Shown: positions 1-64,000, numbered from the stretch's first letter. The stretch: 64,000 nt of DNA from Lytechinus pictus (GCF_037042905.1 NC_087251.1:27034001-27098000); one strand, 5' to 3'. Notes: generated from the sequence alone by a model not told the origin. Translations and numbers: made by a program.

Positions 1-295
1 TTTTATCTCCTTCATTCTTCTTCATATTAGCATCCTATTCAAGCTCTCGTGGCAATTTTGGATTAGATGATGTAAGTATTCAAGTTAAATTGTGATACTC
101 ACACCTAAAATGATGATTTAGTCGGCAATTTGATTATTTTTTATTATTTCAGCTGTGTTGAAAAGGCAGAATCTTTATCTTTAAAATAATATATGCATCC
201 CAGTGGATGTTTCATATAGCTGTTTGGAAGGTTCGGGTGTCTTTGTGTGTGACTGGTTACCCTTTCTTGTGATGTACTATGTGGTAAATCCCTAT

Positions 296-701
296 GGCCC
301 GAATTCGCAAATGTGGTTTGAAGACCCACGGTTGAGTCCATGGCTTATGCAGATTTCCTGTATAAATTACGCTTAATTTAGCTCGTATCAGGCGCGTGTA
401 TAAAAAAATGTCCAATGCTGATGCACGCTTTTGTCACAGTGTGCCAAATTGATGCCTGTTACCATGGTTAGATATGCTATTTTATTCATTAGTCCACTGT
501 TTGAAGAGTGGACTCATTAATTCATATCAGTGGACTCAGTGAATCAGTGAATAAAATAGCGTATCTAACCATGGTAACAGGTGTCAATTTGGCACACTGT
601 GACAAAAGCGCGCATCAGCATTGGAATTTTTTAATATACGCGGTAAAATAAGCGTATTTTATACAGGAAATCTTTCAAAACCATCTTTGTGAATTCGAGC
701 C
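296..701. mobile_element. Palindromic MITE, PIF/Harbinger-like
   Basis: GGCCCGAATTC.../...GAATTCGAGCC termini; TAT TSD; internal arms ~352-490 vs ~545-672. Confidence 0.7.
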
Positions 702-789
702 TATGTTACTGACTTAGCATCTTTAAGATCATATACCAAGCGTGCATAAAGTTGTGCATAACTTTACATACAGCTTTACGAAACACCCT

Positions 790-957
790 CCTGGACCCTG
801 TTTCATAAAAGTTACCATTATGGTAACTTTACCATCCAATGGTAACTACCCTAAAATCCTTGATTCTGAATGGCTGATTAGCATTAATTGCTACCATGTA
901 AGTTACCATTGGATGGCAAAGTTATTAAAAGAGTAACTTTTCTGCTATGGGCCCTGT
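790..957. mobile_element. Short hairpin MITE
   Basis: ACTTTACCATCCAATGGTAACT / AGTTACCATTGGATGGCAAAGT inverted arms. Confidence 0.5.
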
Positions 958-3900
958 GTTCACAGCATGGTTCCATCATTGACTTTATGAAGATGCAGTT
1001 TTCAAAATGTTTGAATTCAATAACTTGACGATAATTTCACCCTGGTCACTAATTGTACGTAATTTACAAACATCTTTATAAAACATCTGTATAATTTTTT
1101 TGTTTTGCATAATGGAGGGAGGTGACGTTGAATTATGCAGGGTTGACTGTAAAAACGAATAATGAAAATGATGAGTCATTTTTTAAAATAAATATATTAC
1201 AAAATAAATGCTTCTCTTTGTGCTATAATACACAATAACATTATACATGCATTGTCATCTAATCTAATTAAGATTCTTTAAATTATTTCATTTCAGTTCC
1301 TGATGTTGAGTCTCTATTCTTAGACCAGATGTGGATTAGGAGGAGTGAGCTTGGATGGAGACAAATTGTTATCAGGGTCAAAGGTTATCATGGTCATTAC
1401 AGACCAAGTCATGTCTCTCACACATTGGGGATCATACATTGTATTTTATAAAATTCAAAAGGAAACACTTTATATCGATAGCAAAGCCAATGTTTTTCAT
1501 TTGTAATATGATTATATTGATTATAATGCAATTAATTATTATGTCACAGAAAGGAGTGTAGCTCATCTAATAGAAAATGAATAGACATAGAATTTGTCTA
1601 GTTATCACAAAAATTTCTAAAAATGTATTTATGTGTCTTATCACCTACATGTGTAGGTGATCTAACTGGTGTTATACCATTGAACTTCAGTAATTTGATA
1701 TTGAACTTATTAGGGGCCAGATAATTACCATGGCAAATCCAATCTCGATATTTTTTGTCCAAGTGACTAATAACATTTTGTGTATGTAATACTTGCAGTT
1801 TTAGTTGTTTTTTTCTACTCTATGATATAGTTTGAAATAGAAGTCAAAGAAGCTTTTCTATCCTTAGTTTGTGTGATAAATATGTATGTTTTGTTGCTTG
1901 AAATCATGTTCAAAAGAATGATCAAGTTAATGTTTGATTAATTTTGCTTAGGTAGAATTGTGAATATCACATTATCTTTACTGCACTCTTATAGCCAGCC
2001 ATAACTGATAATGGAAGCTCATAGATGAACACAAGAATGGGAAGATAAAACCTTGTACAGAGCATGATAATATAGTATATATGTATTCAGTATCATTAGA
2101 GTGTGTACTTAAAGTGCATTTTGTGATAGAATTTAATAGTATGTGCTTGTATATTTTCAATTAATTTTAAGACACCCATACTATCAAGGTGTCTTTATGC
2201 CGACATCACAGTTACATTTATTTTCACCGAGTGAAAATCATGAATTTATCATATCCTTACATGTGTTAATAGCATTTTTTTCACTGTACCATGAATTCCA
2301 AAAGGTATTGAGAGAAAAAATGCCAGTGTTTTCAGAATTACATCAAAATATTTATTTTCACTGTATCTTCCATGTTTAAGAATTTCAGGGTGCAACAACT
2401 ATGAATGTTAGGAATATAAGGGTCCTGTCAAATTATAAAAGAAAAACAGTACTTTGTTTCGGGTGCACCACTACTGCCACTTGCCTTCATAAAAATCTAT
2501 TCTTATCATGGATGCAAATCAATGTAAGTTATTATAAAAGAAGGAATTGTACTTGGAAATCATATGCTTTAGATTGACAAAACTAAGACATCAATAATAC
2601 TCAAATATACTCAATAATATTCCAATAATAATTATTCAAATACTACTTTTAACAAGTAGAAAGATTCTCATTTTAATTTGTATATAATGAAATGTTGACA
2701 AATGTGTAATTGTTACTGTAGTCACGGTTTATATTTGGAAACTGAATATAAATTATTTAAGATGTGGTTAAGAAATCATGTTGAAACAAATTAATCTGAT
2801 ATATCTGTATCACATTTAAACATATACACTGAAAACTTTCACATGACAATTCTATTTTTTCAAAAATAAGGATAGAAATATATAGTAGGTTGCCCAGGTG
2901 CCATGATTTTTGTCATAGTAATCATGCCTTCAGATAAAAAGAAATATATATGCAACTATCTTCCTCACTTATTGAATTACACAACTTTTACATGTTTCAT
3001 ATTCTGTTTAGTTGTTTCTTGTAATAATGATTTTAATGTTTTTTGTATCAAAAAATTGTATTCATTGTATCTTGGGGGTATAAAATGCAGTAATGTTATT
3101 CTGACTAATGCACTTTGCAATAATTTTACCTCTGGGGGCAACATGTTTTCTACTGGCACATCAAGTGCTCTTTTTCAGATAATAAGGTGAAACTATGCTT
3201 GGAAAACGTTTTGAGATGTAAGAATAATTGTATTATATTGGACTAAAGTGTTTTTTTTTTAATCAATAGATTGTTTAGTGTAGTTGCAAGTTCAGATAAG
3301 TGAAAAGATATATATGAAAAAAATGGTAATATGGTTGACTTATACAGACCTCTAAAGTTGTTAAATTGCTTATCTTGGGCAGTGCGTGGTGTAAGGGTAG
3401 CAGAATAATAAATTGAAATTCATCACAGTTTATGGTGTTTTTTTTTTCTTTTTGGGGGAAAGTTGTTTTTTCTTATATTTGCTGCACATTCATAATTCGT
3501 ATATATTTTTCATTTATTTGATTTAATTTAAATTTATCTTGTTTTATTTTATCTTATTTTTTGTCTCCCCGTCATAACAGACTTAGACTATAGGCGCCTC
3601 TTTTCCAACAGTGGTGGCATCATCAACGTTTAAATCTTAACCAATGTTAAGTTTTGAAATGTCATCATAACTTAAAAAACATATGGCCCTATTTTATGAA
3701 ACCCAGACACGAGAGTAATCAACTATCACTGAATATCCTGCCTGAGTTTCAGGTCATATGACAAAGGTCAGTTAGGGTCAATGAACTTAGACCATGTTTG
3801 GGGAATCAACACTGAAATATCAACCAAGTTTCGGTTTTTGAAATGTCCTCATAACTTTGACAGTATATGGATCCAGTTCATGAAACCTAGACATAAGGGT

Positions 3901-4004
3901 AATTCAGTATCACTGATTGTCTTCCATGAATCATTGATCACATGATCAAGGTCAAGTCATTTAGGGTCAATGAAGCTCATATTTTATTATCAAATGAATG
4001 GTGT

Positions 4005-4052
4005 TTTTGTCTCACCTGCATAGCAGAGTGAGACTATAGGCGCCGCTTTTCC

Positions 4053-4083
<31 letters not shown>

Positions 4084-4979
4084 GCGGCGGCGTCAACACC
4101 AAATCTTAACCTGAGGTTAAGTTTTTGAAATGACAGCATAACTTAGAAAGTATATGGACCTAGTTCATGAAACTTGGCCATAAGGTTAATCAAGTATTAC
4201 TGAACATCCTGCCTGAGTTTCATGTCACATGACCAAGGTCAAAGGTCATTTAGGGTCAATGAACTTAGACCATGTTGGGGGAATCAACATCAAAATCTTA
4301 ACCTAAGGTTAAGTTTTTGAAATGCCATCATAACTTAGAAAATATATGGACCTAGTTCATGAAACTTACACATAAGGTTAATCAAGTATCACTGAACATC
4401 CTGCATGAGTTTCACGTCACATGACCAAGGTCAAAGGTCATTTAGGGTCAATGAACTTTGGCCGAATTGGGGGTATCTGTTGAATTACCATCATAACTTT
4501 GAAAGTTTATGGATCTGATTCATGAAACTTGGACATAATAGTAATCAAGTATTACTGAACATCCTGTGCAAGTTTCAGGTCACATGATCAAGGTCAAAGG
4601 TCATTTAGGGTCAATGAACTTTGGCCAAATTGGGGTATTTGTTGAATTACAGCCATAAATTTGAAAGTGTGTTGGTCTAGTTCATAAAACTTGGACATAA
4701 GAGTAATCAAGTATCACTGAACATCCTGTGCGAGTTTCAGGTCACATGATCAAGGTCAAAGGTCATGTAAGGTCAAAGAACTTTGGCCACGTTGGGGGTA
4801 TTTGTTGAATTGCCATCATATCTCTGTAAGTGTATTGGTCTAGTTCATAAAACGTGGAAATACGAGTAACCAAGTATCACTGAACATCTTGTGCGAGTTA
4901 TAGTAGTTTTCAAAATCAGCACTGCTGCTATATTGAATCGCGTGATGCAGGTGAGACGGCCAGAGGCATTCCACTTGTT
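4005..4979. mobile_element. HINE/DINE-1-like element, young copy
   Basis: Subterminal IR TGTCTCACCTGCAT / ATGCAGGTGAGAC; (GGC/GAC)n microsatellite; ~162-192-bp core repeats; near-identical to 39162-39767. Confidence 0.75.
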
Positions 4980-4996
4980 GTGATTCTTCATCTTAG

Positions 4997-5835
4997 TTTT
5001 TGTCTCGCCTTCGTACCGGAGCGAGACATAGGTATCACTATTTCCGGCGTCGTCAACAATTGTGTTGTACACCCAATAACTTTCTATAGCTTCGAGGTGG
5101 GATCACCAAATTCATACCAGAGGTCCATCTCCTGAAGGCACAGGTCAAGTTCGAATATGAGTCGAATTTGAATAAGGTCAAAGGTCAATGAACTTTCCAT
5201 GACTGGCACTGTGCTGTGTTGTACACACAATAACTTTCTATAGCTTCGAGGTGAGATCGCCAAATTCATAACAGAGGTCCATCTCTTGAAGGTACAGGTC
5301 AAGTTTGAATATGAGTCGAATTTGAATAAGGTCAAAGGTCAATGAACTTTCCATGACTGGCACTGTGCTGTGTTGTACACGCAATAACTTTCTATAGCTT
5401 CGAGGTGAGATCGCCAAATTCATAACAGAGGTCCATCTCTTGAAGGTGCAGGTCAAGTTCAAATGTGAGTTGAATTTGATTAAGGTCAAAGGTCAATGAA
5501 CTTTCCATGACTGACACTGCTGTGTTGTACACATAATAACTTTATATCTTTGAGGTAGGATTGCCAAATTCATACAAGAGGTCCATCTCTTGAAGGTGCA
5601 GGTCAAATTCGAATGTGAGTTGAATTTGATTAAGGTCAAAGGTCAATGAACTTTCCATGACTGGCACTGTGCTGTGTTGTACACACAATAACTTTCTATA
5701 GCTTCGAGGTGGGATCGCCAAACTCGTAACAGAGGTCCATTTATTAAAGTCATATAGCATAAATGTAGTTTTGACATGCAGTCTCTTCATGACTGCAATA
5801 TGCAGGCGAGACAACGCTTGGCGTTTGCCTTGTTT
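4997..5835. mobile_element. HINE-like element with ~154-bp tandem repeats (~4.3 copies)
   Basis: TGTCTCGCCT / AGGCGAGACA subterminal IR; units start at ~5075, 5229, 5383, 5535 and 5687. Confidence 0.72.
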
Positions 5836-8397
5836 TTTTTAAGTTTGCTGCTATGTTGAATCGCCTAATGCAGACGAGACTGCCCGAGGCTTGTTTTATT
5901 TATTTATTTTTATTTTATTTTTTTCCGGGGGTGGTCTTTAGAAAGGAATATTTGTAAGTCACCGTCATGTTGGTATGTTTAGTTTAAACACTCACTTTTT
6001 TCGGGGGGGGGGGGGTGAGATGATAATGGCAGATAAAAGTCCACATTTTAAAGGATGCGAGAGTGGTGACAGAGAATTTTAAACATGGAAGGTAAGAATG
6101 AGAAGGGTGTAGAAAGAGGGATTGAGTGTGGGTGGAGAGTTTGAGGGACGGGAGAATGCCACTGAAGGATATGAGAGAGGAGAGGGATATTTTAAATAAT
6201 TACAATGGGGAGGGGGAGAGTGGATGAGATCATGAGAGATAGTGAATATGTAGAAACTATAAAAAGCTTTATTTCACAGAGATAGGGATAGAAATAATGA
6301 AGGCAGAGAAGAAATGTCCCAGTGTGAGATAAGTATCCTCTTTTTTTTATTCTGGAAGGTGCTTAATGTTTTCACGTCAGATTGCAAAGACTTAGCTCGC
6401 GCGCGCATCATTTGAATAGAAGTATATTTTAACTAATTCATAGAAAGAGTCATTTAAATGTTCCCCTATTTCATGTCATTGTACGATATAGTGAAAACTA
6501 CAGCTCGTGCTCGCATTATTCATTTAGGCCTTTTAAGATACAGGCCCTATATTTTAATTTATGCAAAAATATATTCATATTCACGTTGATAATTCAAACG
6601 AATTGGAACTTAAATAGGGCGAAGAAAAAAATTTAACCAACGACATTTTGAATTTTACATAATGACCTGAAAGATTTAGTGACAATATTGGGAGCTAACA
6701 GTGAATGGATGATAAAATTTAAGGAACGAAAAAGCTGTTTTGGAGCACTTTGCAGCTTTAGTAGGATGCTTATGACAACATTTACTATACATTTTTTATT
6801 TTTCAAAATCTCGGGGGTGGGGCCAACTCACTGGGTGCAAAGGCCTTCCGTGCCTCCCCCTTGGTGCCGCCACTGGTCTGGGGCGGAGCCCCCGGAACCC
6901 CGTGATATTTTTAAACATTGCAGGTGGCCACTGTTTTATCAAATCGCGGGTACATGCACAGCACATATTAACTTCAACGCAGTTGCGGATAATAAACTAA
7001 ATACTTTGAGGCAGCAAAACATAGCAAAATGTGGATAAATTTGTAAAAGTCGCCAGCGAGCGAAGCGAGCCAGATAAAAATTGGCCTTTAAAAATGATTA
7101 AATTCTACTCATTTGATAGTAGCTTTGGAAATTTAGCCAAAGTAAACAGGCTTTTTACGTTAAATCTAGCCAGCGCAAAGCTTTACTTAGGTTTAGGACA
7201 TAATATCGGGGGATATAACAAGCCCTTTGGCTAAGGATTTTTCCCGGGATTGTTTGTCCTGATTGTGACCATTATTGCATAAAAGTTTAGCAAGCTTATA
7301 ATAGACGCCATCCACCTTTCTTCCAGTTCTTTATATTTTTCAATCCTCGGCAACCCGGTCTTGTTATTAAGTTATTCTCTTTTTTCTCGTCCCTTTTCTC
7401 TATATTTTGATTTCTACCTTCATTTCCCGTTGCTTTCTGCCTCTTTCTTCCATTTTCCCACCATTCTTGCCCGTGCCATTGAGTCATATCATTTGATTTA
7501 ATATCCCTCTCTTGCTAATCATGCTAATGTATTAGTATTTCAGGATATTTGTACTTCCTCACGTGTTCTTCTTTCTTTTCCCGCTTTCCTTCCATTTTCC
7601 CTATTTATGTTCTTTCTTTCTTTCCCTTTCTTTTCATTTTTTCCCTTTCTCTTTCCCCTTTCCTCTTTTTCTTTCTTTCCTTCCCTTTCCCTTCCTCTCT
7701 TTCCCCCTTTTCTCTTTTCCCGGTTTTTTTATTTTCCCGGTGAAATCCGCCAGGGGGCAGCTTGCCCCCCCCCCCCCCGCCTGTTACGCCACTGAAAGAA
7801 TTGTTTCTAAAACAAAACTTAAATAACATAATTAACATAATTATATATATATATCAGAAATCGGGAAAAACTTAGCCCCCCAAATTTCTGTTTACTCATA
7901 CGCCATCTCAGTCTTGAAAGTTCCCTTCACCCCCAAAATGAAGTCTTGAGAGACCTCTGTTTATCATCACTGAGTAATAATACCGCTGTTCAAGTGCAAT
8001 TCTGAATTATGACCCTCTCGGGACGGAGGCATTCGAAAAACAATTCGTAGTCAATGACCATGAACAACGTCTGGAAGGCTGTATCAATGAAATATCCAGC
8101 GCATGTATGATATTTTATTTTCATGGGGGTTGCTATCGTTTATCTTGATTATGTCTCAAAGTTCTCGTCAGCATCATTTTAACCCTAAGCACATTCAGGG
8201 CGAAACGGCTTTCATGGGAATTTATCAACTTTTAGAAGACCTATTTTAATCAGAAAGTGCGCAACAATAATTTACCAGAGACTGCCAATTTTCACTTTCT
8301 CAGCAAGGGCTTTTTGAAAGGCCTTTTCGTGTTTTGTCGAAACACTCCGAACACTTTGGAAATCTTGTTTATAAGTTGTTTTCATGAGGCAATAATC

Positions 8398-8507
8398 ATG
8401 GCGTTTCTATATTTAGTGTTTGTTGAAATCGTCAATCATCTATCCTCCATTTTTCTTTTTCTGGCCATGATCAGTTTTATGGCTTTTGGAAGTTTCGTCA
8501 AGAACAG
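8398..8507 (+). CDS. CYP exon 1 (signal anchor)
   Basis: atcATGg start; hydrophobic [44 protein letters not shown] phase-2 donor matches the phase-2 acceptor at 13967. Confidence 0.78.
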
Positions 8508-11500
8508 GTAATTATCTGTACTGTTAACGGAGTTTGTAAAGATGCACGCTTTTGAAAATATATTCAAACGTAGTAATGAAATGCTTTTTATCAACCTATC
8601 TATGTTCAATATGCTATGTAAATGCTTCAAACTATAACCCATTTATATATTTCTTTATTTTTTTTTACATTGTACAATATTATAATCCATTCTAGGTTTA
8701 AAATGAAATTAAAAAAAACACAAAACAAACGCCTAAGTGGTTTCATCCCAAGTTTTGTGTAGACCAATAAAATTAATAATATTAATATGATGTCGTTATT
8801 CATCACGTTTTGATATTTAGACAGATTCATGGTGTCATTATAAAGTAACAATAAATACTGATTTTCCCGGCCGAAACTGATTAAAAAATAAACTTACCCC
8901 TATGAAAAGAGGGCTTATGGGGTTTGGGTATAGGGCGGCTGTTGTAATCATCTTTGAAGTCATCAATTCAAATTATGAATCGATATTAGTATTTTGAATA
9001 ATACTGTAGGATGGTTATTTTGTCATTTTTCTATTCTGTTCATTTTCTTTAACTTGTGCTTTCTTCAGCTGTTTTACATTTCTGTTCCGTCTAGACTTTA
9101 GTTCATTTGCATTTCTTTTCAGCACTGCCCTTGCAGTCTGAACTTAGGTTATTTGAGTTTGATTTTATTCAGATTTCATTCATCCTTCTCCACATTGGAT
9201 TCTTTTCCTCTGATTTTCTTTTGTCATCTTCATTCTTCTCTATGCAGGCGTTCCACTCATTCCATCCCTCACCTGACTCCTTAGTTTCTAATGCCATTAT
9301 TACATAATCACCCCGACGTCTTTTATCGCCTTCATCTTATTCCTTATTGGTTTATATTATGAATTGGATTACTACATTTTAGTTGGGCTCTCCTATTTTC
9401 TTTAATTTCATTGGTTAGATTTAAGTAAATTTAAATAGTGTTATGTTTCTATAGCTACAAATTTGATGTGGGCCGGGAAGGCCTATTGTATAAGAATAGA
9501 AGTGATTTTTAAACACTCACACACAGAGAGACAACGAGACGTAACCAGATTTCTCTTCATTTCTCCTTTGGTTTGATGACTGATAGACAAGACCAATATG
9601 GGGAGAACTTGAGTTCAAGGAGCATTTTGGGGTAAAAGTTGGGAACCGGTCTATTTCACCTAATTTGAATGTGCTGAATCTAATAAGACCGGTTCCCAAG
9701 CCAATTTTTCATGTTTTGACCACCTAATTTGCATAAACAAAATGGCTGCCAAATTGACAATTTATAATCTTATTTCTACAATATTCTTTTATAATATTCG
9801 CTTTCATCGATATGGATACTGCAAAATCCTGCATACTTAACATACACCATTTGGGAAAATTTGTTATTTCTGTTTGCAGCTAATTAATTCTGCAAATTTA
9901 TGCATATTTTGCAATATTATGCTATAATTTGATAATTCCACCTAAAATGTTTATTATTTTGGGTACAAATAGCATTTGTATCATTATGATAATTGTTTGG
10001 CCCTTAAATATAATACTCAAGTCAATTTCTATATGTATTTTATTGTTTTTTTATATTTCTTTTGTGTTCTTGTATTTTCTGCCATTTGCTTTGTAAATGT
10101 TTGATATGAGATCTTTAAAAACTAATATCAATGGCAGACAGATATTAAGCTTCGATGATTGAATCATTTGATAAACTTCTTTTGCCACAACTGTTAATTG
10201 TACTCAGGAACAAATACACACACATGCTCCCACACCCACACCTGTATATAGAAAGTAATATACTTGCAAGGTATAGTAGACATGCCCATTATAAAAACAT
10301 TGATGCTGATCCTATAATCATAACGATTACCAAATTCAATGAACCCTAAAGAATAGAAGAGTTTAGAAGTTGGAAAACCTGTAATCATGCTGAACTTAAA
10401 TTTCTTGAAATACATGTAGATATATTAAAATGTTTTATAACAGATCAAATAATCAATTTAACGTATGATTTACACAGTGTAGTTTATCAATCGGATATAA
10501 GTATCAGTACATTGTTCCTTGTAGCAAAATTATATCTTTGATTCAGCTCCATCAGAACTGCAATCATGCCAGTTAACCAAAGAACAATTTATTGTAATAA
10601 ATGCAAAGGGTCTGTATTACTGGATCACTTACTAGTTTTTTTGGTCACTACCGATTTTTTTTATTTATTTGGCAACGATACATTTTCCCCAAGTCAACCA
10701 TCAAAGTGATAACTGAAAACCACAGCTTTTATCCAATCCTTGCCTTGGAAGATTCTTTGACGAACGATACTGAATACAGAAGAGGAAATGATAAAAACAT
10801 GGGGCTAAACACAGACTAGCTCCATGCTTAAAACATGGGCAAAACAAGGTTTCCAGCCCAGTCACTGCCCACTGCAGAACAAATTTTCACAGTGTGTCCC
10901 ATGGTTAAAAAGTGCTAGAGATGCCTGTTGAAGGTAAACCAGCATGGAGATAGTTGCAGAAGTCCAGTCTAGAGGTTATCCGGTCATGGATATTTTCTAC
11001 ACCACATCATGTAAGTCTGATCTCAGCAATTCTGTGGAGCAGGTAATGTGTAGATTGGCAGACATGTGATGTGTGTTTCTTCATGCTCATTGTTATATCA
11101 AAGACTACGCCAAGAAATCTAGCCTTGCATACTGGAGATATATAGCTTCCTCACCTATTAAGACTGGAGTTGTAATCATAATAATTACGCATGACAGAAC
11201 AAGATACTTCGCTTCTTATTGTTAAGCCTCAGGAAGTTGACCTTCATCCAACATCGAATCCTCAATGGCAACACCAACAACAGCAGCTGCACGAACCTCT
11301 GTATATTTACCTTTTTGATCAAAAGTGAGGTATACAGTTGGATGTCATCAGCATAGAAGTGTATACCAAGACCATGTTGCCACATTACAGAGCCAAGAGG
11401 AGTGATGTACAGTTTGAAGAACAAGGGACAAGGACAGACTCCCAAGGAACTCCATATCAAAGGGTAGTCACAGGAGACTGCATGCCAGTGATGAATACAG

Positions 11501-14500
11501 CTTCATACAGCTCTGTTGGCAAGGTAAGAGGAAACCTGCCATTGGAGTGCAGAATCATCAATTAAAAAACAGACTGTCAGTCTCCCGAGAAGTATGACAT
11601 GTTCACTGGTATCAAAACCGGTTGACAAGTTAAACATAACTTAGGCAACAGCTTTCCTCATAGAAAGAGAAATCCTGGCTCTACAATCGAAGAAATTCTC
11701 GACCTAGACTTTGATGGTGATATCTCAGACTCGCATGCAGCCTATCAGAGCTGGGTAAGCTATTGGATGCTGTTGGGTTAAGTACCGACCAAAAGAAGTG
11801 GATTAATAATCACCTACAGGAACGCCAAACATGCCAGGAACCCACCATCCTCTGAAAGATATCTTCGTTATCAATTTGAAATAGTCTATCTTATGAAGAT
11901 ATGAAGATGTGTGAATATTAGAAGTTCGATAAATGGCCTAGAAGACATTACACAATTCCTGCGGTATTGTAAAGGTGCACTCCGAGCATTTGAACACCTG
12001 AAACAAGATCTGGTTAGACAGCATATTCTCTCTCAAGACAAAAGTTTAGGTTTTCTCTATGGATCTGTGACATGAGAATCGGACATATCTCAAGAACACA
12101 AACACGATGACTTTGATACGAACTGCCTCGCAAAATACTTGTACTAAATTGGTTTGATTTCAACAATTAGAGATGACTTTTATAATATGAGGCTGCCCTA
12201 TCAATCAAGCCATCTACATGTAATGGAACACCTAATCGATGATAACTGACATTGATCATTTAACACCCCGAAGGTAAAGGTGTATATCAAGCTGGGGGAA
12301 GCTGGATGCATCTAAGTTGGATGAAGCGGCAATCCTTGATAGGACAGGTGCAGTACTGCATTGGAAAAGATATATTTTGGAGATGCACATGTAATCCGTT
12401 AATGAAGACCAATGATAAAAATTGTTATTAAAAGGATATGCAGTGACTTATTCGTTGTGGAACTTTAGAACATCACAATCTGGCTTTTAAAACACGGAAA
12501 ACGGTCTAATTGATAGGCAAAATGAGAAATTAGATGGATTATATGTGGGTTCAGTTCTGAGAATTTTTGTTCAATATTGGGACAATTTGACGAGCGTAAT
12601 GGGGAAAAACACAGGACATCTCATTTTCAGCAGACGGTTTTCACTTCATTTTGCTGTAGAAAAACACACTTAATATATATACATGTATGTGTGATCAGAT
12701 TCTGTTGGTCGGAAACATAACTACTCCAAAGGATATTAAATGCAACTGATTGACTATAAGGAGTTGAGAATTACAGTACTGTTATGATTAAAATTTAATA
12801 ATTCGTCATCTAACATTGTAAATATAAATGAATTGATTGATATCATAATTCAAGATACCATTTTATAATAAAAATATAAGCAATTAATAGTGACATTCGC
12901 TTGAATACAGATAGGTTCATGAAATTCGTTGGATCTCCACCAGTGTGCTTTTAAATGGGAAGGCCCTCCGTGCAGGAGTTTACCTTTGTATGCAGATGTG
13001 CGTGTGGGAGTGGGTGCACCTGTTTATGCCCATGGATATATGCGAATAAAAAAGTGATTACATTATTAAATCATTGAAGCTAATTATTTTCTGCCATTGA
13101 TAATCAATAATTTAACAGATCCCATAACAAAACATGTACAAAACAAAAGGTACAAAATACAAAGAAATACATAAGAAAAAGAAAATACATTACTATTCAC
13201 TGTGATATTATATTCTAAGGGCAGTACAATTATTTATAATGATGTAAATGCTATTTGTACCAAAAATATAAACATTTGAGCTGAAATTATCAAATTATAG
13301 CATAATGATCCAAAATATGCATAAATTTGCATAATTAATTAGCCGCAAACAAAAATAACAAGTTTTCCAGAAAGGTACACGTATGTATGCAGGATTTTGC
13401 AGTATTCATGTCTGTGAAAGCGAATATAATTAAAGAACATTGTCGAAATAATATTCTGAATTGTCAATTTGGCAGCCATTTTGTTTATGCAAATTAGGTG
13501 GTCAAAACATGAGAAATTAGCTTGGGAACCGATTTTATCAGATTCAGCATATTTGAATTGTGTGAAATAGTCCGGTTTCCAACTTTTACCCCAAAATGCT
13601 TCTCAAAGTTTATATAGGCCTCTTTTTCCAGAATGGGTCTAGTCTATGATGATTGAGTTTGCTGATTTAGAACTTATATTAGTTTCTACCCCTGAACTTA
13701 TTTCTCAACCCTACAATACAAATGTTTCATCAATTTATCGGAAAGGGTTAAGCAACTCAGTCATGTATAACATACATCGTTGCTCTATTCAAAGTAGAAA
13801 TGCATACAGAAGTTGCCGCGTAAAGATCAGTTTGCACACTCTAAAATTTTAAGATGTACTTTCGAACATTTATTAAAATTATGATAACTGCAGTGTGAAA
13901 ACTATATTTTACGCCTCTCCCCTCCTGGTCCACCAACTGAAACATTTATATCGGTTCAAATTCCAGAGGGTCCAGGCGTTTCCCCGCGGGACCTCGCGGC
14001 GTGCCGATCTTAGGATACCTCCCATTCTTGGACTGCCGTCGACTCCATCGTAGCCTGTCGGTCTTTGGTCGTCGCCATGGCAACGTTTTCTCGCTGAAGA
14101 TTGGCGCGCAGACGGTCGTGGTTCTGAATTGCGCCGATGTCATCAGGGAGTGCTTCGTTGGGAAAGCGGCGAGTTTTGATGGACGACCAGTGTGGATGTT
14201 GAACAAGGTTAATAAAGGAAGAGGTGAGGGATTGTCATTTCTTATCATCAGCATCATCAGGCCAACTCATTCGTTCCTTTATAATTCTCTATCCAAATTA
14301 AGGGCAGAGCCAGAGTAATGTTTCATTGAAGTTGTCAGAACTAGTTTGTGGTAAATTTGTCAGCTCTGACAAGTTACGAGAATCCTTGGTTTCACCCGGG
14401 TTTCACCGATTGTCTGAAGAGTACTGTGGTCAGTTTCATAAAACTAGTTGAAATAACAAATTTGTATTTACAATTTAAAGCAACTTAAATCCTTCAATTT

Positions 14501-17500
14501 GATTGGCTGAAAGCAAAATGTGCATTTGTTGTCATAAGTCTTTATGAAACGGAACCATGGTTTCTGTCTGTTACTAAAGCAAATGTCAAATAATAAGTTT
14601 TTCCGCGCTGACAAACTTTATGAAACGATGTCCTTTGTTAAGAGTACAAAATATGACTCCATTATGACTTCAAAATTGTGTTTTTCTTCTTTGCAACCAA
14701 TTTACAAATTGATGGATCACCAGTGTTTTATTTTTCAAATAGAAATACTGTTCTTTATTGTCATGAAAGTGAATGGGTACGTGATTTCCTCGTTCCCTTT
14801 TCAATGAATATACATTAATTGTCGTTTCTACATCTCCCGTCGTGCGTGATTTGTTTCATATTCGTTTTACTAAATTTGTACAAAGTAAGAAGGCCATATT
14901 CTCACTTTCTCAATTATTTCACAGTTCTACATCTTTAGGGGGATCCAAATTTGGTTATGAAGCAATTAATGTCAAAGAAATAATTCTCGAAAATACTAAC
15001 TATATATAAAAAAAATATGAAAGGAAGTAAAAGACGGCATTTCAGAAATTTTGTGTATTTTAACAAAAGGATGAACTTTCTACCTTCGACAACAATGAAA
15101 TTAATCATTTTCATTTATTTGAGCCCTTATATAGATGACGCTTTTAGCTTTTTACAAGTTCAAATTTAATATCTGCTTCTCTGTTTTTCTTTTGAAATTA
15201 TCGTTACATTTGGGTTGCAATCCCCTTTAAGGCATTTAGTTCATTATATGAAATAAACTAAATGTATACCTGTGTTCACTATTAACATTGTATGATGTTC
15301 GTAAAAAAAAATCAGAAGGGCTGATTTTTTGGTCTGTGAAATGAACAACATGAACTATATGCCTCTCGATGTTTCATATAATTTTTTCCCTACCACATCT
15401 CTCACAATCTTACCCTTTAATCATTCCTCAATTTATTCATACACATTTCTCTCGGTATAATCAGGCATCATTGGCCGAATTTTCCACAGAACTTGAATAC
15501 TTCATTATTTTTTTTAGATATTTGATTTATAGGTTCATTACAAAAGGGAATGGTTGAATGAGAAAAATCAAAGTTTTAATCCCATCAATCTGAAATATCT
15601 GTATAGAATTGAATACTATCTGTTAACAAGGCTAATGTGATTAGCATGTTATTCAATTATACAAATTATCTTTTATCATGGTATTGGTTGCATATGAATT
15701 AAATAAAATATAGAAGGCAGTGATTTTAATTTCTATTCCATTATGCAGGTATAGCCAATGAGCAACCTTCCAAGAAATGGCAAGCCTATCGCAAGGCATG
15801 GTCAAAGGTCACTCGAGGCTTGACCTCACATGACCTCAACATGGAGGCAAAGATATCACGTGACATCAACTCCATCATAGCCACTTTAAAGTCCAGTCAA
15901 GGACGGCCAATAGATGTCTCCAAGGTGGTACACATGGCTCTTTGTAACATTATCTGCTCTCTGTGCTTCGGGAAGAGCTTCTCCTATGATGATCCCGACT
16001 TTCAGAAACTACTCAAGATGGCAGACCAGTTCTTCCGTTATCTTTCTAGTGCCAGTGCCGTTAATTTCTTCCCAATTCTCTGGTATTTGCCACTGAAGGC
16101 CAACAGGGCTGTGACTGAGGGTTATGAAGGGATCTTTGCCTTCGTGAAGAAACTCGTAGAGGAAAAACAGGATGGACAATGGAAGAGTGAAGCCCATGGG
16201 TTTATTGACGTGTGCTTGGATGAAGCAAAGTCTAAGAACTGCGGTGGTCTTAGAAAGAAATCAAACAAAATGTCCGCAGATATACAAGACAAAAATAATG
16301 ATCGAAGAGGACTCAAAAGAACTGTAGTAAATGGAGAATGTGATTTCATATCTAACAAAGATTTCCAAGTACGTGACAACATGGCCCATGAAGAAATAGA
16401 CAAGAAAGAGAAAGATGCCCTTGAAACACCTGATGAGTATAATCAACAAGCCATCTGTGAAGACGTAACATATGTAGCAACGGATATGTTCATAGGAGGG
16501 GCGGAAACAACGCATGCTGGTGTGATGTGGGGCCTTGTCTTCATGGTTCTCTACCCAGACATTCAGGCTAAGGTCCAGAAAGAACTTGATGATGTGGCGG
16601 GGGACAGTCTGCCAGTCTGGAGCGATAGACATCGTCTACCATACACACAGGTGAATTATCTACTGCAAAAATTTTAACCTGTTGGACCTGGCTGGTTCTG
16701 GTACAAATGCTATTGGGATTACAGGATGAAGTAATCTGCAAAATGCAATCAAAATCAACATAAGTTTCAGTTCAAGAAACACACCCTTAGATTATGTGAA
16801 ACTGATCATGATCATTGCCAATTCTCTACATCTGTTTTTTTTTCTCTAAAGCACTTGAAAACATTGTTGCTCTTGAAGGTGTTCCACCAATCTTGAAACT
16901 TGATTTCAGAATTGATTTCAGTTAATGAAACCATCTTTTGTAAAAAGCATAAAAGTCTAGTTAAACCCCCATTCTACAGAGAGGATGACTAATTGAAAGG
17001 CCAGGAAAACTTGCTGGATCGTTAATTTTCAATGATTCTGAAGTTCTGAGGTTTTTCACAATTGCTGACTAACCTTTCACGGTTTTCATGGTCTCCAAAT
17101 CTTTTGAAATGTTTTAGAACAGTCTTTCAGAAGTCTTTTAGAGGTCTCTCAATAAACTTTCTTGATAGTCTTTCCATAATCTCTCAGTTTTGGCGAATGT
17201 CACTGAAAAAGATAACTGAAAGATCATCATGAGACAATGATAAGGCATAACTGAAAGATCATCTGATTTACAAAAGATTACTGAAAAATGTTGAAAGACC
17301 ATTAAAAGATCACTGCATTACTAGTGTAAGTTCAACTAGAAAATAAATAAAAATAAATATGACATCATTTATGTGGTAAATATTCATAACCCTTATAAGT
17401 TATTAATTAAGGAAATATATTCCATTATATTCACAAAAAACAATTGGTAATAACATCAGTCTTTCATTCCTCAATAAAGGCCTGTCTGCAGGAGATCCTA

Positions 17501-19305
17501 CGCCTTGGCAATGTCATCCCCATCGCAATCCCTCATGTGACCACCAGTGATGTCACATTATCTAATGGATGTCATCTTCCTAGAGGAACAACTGTCTTGT
17601 CCAACCTCTACTCATGTCACATGGATCCTACAGCGTGGAAAACCCCAGAAGAATTTCAACCAGAGAGGTTCCTTGACTGCGAGGGAAAACTGAAACGATT
17701 TGACCACTTCATGCCATTTTCATTAGGTAATGTTGTAGTCGTAGAAGTAGTAGGAGTAGTAGTAGAATATATTCAGAGGCGTCGATCCTGGGGGGGCAGG
17801 GGGGGGCGATTGCCCCACCAATGAAAATATTGGGTGGGCAAACATACCGTTTTGCCCCCCCAATAATTCTGCTTGTGCAAAAATAAAATAAGATTGTATA
17901 ATGTTACACAGAAATCAGCAAGCAAGATTGATCTACACAACTCGTTCTTTGTTTAAAATCGTGCTCAAATTGTCTACTTTTTCAGATTAAATTTAAAAAT
18001 TTTAAGCTCGCGCTTTGCGCTTGCATCATTTCTGTAGCAAAAACCCATACTTTTCATGATTAAATAGGTGAATAGAATGTCCCGTTTTCAGTTCTAAACC
18101 TCAAAAGCACTCCCGCTTCGATTTGCAATAATCTATTGTTGGATATATATCTTGTTCTTTATTAAAAACGTCCATTAAACTGTCATTTTTTTCAGATCTA
18201 AATATCAAAATTTTCAGCTCTATTGTTTTTGATACCCATCTTAATTATTGGTACCAAAAATTCTTAGAATATCAGTCAGTATTTAAAGAAATTTCAGCTC
18301 GCTCTTAAGTTACTATACAAACAGTCCTAAACAGGTACCTTTTTCTGGTTTTTAGGTCCGTATACTATAAAATTTCGGCTCGCGCTTTGCGCTCGCATTG
18401 ATTTGTTGATTAATTTGTTGGTCAGATGTATCTCTCTTTCTCATGAGTCATATATATATATATATATAGGCCTATGTATGTGTGGGTTTGTTTGTTTTGT
18501 GTGATCGTGCGCCTTTGGAACGTTGATTCATGATTTTTGCCCCCCCAATCTTAAAAATGGATCGACGCCCCTGAATATATATATATATATATATATACGT
18601 AATATAATCAGCCACAGGGACCATTTTGCACAAAAAAGTAATAGACAAGGGAGCTTCAGTATTTTACCACATTCTGAAAATGAAGAATACAAAAATTGAT
18701 AGCACTGAAACAATAAGACACATGTTATAAAGATTTGTTAATTAAAAATAAAACACTTTCATTTAAGAAATAGATGTGTCATGGCCAAGTGGCCTTAAGA
18801 ACCTATGCACAAGAATGTCTGGAATTCAGCAAATGGCTGATGAGCAATGCATTTCATCTACATTGTTTATTCACATCTTATGAATGGTGATGTCAAAAAT
18901 TGGTCTGATGTAATTAGTATATATGATAAGCACAGGTCTGTAAACACAGAAAAAAACAGGGCAAGATTTTTTTTTAAGTTGAAGAATAAATTTTGTTTGC
19001 ATCTGTGAATTTTAGGGTTTTGTGAAGAGCATACTAACTTTTGTTGTACACTGTTTCTATATCTCTGTGTGCATTCAATATTTTGGTTCAGCTTCACACG
19101 CCTTTTTTCATCATTCTCAGGTCGTCGCATGTGCCTTGGGGAACAGTTAGCTCACATGGAGCTTTACCTTGCATTCACACATATTCTTATCATGTTTGAT
19201 GTCAGCCTTGCTCCGAACGAACGCCAACCAAGTCTTGACGGCCGCCCTGGGATAACACACAGTCCATACCATTTCAAAATATGTGCAGTGTCAAGAAAAT
19301 CTTGA
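8398..19305 (+). CDS. Cytochrome P450, clan 2 (CYP2-like), 5 coding exons, 566 aa
   Basis: Exons 8398-8507, 13967-14223, 15749-16650, 17480-17726 and 19121-19305 have GT-AG introns with matching phases (2,1,0,1) and total 1701 nt. Motifs: N-terminal membrane anchor, [14 protein letters not shown] hinge, WQAYR C-helix, GGAETT I-helix, EILR, PERF, and FSLGRRMCLG heme motif. Subfamily not assignable by eye. Confidence 0.92.
9584..13646. mobile_element. Non-autonomous DNA transposon, Academ-like, in CYP intron 1
   Basis: TAGAC...GTCTA termini; TGA TSD at 9581-9583 and 13647-13649; imperfect TIRs of ~550 bp (9584-~10135 vs ~13090-13646). Confidence 0.78.
11000..11640 (-). pseudogene. Degenerate L2/CR1-clade LINE RT fragment
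   Basis: Frameshifted remnants: FDT, a GVPQGSVLGP-like stretch, [20 protein letters not shown]. Confidence 0.7.
13967..14223 (+). CDS. CYP exon 2
   Basis: ttccag acceptor; [18 protein letters not shown]...FDGRP; G|GTGAGG donor. Confidence 0.9.
15749..16650 (+). CDS. CYP exon 3
   Basis: atgcag acceptor; WQAYR...NIICSLCFG...GGAETT...LPYTQ; CAG|GTGAAT donor. Confidence 0.93.
17480..17726 (+). CDS. CYP exon 4
   Basis: ACLQEILR...FQPERF...FMPFSL; G|GTAATG donor. Confidence 0.93.
17773..18573. mobile_element. G-run MITE with internal GCTCGCGCTTTGCGCT repeats, in CYP intron 4
   Basis: CAGAGGCGTCGATCC / GGATCGACGCCCCTG TIRs. Confidence 0.65.
19121..19305 (+). CDS. CYP exon 5 (heme-binding Cys)
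   Basis: ttctcag acceptor; [11 protein letters not shown]...; TGA stop. Confidence 0.93.
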
Positions 19306-20559
19306 ATTTGAAAAGATAATGACAGGAAGACTAGTAGACAATGAAATAAGATGGAAAAAGGAATATGTTCAATTTATTTTTAAAAATATATTGTATTTTT
19401 CTCCCAATACATACAATATTTTGTGATTACACACAAAAGGCCATGTACATGGTTCTAACATACATATAAGTAGGTTAAAATATGAATACAAATATGATAT
19501 ATGAATTGTAATGGCACTTTTTTATGAACTAATGGTAGCTAAAACTGTCATATGGTTTCTTTTTGTGTTTCAATCTGATTTCTCTCGAATAATATGAATG
19601 AATTTAAGAAAATGAGAGTATTTTTCTTCCGATACATATCTTTGTTTCTTATGGTTTTAACATACGCATAAGAAGGTTACACAATGAGTAAAAACTTCAA
19701 AATTGACATCAACATGTGTTTATTAATTATGGGTATTGCATATCTGTCTAAGCTGTTTTGTTCAGTTTCACTGGACTTCTTGGCCTGTGACATAAATCTC
19801 AGTAATCGATTTTACAGTTGATTTGTACGATTGATTGCACATAATGACCAATATTATCAAGCATAAAAAATCAGGCCTGCAATCAAAAGGTGGGCATGAT
19901 GTAATGGGACCCTGGGCTCAATAACAAGAGAGTAATGATTGATAACAGAACATGCTGTGGCCAATCAAGATCTATGACTAGTAATCGATTAGAAATGTTT
20001 CATTTTGGCACATGATCACAGACCTTTTGTGAGACTTGGCCATGGTTTCACGCTGTAATGATCACCAAACCATAAAATGTTATCATTCCAAGAGTATAAT
20101 GGGGGAGCCTATCATGAAATGACTTGATGGACCTTTTATCCAACATTTATCTTAGGAACTTTGCTCCTCAGCCAATATAAATATATATAAATGAATATAA
20201 TATATATAAATAAATATAATATATAAATATATATATATATATATACATAAATATATATATATATATATATTTTTATATTTATATATATTTTTATATTTAT
20301 ATATATATATGTATTATTAATAAGTATAGAAAAAAAATTAATAATGATCAATTTCAATATGAGGTATGGTATTGCATTTCGGCCTTATAGACGGGTCAAT
20401 ATACAACCAAAAATAGCCTTACCCGTAACAAATTGCAACAAATGATTTTTCAACGGCATTTTGTATTATTTGACCTCAGGAATAACATACTAAAAATCTA
20501 CCAAAATCTGCATCCGGGAAAGTGGTCATTTTCAAGATGGCGTCCAAGATGGCTTCCAA

Positions 20560-22050
20560 AAATGGAGTCGAAAATTGCTGTTGCTACTTAAAAAAAAACC
20601 GACATAGTTTGCTCAATGTCCCTATACCATGGTTAAATGGGTCAAATAATACATTGGGACAAGTTACAAGGAAAGTCAGTGGTCTGGTATGTGCAAAAAT
20701 CCTCGATGGATTCTAAAAATTTATTCTGAAATGGCTGCTAATACTTAAAGCGGACAAAGCTCATTTCATTTTGGCCTGGGATATGTGATTTTGATGTCTA
20801 AACCACTGGTTTCAAGGGTCAAATAATATATTAGGATAAGTTACAAGGACAATCAATGGTCTGGTATCTCCAAAAATCGAAGATGGCGTCCAAAAATTGG
20901 TCTTAAAAATATGCTGCTGATACTTAAGGCGGACAAAGCTCCTTATCGGCCTGGAAATGTGATTTTGGTGTCTAAACCACTAGTTCCAAGGATCAATTGA
21001 TAAATTAGGGCAAGTTACAAGGACAGTCAGTGACCTGGTCGGTCAAAAAATCTAAGTTGGCTTCCAAAAATTGATTCTAAATTTGACTGCTGCTACCGTA
21101 AAGCGGACATAGCTTATTTCATATCGGCATGGGAGATGCGATTTTGGTGTCTAAACCACTGGTTTAAGGGCCAAAATAATACATTAGGACATGTTTTAAG
21201 GCCAGTCAGTGGTCTGGTATGACCAAAAATACAATGTGGCTTCCAAAACTTGATTCTAAAATGGCTGTTATTACTTAAAAGTGGCATAGCTCATTTTAAA
21301 TCCGCCTGTGAGATATGATTTCGGTGTCTAAACTATGGTTTCAAGGGTCAAATTATATATTAGGACAAGACAATGGCAGTCAGTGGTCTAGTATGTCCAA
21401 AATTACAAGATGGCTTCCAAAAATGGTGTAAAAATGTCTGATGTTACTTATAAAAGGACATAGTTTGTTTAATATCTGTCTGGGGAATATGAGTTTGGTG
21501 TTAAAAGCATGGTTTAAAAGGGTCAAGTAATACACTAGGGTAAGTTACAAGACCAGTCAGTTGTCTGTATGTTAAAAAATCCAAGATTACTTTTAAAAAA
21601 TGGGGTGTAAATTGACTGTTGCTACTTAAAAGTATACATAGTTTATTATAAATACACCTTGGAGGTATGATTTTGCTGTCTATACTAGAGTTTACAGGGT
21701 CAAGCAATACATTGGGATAAGTTGAAAGGACAGTCAGGTGTCAGGTATGTCCAAAAATCAAAGATGACTTTAAAAATGGGGGTCTTAAATGACTGCTGTT
21801 ACTTAAAAGTGGATGTAGAACATTATAAATACACCTTGGGGATATTATTTTGGTGTCCACACTAGGGTTTCAAGGGCCAAACAATCCTTTGGGACTGGTT
21901 ACCATGATATGCAGCTATCCATTTTGCCTTAAAATCCAAGTTGGCTTAAAAAATGGGTTCTAAAGTGACTACTGTTACATAAAATATCTACCTGTTAGAA
22001 ATAATCTTGGTGCCTACACTTAAATGCATGGGGACAAGTTATCATATTGT
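20560..22050 (+). repeat. ~177-bp tandem array (~8 diverged copies); inverted copies at ~22080-22500 and ~26085-26560
   Basis: GGGTCAAATAAT-like anchor recurs at ~20639, 20816, 20989, 21168, 21346, 21521, 21697 and 21874. Confidence 0.8.
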
Positions 22051-22507
22051 TTCATGAGTTGGTAACGGCACCCATTTTGATGAAATTTTAGAATCCATCA
22101 TGGATTCTTTGACAAAATGGAGTACTAACCATCCTTGTTACTTGTCCGAATGTATTTTTTTGACCCTTCATACCACAATTTGGACACCAACATTATTTCT
22201 TGCAAATGAATATTGTAGAACTCTGACCACTATTGAATATGAGTTGTTTTAGATTCCTTTTTTGAATACCCTCTTGTGTTTTAGGCGAACTGGACAACTC
22301 CATATCAATGTAACCAGTCCAAACGTATTATTTTAACCATGAAACCACAGTGTGGACACCGAAATCATATCTCCTAGGTGCATTTTATATGAACTATGTC
22401 CATTTTTAAAGTAACAGCAGTCATTTTAGACTCCGATTTTTGGAAGCTTTCTTAGATTTTCGACATACTGGACCACTGACTGTCCTTGTAACTAATTTTC
22501 TGCCTTT

Positions 22508-25500
22508 TAGTAAACTTGTTAAGAGGTTGAACGCTGCATTTGTGAGTGCAAATGTCCCACTTGGCACAAATGTTCCTTGAGTCAAAAGAAAAAGATTCAT
22601 CCAAAGAGACACGCTGTATCTATGCAAATAAGCAAGTAATTTGCATAAATTTGCATATTATGTCGATATAGTAAAAACGAGTATTTCAGAATATATATTT
22701 AACCAGAACTGCCCTAAAATTGGAAATAAAGACTTAGGGTCACAAAAGAAAGAAAATTGTCATAAAATAATTGGGATATCCTTGTTTATTATTACCTAAT
22801 TTACATAAATTATGCAAATTATAATTTAAAACAGTATTTTTTCATGAATCCTGAACTGTTAAAAAAAACCAGCAACTAAACCACAATGTCAACATTCTAC
22901 ATGAAAGACAATATATTAGCGAAAACATTGATATGCTTCATGACAGTATTAGTGTCTTAATTTGCTTAGAAAGAGGGCAAATATGTCAAAATGTATGACG
23001 TGATATTGCGCTAAAACGAGACCAAAACAACCTCTATGTCACAGTCACACTCACGAATAGGACAATAAAGCGATCAATGGTATGTCATTCGAGATAACAC
23101 AATCCCAACACAATAGCTCCCATCGGCTTCTCGTATCGCTTTTGTTGGTGTGTCTGCCACACCGTAATCTATGATACATATGGACAAAATGCATTTCGGT
23201 ATCGGTGAAACACTATTAATTTTGTTTTATTTGTTTCTAATTTGTTTCTCTTGGAAAATTTACAGGAGACATTGCTTTGCAGGTTACTGCTTTAATGAAA
23301 CTCTGGCACATGAATCATGACGAATGTATCCTACCTCAATCCATATTTTAACTTTATTAAAATATATATCTTTTGGAGACCCCGAAGTGGCAAAACTGCA
23401 TCCCCCCGGCATTCCCGCCACTTTACAAAACCAGTTTGACTTGTATAATCGACTTGGAAAAGATGTATGAGACATCAGTCAACATGTTTCCTATAGAAAG
23501 TTTTTTTTTTATTTAAGCCTACGCCAACGGGAGCCCTCCGAATTTACCCCATCCTCTCTCCGTATTTCGACTTTAAATAAAAAAAATATCGTGTTTTAAA
23601 GCCATCGGCAAGGCAAATTGCGTTTTTTGGTATGATAAAGCAACTTTTATATCTATATTTTTATATTTACATTCATCATTATTGATATTATTATAATTAT
23701 TAAAAGCCACACAGCCCTTTATTGATTCTACCCTACGTTAAATTTAAATATTTTTGGAGCCCAGTCGGAAGAAAGATGCATTTCTACTACACACAGTAAA
23801 GCCTCTTTGCGTTCTCCTATTGAAAAAAAAACATAGAAGTCATTGTTTTATATCTCATAGAATAAGTTCGTGTACGTGACGGTGGCCTGTCGAAGTTGCC
23901 CTACCGTTTATTTTGTTTTGACAATATTTATTTAGTATATCGTCTAAATGAAGCCCTCATCTGGAAAAGGGCACTTATTAAAGGCAGCATCTACATTATA
24001 TAGAGGGGGCCCTGGCACTGGGAAGAGGGGGCTGAAGCTTGTTAAATTTCTTGGACCAAAATTTTACATTGAACCTTTTTCGCTTTTCAAATTTACATCA
24101 AGAAATTTAACAAGCAAATAAACAAAAAGGATTGCACTACAAAATGAAGTTTTTTTTGGTAACGTTTCTTTTTTTTTTCGTTTTGTCACATCTGCCGGAA
24201 TTCCAGGGGGTGCTGCCTATGGAGAATAACACACGCAGCAGACCCCCCCCCCCCTTCCGGAAAATCTTGCGGGTGCTTCAACCCCCGCTTCCAAGTACCA
24301 GGGCCTCCTCTATATAATGTAGATGCTGCCTTTAATAAGTGCCCTTTTCCAGATGAGGGCTTCATTTAGACGATATTCTAAATATATATTGTCAAAACAA
24401 AATAAAGGGTTGGGCAACTTCGACAGGCCATCTTCATGTACGAACTTATTTTATGCGATATAAAACAATGCCTTCTATGGTTTTTTTTCAAGAGGAGAAA
24501 GTAAAGAGGCTTTACTGTGTGTAGTAGAAATGTATCTTTCTTCCGAATGGGCTCTAAAAATATTAAAATTTAACATAAGAGTGGAATCAATAAAGGGGTT
24601 TGAGTATTTGTGTATAGCTTACGTGTGGCTTTTCTTCAATGTACCACAGCTATTCTACATGTCAATTGTAGAGTATTTTCTCATCAATCTATTCCAAGAT
24701 ATCAATACAAACAAAAGTAATTTTTTAAGAGATCTAAAGACAAACTATTTTTGAATACATAAATCCAAAGGGGAAAGAGTATCCTAGGCATGCTCCTGTT
24801 GGATTATAGCCTTTACTGTGCTAGAGCATTATTACAAACTGCAGAACAATAATAATGATAATAATGATAACAATAATAATAATATTATTATTAATAATAA
24901 TATTAATATAGATAAATATGAAATACAAATATAAAAGTTGCTTTATTATACAAAAAACGCAATTTGCCTTGCCGGTGGCTTTAAAACACGATATTTTTTT
25001 ATTTAGTGTCGAAATACAGAGAGGGGATGGGGTAAATTCGGAGGGCTTCCGTGGACGTAGGTTTAAATAAAAAAAAAAAAAACTATCTTCAGGAAACATG
25101 TTAACTGATGTCTCATACATCTGTCTTTTCCAAGTCGATAATACAAGTCAAACTGGTTTTGTAAAGTAGCAGGAATGCCGCGGGGAATGCAGTTTTGCCA
25201 CTTCGGGGTCTCCAAAAGATATATAATTTAACAAAGTTAAAATATGGATTGAGTTGGGGTACATTCGTCATGATTCATGTGCCAGAGTTTCATTAAAGCA
25301 GTAACCTGCAAAGCAATGTCTCCTGTAAATTTTCCAAGAGAAACAAATTAGAACCAAATAAAACAAAATTAATAGTGTTTTACCAATACCAAAATACATT
25401 TTGTCCGTATATACCATAGATTACCGTGTGGCAGACACACCAACAAAAGCGATACCAGAAGCCGATGGAAGCTATTGTGTTATCTCGAATGACATACCAT

Positions 25501-26082
25501 TGATCGCTTTATTGTCCTATTCATGAGTGTGACTGTGACATATAGGTTGTTTTGGTCTCGTTTTAGCGCAATATCACGTCATACATTTTGACATATTTGT
25601 CCTCTTTCTAAGCAAATTAAGACACTAATACTGTCATGAAGCATATCGATGTTTTCGCTAATATATTCTCTTTCATGTAGAATGTTGACATTGTGTATTG
25701 ATTGCTGTTATTTATGAAACAGTTCAGGATTCATGAAAAAATACTTTGTTATAAATTATAATTTGTATAATTCATGTAATTTAGGTAATAATAAACAAGG
25801 ATATCCCAATCATTTTATGTCAATTTTCTTCCCTTTCTTACCCTAAGTCTTTATTTCAAATTTTAGGGCAGTTCTGGTTAAATATATATTCTTAAATACT
25901 TGTTTCCACTATATCGACCTAATATGCAAATTTATGCAAATTACTTGCTTATTTGCATATATACAGCGTGTCTCTTTGGATGAATCCTTTTCTTTTGACT
26001 CAAGGAACATTTGTGCCAAGTGGGACATTTGTACTAAAAAATGCAGCGTTCACCCCTTTTTTTGCAGTTAACAAGTCTACTA
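22508..26082. mobile_element. Inner Academ-like foldback element, near-palindromic
   Basis: TAGTA...TACTA termini; TTT TSD; arms 22508-~24020 and ~24290-26082 are reverse complements apart from a ~210-bp insert in the right arm. Confidence 0.82.
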
Positions 26083-27051
26083 TTTTGAAACCATGATATA
26101 GGCAACAAAATCATATGCCCTTGACGAATAAAACTGTGAACTATGTCCATTTTTAAATACCATCGCGGCTAATTGATACTATTTTTAAGCCACCGTGGAC
26201 TTTTGGACATACTTGACCACCAATCGTCCTTGTAACTTATCCCAATTTATTATTTGACCAATTTAACCATGGTATAGGCACAAAAAAATCATATCCCCGG
26301 ATATTGAACAAACTATGTTGTTTTTTTAAGTAGCAACCGCATTTTTTACTCCATTTTTGGAAGCCATCTTGGATTTTTTTAACATACCGGACTACTGACT
26401 GTCCTTGTAACTTGTCCCGACGTACTACTTCATCATTAAAACAATCGAACGGAAACCAAATTAAAGCCACTTGTGGATTTTTTAGATTACGGCAGCCATT
26501 TTGGGCGCCATCTTGGATTTTCCTGGTACCCTGGAGTGCTAATATTCACTCTAATTTGTATAAATAAATTCTTTTACCCATTGGACCATGGAATTTGAAC
26601 CAAAATAGGATTCTAGGGTGGATAATGAGTGAGTTATGTCCATTTTTAGTAAATGGCGGGCGTCCAAAAATGGCGGCCATCTTGCACACCATCTTGAAAA
26701 TAACCACTTTCCCGGATGCGGATTTTGGTAGATTTTTAGTATGTTATTCCTGAGGTCAAATAGTACAAAATACAGTTGAAAAATCATTTGTTGCAATTTG
26801 TTCCGGGTCAAACCATATATTGACCCGTCTATTATATAAAACATTTCATGATGTAAAAAAAAAATTGTCAAATTCCTTAATACCAATCAATTCTGAAATG
26901 TATATTTTGGTATATAAAACTTTACTAAAAAGATATTTCAGGTACAATTCACAATCATTATACACTAATAGTATAGTATATTGCTCTCCTACTTGAAAGA
27001 TACATGATGTTATTCAAAAGAAGTATTTTAGATTTTTTTATTAATGGAAAT

Positions 27052-27288
27052 TTATGGTATGGGAGGAATAGGGGTAGGTGGCATGTAATCGGCTATGGGA
27101 ACAAAATCAACATCGTAATTGAATGCTCTGGGCCCGACAACATCCAGGACCTTTGGTGATCGTAGAGCAGGGGGGCTGGGGAGTGCGATGACGGCTACAC
27201 GGAGACCATACTGTACCGCCTCTGTTGTGATTGGATGACCTTTATCAGCATCAGTGATGACGATGATGTCTGGTGTCATGGCAACAAT
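27052..27288 (-). CDS. HyuA-DUF917 exon 17 (terminal)
   Basis: PDIIVI...TTEAVQYGLRV...VGPRAF; TAA stop. Confidence 0.9.
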   Translation of the reverse strand: MVAMTPDIIVITDADKGHPITTEAVQYGLRVAVIALPSPPALRSPKVLDVVGPRAFNYDVDFVPIADYMPPTPIPPIP

Positions 27289-30200
27289 CTGTACAGATAA
27301 CATGAATTTAATTGGATTTCAGTAAGTCCGTTCACCAAGTGATTTACGTTTCTAGATGTCTTTTATCTGATAACCTAGTTACAAGGCATTCCTTTAACCC
27401 AATTTTAATTAAAACACCACTTTAATTAGAATCCAGTTTAGTGAATAAATTAGCTGCTGCTATGTCTGAAAAGCTTTATAAAACAATCACGTCCTAAATA
27501 TCACACAAAACTGTGTCAGTAAACATATTGACTGTGAAACATATTTTAAAGAATACAATTGGTTAATTGATGAATGTTGAAGGTGATTCTTTGAAACTTT
27601 ATAGTGCATAAAAATTGTTTTGCAAACTGTATATTACAATACTAAACCTTGGATTAGCTGATGAAATTGTGAATTATTTGCACATGGTAGTATGTCAATG
27701 TATCATTACCCATTGTTGAAGCATTGATGGATAAGATTAGTAAGTGCATGCTTTTCATATACAACATATGCAGTGCATAATTAAAACTTGTCTCAAGCAT
27801 TTCACTTATCACTCCAATTTTGTTTGTCAATTTAATGTCGTGTGGAAAATTGCCGTCTTTTTAAACGAGCTATTTCCTCTTAAAACAAAGTGATACATAG
27901 ATTTTTAGAACAAATGCTGAGCTCTCAAGCACCAAATTTCCAAGATTTCCTTCTAAGAAAGTAACACACACCTTCTCTTGGAGCACATTATCAACCGTTT
28001 TCCGTTCCTTGGCAACCAGATTTTCATTTTGGAAAGAGATGAGAAAGGAAACTCCTGAGTATTCCCCAGAACCTTCAACGAGTACGTCCCCTTTGTCGAA
28101 TCCACCTGTTGTCTCACGATTCACATTGGTTATCTGTGTGCGTAGAGAGAAAATATGGTAGGCAGTTAATTACTGCTGGTGATGAGGTAATGGGGCAAAC
28201 TGTAGTTTCACTGCGTCAGACACATCGCTTATGCTTAGCATAACAAAGAGGTGATAGTTTCTCACCACAATTGCAATAGATGACAAAGCTTGTGATGGCC
28301 AATCACATTTGCATTTTTTGCATACATTTGTCTGGCTCACATGCAGTTTACAAATAAATATATGCGCAATAAATTGAATAATACATACTGTGCACAGATG
28401 GATAAATGCATTGCAAAATATGTGGCTTCAACTTTATGACATCGCAATAGTTCTTATTAGTAAGTATTTTGATTAAATTTGGCTTGATAAAGTAAAATAC
28501 TCGGATGTGCTATGAATATGGTACAATTTTAAGCATTTTGCTTAGCAAAGTAAAATTCTTAGTAAAATACTTAATTAATCAACACTGTCAAATTAATACC
28601 AACAGGGGAAGGGGGGTGTTTCAAAAAGATTTAAGTGCAGTATAAAAGACATCATCGCATGATCAGATCATGCCATGAGGGTGCGCACTTGTGCGTATTA
28701 ATCAATAAGACTGCGCGTTGCACATTATGTACGTGTCGGCATTTAAGTGCAACCCTAAGTCATACTTAAATATTTGTGAAACACCCCCCGGGGCTCCAAA
28801 CCCAATCAGCAATCATCTGCTGAAAATAAGTTTGGTGGACCCTTTGTAACTTATTTGTGAGGAATGGTACTTTCTCATGAGAACTATCAACAAAGTGACT
28901 GAGAAAACTTTCCTTACCTTGCCAGAGACAAGAAGCACTCCATTGCCCGCCTGCACGACGGCCTGGATAGGATCTGAACTAGAGATTTGGGATGTCATCA
29001 CGACACGACCAAGATGCCAAGCACGACTGTAAGAATATGGTATAGTTGTGGCTGATATATCCTTCGCACTCAGTGGTGCTAAGACTACCCCTCCAGAACA
29101 TCTGTATGAAATAATGAAAAAAAAAATATTTATGGCATAATATTTACTCACTACAGAAAATTTCCAGAAGCAGAAAAATCAATTGATGAACATCAAGGGT
29201 AAAAACCATATATTAAAACGTATTTTCTTGAAATAATTTTGTATTTCAGAGGCTTCTTACCAACAAGTCTATAAATTCTGGTGTGATTTGAAAAATGAGC
29301 TACACTAATTACAACTATTTGAGAAGAAACCCAGCAGACTGTTGACTAGACTAGGCCTAGAAGATCTGCAAAAAACCTTCTCCCTTTCAAAGGACTAGGG
29401 ACAGTGTTTGATTCAATACCCAAGTTGGAAACATATCAGAGTCTTCATTTGTTTGTAATAGCTTTTTGTACATTGTCAGCCTGACCTATACGGAACTGTA
29501 ATGTGTTAATTTTGGTTTGACTTACTAATTGTGCTTTCTCTTGCAATGAGAAACCTTGATATCTCATCATTGAATGCCTTTCTGCATTAAGTGAATATAA
29601 ATTCTTTGAATGACTACAGCTAATAAAATATTGAATTTCAGTATGGTCTTACCCCATTTGCGTGCCGACAACGGTACGAAAGCAGTTTTCAACCTGAACT
29701 GAGTTTGCTGCCTCTGCTATCACTGACTGCTGACTACCGTCACTAACCAAGACAGCAGGATACAAGGGCTTCTTGTGAATCGTGGGAAGGAACATCTAAC
29801 AAAACAAAGCAACAAACACAAGAAATAACACTATAACATGACAAAAGATGCTGCATGGATTTTAATCGGGAACTGCTAGTTGTATTAACAAAGTCACATT
29901 TGATGCTGAAGCTTGAATCAACAGCTTGATTTTGATTCTGTACACCAACACCCTTTGCACCCACACCTCGCTAGCCACACCGACACCACATCACCACGCA
30001 CAACCACAGGTACATTAACACTCACATCAACACATACAACACCAACACCTATATTCAAAACCTACAACCACATTCACACCAATAATAACACTAACACCAG
30101 CACCAAAATTGAAATACTAGTCATACTTGTAATTCTGGGAAAGCTCTCCCAATGCCATCAGCCACAGCAACGCCACACACACACCAATACATACATTAAC

Positions 30201-33200
30201 ACCGACACGTACATGAAAACCAACACCTATATCAACACCCACAACCAATAATAACACTAACCTAACACCCAGTGCCTACACCAATACTGACATCCGTACC
30301 ATACTTGAAATGCCTAATCATACCTGCAATTCTGGGAAAGCTCTCCCCATGCCATCACAGTCTAAGATAGGCACATCTAGGTCGGCACCAGTAATGAGAG
30401 GTTCAATCGAGTTCAAGCCACCGATCTCCGCAGCTAATATTGCACAAATCTTGTCAGATGTAGAGTTTGAAGAACACAGAGTGTAGTCCTTCACAAAGAC
30501 AAGCCCATCGTTTAAACTGCTTTCAGCATTTTCTGTCATAACAATATTTGTAGATTGAAAATGAAGAAATATGTGATTAATTGTAGATTAAAGTGATCAT
30601 TTCACTTTGTTCTGATTAAAAAAATTCTCCTTTTGGTTCCTGAAAATGGGCTAAACATGAGGCTTATAGTGTAAAAATACCAACCCAAAAGTTTCAAAGT
30701 ATTATATTTACAGGATCAATTTTAAAACCTTGGAGATGTAAACCAAAGTTTGAAATAATTGGGAGTTGGTTTCAATGACTATGTGTATACAGGGAATCTG
30801 TGCACAACACATTAATTCTAGATGAACACAGCATGACCTACATACAGTGTGTACAAGGTATACACTGAATGTACAGTGCAGCTAATAGTGTGTGTATAGG
30901 AGATACACACAACAGAAGGCAGTCAAAATAGCCAACGGACTTTTTGAATTGGAGAAAACTGGTCATAAGCTGAACCCGTCTACTAGACGGTTCTCAAAAT
31001 CAGGCTAATAAATTGCTACTTGTATCTAAATTAGAGTTTTTCATCCTATATTGTGGTCTGTTTCAGGGTTTTTGAGGACAAATACAGGCACTCATACGCA
31101 CGTTTCAACTCAGTTTGAATTTTTTTTAAATCAGCTGCTCACAAAGTCAAACGATCCCTTTAAGCTGATCAACATGAATAGTTGGATTAAAAGAGGAATC
31201 TTGTTTCAATTATGATTATTTTCAAATACAGTTTACAAACCATGTTATATGAGGTAGATAACTGCTATGGATAGTAGTTATAGCTTGAATGAGACTCAAA
31301 ATCTATTTTTTTAAGGTTGATATCATACCCCTGCATGAATGAAATAAATATGTTCAATGAAACTTCATTAAGTACTGATTACTCAATTGCATTCACTTGC
31401 TATGGCTTCTATGAGAAAAGGACTTTCGAAATTCCATTATTCCCTTTCTGATTTTCATCATAGTCTCTTAATCCCCCCAATAAATAATCAATAGTGACAT
31501 TTCATCAGAATTATGGAATATCACCTTTCAATGTTATGAAAGCAATAATCTGTACATCATTTTCAGAAGATGGAAATTCCACCTTGGAGTCAAATTGATG
31601 TTCAAATAAGAACAAGAGCGTCGCTAAGGGGAGCACGTAATACGCCCGCCTGTAACGCGGAAAATGGAGTTATTTGACCAATAAACAAGAACAGTGGAAG
31701 GTGGCGACTTCACCTTTAACCTTCTGACCTCAAAATCAATAGAATTCCTGGGATCCATGGTGGTATCATACATACCAAATTATATGAGAGTAGGTTAAGT
31801 TAAACTAAAGTTATCATGAGTAGAAGAAATTAACCAGTTGTCTCACGATGTAGCAAACGTAGTGTGAAAGCGACGTTTCGTCTGCAAGCTGCTAGACTTC
31901 GTCAGGCAATGAGCAGCTGCTGCGCACGGGTTATATAGCGTCGGGAGCTATTGTCTGGCTCCACTCGGGCGTGAGCCGCGCTGTGATTGGCCGAAGCCGC
32001 TGGCCAATCAGGGTCCGCGCTGGTGCTTGGTGCCCGCTGGAGCGTGCACCGTGCGCTGTGATTGGCCGATGCGGCCGGCCAATCAGCATCTGCGCTGGTG
32101 TCAGGCACCTGCTGGTGCGGGCGCCGTGCGCTCTGAACGGTGGATGCAGTATGCCGTCGGATGGCCGGTAACCATGCATCAGGGATCTCAATGCCGCTGT
32201 CCCTATTGATATTGCTCGGGTGCAAACGGATCTGAATCGCTTCCTTAACGCGCCGCGTATACCAATGCTTATCATGAGCAACGCAGCTGACCTCATCCCA
32301 GTTAGGTGGATGATCGGAGTCCCAAGCATGTTCTGCAACAGCCGAGCTATCAGTGCGTCTAAGCCGAACATCACGGCGATGTTCCTTCATGCGTTCCCCC
32401 ACAGGTCTACCAGTCTCACCGATGTAGACTTTGTCGCAAGTCGAGCATGGGATCTTATAAACAACCCCATCGCGTCTGTCGGGGATCGGGCGGTCTTTCG
32501 GACGGACCAGCTGGCTGTGGATGCTGTCGGACTTGAATATAACTCGGATGCCATGCTTCTCCAAGCGCCGGCGGAGAAGATGCGCGATACCATCAACAAA
32601 TGGGATTACTATAGCGGATTTAAATTGCGCAGGCTGTTCGGACGGAGCGCTCTTCTTCTTAGCAACGCGGTTAACGAAGGAGCGCGGGTAACCGTTAGAA
32701 ATAAGAGCCGAGGTGATGTGTTGCTTCTCTGTAGCTGTGCAATTGGGCTTAGTAACGATGCGTGAAGCTCTGTCATAAAGACACTTCACTACACCGCGCT
32801 TAACGGACTTCGGGTGATGCGAATCATAAGCACCTCACCTTCCTAACCCGTTGCATCAAGAACACCGTTATCCCGAAAGATCTTAGAGTTCGCCCGCCAG
32901 TACCCACCAAGTCAGCACGCATCATCGCCGAGAGGACCTCCCGCCTTTTCCTTCGTGAAAGAATCCGCCTCACCCGCATGACTCTTAACTCTATCCGCGC
33001 CGAGATTGAGTCCAGTACTACCCTTGTCCGTTCCGCGCTCGCCGAAGAGCACTACAACAGTGCTCTCGAGCTTTTCGACGATATCTACCGCTACGAATTT
33101 GAGAAGTGCAAGTCCCGACAACAGGATAAGTATCGCAAGATTAGTACAGAGGGTAAGGATAGTTCCGTATGTGCCGATACTAGCTCTCGGGTCGTCAATT

Positions 33201-36200
33201 TGTCTAAATGCAAATTGACTTCTGATGAGAGTGCGCTGCTCGCCAAGGGACTTAACTTTTCAGTAGCCCCGAAGCGTGTTCCCGCTACCGAGATTGTTGC
33301 GAAGGTGGAATCCTCCATTCGTTCACTTGATGCCGAGACCATCGGCTCCGTAAGAAGAGAGATAAATGCTATCCTCTCCTCCGCCGAACCGCCTAAACCT
33401 AACATTACTCCCGGCATGCGCAAAGCCTTGAAATCGCTCAAGGAAGACGAGTCTATTATGATTTTGCCAGCAGACAAAGGCCGTGCCAGTGTTATTCTGG
33501 ACACCGATGTCTACCGCGCCAAGATGTCCGAGTTAATTGAATCCGGCCCCTATCGCGCTATCGGGAAGGACCCGACCGATCGCCTCTCCCGCAAGCTTAC
33601 CACTATTCTTCGCGGCTTTCACAAGAATGGTGACATCGATGATTCTACCTACCGTAAGCTTAAACCGTCGCAGAAGCAACCGCCCAGGATCTATGGACTA
33701 CCTAAAATCCATAAAGCTGACATTCCGCTCCGTCCGATTGTATCATGTGTGAGTTCGTTTGCTTACAACACGTCTAAGTATCTCGCTGATATTCTTGCTC
33801 CCTTAGTCGGGTCCAATGGACATGCTGTCCATAACTCTGCATCGTTTGTTGATTTCCTGCGCAGCGAAACCATACAGGAACACGAGGTCATGGTTTCATT
33901 TGATGTGGTGTCATTGTTTACCAATGTACCCATCGACGCCGCATGCAAGGTCGCACTTAGCAGACTCGAACGCGATGAGAGTCTACCCGAGCGCACACAG
34001 TTATCTCCGGCCCAGGTAACTGAGCTTTTGAGTTTTGTTTTACAATCTACGTATTTTATGTTTGCCGGCAATTTCTACGAACAGCAAGAAGGAGCAGCCA
34101 TGGGCAGCCCTGTTTCCGCAGTAATCGCTAACTTGTTCATGGAAGCTTTTGAGGAACGCGCGCTGAGTATTTGCCCACCCGACTGCGCCCCTAGAGTTTG
34201 GAAGCGATACGTAGATGACACGTTTATTATCACGCATAGATCCGCCGCCGATGACCTTTTGAGCCACATGAATTCGCAGCAGCCATCCATCCGTTTCACC
34301 ATGGAGATGGAGTGCAACGAGCGCATTGCCTTTCTAGACACTATGGTGCACCGTGACACCAGCGGCCGATTGTACACCACCATATACAGGAAGCCCACGC
34401 ACACCGATCAGTACATTGCTTATGATTCGCATCACCCGAAGTCCGTTAAGCGTGGTGTAGTGAAGTGTCTTTATGACAGAGCTTCACGCATCGTTACTAA
34501 GCCCCATTGCACAGCTACAGAGAAGCAACACATCACCTCGGCTCTTATTTCTAACGGTTACCCGCGCTCCTTCGTTAACCGCGTTGCTAAGAAGAAGAGC
34601 GCTCCGTCCGAACAGCCTGCGCAATTTAAATCCGCTATAGTAATCCCATTTGTTGATGGTATCGCGCATCTTCTCCGCCGGCGCTTGGAGAAGCATGGCA
34701 TCCGAGTTATATTCAAGTCCGACAGCATCCGCAGCCAGCTGGTCCGTCCGAAAGACCGCCCGATCCCCGACAGACGCGATGGGGTTGTTTATAAGATCCC
34801 ATGCTCGACTTGCGACAAAGTCTACATCGGTGAGACTGGTAGACCTGTGGGGGAACGCATGAAGGAACATCGCCGTGATGTTCGGCTTAGACGCACTGAT
34901 AGCTCGGCTGTTGCAGAACATGCTTGGGACTCCGATCATCCACCTAACTGGGATGAGGTCAGCTGCGTTGCTCATGATAAGCATTGGTATACGCGGCGCG
35001 TTAAGGAAGCGATTCAGATCCGTTTGCACCCGAGCAATATCAATAGGGACAGCGGCATTGAGATCCCTGATGCATGGTTACCGGCCATCCGACGGCATAC
35101 TGCATCCACCGTTCAGAGCGCACGGCGCCCGCACCAGCAGGTGCCTGACACCAGCGCAGATGCTGATTGGCCGGCCGCATCGGCCAATCACAGCGCACGG
35201 TGCACGCTCCAGCGGGCACCAAGCACCAGCGCGGACCCTGATTGGCCAGCGGCTTCGGCCAATCACAGCGCGGCTCACGCCCGAGTGGAGCCAGACAATA
35301 GCTCCCGACGCTATATAACCCGTGCGCAGCAGCGTCTTTGCTCATTGCCTGACGAAGTCTAGCAGCTTGCAGACGAAACGTCGCTTTCACACTACGTTTG
35401 CTACATCGTGAGACAACTGGTTAATTTCTTCTACTCAATCCTTCACCACGATGAACCTCTTCCACATCATAAAGTTATCATGTTAACAAGGACTGCAGGA
35501 GGGTACGATGAAAACATGTCAGTGTGACCTTGACCTTTGACTTTTTGACCTCAAAATCACTAGGCTTCCTGGGATCCATGCTAGTATACACTCCAAATTA
35601 TATGAGCCTAGGTTAAGTTAAACTGAAGTTATCGCATTTACAAGGAAAAGTGAACGGACGGACGGACGGACACCGAGTGTGATACCATAAAACGTCCCGA
35701 CCCGTCGCTGGGCGGGCGTATAAAAATGAAATAAGTAGAACAAGTTAATGAGGGTGTGATGAAAATATTTTTTGTGTGAATTTCCATCAAAGCCATTAAT
35801 TTATTAAACATTGAAATTACCTCATCAACATTTAGCCCCTTTTTAGTGCCTCGGCAATGTCTAAGCCTCCGAGACACGACACATTTTTCTTGGGGACAGA
35901 GAATGAGATCAAAACATTACCATCCAAGACCGTGATAAGATGCAAGTCACACAATCACCGTCTTGCCTTGGAAATAAAAAAAAGTACTCAAGACACCCAA
36001 AACTATATGATTTCACTAATGCGTTGAGGTGAACCTTCAAGGAAAGTAAATACCTAGAGGTGCTGCTTGATGGTGGACATCATCTGGGTTTGCAGACAAT
36101 ATATCCTGTAGGCAGGTGAGACCCCTAGGTATCTCTGTGCCAGAGACTAACTTCTCGATCAGTACAGCTGGAGCACCCATGAAAGCTACAGAAGGAACCT

Positions 36201-39200
36201 TTCCTTGCAGAGCTGGAGTTGTACCTAATCTGAAAGAACACAAAGTATTCTGCTATCATAAAAGGATCAGTGGGGGGGGGGGCTAAATAAAATTTTATGC
36301 AATAACTTCACAATATTTTTTATTTGGAGGCCCAAAACACATTTCCTTATATATCTCATGTATATTATGGGAACTTTTTCATAATTGGGTTAATGGGCTC
36401 ATACATATTTAATCATGTTCGATGGTTCCAGATTTAAAGCAAAGTTTCATTGTGATAAATCACAGAAAATGTGGCTTCCAATGAAACTTTGTGTAAGGCA
36501 TTCGGTTTTAGAGGGAATAATGTTGCCAAACATTTTTCCTATCTTCCTCATCAGATTACTTGACAAGTTTTGATAATATAGATTACTTCTGCAAATGGAG
36601 AATACACAAAATATACATATATACAAGAAAGTTTGCTATTGGCACAGAATCTGCATGATATGACATATATTCCTCTTCTTTTATTATCATTAAACACTTA
36701 TAAATCAGCAGATATCTGACAGAAAATTCAAGTAATTTTTATGACAAGCTGGATGCCAACAAGTTTACTTGCAGCTAGGTGATAAATGCCCCCTTCCCCC
36801 CACGTTTCAGAGATGATCCAGCAAAAGTTGTCAAAAGACAACATACACATAAATTCCATAGAAATATCTTTTTTCTGGCTTCTTAACCAATCAAATTATA
36901 TGCTCCAGATATCCCAGACTTAGGGTGAATAAAAAAATAGATGTACACGTAAAATCAAGTCATACCTTATGTTTGTACATTTAAAGTTTTTTCGGATCAC
37001 AAAGTATCTATTTTTCTGCAATATGCTAGATGGATTTATTCATATCTTTATAGGAGGGCTGTGCTCATCAATACTACATGAAACATGAAATAAGGGTCAA
37101 CGTAGTATAATGATGAATAATAAGCAGCCACATACAGCACCTAAGCATTGACCAGATATTTGACTTAATAAATTTTGAAAATGACTCTTGTAACATTCAA
37201 AATTTAGCATTTAATATGTGTTTACCCCTACTCATTCACGACTTGACCAAGCAATATCATTTTTACATGAAAAAAGTTAGGGTAGAAACATGTGTCATCA
37301 TAATGATAAAAATGATCATAATCTTACATGTATTTGATATTTGAAAGAAATAACTTCTCGACAAATTAGGTGTAAATTGAGTGAGTTGTTCTTACCTCTC
37401 CGGGGCAATGATCCTGATTCTCTTGCCACTCCTCAGTTGTTTAAGAGCCCTCAGTTTGCCCATATAGGGGCTTCCACCTCCCCCAGATCCAAGTAACCCA
37501 GCTCCAATAGTGATGTACTCAATGTCTCGTTCACTGATGATCCATTCACCCGTCGATGGATCAATGTGGGGTTGATATTCTAGTGGAGAATGAGAATGAA
37601 AGTGAGTGAATGTTGTGAAAGTGAAAGAGAGAATGATCATGATAGGGAAAGAGAGATCGAGAATGAGAAGGAGGGTGAGGATAAAAGTGAGATTGAGGGC
37701 AAGAGTGGGCATTAGAATTATAATGAGTGTTGTGAAAGTGAAAGAGATTGCGAGAGGGAGAGATTGAGTGTGAGAATGAGGGTGAAGATGACAGTAATAT
37801 TGAGGGTGAGAGTGGGAATTAGAATTATAATGAGTGAGAGTTGTGAAAGTGAGAGTGAGGGCAAGGGTGAGACTGAGATTGAAGGTGGGGTGATTGCAAT
37901 TAAACCACAGTATACTCAACTCCATGTATTAATCACAGTGAAACTGCTACTCACAGCCCCGGCTATACCTTGTCCATTTTTGGAAAAAAAGTGATCGATC
38001 CCAAAACATCTCATGATAATGAATGTTGGTGGCACATGTATAATGAAATGCACATAGGGTGAGGGTAAGAGAGGTTAAGAATAAGAGTGGGATTTCGATT
38101 GAAGGTGAGGGGGAGATTGCAATTAAGGGTGAGGGTTTGACTGAGAATGAGGATGGTATGAGAGTGAAAGTGAGATGTAGAAGTAGTAGATACAGAAGTG
38201 GTAGATGTAGATGTAGTAGATGATGAAGAAGTACTGTATAAGCTGTTATTTTTCGCGTACAGAATTTTTCGCAAATCGAGGGGTCCCGACATTTTCGCAG
38301 GTTTTTGAATTCGTGATCGGAAGGTGTACCAAGCACTTTCACATCATTTCAGAAGCAAAAATAGTGCAAAACATTTGCAAAATTATGCTCCTCAAACCCC
38401 ATGCTGACGTGTCCTTTGTACAAAAATATGTTCCTGTAAAAACAGTTACAAAGTGTGAAAAAAGTGGCTTGAATTTCACTTTTTTTTGTACCTTTAAATC
38501 TGAAAATTCATCATGTCACAGTTTGATCTGTAAGAGTAATCTTTGGAAGTTGTGTTTTGTTAGATTCATATTTAAAAAGTTGGTTTCAGTGCAAAAATGT
38601 TGAATTTTGTGAACAAAATCTCACACCTTCAAAAGCTCTGGTCATGTGACTTATGAATATTAATGAGTATGCATGCAAATAGCTGCCAATATAAGTGTGT
38701 ATAGAGATGACAATAAAATCAAATTTTTTTATGGTAAATACTTTATAATATTGCAGTGAATAAATAAATATTGATAAACACATGTCAGGAAATAATTTAG
38801 ACTCTGATTTTGTTGAGAAATAAAAAAGTGAAATTCTAGCTAACTTTTTGAATTACTAACCATACTTTTTCAACCTCATTTTTGTACATATATAGGTGCT
38901 TACTTATCTCCACAACTGAGCATTGTGGCGTGCGCCTGTAATCCAAGCTATGTGGGAAAGTTACAAATTGATGCAGTGGTTCGAGCCCTGGTCACGTCTT
39001 TCGGATGGTGACGTTAAAGGTCGGTCCCAGACCACGTATGTTCACGGCCTCAACTCAGTGGAGCGCGCCATTGAAAGGCCTTTTCGCCTAGCAATATTGT
39101 TAGCGACGTTTGTTAGCATTACTTTGCTCACTCTCCAAAATGTCTGCGACATTAAAATTCTAAACAAGTGGAATGCCTCTGGCCGTCTCACCTGCATCAC

Positions 39201-42200
39201 GCGATTCAATATAGCAGCAGTGCTGATTTTGAAAACTACTATAACTCGCACAAGATGTTCAGTGATACTTGGTGAATCTTATTTCCACGTTTTATGAACT
39301 AGACCAATACACTTATAGAGATATGATGGCTGTAATTCAACAAATACCCCAATTTGGCCAAAGTTCATTGACCCTAAATGACCTTTGACCTTGATCATGT
39401 GACCTGAAACTTGCACAGGATGTTTAGTAATACTTGATTACTATTATGTCCAAGTTTCATGAATCAGATCCATAAACTTTCAAAGTTATGATGGTAATTC
39501 AACAGATACCCCCAATTCGGCCAAAGTTCATTGACCCTAAATGACCTTTGACCTTGGTCATGTGATGTGAAACTCATGCAGGATGTTCAGTGATACTTGA
39601 TTAACCTTATGTATAATTTTCATGAACTAGGTCCATATATTTTCTAAGTTATGCTGTCATTTCAAAAACTTAACCTCAGGTTAAGATTTGGTGTTGACGC
39701 CACCGCCGCCGTCGCCGTCGGAAAAGCGGCGCCTATAGTCTCACTCTGCTATGCAGGTGAGACAAAAACAATGGATTTGTTGAATTTTAGTGAGGCTATG
39801 AATGTTTATCATTTACATTGACTATCAGTGTACCAACATATACCGAATTTACAAGCAAGTGTGGGTAAGACTTTGAATTATCAGTCATTTCGATGCAATC
39901 CCAAAATTGATGAAAATATAACAGAAATTTGATATAGCATTGCAAAATCCTTATTTTCATATCCCCTTAAATTTTAATTATTTGCAAAAGCATCTTAGTA
40001 CGTTTCCTAGAATTTTTCACAACTGATAACGGTGGTGGCTTATTGATTCTAGTTTTTTTTAAGAAATGGCAGGCACTTGAAATCAGGTAAATTGTTGTTA
40101 TATTTTTAAAAGAAAATCGTTAGATTCGAACAACTTACTAATAGTTCTCCAAAAGAAGGGTTATATTCTATTATCTGTGTGTAAATGATACATGACGACA
40201 AATTTTACGAGTATATCATTGCATGTTGGATAACCTTTTCCACGATGAGTTTCGTAATTGAGAGAAAAATCAAGTTCATTCCTAGCACGCGAGCCGCAGA
40301 ATGATAAATTTTAGCGTGCGCACACGGGCTGATCGCCGTGTTTGCGGGGACGGATATCTAGTCCCATACTGGTGTAAGGTGGTATTTTCCACGTACCTTT
40401 TCCCCTTGTAATGACCACTTCGCACTTTAATACTTAATTTTGACACTTAATCTGTGAAATTAATGGTTTAACGATTTTGGAAAATGTTCGGAATATACCT
40501 AACACATAAATGATTTCATTTTCTAGAATTATTATTTCTTTCCTGAATTACCAAAAGGCAAATTTAGGTCAAGATTGCATATTCACATTGACTGTTTAGC
40601 ATAGCGCATGCATATCTATTACAATTTCTATTATGTGTGTCTATATTATATAAATTGTCCTGATGTAAATATATGTTATAGAATCATATTGGATACAAAA
40701 ATCATGACGGGTGTCATGGTCTGAGTTTTCTTTGTGTATAACAAACAAAATACTGCATGATTCCAATTTTATTTGAACATGTCATCGTATGCAACGGCAA
40801 TTTCAATCAGTTTATAATTTTCTTTTGCTTAGTCAGCGTTTATTTTTCAATGTGCAGAATTGGTTCGCAAGCGGTTTTTACACCATAGAGCTTGCCAAAG
40901 AGCTCATTCCTGGCACTTCGACTAAAGATGGATATGATTATTTTGTTTCTCATGGTTATCCATTTTTAAAAACAATATTTATTTACTGCAGCCAACGAGT
41001 TCCTGACTAAAAACTACTTTTTCGCAAATGAATAATAGTTGTAGCTGTAAAATTACTTTGTCTTAATTCCTTTCCTCTTAATTTAATATTTTAGTATTTC
41101 ATTTACATAACCTAAATGAAGGAGGATTCGGAACGATTATTGTCTGATGATTATGGGTGTGAAAGGACCCCTCCCCAAAAATAATAATGAGTAAGAATAA
41201 ATAAATAAATGAATAAATAAATGAAATGAAATTAAATAAAAATAAAAGTCAGTAATCTTTAACAGGATAGTTCGAAAGCTTATTTTCAGTGGGGTCCTCA
41301 ACACGTATAGAATTGTAATTATAAAAGGTAAAATCTGTTTACACTATAAATATGAATATGAATTACTATTAAAAATAAATAAGATCTTGAGATGGTATGT
41401 ACAAGAAATATATAAAAAAGAGAACGAAGAAGAAAGTTGAAGGTATAATGTTGTCTCAAGCGGATCGGGAGAAGGGGGTGCTCCTTTCCCTCTCTTTTCC
41501 AATACACCGGGTGAGTTATGTATATCTCAATATTGATTTTATAACAAACTACTTAAAATCCCCATTTAATGACAGATTATAAAAAAATTCGGCTTACGAT
41601 TTGTGCTTGCATTGATTGTTGAAAATATATTAAATCGTGCATCATAATTACAAAAGTGCTTTAAATTTCCATTTTTCAAGCCATAATATTAACAGATTTC
41701 GCTCTCTCATTAGGCTTATTAGACTAATAAATAAGATATTAATTTAGTAATCACTATGTCCTTGTTTTCAGAATGGAATATTGACAAGTTCTATTTCGTG
41801 CTTAGGAAGAGAAATAGGAAGACAGTCATCATTTTCATTTGATGACATAATGTTCTTAGGATGTCCCGGTCCTAGGTCAAAACTCAAAGGAATAATATTG
41901 AAACATATCGGCTTTTTTAAGACTGTGATCCAAATCCACCTCACAATTGTCCTACAAAGTGCTTGAAATACAGAGATTAAATTGTCCCTTTTTCAGATCG
42001 GAATATCAAATACTTTAAGCTCGCGCTTTTTGCGCTCGCTTTATTGATTTTCATGATGTAAAGGGTATTTAGAATGCCCAGATTCTAGGTCGCGCATGTT
42101 TATTCAGATACGCAGCTTGTTCACTATTTAAATCATCCAAATATCAAACATTTTCTGCTCGCGCTTTGTGCTCGCATTATAAGATTTCCAATTATCATTT

Positions 42201-45200
42201 TCATGATTTACACAAAATGATCAGAGTGTCCCATTTTCGGGTGTAAATCTCGATTTTTTTCCGCACGCGCTTCGCGCTCGCATCAATTGTTTAGTCATTT
42301 ACTTATTATTATCACGATTACAAAAAGTGCTTAGAATTTCCATACTTCGTCTAGAAATGTCAAAATTTTCAGCCCACGCTTTTCGCTCGCATTATTTGAT
42401 TGTTGAAAAATGTAAGGTCTTCATGGCTAACTGCAAGCAGCTGTTTTTGATCAGATCAAAACATATATTAAAATTTTCTGTTCCCGCTTCGCGCTCGCAG
42501 TAATTATTATGTAGTTGCGGTGGATACACATCTGTCTTATAGGATCACAAACATTGCCCAGAATATTTAGATTTTAGGACAAAATACTTTGCACTCGCAC
42601 TAATCAAATAAGGCTTATGAGATTATTATATATTTATGTTGATTTATAAGAATAAAGCTTAGACTATTATAATAAAAGACTACCCCTTCAAAGATACAAA
42701 CAAAAATCAACTTCGAGTGGCCGATCGGGAAAATGTGGCTAAAAAAATTTGGCTCCCCCCCCCATATTGGCAAAGGCTGGATCCGCCCCTGTCTACTGAT
42801 AGCTCTTGAAGGGGGGGGGGGATGAGTTACCCCTGAATATTATTGTTGAATATTCAGCTCAATATATTGCTTTGACCCCCATCCCTTCACACATGTTTTG
42901 TATATCCCCGTCTACTAACAGCTCTGGGGGGACCATTTTTTTTTAACTCAACATAATTATTGCTCTCACACCCCCCCCCCCCCCCGATCAGATGAATTAC
43001 GCCACTTGACGTGCGTGATTTCAATTGCAATATAGCCCCAAGATCCACTGACTATTTATTTAGCTTACACATTAAAAAAAAACTGGAGAGTTGTCAAACT
43101 CAACACAAATATACAATAAAATAACAACAAAATAACATACTATAGAAAGAAAGTATTAAAAAAATTGAGAACTTAGTACAATAAAGATAATAAAATGTTG
43201 AAATTTTTTACCCCCGTCTCCCACACTCGATCTATTACGTATTAGACAATGATATGAAATTATGCTGATCTGCCTTTATTTGCGCACGATATTCTTAACT
43301 AAAGTCATGATATGACCATTGATATAATGGATTATAAATTTTCATAGTTTGATCACACCATATCCACTTTAAATCCCTGGAAATTCCAGCAACAATACAT
43401 GTTGTCATGGTACGACACACATTTTCTTTATTGAAAAGTATCACGACACCAACTGTGCAAAGGCCTTTAATGGCGAACTCCGCTGGGTTGATACATAGCC
43501 TATGGGTGATGAACATACGTGAGACGTAAATAATCATATCTGATTGATACACGTCTGACAAAACTCAAATACACACACACACACTCAATATTTTCACCAC
43601 ACAGGATGTTTGCAATAGCAAAACTTTGCTGTTGGGAAAATTGGTACCAATTTATAAATGTGTCAATATTTTTGCGCATTGTTAAATTTGCGGCCGATCG
43701 GAAATTCGCGAGATCCGCGAAAATAACCCCCCCCCCCCCGTAAAAATAACAGCTTATACAGTAGTACATTTAAAAGTAGTAGATAGAGAAGGAGATGTAG
43801 AAGTAGTAGATATTGAAGGAGTAGATTGAGAAGTAGTAGATGTAGTAGTAGATGTAGAAGGAGATGTTGAAGAAGTAGTAGATGTAGTAGTAGATGTAGA
43901 AGGAGTAGATGTTGAAGAAGTAGTAGATCTAGAAGTAGTAGATATAAGAGTAGATGTAGAAATAGTAGATGTTAGAAGTAGTAGATGTAGAAGTGATGTA
44001 GATGTAAAAGTGGTAGATATAAAAGGAGTAGATACAGAAGTAGAAGATGTAGATGTATAAGAAGTAGACGCAGTAGTAGATGTAGTGGATACAGAAGGTG
44101 TAGATGTAGAAATAGTATATATAGATGTGGTAGATATATAAGAAATAGATGTAGAATGAGTAGATAAAGAAACAGTAGATTTTTATTCTGAATATAATGT
44201 AGAGTAGGCCTGATAGTACATACAACATAGATATATGATAAGATAAATAGCAGAGCATTTACCTATTTCATCAGTGCTTCTTTTCACAGTTGTCTGCTCT
44301 GCATCTTGCCTTGTCATTTCTGATTGGTCACTTCCTATGTCACATGACTGTTTTGAGGGAGGTGCTTCTGCCTTGATTGACACTTCCTCTGTTTGGTACG
44401 AGCTGTTGATGGACTCCAGACTGGAAATTGCTAAACTTCCCACAGCTTTGACTTTAATTCTTATAACATGGCCTGGGAGATAGGCTAGCCCTACGGACTG
44501 CCGTTCTGTGATCTGTGAATGAAAGGATGAGATATTAAAATCAGATCCTGAATTATAAAACGATATATAATAAACCAAAGGGTAACTGCATTGAGCATTG
44601 TATATCAAATGTTAGAAATAAACTCATAGTAGAGTCAGAGTATGTTGAATTCAGTTCAAATGTTGTTATCTGTAAATTACCAGTAACTCATTTTAAGGAT
44701 CCGAGCTTTGAAATAAAAAGTTTTATTTATGAGGAAATATTGTGTAACTTTCTTTAATTATGCTGAATGTTCCAGTCATCACATTAGTCGAAAATGGAGT
44801 CATGGTTTTACTTATGCCTGCAAAATAAACATGAAATGCACATTAACCATGGGTTTAATTAACAAGAGATTTTTCATAAACACCCGTAATTAGCATCATT
44901 AAATTTTGCTGTGATTCCCATTTGCTGATGTGTAAAAAGTTGATCTGAATTAGTGCAGGTACCATACAGTGTATGTACATACTGGAAATTGAGAGTAGAT
45001 ATAATGAACTTTTTAAAACATATTTTCATTAGACCCTGAACTTCAATTATTTTGCATCCTATTCAACAGTACTATATAGTTTCTTTAGTCTCAATTCTTA
45101 CCCTTTCCCCATATACATTTGCTATTTGTTGATTTTGAAACTCTAAAGGGGATTAGCAAACAAGTTTGAAAATGAAACTCATCTTCAAGTTCATGTATAA

Positions 45201-48200
45201 TCCGACCATTACCAACCCCACCCTTCCCAGGGTATCAGTCAATAAAATTACAAAACACAATCATAACCAGTTTCAAAGCAACACTTTGTCAATTAATGCT
45301 TACTTCTAAAGTGGTCTCGTCAGCGCCATTTGCCACAGCAGCATGTCTTGCCCTTGCTTCTGCTGTCCTGATGGCATCTTCACGAGAGACCTCTGCAACG
45401 TTTACCAGGTAGTCTACCGTCCCACTGACTTGACTTAGAGATGCTCCAACAGCATTCGCAGACTGTAAAATAAAACACATGCGGACATACAATTCTTGAT
45501 TCCTGACTCACTACATTAAAAACATGATAATAATGATGAAGTATGTCTGGATTAACATGAACAATAGATGTGAACAACAGGTTTTGAGACTTTATTAAAA
45601 AAAAAAGATCTCAATAACCTCTTTATCAATTATAATATTGACACAAAGAATTGAGTGCTTCATCTATTTGTTTGACAGGAAAATGCCTCTAGAGAAATAG
45701 TGATATTATGGGGTGGATACAAGAATCCAAATAATATAGATAAATGCATGTGTTAACATAATTCCACAACCAATAAGGGGACATGTTATGAAGCTGTTTT
45801 TAATCCTTTTTAACTGGGCTATTTCAGACCAGGATATACTGGGGGGGTTCAATCAGATCTTGGCCACGGATTGAGCAATTGCCGCGAAAATGTAAACTAC
45901 AAGACTGTATAGTAAAATCTTCAAAAAATTAATTCTTTATATTTTTTAATCAATCTATTATGCAAATAAGCGTATAAAATTTGCCCTAAGATTGTTTTTT
46001 GTGGATATTTTTGCCTTTAACTCAATTTATATATCTAGTAAAATGCTAATTTTTGGTGAGAGTATCAATTTTTACATTTCTAACAAATATCTACAAAAAA
46101 TTGCAAAAATATAATTAATTTCTTATGTATTTTATTGTTTTTTAAATTTTATGTATTTCTTAGTTTAATGAACTTTAAAAGGGACCATTTTGAGATCATA
46201 AATAGCATTAAAAAATCCATTTAAACCAAAAAACTAAAAAATAATCATACAAATATGATTTTTGGTTGGAAAACACAATTTGCATTGACTTTGTACACGG
46301 AATCACGTTTTTGAGCAATTCTGGGTCTGACATGCACTTACAAAATGTTGCGCAATTACCGAACGCGTACCCAGGCGTTGCAAATTTGGGCTCAAAAGAT
46401 GCGCAAGACTTGAAAGTAAAAAGTCAGCCAGCGGCACAGTCAAAAATATTCGTGCGACGGCATAGTGACAAAATTTGTTGAGGGGGGGTCAATTTGACCC
46501 CCCCAATTTAATAACGGTTAAATCAAATGCCGCTTAAGAATACCTGAAGTATGAATAGTGATATTCAAATTTTCTGGGAAAAAAAAGATGAATGAAGAAT
46601 ACATTTTTTTTCCTGAACAAGTAGATAATCATGGCTACAAATATGATTCCAAAAAAAGTAGAAGTAATGACTTTCATGCTACATTTCAACTTAAGAATAA
46701 GTTATAGAAATAATAATTTGAATTTTATAGAAATAATAATTGGATAAATTAATATTTTCTAAATTTCAAATAATCTTTCTAGAAATTAAAACAAAAAAAT
46801 ACAAACCTGATAATGGGGTGGTTTAATGAGACAAGAAGCTCCTTGAAGACCACGATTCTCATCAATAAGTATACTACCTCCTCCAACCACAATTACTGGT
46901 ACATCACCACTGCTGATCTAATGTGATAGAAAAACAATATCAGGCATAGAAAGGATATTCTGAGATTTTTATTTTAACTTACCATTCCATTTGGTTATCT
47001 ATCAACCATAATAGCAGGGCCCGCTGAGAGAACAGTTTTCGGAACTGAAGTGACTATCCTGGGTAAATATACCGTTATTAATATTATTTGTTTCGGCGTC
47101 ACCTGTGCCTGGGAGGCGAAAAGCGAACTGAATCACTATGACTCGCTGGTCTCTCCTCCCGATATAACTGATTGGGGGGAGTGCAGGTGGACCACTACAC
47201 CGGGGTTACCCCCGACTATTCCCCCTATTCTTCCTCTTATTATTATTATCAACCATGCAAAATAAAAAAACCCATTTGATGCTACATCGACAGCCAGTGA
47301 AAATATATTTCTTTTCGTGAAATTATGGAAATAAAAGCCATACCTTTACACAAACAGAATTTGGCTATTCCTTGCTCACCTTTTCAAATGACATTTCAGT
47401 GGGTACATAATCACCTAAAAGAAGAAGTTTTCACCAATATGCGTGAGTTATCAACCATAATTGTGATTAGGTTATAAACATTAATCATTCTCAGTTACTT
47501 TCATCCTTCTATCTTCTTCAATATTGAAGACATCTGTCTCTTTTCTGAACTATCATACCCAGTGATACATCATTAAAACAAGTGGAGCGCCTCTGGCAGT
47601 CTTGCCTGCATTACGCGATTCAATATAGCAGCAGTGCTGACTTTGAAAACGACTATATCTAGAATAATCTTTCACAAAAAACACCATTCATATGATGATA
47701 AAATACTATGTTCATTGACCCTAAATGACATTTGACCTTGATCTTGTGACTGAAGACTTGTGCAAGACAATTAGTGATACTTTATCCTTACGTCTACATT
47801 TCATGAACTAAATCCATAAACTTTCAAAATTATGACGGCGATTCAACAAATACTCCCAACACGGCCAAAGTTCATTGACCTTGGTCATGTGACCTGAAAC
47901 ACAAGCAGGATGTTCACTGAAGCTTGATTTCTCTTAGTTCCAAGTTTTAGGAACTAGATCCATATACAGTACTTTCAGAGTAATGACATTTAAAATACTC
48001 AACCTTGATTAAGATTTCGTTTTCATTCCCCCAACTCAATCTAAGTTCATTGACCCTATTGACCTTTGAGCTTGGTCATGTAATCTGAAACTCACAAAGG
48101 ATGTTCATGTCCAAGTTTCATGAACCAGAACAATTAACTTTCAAAGTTATGATGGAAATCAACAAATACCCCCAACATGACCAAAGTTCATTGACTCTAA

Positions 48201-51200
48201 ATGACCATTGACCTTTGTCATGTGAACTGAAACTCAGGCATGACATTCAGTAATACTTGATTACCCTAACGTCTAAGTTTTATGAACTAGGTCCATATTC
48301 TTTTATAGTTATGATGACATTTCAAAAACTTAACCTTCAGTTAAGATTTTGATGTTGATTCCCCCAACATGGTCTAAGTTCATTGACCCTAAATGACCTT
48401 TGAACTTGGTCATGTGATCTCAAACTCTGGCATGATGTTTAGTAATACTTGACAACTATTATGTCCAAGTTTCATGAACTAGGCCCATATACTTTTTTTA
48501 AGTTAAGATAACATTTGGTTAAGATTTGATGTTGACGCCGCCGTCGGAAAAGCGGCGCCTATTATACTCTATGCAGACGAGACAAAAATGAACAAGGAAA
48601 AGCCAATTCCAGCACCAATTAAGAATCACACTATTCCATCTACAATAAGATCTCAGTTAAAGTCAATTTCCATAAAAGAGTGAACTATTAACAAATAAAT
48701 ATTAATTACATACCTTGATTTGATCAATGACCTCTTCGACCATTTTGTGCATTTTGTCAACAGCACTGTCTACAGTGTTCTTGGGAATGTGAGCAACCTT
48801 GGCAGTATCTCCTACTTCAGCAAGTCCAGCTGCTACGGCGATATCTGTGGCAGTGAGTGTGTTCCCACCAAAAGTAAGACCCTCACTAAGAAGACGATAA
48901 CCAACACTTCTTGGACCAACAGCAATGTTTTCCTATGAAGAAAAGTGGTTTATGTGTACATGGAACTGTAAATTAGTACACAAATAGCTACTGAACAGAC
49001 CTATATGGGAATGGTTGTTTCTGTTGTAACTCCCATAGAAACTGGGCAGAACAGCTTTGTGCTGGTAAACGCCAAGCTGGTATATAAACTTTTACATAGT
49101 AAATATTTTACGTTGAAGTTAATCACACATAGTGGCTGACCTTCTAGACGACATATATTAATTTCTGGTCTTTTTATCAAAATGGAGACAATGGCGGAGT
49201 GGGGATTCAAACTCACAACCTAGCAATTATGAGTCTAGTGCTCTAGCCACTGGACCACATGCTACAGCCTTGAAATATATTGAAATATATATGGATCAGA
49301 TCAGAGAGATGATGAAAACAAACATTTAATAGTAAAATAATTAATTTTATAGGATTCATCCTAACAATCATGAAGACTCGGCAGGCCTTCAAGTAGGCCC
49401 CTCCCAAGGTTTGTCATATATATATCCTCTGACTATACTCACCAAATGATCTCCTTGCACCAGTGAGCCACCGCCGAGTCCGATGCTCTGCACATCGGGC
49501 ATCCTGAAGTTTGTTGAGACCCCAGCAATGTGGCTCCTGCTCGAAGACTCCCTTGGAAAACCATTCATCAGGTAGCCAACATCGGTCGAGGTTCCACCAA
49601 TGTCAATGACAATGGCATTGTCTTTCACTCCTGTGGAATCATATTAGAATACATGACAGATTAAACTTCATCTACAGATATAAAATTAAGAGATCGAGTT
49701 AATTTGGGGGGAAGTGTGAAGCCCCAACCCAAAATATATCTCAAGACCTCTTACCTGTCTAAACTGAAATACTAGTAAGTATTTCATTCAGCTGTAATAG
49801 GTTCATCCTCATTTAAATCTGAAAATCAATGAAGTATGACCAAAAAAAATTGCCAAAACTCAGAGATTACCCTTTCTAAAAGTACTATTATTCATAGACC
49901 GAGTCTGACTCTGTTGAACTAATTTAAAGTGTTGAGCAATACCAGCCTCAAACACAGATTAATCTTCTGTCTAAAATTCTACCTATGAAAAAGGTTTTCC
50001 TCACATTTATTTGGCAGCAAGTCACATCACAAAGGTATGTTTAATTCTTTCATAAATATACCTCTCCATTGATGCTCAGAACAGTAAAATATAAATGTAT
50101 ATTCTCTTGTGGCAGGTTATCTTTTAGAATGTCTTGTTTTTCTTGTTCTGAGAAATAATAGGATTCTCACCAACAAAACATTGGTAATGTCACGCAGAAA
50201 TAAATGCTCAAGAGAGAAAGAGAGAGAGAGAGAGATTACCAGAAGAAAAAGTTTCTTTCTATAGAGTACTGAAGCGATGACGTCAGTTGCCATGGTGTCA
50301 TGGCGGCCTAGTTCTAAACAAATGAACCCGCCGAATGAAAGCATGTGTTTCTCATAGGAGAAAATGGCTGATTGCAACCTATTTTTCAGACGAGCCAATG
50401 TGTACAGACGACCATCAGCTGCGACTCTGTTTAGAACCAGCCGGCCATGACACCATGGCATCTGACATCACACTTCAGTACTCTATATATTATTCAGGAA
50501 ACTTTCAAACTTTTTTCTGTGCATACCTGACAAATGTGCTGCTCCTCTCATACTGTTTGTTGGACCAGATGAGAATGTACGCACTGGTAGATCAAGTGCC
50601 AATTCAGAACTGAATGAAAAGAAAATTAAATATGATAATTTGGGAATGCAGTGCGAGAAGTACACTACTTGTATCATTTTTCATGATCACACTATCAATC
50701 AATATGTCATCGTCATCATAATAATTCTCCTTATTACTATTGACATCATTAACTTCATCATCAACATCATATCATCACCATTATCATTATTACCACCACC
50801 ATCACCATCATCATAATAATCATCGTTACCATCATCATCATCATCACCATCAACAATGTTACCATTATCATCATCATCATCACGATCAGCATCTTCATCA
50901 CCATCATCATCATCACCATCAACATCGTAACCATCACCATCATCACTATCATCATCATCATCTTCATCATCACCATCATCATCATCATCAACATCAGCAT
51001 CTTCATCATCATCATCATCATCATTATCACAATCAGCATCTTCATCACCATCAACATAGTTACCATCATCATCAATATCATCATCATCATCATCATCACC
51101 ACCATCATCATCTTCATCACCATCATCATCACCATCATCATCTTCATCATCATTACCATCAGCATCAGCATCATCATCATCATCATCTTCATCTTCATCC

Positions 51201-54200
51201 CCATCATCATCATCATCATCATCATCATCACCATCAGCATCTTCATCATCATTACCATCATAAACATCATTACCATCACAACTACCATCACCACCACTCG
51301 TCCTCATGATCACCATATATCTCATAAAGATCCTGGCTCTGACAAAAATCAACAAAACCAAGTGATTTTGTAAAACGGAATATGTCATCTTTAAACCAAA
51401 CCCACCTGATGATGGTGCCATCATTTTGCGTCATGAAGAACGGACATTGAATGTTCAATTCCTGCAGAGCCTGACTGAATGCACGGACTGTTTGCCTGCA
51501 CAGCGGCTTCAGTGACTCATTCAAGATGGTGGCGTTCTCCCTTTCAAGCAATCCCATTTGTCCTATCTCATGAGAGAGAGTCACGCTTGCCTCTTTGTAA
51601 TGTTCTCTTATAAAAGCCCTAACCTGAAAATTCAAAATATTTTTGAAAACGTTGCACAAAATAACTTTTTGACATGTATAAAAATACAGCTCACAATAAA
51701 ATGCATACAGTAATTTCCAAATAAATAATATTGAGCATGACACATTAATTTGAAAATGAAGATGGATCACAGAACACCATTATTCTTAATAGGTAAAGGT
51801 AAACTTTCATTTATACACTACCCTTCCGTAAGCTTAATTCTCGCCCGAGTCAAACCAATTTTTTTGACCAGATCTTAAAAAAACCTACAGTTATGCTCAA
51901 AAGTTAGTGATCCCAACCACAAAATACACTCCTTCATGCTGAGTGTTGAAGAAGATGACACTACAATGTTCGGCGAGCCCAGAGAAACAAACTTTATTGA
52001 ACGTATTATCTTATCACCTAGGACAATTAAATATCTAAAACATGGCAGAATTTTGACACTTTAAATAAAGTTCATTTAGTGGTGGGGTTCACAAACTTTT
52101 GAGCACCATGGTAGAACATCTTCTAAGTCAGAATTCTCCCAAGTCGAACAGGTTTCTGTGGTCCCAAAATAGTACTTATACCCCATTTAGATCTACGGAA
52201 AATCTAGAGTGCCTCCGGAGGCTACCGCAAGTCGTTAGATCTAAACTGTCTCGGCACAAAGCACAAATCTGAGGGAAAATACACTCTAGACAGTCTAGAA
52301 CAATCGCAAGAAAACATGGCATGATCCACTGTTGGACTGTAGATCTAAACGGTCGCGGCGTAAATGTGGCATAGAAAACCAAAGTCCACATGGTCTTGAT
52401 CGTTGTGCAGCATGCACTTTCTCCCTTGACTGACATTGACCAAAGGAAAACAAAAACAAAGAAGAGAAGAAAAATGAAAAATGAATCGAGACGTAATTAT
52501 AAACAAAGAATACATGAGAAAATCGATTAAGGAGATGAAAGAAGAAATTAAACAAAGAAATACATGATAAATTATAGAAAAAAAAACAGAAGGAGAAAAC
52601 AAAGAAATATATAACATTTTGTAGAAAAAGGAAAGAAGAATTAAAACAATACAAAATAATTGATAGAACAAAGAAATAAAGAAAATCTGAACAAAGAAAT
52701 ACACAAGAATTAATAGAACAAATGATAAAAGAAGAGTTAAAACATTGAAATACACAGAACTGAATGAAGAAAAAATAATAAAAAACAAAGAAATACATAA
52801 GATTTGAAAGAAAAGAGAATGAAAGAAGAATTAAAACACATCTAGAAATACATAAAAAAATCAAAAAGAAAAAAGGAGAGAACAAAATATGAAACATGAG
52901 AATTGATAGATGATGAAAGAATAAAAACAAGATAATATATAAGAGTCGATAGAAGAAGAGAAATACACAAGAATTAATATAACAAATGATAAAAGAAGAG
53001 TTAAAACATCAAAATACACACATAAAAACAAGATAATATATAAGAATCGATAGAAGAAAAGTAATACACAAGAATTAATAGAACAAATGATAAAAGAAGA
53101 GTTAATACATTAAAATACACAGAACTGAATGAAGAAAAAATAAAATCAAAAAGAAAAAAGAAGGAGAGAACAAAATATGAAACATGAGAATTGATAGATG
53201 ATGAAAGAATAAAAACAAGATAATATATAAGAATCGATAGAAGAAAAGATAAGAGAAAAATCAAAACAAAGAAATATATAAGAATCCATAGAAGAATAGA
53301 TGAAAGAAAAAATAAAACAAAGAAATACATAATAATTAATAGAAGAAAATATGATAGAAAATTCAAAACAATGAAATACATAATTGATTGATGAAAGGAG
53401 AAGAGATGAATTGAAAAATAGAAATACATAAGATTTGATAGAAAAGAGAGTGAAAGAAGAATGAAACATAATTATTATAGAAATACAAAAGAATCTGAAA
53501 ACGGAAGGAGCGAACAAAATATACATGGGAATTAATAAAAGATGAAAATATTAAAATAAGGAGATACATAAAAAATTATAGAAAAAAAGAAGATAACAAT
53601 AAAACCAGAAAAATACATAGGAGTTGTTGGAAAAGATGAAAAAATAGAAATGTTTCAAAATTGATTGAGCGCGCTTTTCCTCCTCACTGGAAAGGTACTA
53701 TCACAGCCCATCTCGCGATTACCACAGACGTTTGTTCTAATGTAAATGGCTCTCGCATGTGTACCTCGTGTTTTGAAAAGGAATTTCATGCCGTGTTCGT
53801 TCCAGACGATAGTCTAGTGTGACACTAGAGAGAAACAGATCTAAACGGGGTATTAGACGAAGTAACCTGATAAAACTGCAAGTGGTTCACTTTCACTAGT
53901 ATACCATGAATATGCAAATTTCAGTCTAAATGCATACAATGTATGAAAGCTGAGGGGGTGGCATACCCAACATAGGAATGCCACTAAACCTAAATGTTAA
54001 TCAGAAAAACCGTCATAAATCAATCATAATTTTTTTTTTAATCAATCACTGGGTTTTGTGTTACAGGACCCTGTTTTTTTAATTATGGCACATAAGCTTA
54101 AATGATGGATTTGGTTTTTTTAATTAATCAACACCTAAGAGTAATAGGCTAGAACCAAGTTTCATAAACCATAAAATATCAACTAATAATGTAATGGGTT

Positions 54201-57200
54201 TTTTATGCCAAATTTCATCAGCTGATATGAGTTGAATGCATCGATGGATGCGGGAAATGGTCTGTTAGACTGTCTGATTGAAAAGAAACAGCCTGGAAAC
54301 AATGAAGCATTTAATAAAGTACTACATGCTTACTCCCTGCAGAATAATGCAGTACAGACTTCTCATAAAAAGTAAAATTTTCTAAAATTTAGTGACAGAT
54401 GAACTTTTTATTTTATTAGTAAAATTAGTTGGAATATAAATTCTAATCATACTTTGGTAAAGCTTTAACCACACAGGGACTATGTCTAAGGTGAAGGAGG
54501 GGATGGGGTAATATTTGACCTCAAATCAAATTCATAATCTGGAAAACAAAAAAAAATCAAACTCCTCAATGTGCAAATGCATGTACTCACAACCCTGCTT
54601 GTATTGGAGGACATCAGACAATTTATGCCAGTGTGGGGCAGAATACAGCCTATGTTTTAAGCCCAATAAACTTGACTTTCTTTAATACAAGACACTCAGC
54701 TAGCAAATGCCAAAAATGCTTATAACATTTTCATTGTTGTGATTTGTATCTTACATGTTTTTGATACTGTAGGTGTGATATACAAACTGCCACATTAGCT
54801 TTTTGTATTGGATGGGATCTTTGAAAACATTGAGAAATGTCAATCCAAATAAAAGACACAGCTTTCATCAATAGGGTTGATTACAATGTTCAAACTAACA
54901 CTTTTGTCTTCTCTGTAAGCAGGGGAAGTGAACCACCTGCTACTTTATTAATGTTTTTAAACAGTGTTTGTCCTAGACACTCAAAGTACCATTTAAATGC
55001 TAATAAGTTGTACTTTCTAGTGATGTAATAAATATTAATTCTCACTGATTTTCACAAACAGACCAGGGGCCACGGAATGAATCTGAAAGTAAATGAAGGG
55101 GGGGGGGCTGAACATGCAATATATCACAATTTGATGGTCATATGCACATATTCAGACACGGTTATTGAAAAATGTGAAAAAAAGGCAAGGCTGAAGCCCC
55201 AAGCCCGCTGTTCCGCTGCCCATGCAGATACATGTTTGGTAATTAGGTTTTATTTAAGTGGGAGAATAAGAAAAAAACATTAAAAGGCCTATTCATGTTT
55301 ACCTGGAGTTCTTGGTCGCTATTGACAGGAGCAAAGACACAGCTTACTACGATGTTGGTGATACCTCTTTCTCTTAGTTCATTCAAGCATGACAGTACCT
55401 CGTCCAAGTCAAGACTAGTAATGGTCTGGCCATCATAGTTAAAGCCACCATTCAAGAAGTAATGAGAATCATACACTGCCTGAGATGCAGGAGAAATGAT
55501 ACCAAAGTGATTAACCCACTGCCTCTCAGAACATAATTTCCTCTGTATGAAGTCTTTGAGAATGAGAAAACAGCTTAACAGACACTGATAAAGTAATGGC
55601 GCAAGTAGCACAACACTGGTAATTATCCAGAAGCCTACATCGCCATTTTAATTCACCTGTGCATTATTTGTTTTATCGAATGGGTCAACAATAAAACCCA
55701 ATTTTGAAGAATTGCAAGAAGCACGGCTGCTTTGAAACATCTTCAATAACTATGGTAGCACAACTGAAAACTACCATCTTCTGTTATGTATTTGGGATAA
55801 AATCAATCTTCCATGACCAGGGCCAAAAAACGCAAAGGTTAACGATTAATCGCTAAATGAAACTGCTTATAATAATAATAATAATAATGAAACGTTTTTG
55901 TATAGCACAAAATACATAAGCAAAGTTGCATGTCTCTAAGCGCTTTTTACAAAAGGAGTGGAGATGGAGGGGAGAGCACTGGGTTCTTACATTGTTTACA
56001 AAATGGTGAATAAATGTGTTTTCAAGCTATTTCTAAACTTTTCGTATGGTTGTATATTTCTAAGATATTTTGGCAGATTATTCCATTAAATAGCAGCTGC
56101 ATGTGAAAATGATCTTTCCCCATATGACTTTGTCACAGTATGTGGGACCTGTACTAATGACTTTTTACTTGAACGTAGCATTCTGTCAGGTTTATATGGT
56201 GTTAACAATTCAATGAGATACAATGGAGCAAACTGATGGAAACATTGGTAGGCGAATAGAAGTACTTTGTAGTGTATGCGGGATTGGATAGGTAGCCAAT
56301 GTAAGTTTTTTAAGACTGGGGAAATTGGTTCATGTTTCTTTGTTCGTGTTACGAGTCGCGCTGCTCAATTTTAAACGAGCTGTAATCTTTGAATTTGACG
56401 AGACGAAAGACCAAAAAGCAAGCTATTACAAAAATCCAAATGGCACATAACAAAAGCAAGAATTAGGCGCTCAGTAGTTGTCTTATTCAAAAAGGTGCGA
56501 ATTTTGCCTATTTTATGCAGTCCATAAGATGCTGACCTACATTTTTGTGAAACAAAATGTTCAAAGGTGAATTTAACGTCAAAAGTAACCCCTAAGTTTT
56601 TACATGTTTTGGTTGCGTGAACAAGAGTGCCATCGAGATCTAGTGTCAGTATTGGGTTACTTACTCTATAGCGAGAAGAATCATGAAGAAATTCACACTT
56701 GATATTATTGAGTTTCAAACCATTTAGTTGAGACCACTCTTTGACTGATCGTACACAATTTGCCTATCAAGATCATTGTTGCATGCACATTTTGCTCAGT
56801 AGACTGACTAAGAACCAATCAAGACAGTTCTTTCAAATTAGCAATTAATCACTAACCTTTGTGTACAGGGCCCATATGTCTCTATGGGGTCCTCATGCAA
56901 AACAAAATAGTAAAAGAATGCCTCCTCCATCATCCCCTTGCAATTATACCTGCATGCTAATAATCCTGCTTAAAAAAAAAGTCATTACCTGCTTGAGGTC
57001 ATCTGGGAATTCAACACATGGTTCAAGAGCATGTGAGGCTGTCCCACACAGTCTTAAAATGGCAACACGAGTCAGGTGACGCCGTTGCAATACTGCGTTC
57101 ACAAAGTGAGTGGTCCCAATGTTCACCTGGCGGAAGTTTGTTGGACTACCTGTTTCAAATTGTCAGAAAAAGCATTGTGGATGTTTTAACACAGACCAAA

Positions 57201-60200
57201 GTTAAGATTTTTCAGTACTACTTGGGATAATTATATTTAAAAAGTGTAGTAGTCACTGAGTGCATTTTTACCCAGTTATAATTGAAATATTGTACTTTTC
57301 CAGCAGTTAGGATTTAAAATGAAATCTAACACCCACTTCCGGTAATTTTTGTTATTGTCACTTTAAAATAGAAGTTTGAGCATTTGCTTTACATATTTAG
57401 TAATGGGATATTAGAGGGCCACTGACAAAGATTATAACCTGAAACTTTCTGTCCATTCCATGCTTGAGAAGGTGTTTAACTCATTGAGTGCTTCGTGCAC
57501 GCTACGTATCCTACTATAACATATGCCACACTCGTGCTCGCTCGCCTACTATTGATTGCTTTGTGCTTGCATTGTTTTCTACCCTCGCCTGCTTCGTGCA
57601 TGACTGCGCACATTCGGAATTACAATCATTGTTACGCCGTTTTGCATTGTATTGCGCATCGCATGCATGCCGTAATTAGCACTATTGTGTGCAGTGCGAA
57701 CTCTGCTTTCTGACAGATCAACTTACTCACGCGGTTTACATTCAACCTTTTTCGAGTATTTCTACATTTTTTACAAGATATGGCTCCGCCTCCGAGAGGG
57801 AAGAGACCAAGGTTTTTTGATCCATACAAAACACTCCACAAAATGGAATTACTTGATACAACTCATATTTTAGCGGTAAAGATAATAACCAATCCATATA
57901 ATGAGGACACCATTATAAGAAGTATGAAATTTCCTACAACTTTACTACACAATATTTTGTGGATAAACTAATTGTTAGAGAGTTACAAGCAATTGTAATC
58001 ATGACTATTGAAAGGAGTGAATACGACTCGCGATCCCAAAATCAATGTGGCACAGGGGGGTTTTGTGGCTGGCACAGAGGATTAGCATCGGATTAGCACT
58101 GTGGCGTTGGATTAGTAGTGTGTATGGCATGTTAAGAGTTAATATAAACAAGACAAAAATATGAAGATACTTCATTTTGTTCGGGCACCCGATCAATCAT
58201 GTAAAATCAAGAAATTTGTCCAATAAAACACATTTTTAGTTTATATCTTTCACACCTCAACTGTTTCGGGGCACATGCATTAAAATAATTTAGTGATGAA
58301 ATGAAATAGTGGCATGCATTTTCAAAGGGATTTAACGACAGGGTTTAAAGTATTTGCAAAGGCTGATTTACTTGCATATTTTAATGTTTCCATCATGCAG
58401 GCCCATCAGACTCATGGGATAAATATTCTGAAGCATTAAATGTGCTAAAAATAGCAGGATATGATCTTGTATGTTTTTATCAGCTAATTTATAAGAGACA
58501 TGTTCAAATGATCCTTTATTTTTTTTTAACTGAGAGGGTACTAGATATACAATTCAAAATTTTGATTTTCATGCAGAATCAACAATATAGGGCCTACAGG
58601 AATAACCGTCATTTCTGGGGATTTATTTAACAATTTCCGACATTTTGCTATGTGAGAGAAGCCAACGTGGTTCAGTGGAACAACCGAATACAGAGACTGA
58701 AGCTTTTGGTCCAAATCACCAATGGGTGCATTTCTGCCGCCGTGCACAGGATAACCACTGTCACGACACATGCACCACTTTCAGGGGAATTCTTTTTTAA
58801 TTAGTAATAGACGAGAGATTTTATATCAGATAAGCTTTTGATATGAAACTTACCAAACCATATGAAGCCAATTTAATTTCCTCTTTGTCTATCTGGTAAT
58901 TTATATCAATGATTTTTCTTGATGTCGAAGAAGGCATGGATTTAATTCACCTGATCCGGAATACGCATAGAGAGGGCGGGTGATATTATTTAATAAACTT
59001 GCTTGTTTACGTCGGATCAGCTGTACTGCTGATTGCGTTCTAGGCGCTCAGCATTTTTTTTTCCTGTCGTTTTTTCGCTGTTCAGCGGTATTTTATGATG
59101 TAGCGCCATCAGCCCCGACGCCTTGAATCGAGACTGTTAGAAAAATTTGCATTTCGATTGTTGTTTGCGTAATTTCCACCGCAGTATTAAGGATCTTCGG
59201 ACGGAGTATCTTGGCCAAGTTTGGAGGTAAGCGTTTAAAATCACTTTTATAAATCATTTTGACTATATTTTCAAAATTAAGTTAGTTGATTAGATTGAAA
59301 TTTATGTAGTGAATAAATGTAGAAGGTTTTGGCATGTTTTATTCACTCACATTCGTGTGATGAATGAAAACGTCAAAATTCATACTCAAATGACATGCGT
59401 TGTGTCAGGTTAGTATAGCTAACCTCGCATGCTTGTGTGAGTAGCCTGGAGGCGTCTGGGGAGTGAAAGTAATATACTGTACGTATGGTCACTCCCCTAA
59501 CGCCTGGCATTGTGATGTATAGAGTCCTACGTACTGAGGGAAAAGGCAACTATAAAAATGCGCCAAACTGCTAGTTATGTTTAGAATCTGAGGTCACGAC
59601 TGCTGTACATGGGTAACAATATTGGTTGGCAACATTTGGCAAAAAATGCGTAGTAATGGTTACAAATGACGAATAAATTATATGAAGTAATAAAAGTAGA
59701 AGAGAGTTTACAAAATGTCCCGCTTCAACCACTGAACTAGAAATACGTGGAAGTCGTGTACACCCAAGCAAAACATCGCCGGCGAACTCGATAAGTCACG
59801 TGACCGCCGCCATTTTGCTAGGTCAATTGTTCGAGAACGCGCCGTAGAAGGCAAGATGCAATATGTTTTCTCTATGTATTTCTAGTTCAGTGGTTGAAGC
59901 GGGACATTTTAGCACTTTTTAATCTAGCACCGCTCATGATTTTGCCGCCCTCTATACGCGTCACGTAACTAGGTTGCAATTACAAAGGATCAAAGATGGC
60001 GATGTCAACAAGTGTAAGTAAACTCTCTTCTACTTTTATTACTTCATATAATTTATTCGTCATTTTGTAACCATTACTACGCATTTTTTGCCAAACGTTG
60101 CCAACCAATATTGTTACCCATGTACAGCAGTCGTGACCTCAGATTCTAAACATAACTAGCAGTTTGGCGCATTTTTATAGTTGCCTTTTCCCTCGGTACG

Positions 60201-61413
60201 TAGGACTCTATACATCACAATGCCAGGCGTTAGGGGAGTGACCATACGTACAGTATATTACTTTCACTCCCCAGACGCCTCCAGGCTATGTGTGAGTGGG
60301 TCCAAATCAACATCTGAAAATTAAAGATTCCACTGCCACTATACAGTCTACACTTAAGACTGGAATATAGTGACACTGTTTACACGGCCAGGGATGGTAT
60401 TACTTAAAGGTCAAGTTCACCTCAGAAAGATGTTGATTTGAATCAATAGAGAAAAATCAGACAAGCATAATGCTGAAAATTTAATCAGAATTGGATGTAA
60501 ATTATACTAGTAGGCCTATAATATATCTAACATATTTTTAGTTAAAGCCCTGGTTTTAATTTTTGAGATACACCTACTCGACTTTAAATCCCTGTAGATA
60601 CCCTAAAAAAAAAAAAAATTAATATATATATATAAAAAAATTAATAAATAGAAAAGAAAAAGAGAAAAAGAAAAAAAAAAGAATAAGAAATATTTGAATT
60701 TTACTTTATATTTTTTTTTCAAAGAAAACAACGTGAATAATACAATATTTATGATGGCGAAAATAGTCAAATTGACTGGTTGCCAAATAAAAAGAAGAAC
60801 CCCCCCACTCACTATTTCTTTTGTTTTTTAAAGTTCAAATTATACATTATTTCAATTTTTGCCGATTTGACAATAAGGACCAACTTGACTGAACCATAAA
60901 AACTTAAGCAATGGTAATTCAACATGTTCAGGGAGAAATAAAACTTTGTTTCACAGGACAATGAGGAGAAAATAAGAATATTTCATATTTCATATAACAA
61001 AATACAAAAGAAATAGTGAGTGATGTCATCACTTCCCTCAGTTGCATATCGACCGGAATGTGCATATAACTGTTTTGTGAAATTAAGCAAAACTTTAAAA
61101 TGTCATAACTTTCTTATTTTACATCCGATTTTGATGAAATTTTCAGTGTTATGCTTTTTTGGATATTTCTCTGTTTATTCAAATCAACTTTTTGTTGGGG
61201 TGGACTTGTCCTTTAAACACTGATCTTGTGTTAACATTCACCTTGTTCCTGGAGTACTCTGAAAAGGCTCTGTATGGAGTGTTTGACTCCCCCAGTCACA
61301 TCTTGGGTGGTTGGTTCCTTCACCACGCCCATAACACGGCCCTCGCAAAGGCACACGGCGTCTGTGTAGGTTCCTCCCACGTCCACGCCTACTATGAGAT
61401 TCGAATCTACCAT
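27052..61413 (-). CDS. Hydantoinase/oxoprolinase-A (HyuA-like) - DUF917 fusion protein, 17 exons, 1010 aa
   Basis: 17 exons, all GT-AG and phase-consistent, total 3033 nt with no internal stop. HyuA motifs: GVDVGGTYTD, IGTTHFVNA, GLLERENATILN, QNDGT, SGPTNSMRGA, DIGGTSTD, SIGLGGGS, ANAVGA. DUF917 motifs: LGSGGGG, MGAP, EIGGLNS, DGMGRAFPELQM, QNENL, PDII, YGLRV. Confidence 0.9.
27972..28133 (-). CDS. HyuA-DUF917 exon 16
   Basis: ITNVNRETTGGFDKG...FQNENL. Confidence 0.9.
28611..28788. mobile_element. Harbinger-like MITE
   Basis: GGGGGGTGTTTCA.AAAGATTTAAGT / ACTTAAATATTTGTGAAACACCCCCC. Confidence 0.6.
28918..29101 (-). CDS. HyuA-DUF917 exon 15
   Basis: SYSRAWHLGR...LLVSGK. Confidence 0.9.
29653..29795 (-). 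CDS. HyuA-DUF917 exon 14 (frame absent from ORF track)
   Basis: Hand translation: MFLPTIH...VENCFRTVVGTQMG. Confidence 0.87.
30324..30532 (-). CDS. HyuA-DUF917 exon 13
   Basis: EIGGLNS...DCDGMGRAFPELQ. Confidence 0.9.
30592..31159. mobile_element. Kolobok-like MITE (TTAA TSD)
   Basis: ttaa|AGTGATCATTTCACTTTG...CAAAGTCAAACGATCCCT|ttaa. Confidence 0.6.
31870..31907 (-). ncRNA. Second hammerhead core in the inverted arm
   Basis: Exact reverse complement of 35347-35384. Confidence 0.65.
31902..32832 (-). pseudogene. Inverted partial copy of the Penelope ORF (thumb + GIY-YIG only)
   Basis: Near-identical to the C-terminal ~300 aa of the main ORF; a 5-nt indel changes the last residues. Confidence 0.88.
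32831..35362 (+). CDS. Penelope-type reverse transcriptase + GIY-YIG endonuclease (5'-truncated; first internal ATG at 32978)
   Basis: Frame is open from the inversion junction (HLTFLTRC..VIPK). RT motifs PRIYGLPKIHK, SFDVVSLFTNVP, GAAMGSPVS, YVDD. Endonuclease GVVYKIPCSTCDKVYIGETGR. Confidence 0.93.
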   Translation, partial: HLTFLTRCIKNTVIPKDLRVRPPVPTKSARIIAERTSRLFLRERIRLTRMTLNSIRAEIESSTTLVRSALAEEHYNSALELFDDIYRYEFEKCKSRQQDKYRKISTEGKDSSVCADTSSRVVNLSKCKLTSDESALLAKGLNFSVAPKRVPATEIVAKVESSIRSLDAETIGSVRREINAILSSAEPPKPNITPGMRKALKSLKEDESIMILPADKGRASVILDTDVYRAKMSELIESGPYRAIGKDPTDRLSRKLTTILRGFHKNGDIDDSTYRKLKPSQKQPPRIYGLPKIHKADIPLRPIVSCVSSFAYNTSKYLADILAPLVGSNGHAVHNSASFVDFLRSETIQEHEVMVSFDVVSLFTNVPIDAACKVALSRLERDESLPERTQLSPAQVTELLSFVLQSTYFMFAGNFYEQQEGAAMGSPVSAVIANLFMEAFEERALSICPPDCAPRVWKRYVDDTFIITHRSAADDLLSHMNSQQPSIRFTMEMECNERIAFLDTMVHRDTSGRLYTTIYRKPTHTDQYIAYDSHHPKSVKRGVVKCLYDRASRIVTKPHCTATEKQHITSALISNGYPRSFVNRVAKKKSAPSEQPAQFKSAIVIPFVDGIAHLLRRRLEKHGIRVIFKSDSIRSQLVRPKDRPIPDRRDGVVYKIPCSTCDKVYIGETGRPVGERMKEHRRDVRLRRTDSSAVAEHAWDSDHPPNWDEVSCVAHDKHWYTRRVKEAIQIRLHPSNINRDSGIEIPDAWLPAIRRHTASTVQSARRPHQQVPDTSADADWPAASANHSARCTLQRAPSTSADPDWPAASANHSAAHARVEPDNSSRRYITRAQQRLCSLPDEV
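35149..35318 (+). promoter_or_regulatory. Penelope pLTR promoter-like region (4 CCAAT boxes + TATA)
   Basis: Two ~75-bp repeats each with CTGATTGGC...GCCAATCAC; TATATAA at 35312-35318. Mirrored in the left arm. Confidence 0.55.
35347..35384 (+). ncRNA. Minimal type-I hammerhead ribozyme core (Penelope pLTR)
   Basis: CUGACGA-A-[GUCU a GCA gcu UGC AGAC]-GAAAC-GUC. Stem III is reduced to the ACGU palindrome. Stem I has only 2 obvious base pairs. Confidence 0.65.
36054..36229 (-). CDS. HyuA-DUF917 exon 12
   Basis: FMGAPAVLIEKL; phase 2 in, phase 1 out. Confidence 0.85.
37396..37579 (-). CDS. HyuA-DUF917 exon 11 (start of DUF917)
   Basis: GEWIISERDIEYITIGAGLLGSGGGGSPY. Confidence 0.9.
37582..38231. 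repeat. GAGT/GAGA-rich low-complexity intronic tract
   Basis: Directly visible. Confidence 0.75.
38915..39040 (+). mobile_element. SINE-like 5' fragment with a 7SL/Alu-domain-like head
   Basis: GTGGCGTGCGCCTGTAATCCAAGCTA, B-box-like GGTTCGAGCCC, then CTTTCGGATGGTGACGTTAAA. Confidence 0.5.
39162..39767. mobile_element. HINE-like element, same family as 4005-4979, opposite orientation
   Basis: AACAAGTGGAATGCCTCTGGCCGTCTCACCTGCAT...ATGCAGGTGAGACAAAAA; fewer core repeats. Confidence 0.75.
41460..42791. mobile_element. Related G-run MITE with CGCGCTTCGCGCTCGC repeats
   Basis: Right end GGATCCGCCCCTG; left end degenerate. Confidence 0.5.
43764..44180. repeat. GTAGAT/GTAGAA simple repeat
   Basis: Directly visible; continues at ~38175-38231. 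Confidence 0.85.
44263..44512 (-). CDS. HyuA-DUF917 exon 10 (end of HyuA module plus linker)
   Basis: LAYLPG...RIKVKAVGSL followed by a polar linker. Confidence 0.87.
45304..45462 (-). CDS. HyuA-DUF917 exon 9
   Basis: SANAVGASLSQVSGTVD...AVANGA. Confidence 0.9.
45800..46520. mobile_element. piggyBac-like non-autonomous element (degenerate)
   Basis: TTAA-bounded ends; imperfect TIR TCCTTTTTAACTGGG / CCCAATTTAATAACGG; G-run subterminal motifs. Confidence 0.4.
46807..46917 (-). CDS. HyuA-DUF917 exon 8 (absent from ORF track)
   Basis: Hand translation: DVPVIVVGGGSILI...IKPPHYQ. Confidence 0.9.
47088..47240 (-). mobile_element. SINE central-domain-like fragment (Deu/Nin-like)
   Basis: Minus strand GAAGAATAGGGG...CCCCGGTGTAGTGG resembles the conserved SINE core as I recall it. 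Confidence 0.35.
47576..48587. mobile_element. HINE-like element, older relative of the same family
   Basis: AACAAGTGGAGCGCCTCTGGCAGTC...GGAAAAGCGGCGCCTAT...GAGACAAAAA with several GTTCATTGACCCTAAATGACC units. Confidence 0.72.
48714..48932 (-). CDS. HyuA-DUF917 exon 7 (absent from ORF track)
   Basis: Hand translation: VGPRSVGYRLLSEGLTFGGNTLTATDIAVAAG...IDQIK. Confidence 0.9.
49190..49260 (-). mobile_element. tRNA-derived SINE head remnant
   Basis: A-box TGGTCCAGTGG and B-box GTTTGAATCC at tRNA-like spacing; no intact cloverleaf. Confidence 0.55.
49443..49630 (-). CDS. HyuA-DUF917 exon 6
   Basis: DIGGTSTDVG...GFPRES...MPDVQSIGLGGGS. Confidence 0.92.
50261..50486. mobile_element. Hairpin MITE
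   Basis: ATAGAGTACTGAAG...TGCCATGGTGTCATGGC and its reverse complement. Confidence 0.7.
50527..50609 (-). CDS. HyuA-DUF917 exon 5
   Basis: PVRTFSSGPTNSMRGAAHL. Confidence 0.9.
50705..51300. repeat. Degenerate (CAT)n microsatellite
   Basis: Directly visible; explains the poly-D, poly-H and poly-M ORFs. Confidence 0.95.
51406..51623 (-). CDS. HyuA-DUF917 exon 4
   Basis: SHEIGQMGLLERENATILN...QNDGT. Confidence 0.9.
52440..53650. repeat. Purine-rich low-complexity tract with internal direct repeats
   Basis: AAAGAAATAC-like units; blocks ~52697-52790 and ~52857-52960 recur at ~53060-53245. Confidence 0.85.
55303..55479 (-). CDS. HyuA-DUF917 exon 3
   Basis: GGFNYDG...VFAPVNSDQE; GT-AG boundaries. 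Confidence 0.9.
55866..56760 (-). mobile_element. 5'-truncated L2-clade LINE (RT C-terminus + 3' UTR + (TAT)n tail) inside a Harbinger-like MITE
   Basis: KNLGVTFD...LDFCNSLLFGL...LQLV; 3' end GTAAAAAGCGCTTAGAGAC; host MITE arms at ~55818 and ~56872. Confidence 0.8.
56989..57149 (-). CDS. HyuA-DUF917 exon 2
   Basis: VNIGTTHFVNAVLQRR...LRLCG; GT-AG boundaries. Confidence 0.9.
59442..60288. mobile_element. Young non-autonomous DNA transposon with 8-bp TSD (hAT- or Zisupton-like)
   Basis: TAGCCTGG...CCAGGCTA termini; TSD TGTGTGAG on both sides; ~270-bp near-identical TIRs. Confidence 0.85.
60408..61212. mobile_element. Kolobok-like MITE (TTAA TSD)
   Basis: ttaa|AGGTCAAGTTCACC...GGTGGACTTGTCCT|ttaa. 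Confidence 0.75.
61242..61413 (-). CDS. HyuA-DUF917 exon 1
   Basis: caacATGg start; MVDSNLIVGVDVGGTYTDAV; phase-1 donor GTGAAT. Confidence 0.9.
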
Positions 61414-61640
61414 GTTGGGAGACTAAACAGCTCCTGGATCTGGAGGATGGAGTCCTTATGTGATGAATTCAAAGTCTGCAAAGTCTGGCAACGCTGCAGC
61501 ATCGAAATATTAATGAACGAAATTTGCTGCAATATTGGATGGCAAAATAGCCGTGTCCGAAGTTCTTGTTTTAGCTTACACGGCGCGTATCATTCAGCGT
61601 GAATAGGGTACCGGTATAGACGACTTGGTATTGCATGCCC

Positions 61641-61646
61641 TTTATA
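61641..61646 (-). promoter_or_regulatory. Candidate TATA box of the HyuA-DUF917 gene
   Basis: TATAAA (cTATAAAgg) on the minus strand ~230 nt upstream of the ATG; motif only. Confidence 0.35.
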
Positions 61647-61904
61647 GGCTAACGTTCAGCTGCGCTGCATGCTGATCGTGAATTTTAGCGTTATTTCACA
61701 TGCACCACTGTGTTTTCCCCAAATAACCATACAAATAAGTTAACTGAATTTGCAGGTATCAATATACTCTAGGTCAAAGTCTATTAGTTATTTTATGATT
61801 TTGCAATAAGCAATTTTCAGCTTATTTTGAACGAAATTTTAACATGCTTGATTAAGTTTTGGAGCGGACACCATTTTAACCTGAACCGCAGGCAGCAGGC
61901 TGAT

Positions 61905-62556
61905 CCCGGGGGGGCCACTTACATTGACGAGTGGATACCATGCGCGACCAAAAAAACACGTAAAAAGGATGTCTTTTTCAAGATAAGGCACGTTACGTAC
62001 GTAACGTGATAAGGGTGTCAAAAACACAAAAATATTGAAAAAAGGGTATCTATTTCGCTCGGAAAAATATACGTGTTTAGGGTCAAATATGCGGAGATGA
62101 TAAAACAAAATCAAAATGTTTTATAAAGGATGTCTTTTTTGCCCCAACACTACGTGTTTAGAGTCCGATTTGCGCGAGGTGTAGAAATAATGGTGTGTAA
62201 AGGTAAAACCGACGACCGACGGACCCGTGACATAACAATAAAATATCGCTGTACTTGTTTAGGGGTTCATTTCAGGGAATACTTGCCAAGAGTACCGTTT
62301 TGTTTCCAATACTTGTTAAGGGGTGCATTTTCAGAATATGGAAAATACATCGCTGTACTTAATTGTTTAGGGGCTCAATTCTGTGAATACTTGCCAATAG
62401 TATTTATTTTCAATACTTGTTAAGGGTAGGGTTTCACACGCCAATACTTGTTAAGGGGTGCATTTTCAGAATATGGAAAATACGTGTTTAGGGTGCTTTT
62501 CAAGACCCCGTGGTCGCGCATGGTATCCACTCGTCAATGGAAGTGGCCCCTCCGGG
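61905..62556. mobile_element. TIR MITE upstream of the HyuA-DUF917 gene (MuDR/EnSpm-like)
   Basis: CCCGGGG..GGCCACTTACATTGACGAGTGGATACCATGCGCGACCA and its reverse complement; flanks CAGGCTGAT / CAGGCTATA. Confidence 0.72.
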
Positions 62557-62745
62557 CAGGCTATACAAGAATAGGGGGAAACCCTTATTTGCATGACGTG
62601 ACTAATTTAAACAATTGACTGAAAACGGTCCATCGGACCAATCACTCCACGCATGGACCCCAATGGACCCTACCAAGGGTCCATGATCCATGTAAGAAGT
62701 TTTTTTTAATTTAGTTACAACGATCTACAAATCAATTCAACTTTC

Positions 62746-63027
62746 CATGGGCGGAAATCTGTCCCCAAAGGTAGGGGCGACCAGGGCCTGGAAAATTTGA
62801 CAAGCAAAAAAAAAAGAGGGTTTTCACCCAAAATATAAGGTCATTTAGTCCAAAATACATGTCATACATACATGTACATGTATTATTTCGATTGTGAAGT
62901 GATGTATTCTTCGATCACCATCATAAAAGACCAAAAATAGTAGGGGGAATTAACATTTGATATTGTGTCCCCCTACTATTTTTGGTAGGGGGACACGTCC
63001 CCCTGCCCCCTGGGATTTCCACCCATG
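62746..63027. mobile_element. G-run MITE
   Basis: CATGGGCGGAAATC / GATTTCCACCCATG TIRs. Confidence 0.55.
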
Positions 63028-63716
63028 TTCCCATTTCTAAAGAAGTACACACAAATACACCGAGGCACCGCAGTGGACTAGTCTGCTATGCAGACTCTGA
63101 ATGGCTCGTGAAGTGGGATCTACAGCTGGTTTGCGAAGCAAACCAGCCTGAAAGGGCGAGCGAAGCGAGCCATTTCAGAGTCTGCTTCTTCTTTGGAAAT
63201 CTTGTTCCCACGGTCAAAATAAGTCCCACCCACCCAAAATTTCAGAGAGCTTTCATTGGATAACTTCATCTGTCTGTAAACCAAATTTTAGGACCCCTGA
63301 GGAGTATAGATAATCCCTACTTCAACCACAGAGCCATGAGCAGGGTTATTATGTAATACACTCGCTCAGGCCATCAGACAGTGTTTACATATGACATTCC
63401 ACTGAGCAGCTGCATGTATGGCCAAAACCATGCTCCATGGCCCATGGTAGTGGTATTATCAAACACTTTTCATCATATCAAACATATTCAATTCAATTCA
63501 ATCTTTATTTCGCAAATAGGATAAAAATACAAGGAAACATAAAATAATGTGATTAGATAATAAAAATAAATTGCGTGGCTTCCCATGAAGGTAATTAATA
63601 AGAAACAGCTCTGCAGCTCTAGTAGACATATAGTCTGTTATGCAGACTCCTTGAATCAGCTGTGATACACACACTGCAGATGTGGGTCTACAGTTGTAGA
63701 CTATAGCAGTGGACCG

Positions 63717-63890
63717 CAGGGGCCGCGGAACGGTTTTCAAAGTGGGGGGGCTGAGCCAAAAGTGGGGGGGGGGCTGACCATGCTAAAAATCACAATCATA
63801 TGGTCAATTTTACGTTTTTGTACACGGTTTTGGGAAAAAGTGGGGGGGGGGGCTGAAGCCCCCCCAGCCCCCCCGGTTCCGCGGCCCCTG
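63717..63890. mobile_element. G-run MITE
   Basis: CAGGGGCCGCGGAAC / GTTCCGCGGCCCCTG TIRs; duplicated GGACCG flank. Confidence 0.65.
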
Positions 63891-64000
63891 GACCGTACTG
63901 CGCTGTACTTTATTTTGATGGCGACATGTGATGCCGCCAGTTTTATAGGAAGGGTGAAAAGAGTGATTTGATAGATGGTTGGGATCGCTTTCAGTATTAT

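Follow-up and report, generated by a model that had tools for sequence, protein, structure and literature searches.

A hydantoinase-A-type ATPase fused to a DUF917 protein in sea urchins: an ancient animal gene and candidate ATP-dependent cyclic amide or ureide hydrolase

ATP-dependent lactamases of the HyuA/HyuB type, i.e., 5-oxoprolinase (OPLAH), N-methylhydantoinase, HyuAB and CapAB (PDB 6yra, 9h03/7hk5), are among the known systems closest to the gene described here. In case of caprolactamase, CapA phosphorylates the lactim before CapB carries out the hydrolysis, as described in PMC8453981, where the CapA motifs P1 (DxGGTxTD) and P2 (DxGGT) are assigned to the gamma- and beta-phosphate sites, respectively. 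The second family concerned is the former DUF917, termed S-Me-THD_N and S-Me-THD_C in Pfam (PF06032 + PF20906). Thiohydantoin desulfurases represent the only named activities in this family; since their genes lack a HyuA-like partner, DUF917 chemistry does not in principle need ATP. A search of the accessible papers for biochemical work on HyuA-associated DUF917 proteins found none.

Gene structure and domain architecture

The closest relative of full length (P0001, 1009 aa, annotated "uncharacterized protein", Lytechinus variegatus) served as tblastn query against the window, i.e., the whole analysed stretch of 64,000 nucleotides from Lytechinus pictus, yielding 17 colinear minus-strand matches (E 4e-12 to 2e-40). 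Splicing of the 17 exons (minus strand, 61413..27052) results in an open frame of 1010 aa with zero internal stops, and the splice-site search revealed GT-AG borders in 16/16 introns with consistent phase throughout. Start ATG (61413) and stop codon end (27052) coincide with the limits of the feature as originally noted, and the translation is identical to P0001 at 974/1010 positions, confirming the intact 17-exon reading frame claimed in the earlier note. The locus is single copy and lies within a large contig of the 812-Mb genome. The exons are as follows:

Exon 1, 61242..61413, minus strand, 172 nt: start ATG at 61413, P1 phosphate motif DVGGTYTD, Hydant_A_N begins
Exon 2, 56989..57149, minus strand, 161 nt: Hydant_A_N
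Exon 3, 55303..55479, minus strand, 177 nt: Hydant_A_N
Exon 4, 51406..51623, minus strand, 218 nt: Hydant_A_N ends, Hydantoinase_A begins
Exon 5, 50527..50609, minus strand, 83 nt: Hydantoinase_A
Exon 6, 49443..49630, minus strand, 188 nt: Hydantoinase_A and P2 phosphate motif DIGGT
Exon 7, 48714..48932, minus strand, 219 nt: Hydantoinase_A
Exon 8, 46807..46917, minus strand, 111 nt: HyuA-like C-terminal part, VVGGGS motif
Exon 9, 45304..45462, minus strand, 159 nt: HyuA-like C-terminal part
Exon 10, 44263..44512, minus strand, 250 nt: end of HyuA-like half and disordered linker (residues ~532-575)
Exon 11, 37396..37579, minus strand, 184 nt: S-Me-THD_N (DUF917) begins, glycine loop GSGGGGSPY
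Exon 12, 36054..36229, minus strand, 176 nt: S-Me-THD_N, FMGAPAVLIEK motif, animal-only insert begins
Exon 13, 30324..30532, minus strand, 209 nt: S-Me-THD_N, motifs AEIGG and DCDGMGRAFPELQ
Exon 14, 29653..29795, minus strand, 143 nt: S-Me-THD_N/S-Me-THD_C junction
Exon 15, 28918..29101, minus strand, 184 nt: S-Me-THD_C
Exon 16, 27972..28133, minus strand, 162 nt: S-Me-THD_C, FQNEN motif
Exon 17, 27052..27288, minus strand, 237 nt including the stop codon: S-Me-THD_C ends

Four Pfam families match P0001 above their cut-offs in N-to-C order: Hydant_A_N (115.3 bits, cut-off 25.2), Hydantoinase_A (124.7 bits, cut-off 22.9), S-Me-THD_N (142.2 bits, cut-off 27) and S-Me-THD_C (189.6 bits, cut-off 27). 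Each of the four is also matched by single exons of the window unaided, and the Pfam search detected no Hydantoinase_B (PF02538) in P0001 or in the window exons. Together with the translation, which contains P1 (DVGGTYTD, residues 11-18), P2 (DIGGT, residues 280-284) and the DUF917 motifs GGGG, DxDGMGRAFPELQ and FQNE, these matches agree with the architecture and domain content predicted from the sequence beforehand. The PF02538 matches of the genome are located at 59.935-59.949 Mb of another contig (G000:C2), beside other Hydant_A_N exons. Since an OPLAH-type gene with Hydant_A_N and Hydantoinase_B thus exists separately, the present gene is not OPLAH, as had been proposed.

Judged from its sequence, the N-terminal half (~530 aa) is an ASKHA ATPase of the hydantoinase-A/oxoprolinase-A type, in a shortened form that retains both phosphate-binding motifs. 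The Hydantoinase_A match in P0001 is restricted to profile positions 1-173 of 291, Pfam returned no Hydant_A_C match for this protein, and the adenosine motif GxxPGP of CapA was not found, the 1010-aa translation lacking any PGP string; an invariant VVGGGS motif occupies the C-terminal part which corresponds to GxxPGP/Hydant_A_C of canonical HyuA/CapA. The partial match and the two absent elements count against the function proposed below. The C-terminal half (~430 aa) is a DUF917/S-Me-THD-fold protein.

In an alignment of 35 sequences reaching from urchin to sponge and protists, P1 and P2 are invariant and the window protein keeps 96/96 invariant columns. The 35 differences between window protein and P0001 fall into less conserved columns (mean conservation 0.42, compared to 0.58 for all sites).

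The AF2 model of P0001 (pLDDT 86.5, pTM 0.86) displays the linker 532-575 as its sole disordered region. For the N half, Foldseek returned NMHase 9h03 (1.3e-27), ATPase subunits of acetone and acetophenone carboxylases and caprolactamase 6yra, while the C half matched 2o3i (8.9e-19; VIA Z 39.0, rmsd 2.2 over 342 residues, runner-up Z 5.8). The latter is the structural-genomics structure of the DUF917 protein CV_3147 from Chromobacterium violaceum, which shares the fold across the whole urchin C half, but stands alone. As this sole DUF917 fold match has no assigned function, the structure offers no hint at the chemistry. A HyuB-type chain was not returned by the fold search with the DUF917 module.

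Distribution of the fused gene and its bacterial counterparts

Full-length fusions are found in animals ranging from sponges to amphioxus as well as in fungi and protists. Of the 120 homologues listed, most align with 98-100 % of P0001 (39-84 % identity) and a few with 79-97 %; the four Pfam families are present in nearly all of them. Fused members include those of Anaeramoeba, Pelomyxa, a sponge and a fungus, the last one in line with the fungal fusions mentioned in the earlier note. The term orphan, used there, was wrong, for dozens of animal genera have annotated orthologues. The phylogenetic analysis, suggested in the earlier note as a check, united 24/24 animal rows in one clade (support 99). 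A related urchin provides an orthologue (P0002, 1017 aa) encoded on an assembled contig of 3415 nt; this is too short to accommodate the introns, and the contig therefore derives from spliced RNA.

At these bacterial loci, HyuA-like and DUF917 proteins are encoded separately throughout, with a stop codon between the halves in the three same-frame cases. As anticipated, they are neighbours: 74/80 bacterial loci with a HyuA-like gene contain 1 to 5 adjacent DUF917 genes on the same strand (one in 37, two in 34, three in 2 and five in 1 of the 74 loci). Pairs from Anaerolineaceae (L003), Allorhizobium (L011), Roseibium (L018) and Streptomyces (L071) comprise both modules with the invariant motifs, sharing 44-51 % identity with the urchin N half and 30-38 % with the C half. 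They differ from the urchin protein in (i) being encoded separately, with 2 to 5 DUF917 paralogues often accompanying one ATPase, (ii) being embedded in operons with transporters and regulators, and (iii) lacking the linker and the animal-only insert. The sea urchin gene is an ancient fusion of two proteins encoded adjacently in bacteria and is conserved across animals.

Among the neighbours at the 30 nearest bacterial loci, Opp/Dpp-type ABC transporters prevail (13), besides amidases (2), hydantoin racemases (2), a creatininase (1) and one canonical HyuA/HyuB pair. An NCS1 permease, supposed to be a frequent companion, was found at only one of the 30. These neighbourhoods suggest that small nitrogen compounds are taken up and degraded.

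Complex prediction for one bacterial pair (L003) yielded a passing score of 0.84 compared to 0.04 for the best of 3 controls, which represents model confidence for the bacterial pair rather than a measurement or a property of the urchin protein; the mark applied in such predictions is reached by 51/78 solved complexes and 2/108 mismatched pairs. Contact agreement between runs was at least 80 %, and partner pLDDT at least 89. The predicted interface is formed by invariant motifs on either side, i.e., residues 67-79 (MGAPxVxxEK) of DUF917 and residues 87-94, 153-154 and 187-190 of the HyuA-like protein.

Candidate function and alternatives

The fused protein most likely functions as a two-module ATP-dependent hydrolase acting on a small cyclic amide or ureide. 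We infer the substrate class as well as ATP-dependent phosphorylation of the substrate and its hydrolysis by DUF917. The HyuA-like module would phosphorylate the lactim oxygen of the substrate (lactam, hydantoin or cyclic-peptide-like class) at the expense of ATP, the DUF917 module would dock on it via the family-invariant motifs, and displacement of phosphate by water in the DUF917 module would open or convert the ring. In common with the HyuA/HyuB lactamases, the urchin N half possesses Hydant_A_N, Hydantoinase_A, P1 and P2 as well as the same fold, and probably also the principle of ATP activation in one module with conversion in a tightly bound second one; it differs in lacking Hydantoinase_B and Hydant_A_C, the partner module being DUF917. 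The DUF917 half sits where the HyuB subunit sits in 5-oxoprolinase, N-methylhydantoinase and caprolactamase. Concerning the claim that DUF917 replaces the B subunit as catalytic partner, physical partnership is supported by the predicted bacterial complex, while the catalytic part is retained as putative.

Alternatively, the DUF917 half could be the whole enzyme, with the HyuA-like half serving as ATP-driven activase, chaperone or regulator that does not phosphorylate a substrate, as modelled on GlmL/MutL of glutamate mutase and the activators of 2-hydroxyacyl-CoA dehydratases. Characterised DUF917 relatives indeed stand alone with no ATPase gene, up to five tandem DUF917 genes accompany a single HyuA-like gene, and matches to the MutL, BcrAD_BadFG, CoA_E_activ and GlmL models as well as to the dehydratase activators 4eht and 1hux (Foldseek, ~2e-5) were obtained. 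However, these activase-type matches are weak, all falling below the cut-offs, and are expected from any ASKHA fold, whereas matches to substrate-phosphorylating HyuA-type proteins are far stronger (Foldseek 1e-27 to 1e-20, Pfam 115-125 bits), rendering an activase unlikely.

An anabolic or carboxylating role as ATP-dependent carboxylase, ligase or cyclase akin to acetone and acetophenone carboxylases, instead of a hydrolase, appears distinctly improbable. Sequence and fold searches with the N half place their ATPase subunits (5svb/5svc/5m45 B, 5l9w B) among the best matches: in the PDB, sequence similarity is highest to acetophenone carboxylase gamma (5l9w_B, 5.1e-23), the best NCBIfam match belongs to the same family, and acetone carboxylase beta subunits rank among the top Foldseek matches. 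Yet these enzymes carboxylate ketones with HyuB-type Mn/Zn subunits, which they require and which the urchin protein lacks; moreover, the carboxylase equivalog scores remain far below the cut-offs (94 vs 1500 bits), and the genes beside the bacterial pairs encode uptake systems and catabolic enzymes of the amidohydrolase type.

Participation in thiohistidine (ergothioneine/ovothiol) turnover as ATP-dependent (thio)hydantoin hydrolase or desulfurase, suggested in the earlier note, is very unlikely. The link of DUF917 to S-methyl-thiohydantoin desulfurase does exist in database nomenclature (Pfam and NCBIfam call members of the family S-methyl thiohydantoin desulfurase or thiohydantoin desulfurase), and the C half matches both models (E 7e-16 and 7.5e-14); desulfurases share with it the Pfam families, the GGGG loop, N-E of FQNE and P-D of VPDL. 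The animal phyla holding the fused gene also overlap those holding OvoA, which is reported in PMC4768315 for Porifera, Placozoa, Cnidaria, molluscs, echinoderms and hemichordates and as lost in nematodes, Drosophila and bony vertebrates, but such a pattern is common to many genes lost from ecdysozoans and vertebrates. The equivalog scores of the C half, 58.1 bits for NF058532 (S-methyl thiohydantoin desulfurase, cut-off 450) and 51.6 bits for NF058529 (thiohydantoin desulfurase, cut-off 440), amount to about one eighth of the cut-offs, and HyuA-adjacent bacterial DUF917 genes reach the desulfurase cut-off in 0/5 genomes (best 106 bits). True desulfurases (599 bits), found in 2/301 alphaproteobacterial genomes, have an aromatic amino-acid lyase together with urocanase or an amidohydrolase as neighbours, and HyuA-like genes are absent from their vicinity; they carry DAVGDMRAHPTGD in place of DxDGMGRAFPELQ, lack RYGLRV and VGPRAFGY, and share only 20-22 % identity with the urchin C half, compared to 33-43 % for the HyuA-adjacent type. 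Ergothioneine-type genes were not seen beside the 30 bacterial loci examined. Desulfurases are stand-alone genes of ergothioneine-type clusters, whereas the urchin type is always paired with or fused to a HyuA-like protein.

An origin of the locus by pseudogene formation, bacterial contamination or recent horizontal transfer is hardly credible, even though most of the family is bacterial and bacterial proteins are 44-51 % identical to the N half: the frame is open over 17 exons with canonical introns, all 96 invariant columns are retained, the single locus resides on a large contig, the P0002 contig is inferred to stem from spliced RNA, and the 16 introns together with the single animal clade argue against contamination or recent transfer, as the earlier note had maintained.

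Taken as a whole, the reading of this locus as an intact single-copy gene for an ancient, conserved fusion, the product of which would act as two-module ATP-dependent hydrolase of a cyclic amide or ureide, is somewhat favoured on balance.

Gene structure, domains and fold

Hydantoinase-like and DUF917-like pieces are already visible in the list of stop-to-stop open reading frames of the window, single pieces matching the Pfam families Hydant_A_N, Hydantoinase_A, S-Me-THD_N and S-Me-THD_C. With the last exon as query in a search for longer proteins, full-length relatives of ~1000 aa were retrieved, the closest being a protein of Lytechinus variegatus (P0001, 1009 aa) with 17 colinear tblastn matches to the window. 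A splice-site search placed the start ATG at 61413 and the end of the stop codon at 27052, with all 16 introns in frame and of the GT...AG type; the spliced product of 1010 aa shares 974 of 1010 residues with P0001. Since this search reproduces the limits, the exons and the 1010-aa product, the coordinates, exon count, length and motifs reported for the gene in the earlier note were correct.

Features of the window
61413..27052, minus strand: HyuA-like/DUF917 fusion gene, 17 exons
31916-35362: GC-rich insert in intron 12 of the fusion gene (GC 0.50-0.53 versus ~0.35 around)
32804-35362, plus strand: open 852-aa frame in the insert, RVT_1 match (30 bits)
31916-32832 and 34417-35333: 917-nt inverted repeat bracketing the insert, reported as 100 % complementary
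13941-19302, plus strand: four open pieces matching successive parts of the cytochrome P450 profile (positions 1-90, 85-253, 325-407 and 406-461)
50700-53600, 37600-38350 and 43700-44250: long low-complexity, microsatellite-like tracts in introns 4, 10 and 11

All 96 invariant alignment columns are kept in the window protein, the 35 positions at which it departs from P0001 are in columns of lower conservation, and the sole PF06032 matches in the genome (812 Mb, 368 contigs) are two exons of the fusion gene; a pseudogene, contamination or a recent transfer is very unlikely at this locus. A search of sequencing runs with window positions 44200-50700 listed no run recorded as RNA (shares of at most 0.15 only). 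Several orthologues are found on assembled contigs that scarcely exceed the open reading frame (e.g., P0002 of a related urchin, 1017 aa on 3415 nt), and other orthologue records are Trinity- or TSA-style; all these records are spliced transcripts of orthologues, not of the window copy. The gene is already present in public annotation as an uncharacterised protein of the sister species and of dozens of other animals, and its four-domain architecture is already visible in public domain tables.

Pfam domains of P0001
Residues 8-178: Hydant_A_N
Residues 198-369: Hydantoinase_A (profile positions 1-173 of 291 only)
Residues 597-794: S-Me-THD_N
Residues 800-996: S-Me-THD_C

No match to Hydantoinase_B was obtained in P0001, and a canonical gene of the OPLAH type, with exons for Hydant_A_N and Hydantoinase_B, is located on a contig other than that of the fusion gene (G000:C2:59935355-59974839 of the same genome, minus strand). 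Therefore, the fusion gene is not the 5-oxoprolinase, in agreement with the earlier note. Sequence comparison of the N half yields acetophenone carboxylase gamma, N-methylhydantoinase, caprolactamase (which is filed as 5-oxoprolinase) and acetone carboxylase beta; the sole match of the C half is 2o3i, the stand-alone DUF917 structure of Chromobacterium violaceum. An AF2 model of P0001, built from a 35-sequence alignment (pLDDT 86.5, pTM 0.86), confines disorder to the linker at residues 532-575 and retrieved the same families with Foldseek. A DUF917-only model (Strongylocentrotus purpuratus P0004, pLDDT 84.6) superimposes on 2o3i with Z 39.0 and rmsd 2.2 over 342 aligned residues; the next matches in Foldseek and a wide VIA search reach Z of at most 5.8 over small beta-barrel parts. 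As no HyuB-type chain is among these Foldseek and VIA matches, the reading of DUF917 as a diverged HyuB finds no support in them, a distant kinship still being compatible with the result. A protein-atlas search returned DUF917 clusters only.

Within the DUF917 N-domain, the animal proteins have an insert of ~45 amino acids (residues ~676-722; window ~36054-36229 and 30324-30532), which is absent from the aligned fungal and bacterial sequences; in the P0004 model it is predicted with low confidence (residues 133-156). In S. purpuratus, a second, DUF917-only protein is predicted (P0004/P0005, 446 aa; 537 aa in another source) with 78 % identity to the C half of the window protein; it may represent an incomplete gene model or a duplicate confined to its lineage, and no second DUF917 locus was found in the genome of the window.

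As to the other features, a GIY-YIG-like stretch of the intron 12 insert suggests a Penelope-like retroelement, a tentative label that Pfam did not confirm, and the perfect inverted duplicate could be an assembly artefact. The P450 pieces point to a P450 gene of several exons, located upstream of the fusion gene and on the opposite strand. The long open frames in the low-complexity intron tracts are spurious and rich in H, D, S, I and L; these tracts also give a strong skew in GC and AT at 50-54 kb.

Distribution in eukaryotes and bacteria

With P0001 as query, at least 2737 proteins of 554-1766 aa match at E <= 1e-10 (8000 candidates scored). Among the 120 matches listed, the four Pfam families occur together in nearly all rows, and all rows with an organism name are animals: deuterostomes (echinoderms, hemichordates, amphioxus), non-bilaterians (corals, anemones, hydrozoans, placozoans, a sponge) as well as many molluscs, a brachiopod, a nemertean, a priapulid and a sea spider. 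In an exhaustive representative search, 12349 proteins reached E <= 0.001, and 974 of them also reached E <= 1e-30. Ten of these were looked up by organism, and fused forms among them include those of Anaeramoeba, Pelomyxa, a marine protist transcriptome, the sponge Sycon and the basidiomycete Sanghuangporus, the last in line with the fusion in fungi stated in the earlier note.

A FastTree phylogeny of the N half (136 rows; a quick method that leaves the deep order of branches loose) combined the window protein and 23 named animal proteins (about one per genus, from the 120 listed matches), 5 other named eukaryotes, 39 unnamed proteins, one canonical HyuA as outgroup and those 67 of 80 bacterial loci that have a stop-free full-length match. 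Since all 24 animal rows fall into one clade of 38 rows (support 99), the tree argues for a single origin of the gene in animals and against the recent horizontal transfer that the earlier note had likewise discounted. The 14 unnamed rows of this clade are dispersed within animal subgroups; the clade with the fungal row (support 100) is distinct from it, and the bacteria lie to one side.

In a scan of one genome per prokaryotic species, at least 569 relatives were detected, of which the best 80 loci were kept. Their HyuA-like gene (~515 aa) shares 44-51 % identity with the urchin N half, and in 74 of the 80 loci it is preceded or followed on the same strand by DUF917 genes (30-38 % identity to the C half), as expected from the operon neighbourhood proposed previously. 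Fused bacterial genes were encountered at none of the 80 loci; L006, L039 and L052, considered as bacterial fusions on account of a single same-frame match, have a stop codon between the halves.

DUF917 genes adjacent to the HyuA-like gene (80 loci)
None: 6 loci (HyuA-like gene at the contig end in 3 of them)
One: 37 loci
Two: 34 loci
Three: 2 loci
Five: 1 locus

In some Chloroflexota, an Opp-type transporter operon contains one HyuA-like gene with as many as five tandem DUF917 paralogues flanking it (e.g., L035:4794-11907 of an Anaerolineales MAG; also L022, L031 and L074). Because up to five paralogues flank a single HyuA-like gene, this arrangement suggests that one ATPase serves several DUF917 specificity modules.

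Pfam families in the flanks of 30 loci (8 + 22); counts are lower bounds, since ORF calling is crude at high GC and many flanking ORFs have no Pfam family
Opp/Dpp-type ABC transporter parts: 13 loci
MalT-like or LuxR regulators: 10 loci
TonB-dependent receptors: 3 loci
Asp/Glu/hydantoin racemase: 2 loci
Amidase: 2 loci
Nitroreductase: 2 loci
Creatininase: 1 locus
Peptidase_M24/creatinase: 1 locus
Canonical HyuA+HyuB pair: 1 locus
NCS1 permease: 1 locus

The frequent association with NCS1 permeases stated in the earlier note is not recovered in these flanks.

A complex prediction for the HyuA-like and DUF917 proteins of L003 (Anaerolineaceae) scored 0.84 versus 0.04 for the best of three controls. 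Of 78 solved complexes, 51 attain this mark, as do 2 of 108 mismatched pairs. Runs agreed in at least 80 % of contacts, the partners had a pLDDT of at least 89, and the predicted interface includes family-invariant motifs of both proteins. PDB searches retrieved no solved complex resembling the HyuA-like/DUF917 pair.

Proposed two-module mechanism

Four observations, namely that eukaryotes fuse the two modules, that bacteria keep the genes tightly adjacent, that a heteromer is predicted via invariant motifs and that there are multiple DUF917 paralogues per ATPase, together support an obligate two-module enzyme with DUF917 in place of HyuB. The chemistry named for DUF917 proteins is the hydrolytic displacement of a sulfur leaving group on a ring carbon. 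Judged from the fit with this chemistry, the DUF917 module would displace phosphate from a phospho-lactim, which the N half would form by phosphorylating the substrate lactim, in analogy to the caprolactamase A subunit. The N half retains the P1 and P2 phosphate sites defined in the caprolactamase study; that study (PMC8453981) proposes phosphorylation of the lactim by the A subunit and hydrolysis by the B subunit, with a tunnel between the two. Alternatively, the N half may be an activase, or the pair may run in the carboxylase or ligase direction.

Extending the two-module hydrolase, one may tentatively speculate, with doubts about the combined picture of modules, history and animal role, that the HyuA-like/DUF917 pair forms a third class of ATP-driven ring-converting enzymes devoid of HyuB. 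One ASKHA kinase module would then supply phospho-activated cyclic amides to interchangeable DUF917 modules, of which bacteria have up to five per ATPase. The pair would have been fused in early eukaryotes, kept by most invertebrate phyla and lost in vertebrates, insects and nematodes. In animals, the enzyme would remove a cyclic nitrogen compound with a catabolic route so far undescribed in them, possible candidates being a (thio)hydantoin derived from thiohistidine, a hydantoin or allantoin-like ureide, or a cyclic dipeptide.

Thiohydantoin desulfurases and significance of the family

The link of DUF917 to S-methyl-thiohydantoin desulfurase given in the earlier note is confirmed by the NCBIfam name, but this name is not transferable to the HyuA-linked subfamily, since scores, identity, motifs and gene neighbours differ. 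The urchin-type protein attains 51.6 bits for thiohydantoin desulfurase and 58.1 bits for S-methyl thiohydantoin desulfurase, compared to equivalog cut-offs of 440 and 450 bits, respectively; HyuA-adjacent bacterial DUF917 genes likewise score below the desulfurase cut-off (best 106 bits; none of 5 genomes above). Of 301 alphaproteobacterial genomes sampled, two encode true desulfurases (599 bits). They share 20-22 % identity with the urchin C half, in contrast to 33-43 % for the HyuA-adjacent type, and have the GGGG loop in common with it, but differ at DxDGMGRAFPELQ, AEIGGxNS, RYGLRV and VGPRAFGY. In one of the two genomes, the desulfurase gene is flanked by those for an aromatic amino-acid lyase and, on the other side, urocanase; in the second, an aromatic amino-acid lyase, an amidohydrolase and a betaine-type ABC transporter are encoded nearby. 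We take this neighbourhood to be the layout expected for ergothioneine breakdown, and no HyuA-like gene is present near either of the two desulfurase loci.

An involvement of the fusion enzyme in thiohistidine turnover would agree with the DUF917 family name and with a phyletic pattern resembling that of OvoA (PMC4768315). However, the scores far under the desulfurase cut-offs, the motif differences and the true desulfurases without HyuA-like neighbour argue against it.

No functional study of the HyuA-like/DUF917 family or of the animal gene was found in the literature searched, and a preprint describes DUF917 proteins as lacking experimental characterisation. The only named activities of the DUF917 family are thiohydantoin desulfurases. 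The HyuA-like/DUF917 pair represents a strongly conserved two-module, putatively ATP-dependent enzyme, ranging from bacteria to sea urchins and amphioxus. Dedicated binding proteins (SBP_bac_5) and regulators make the bacterial operons a practical route to its substrate, and knowing this substrate would supply a conserved metabolic step that vertebrates lack and would also tell whether DUF917 can replace HyuB in ATP-dependent lactam chemistry.
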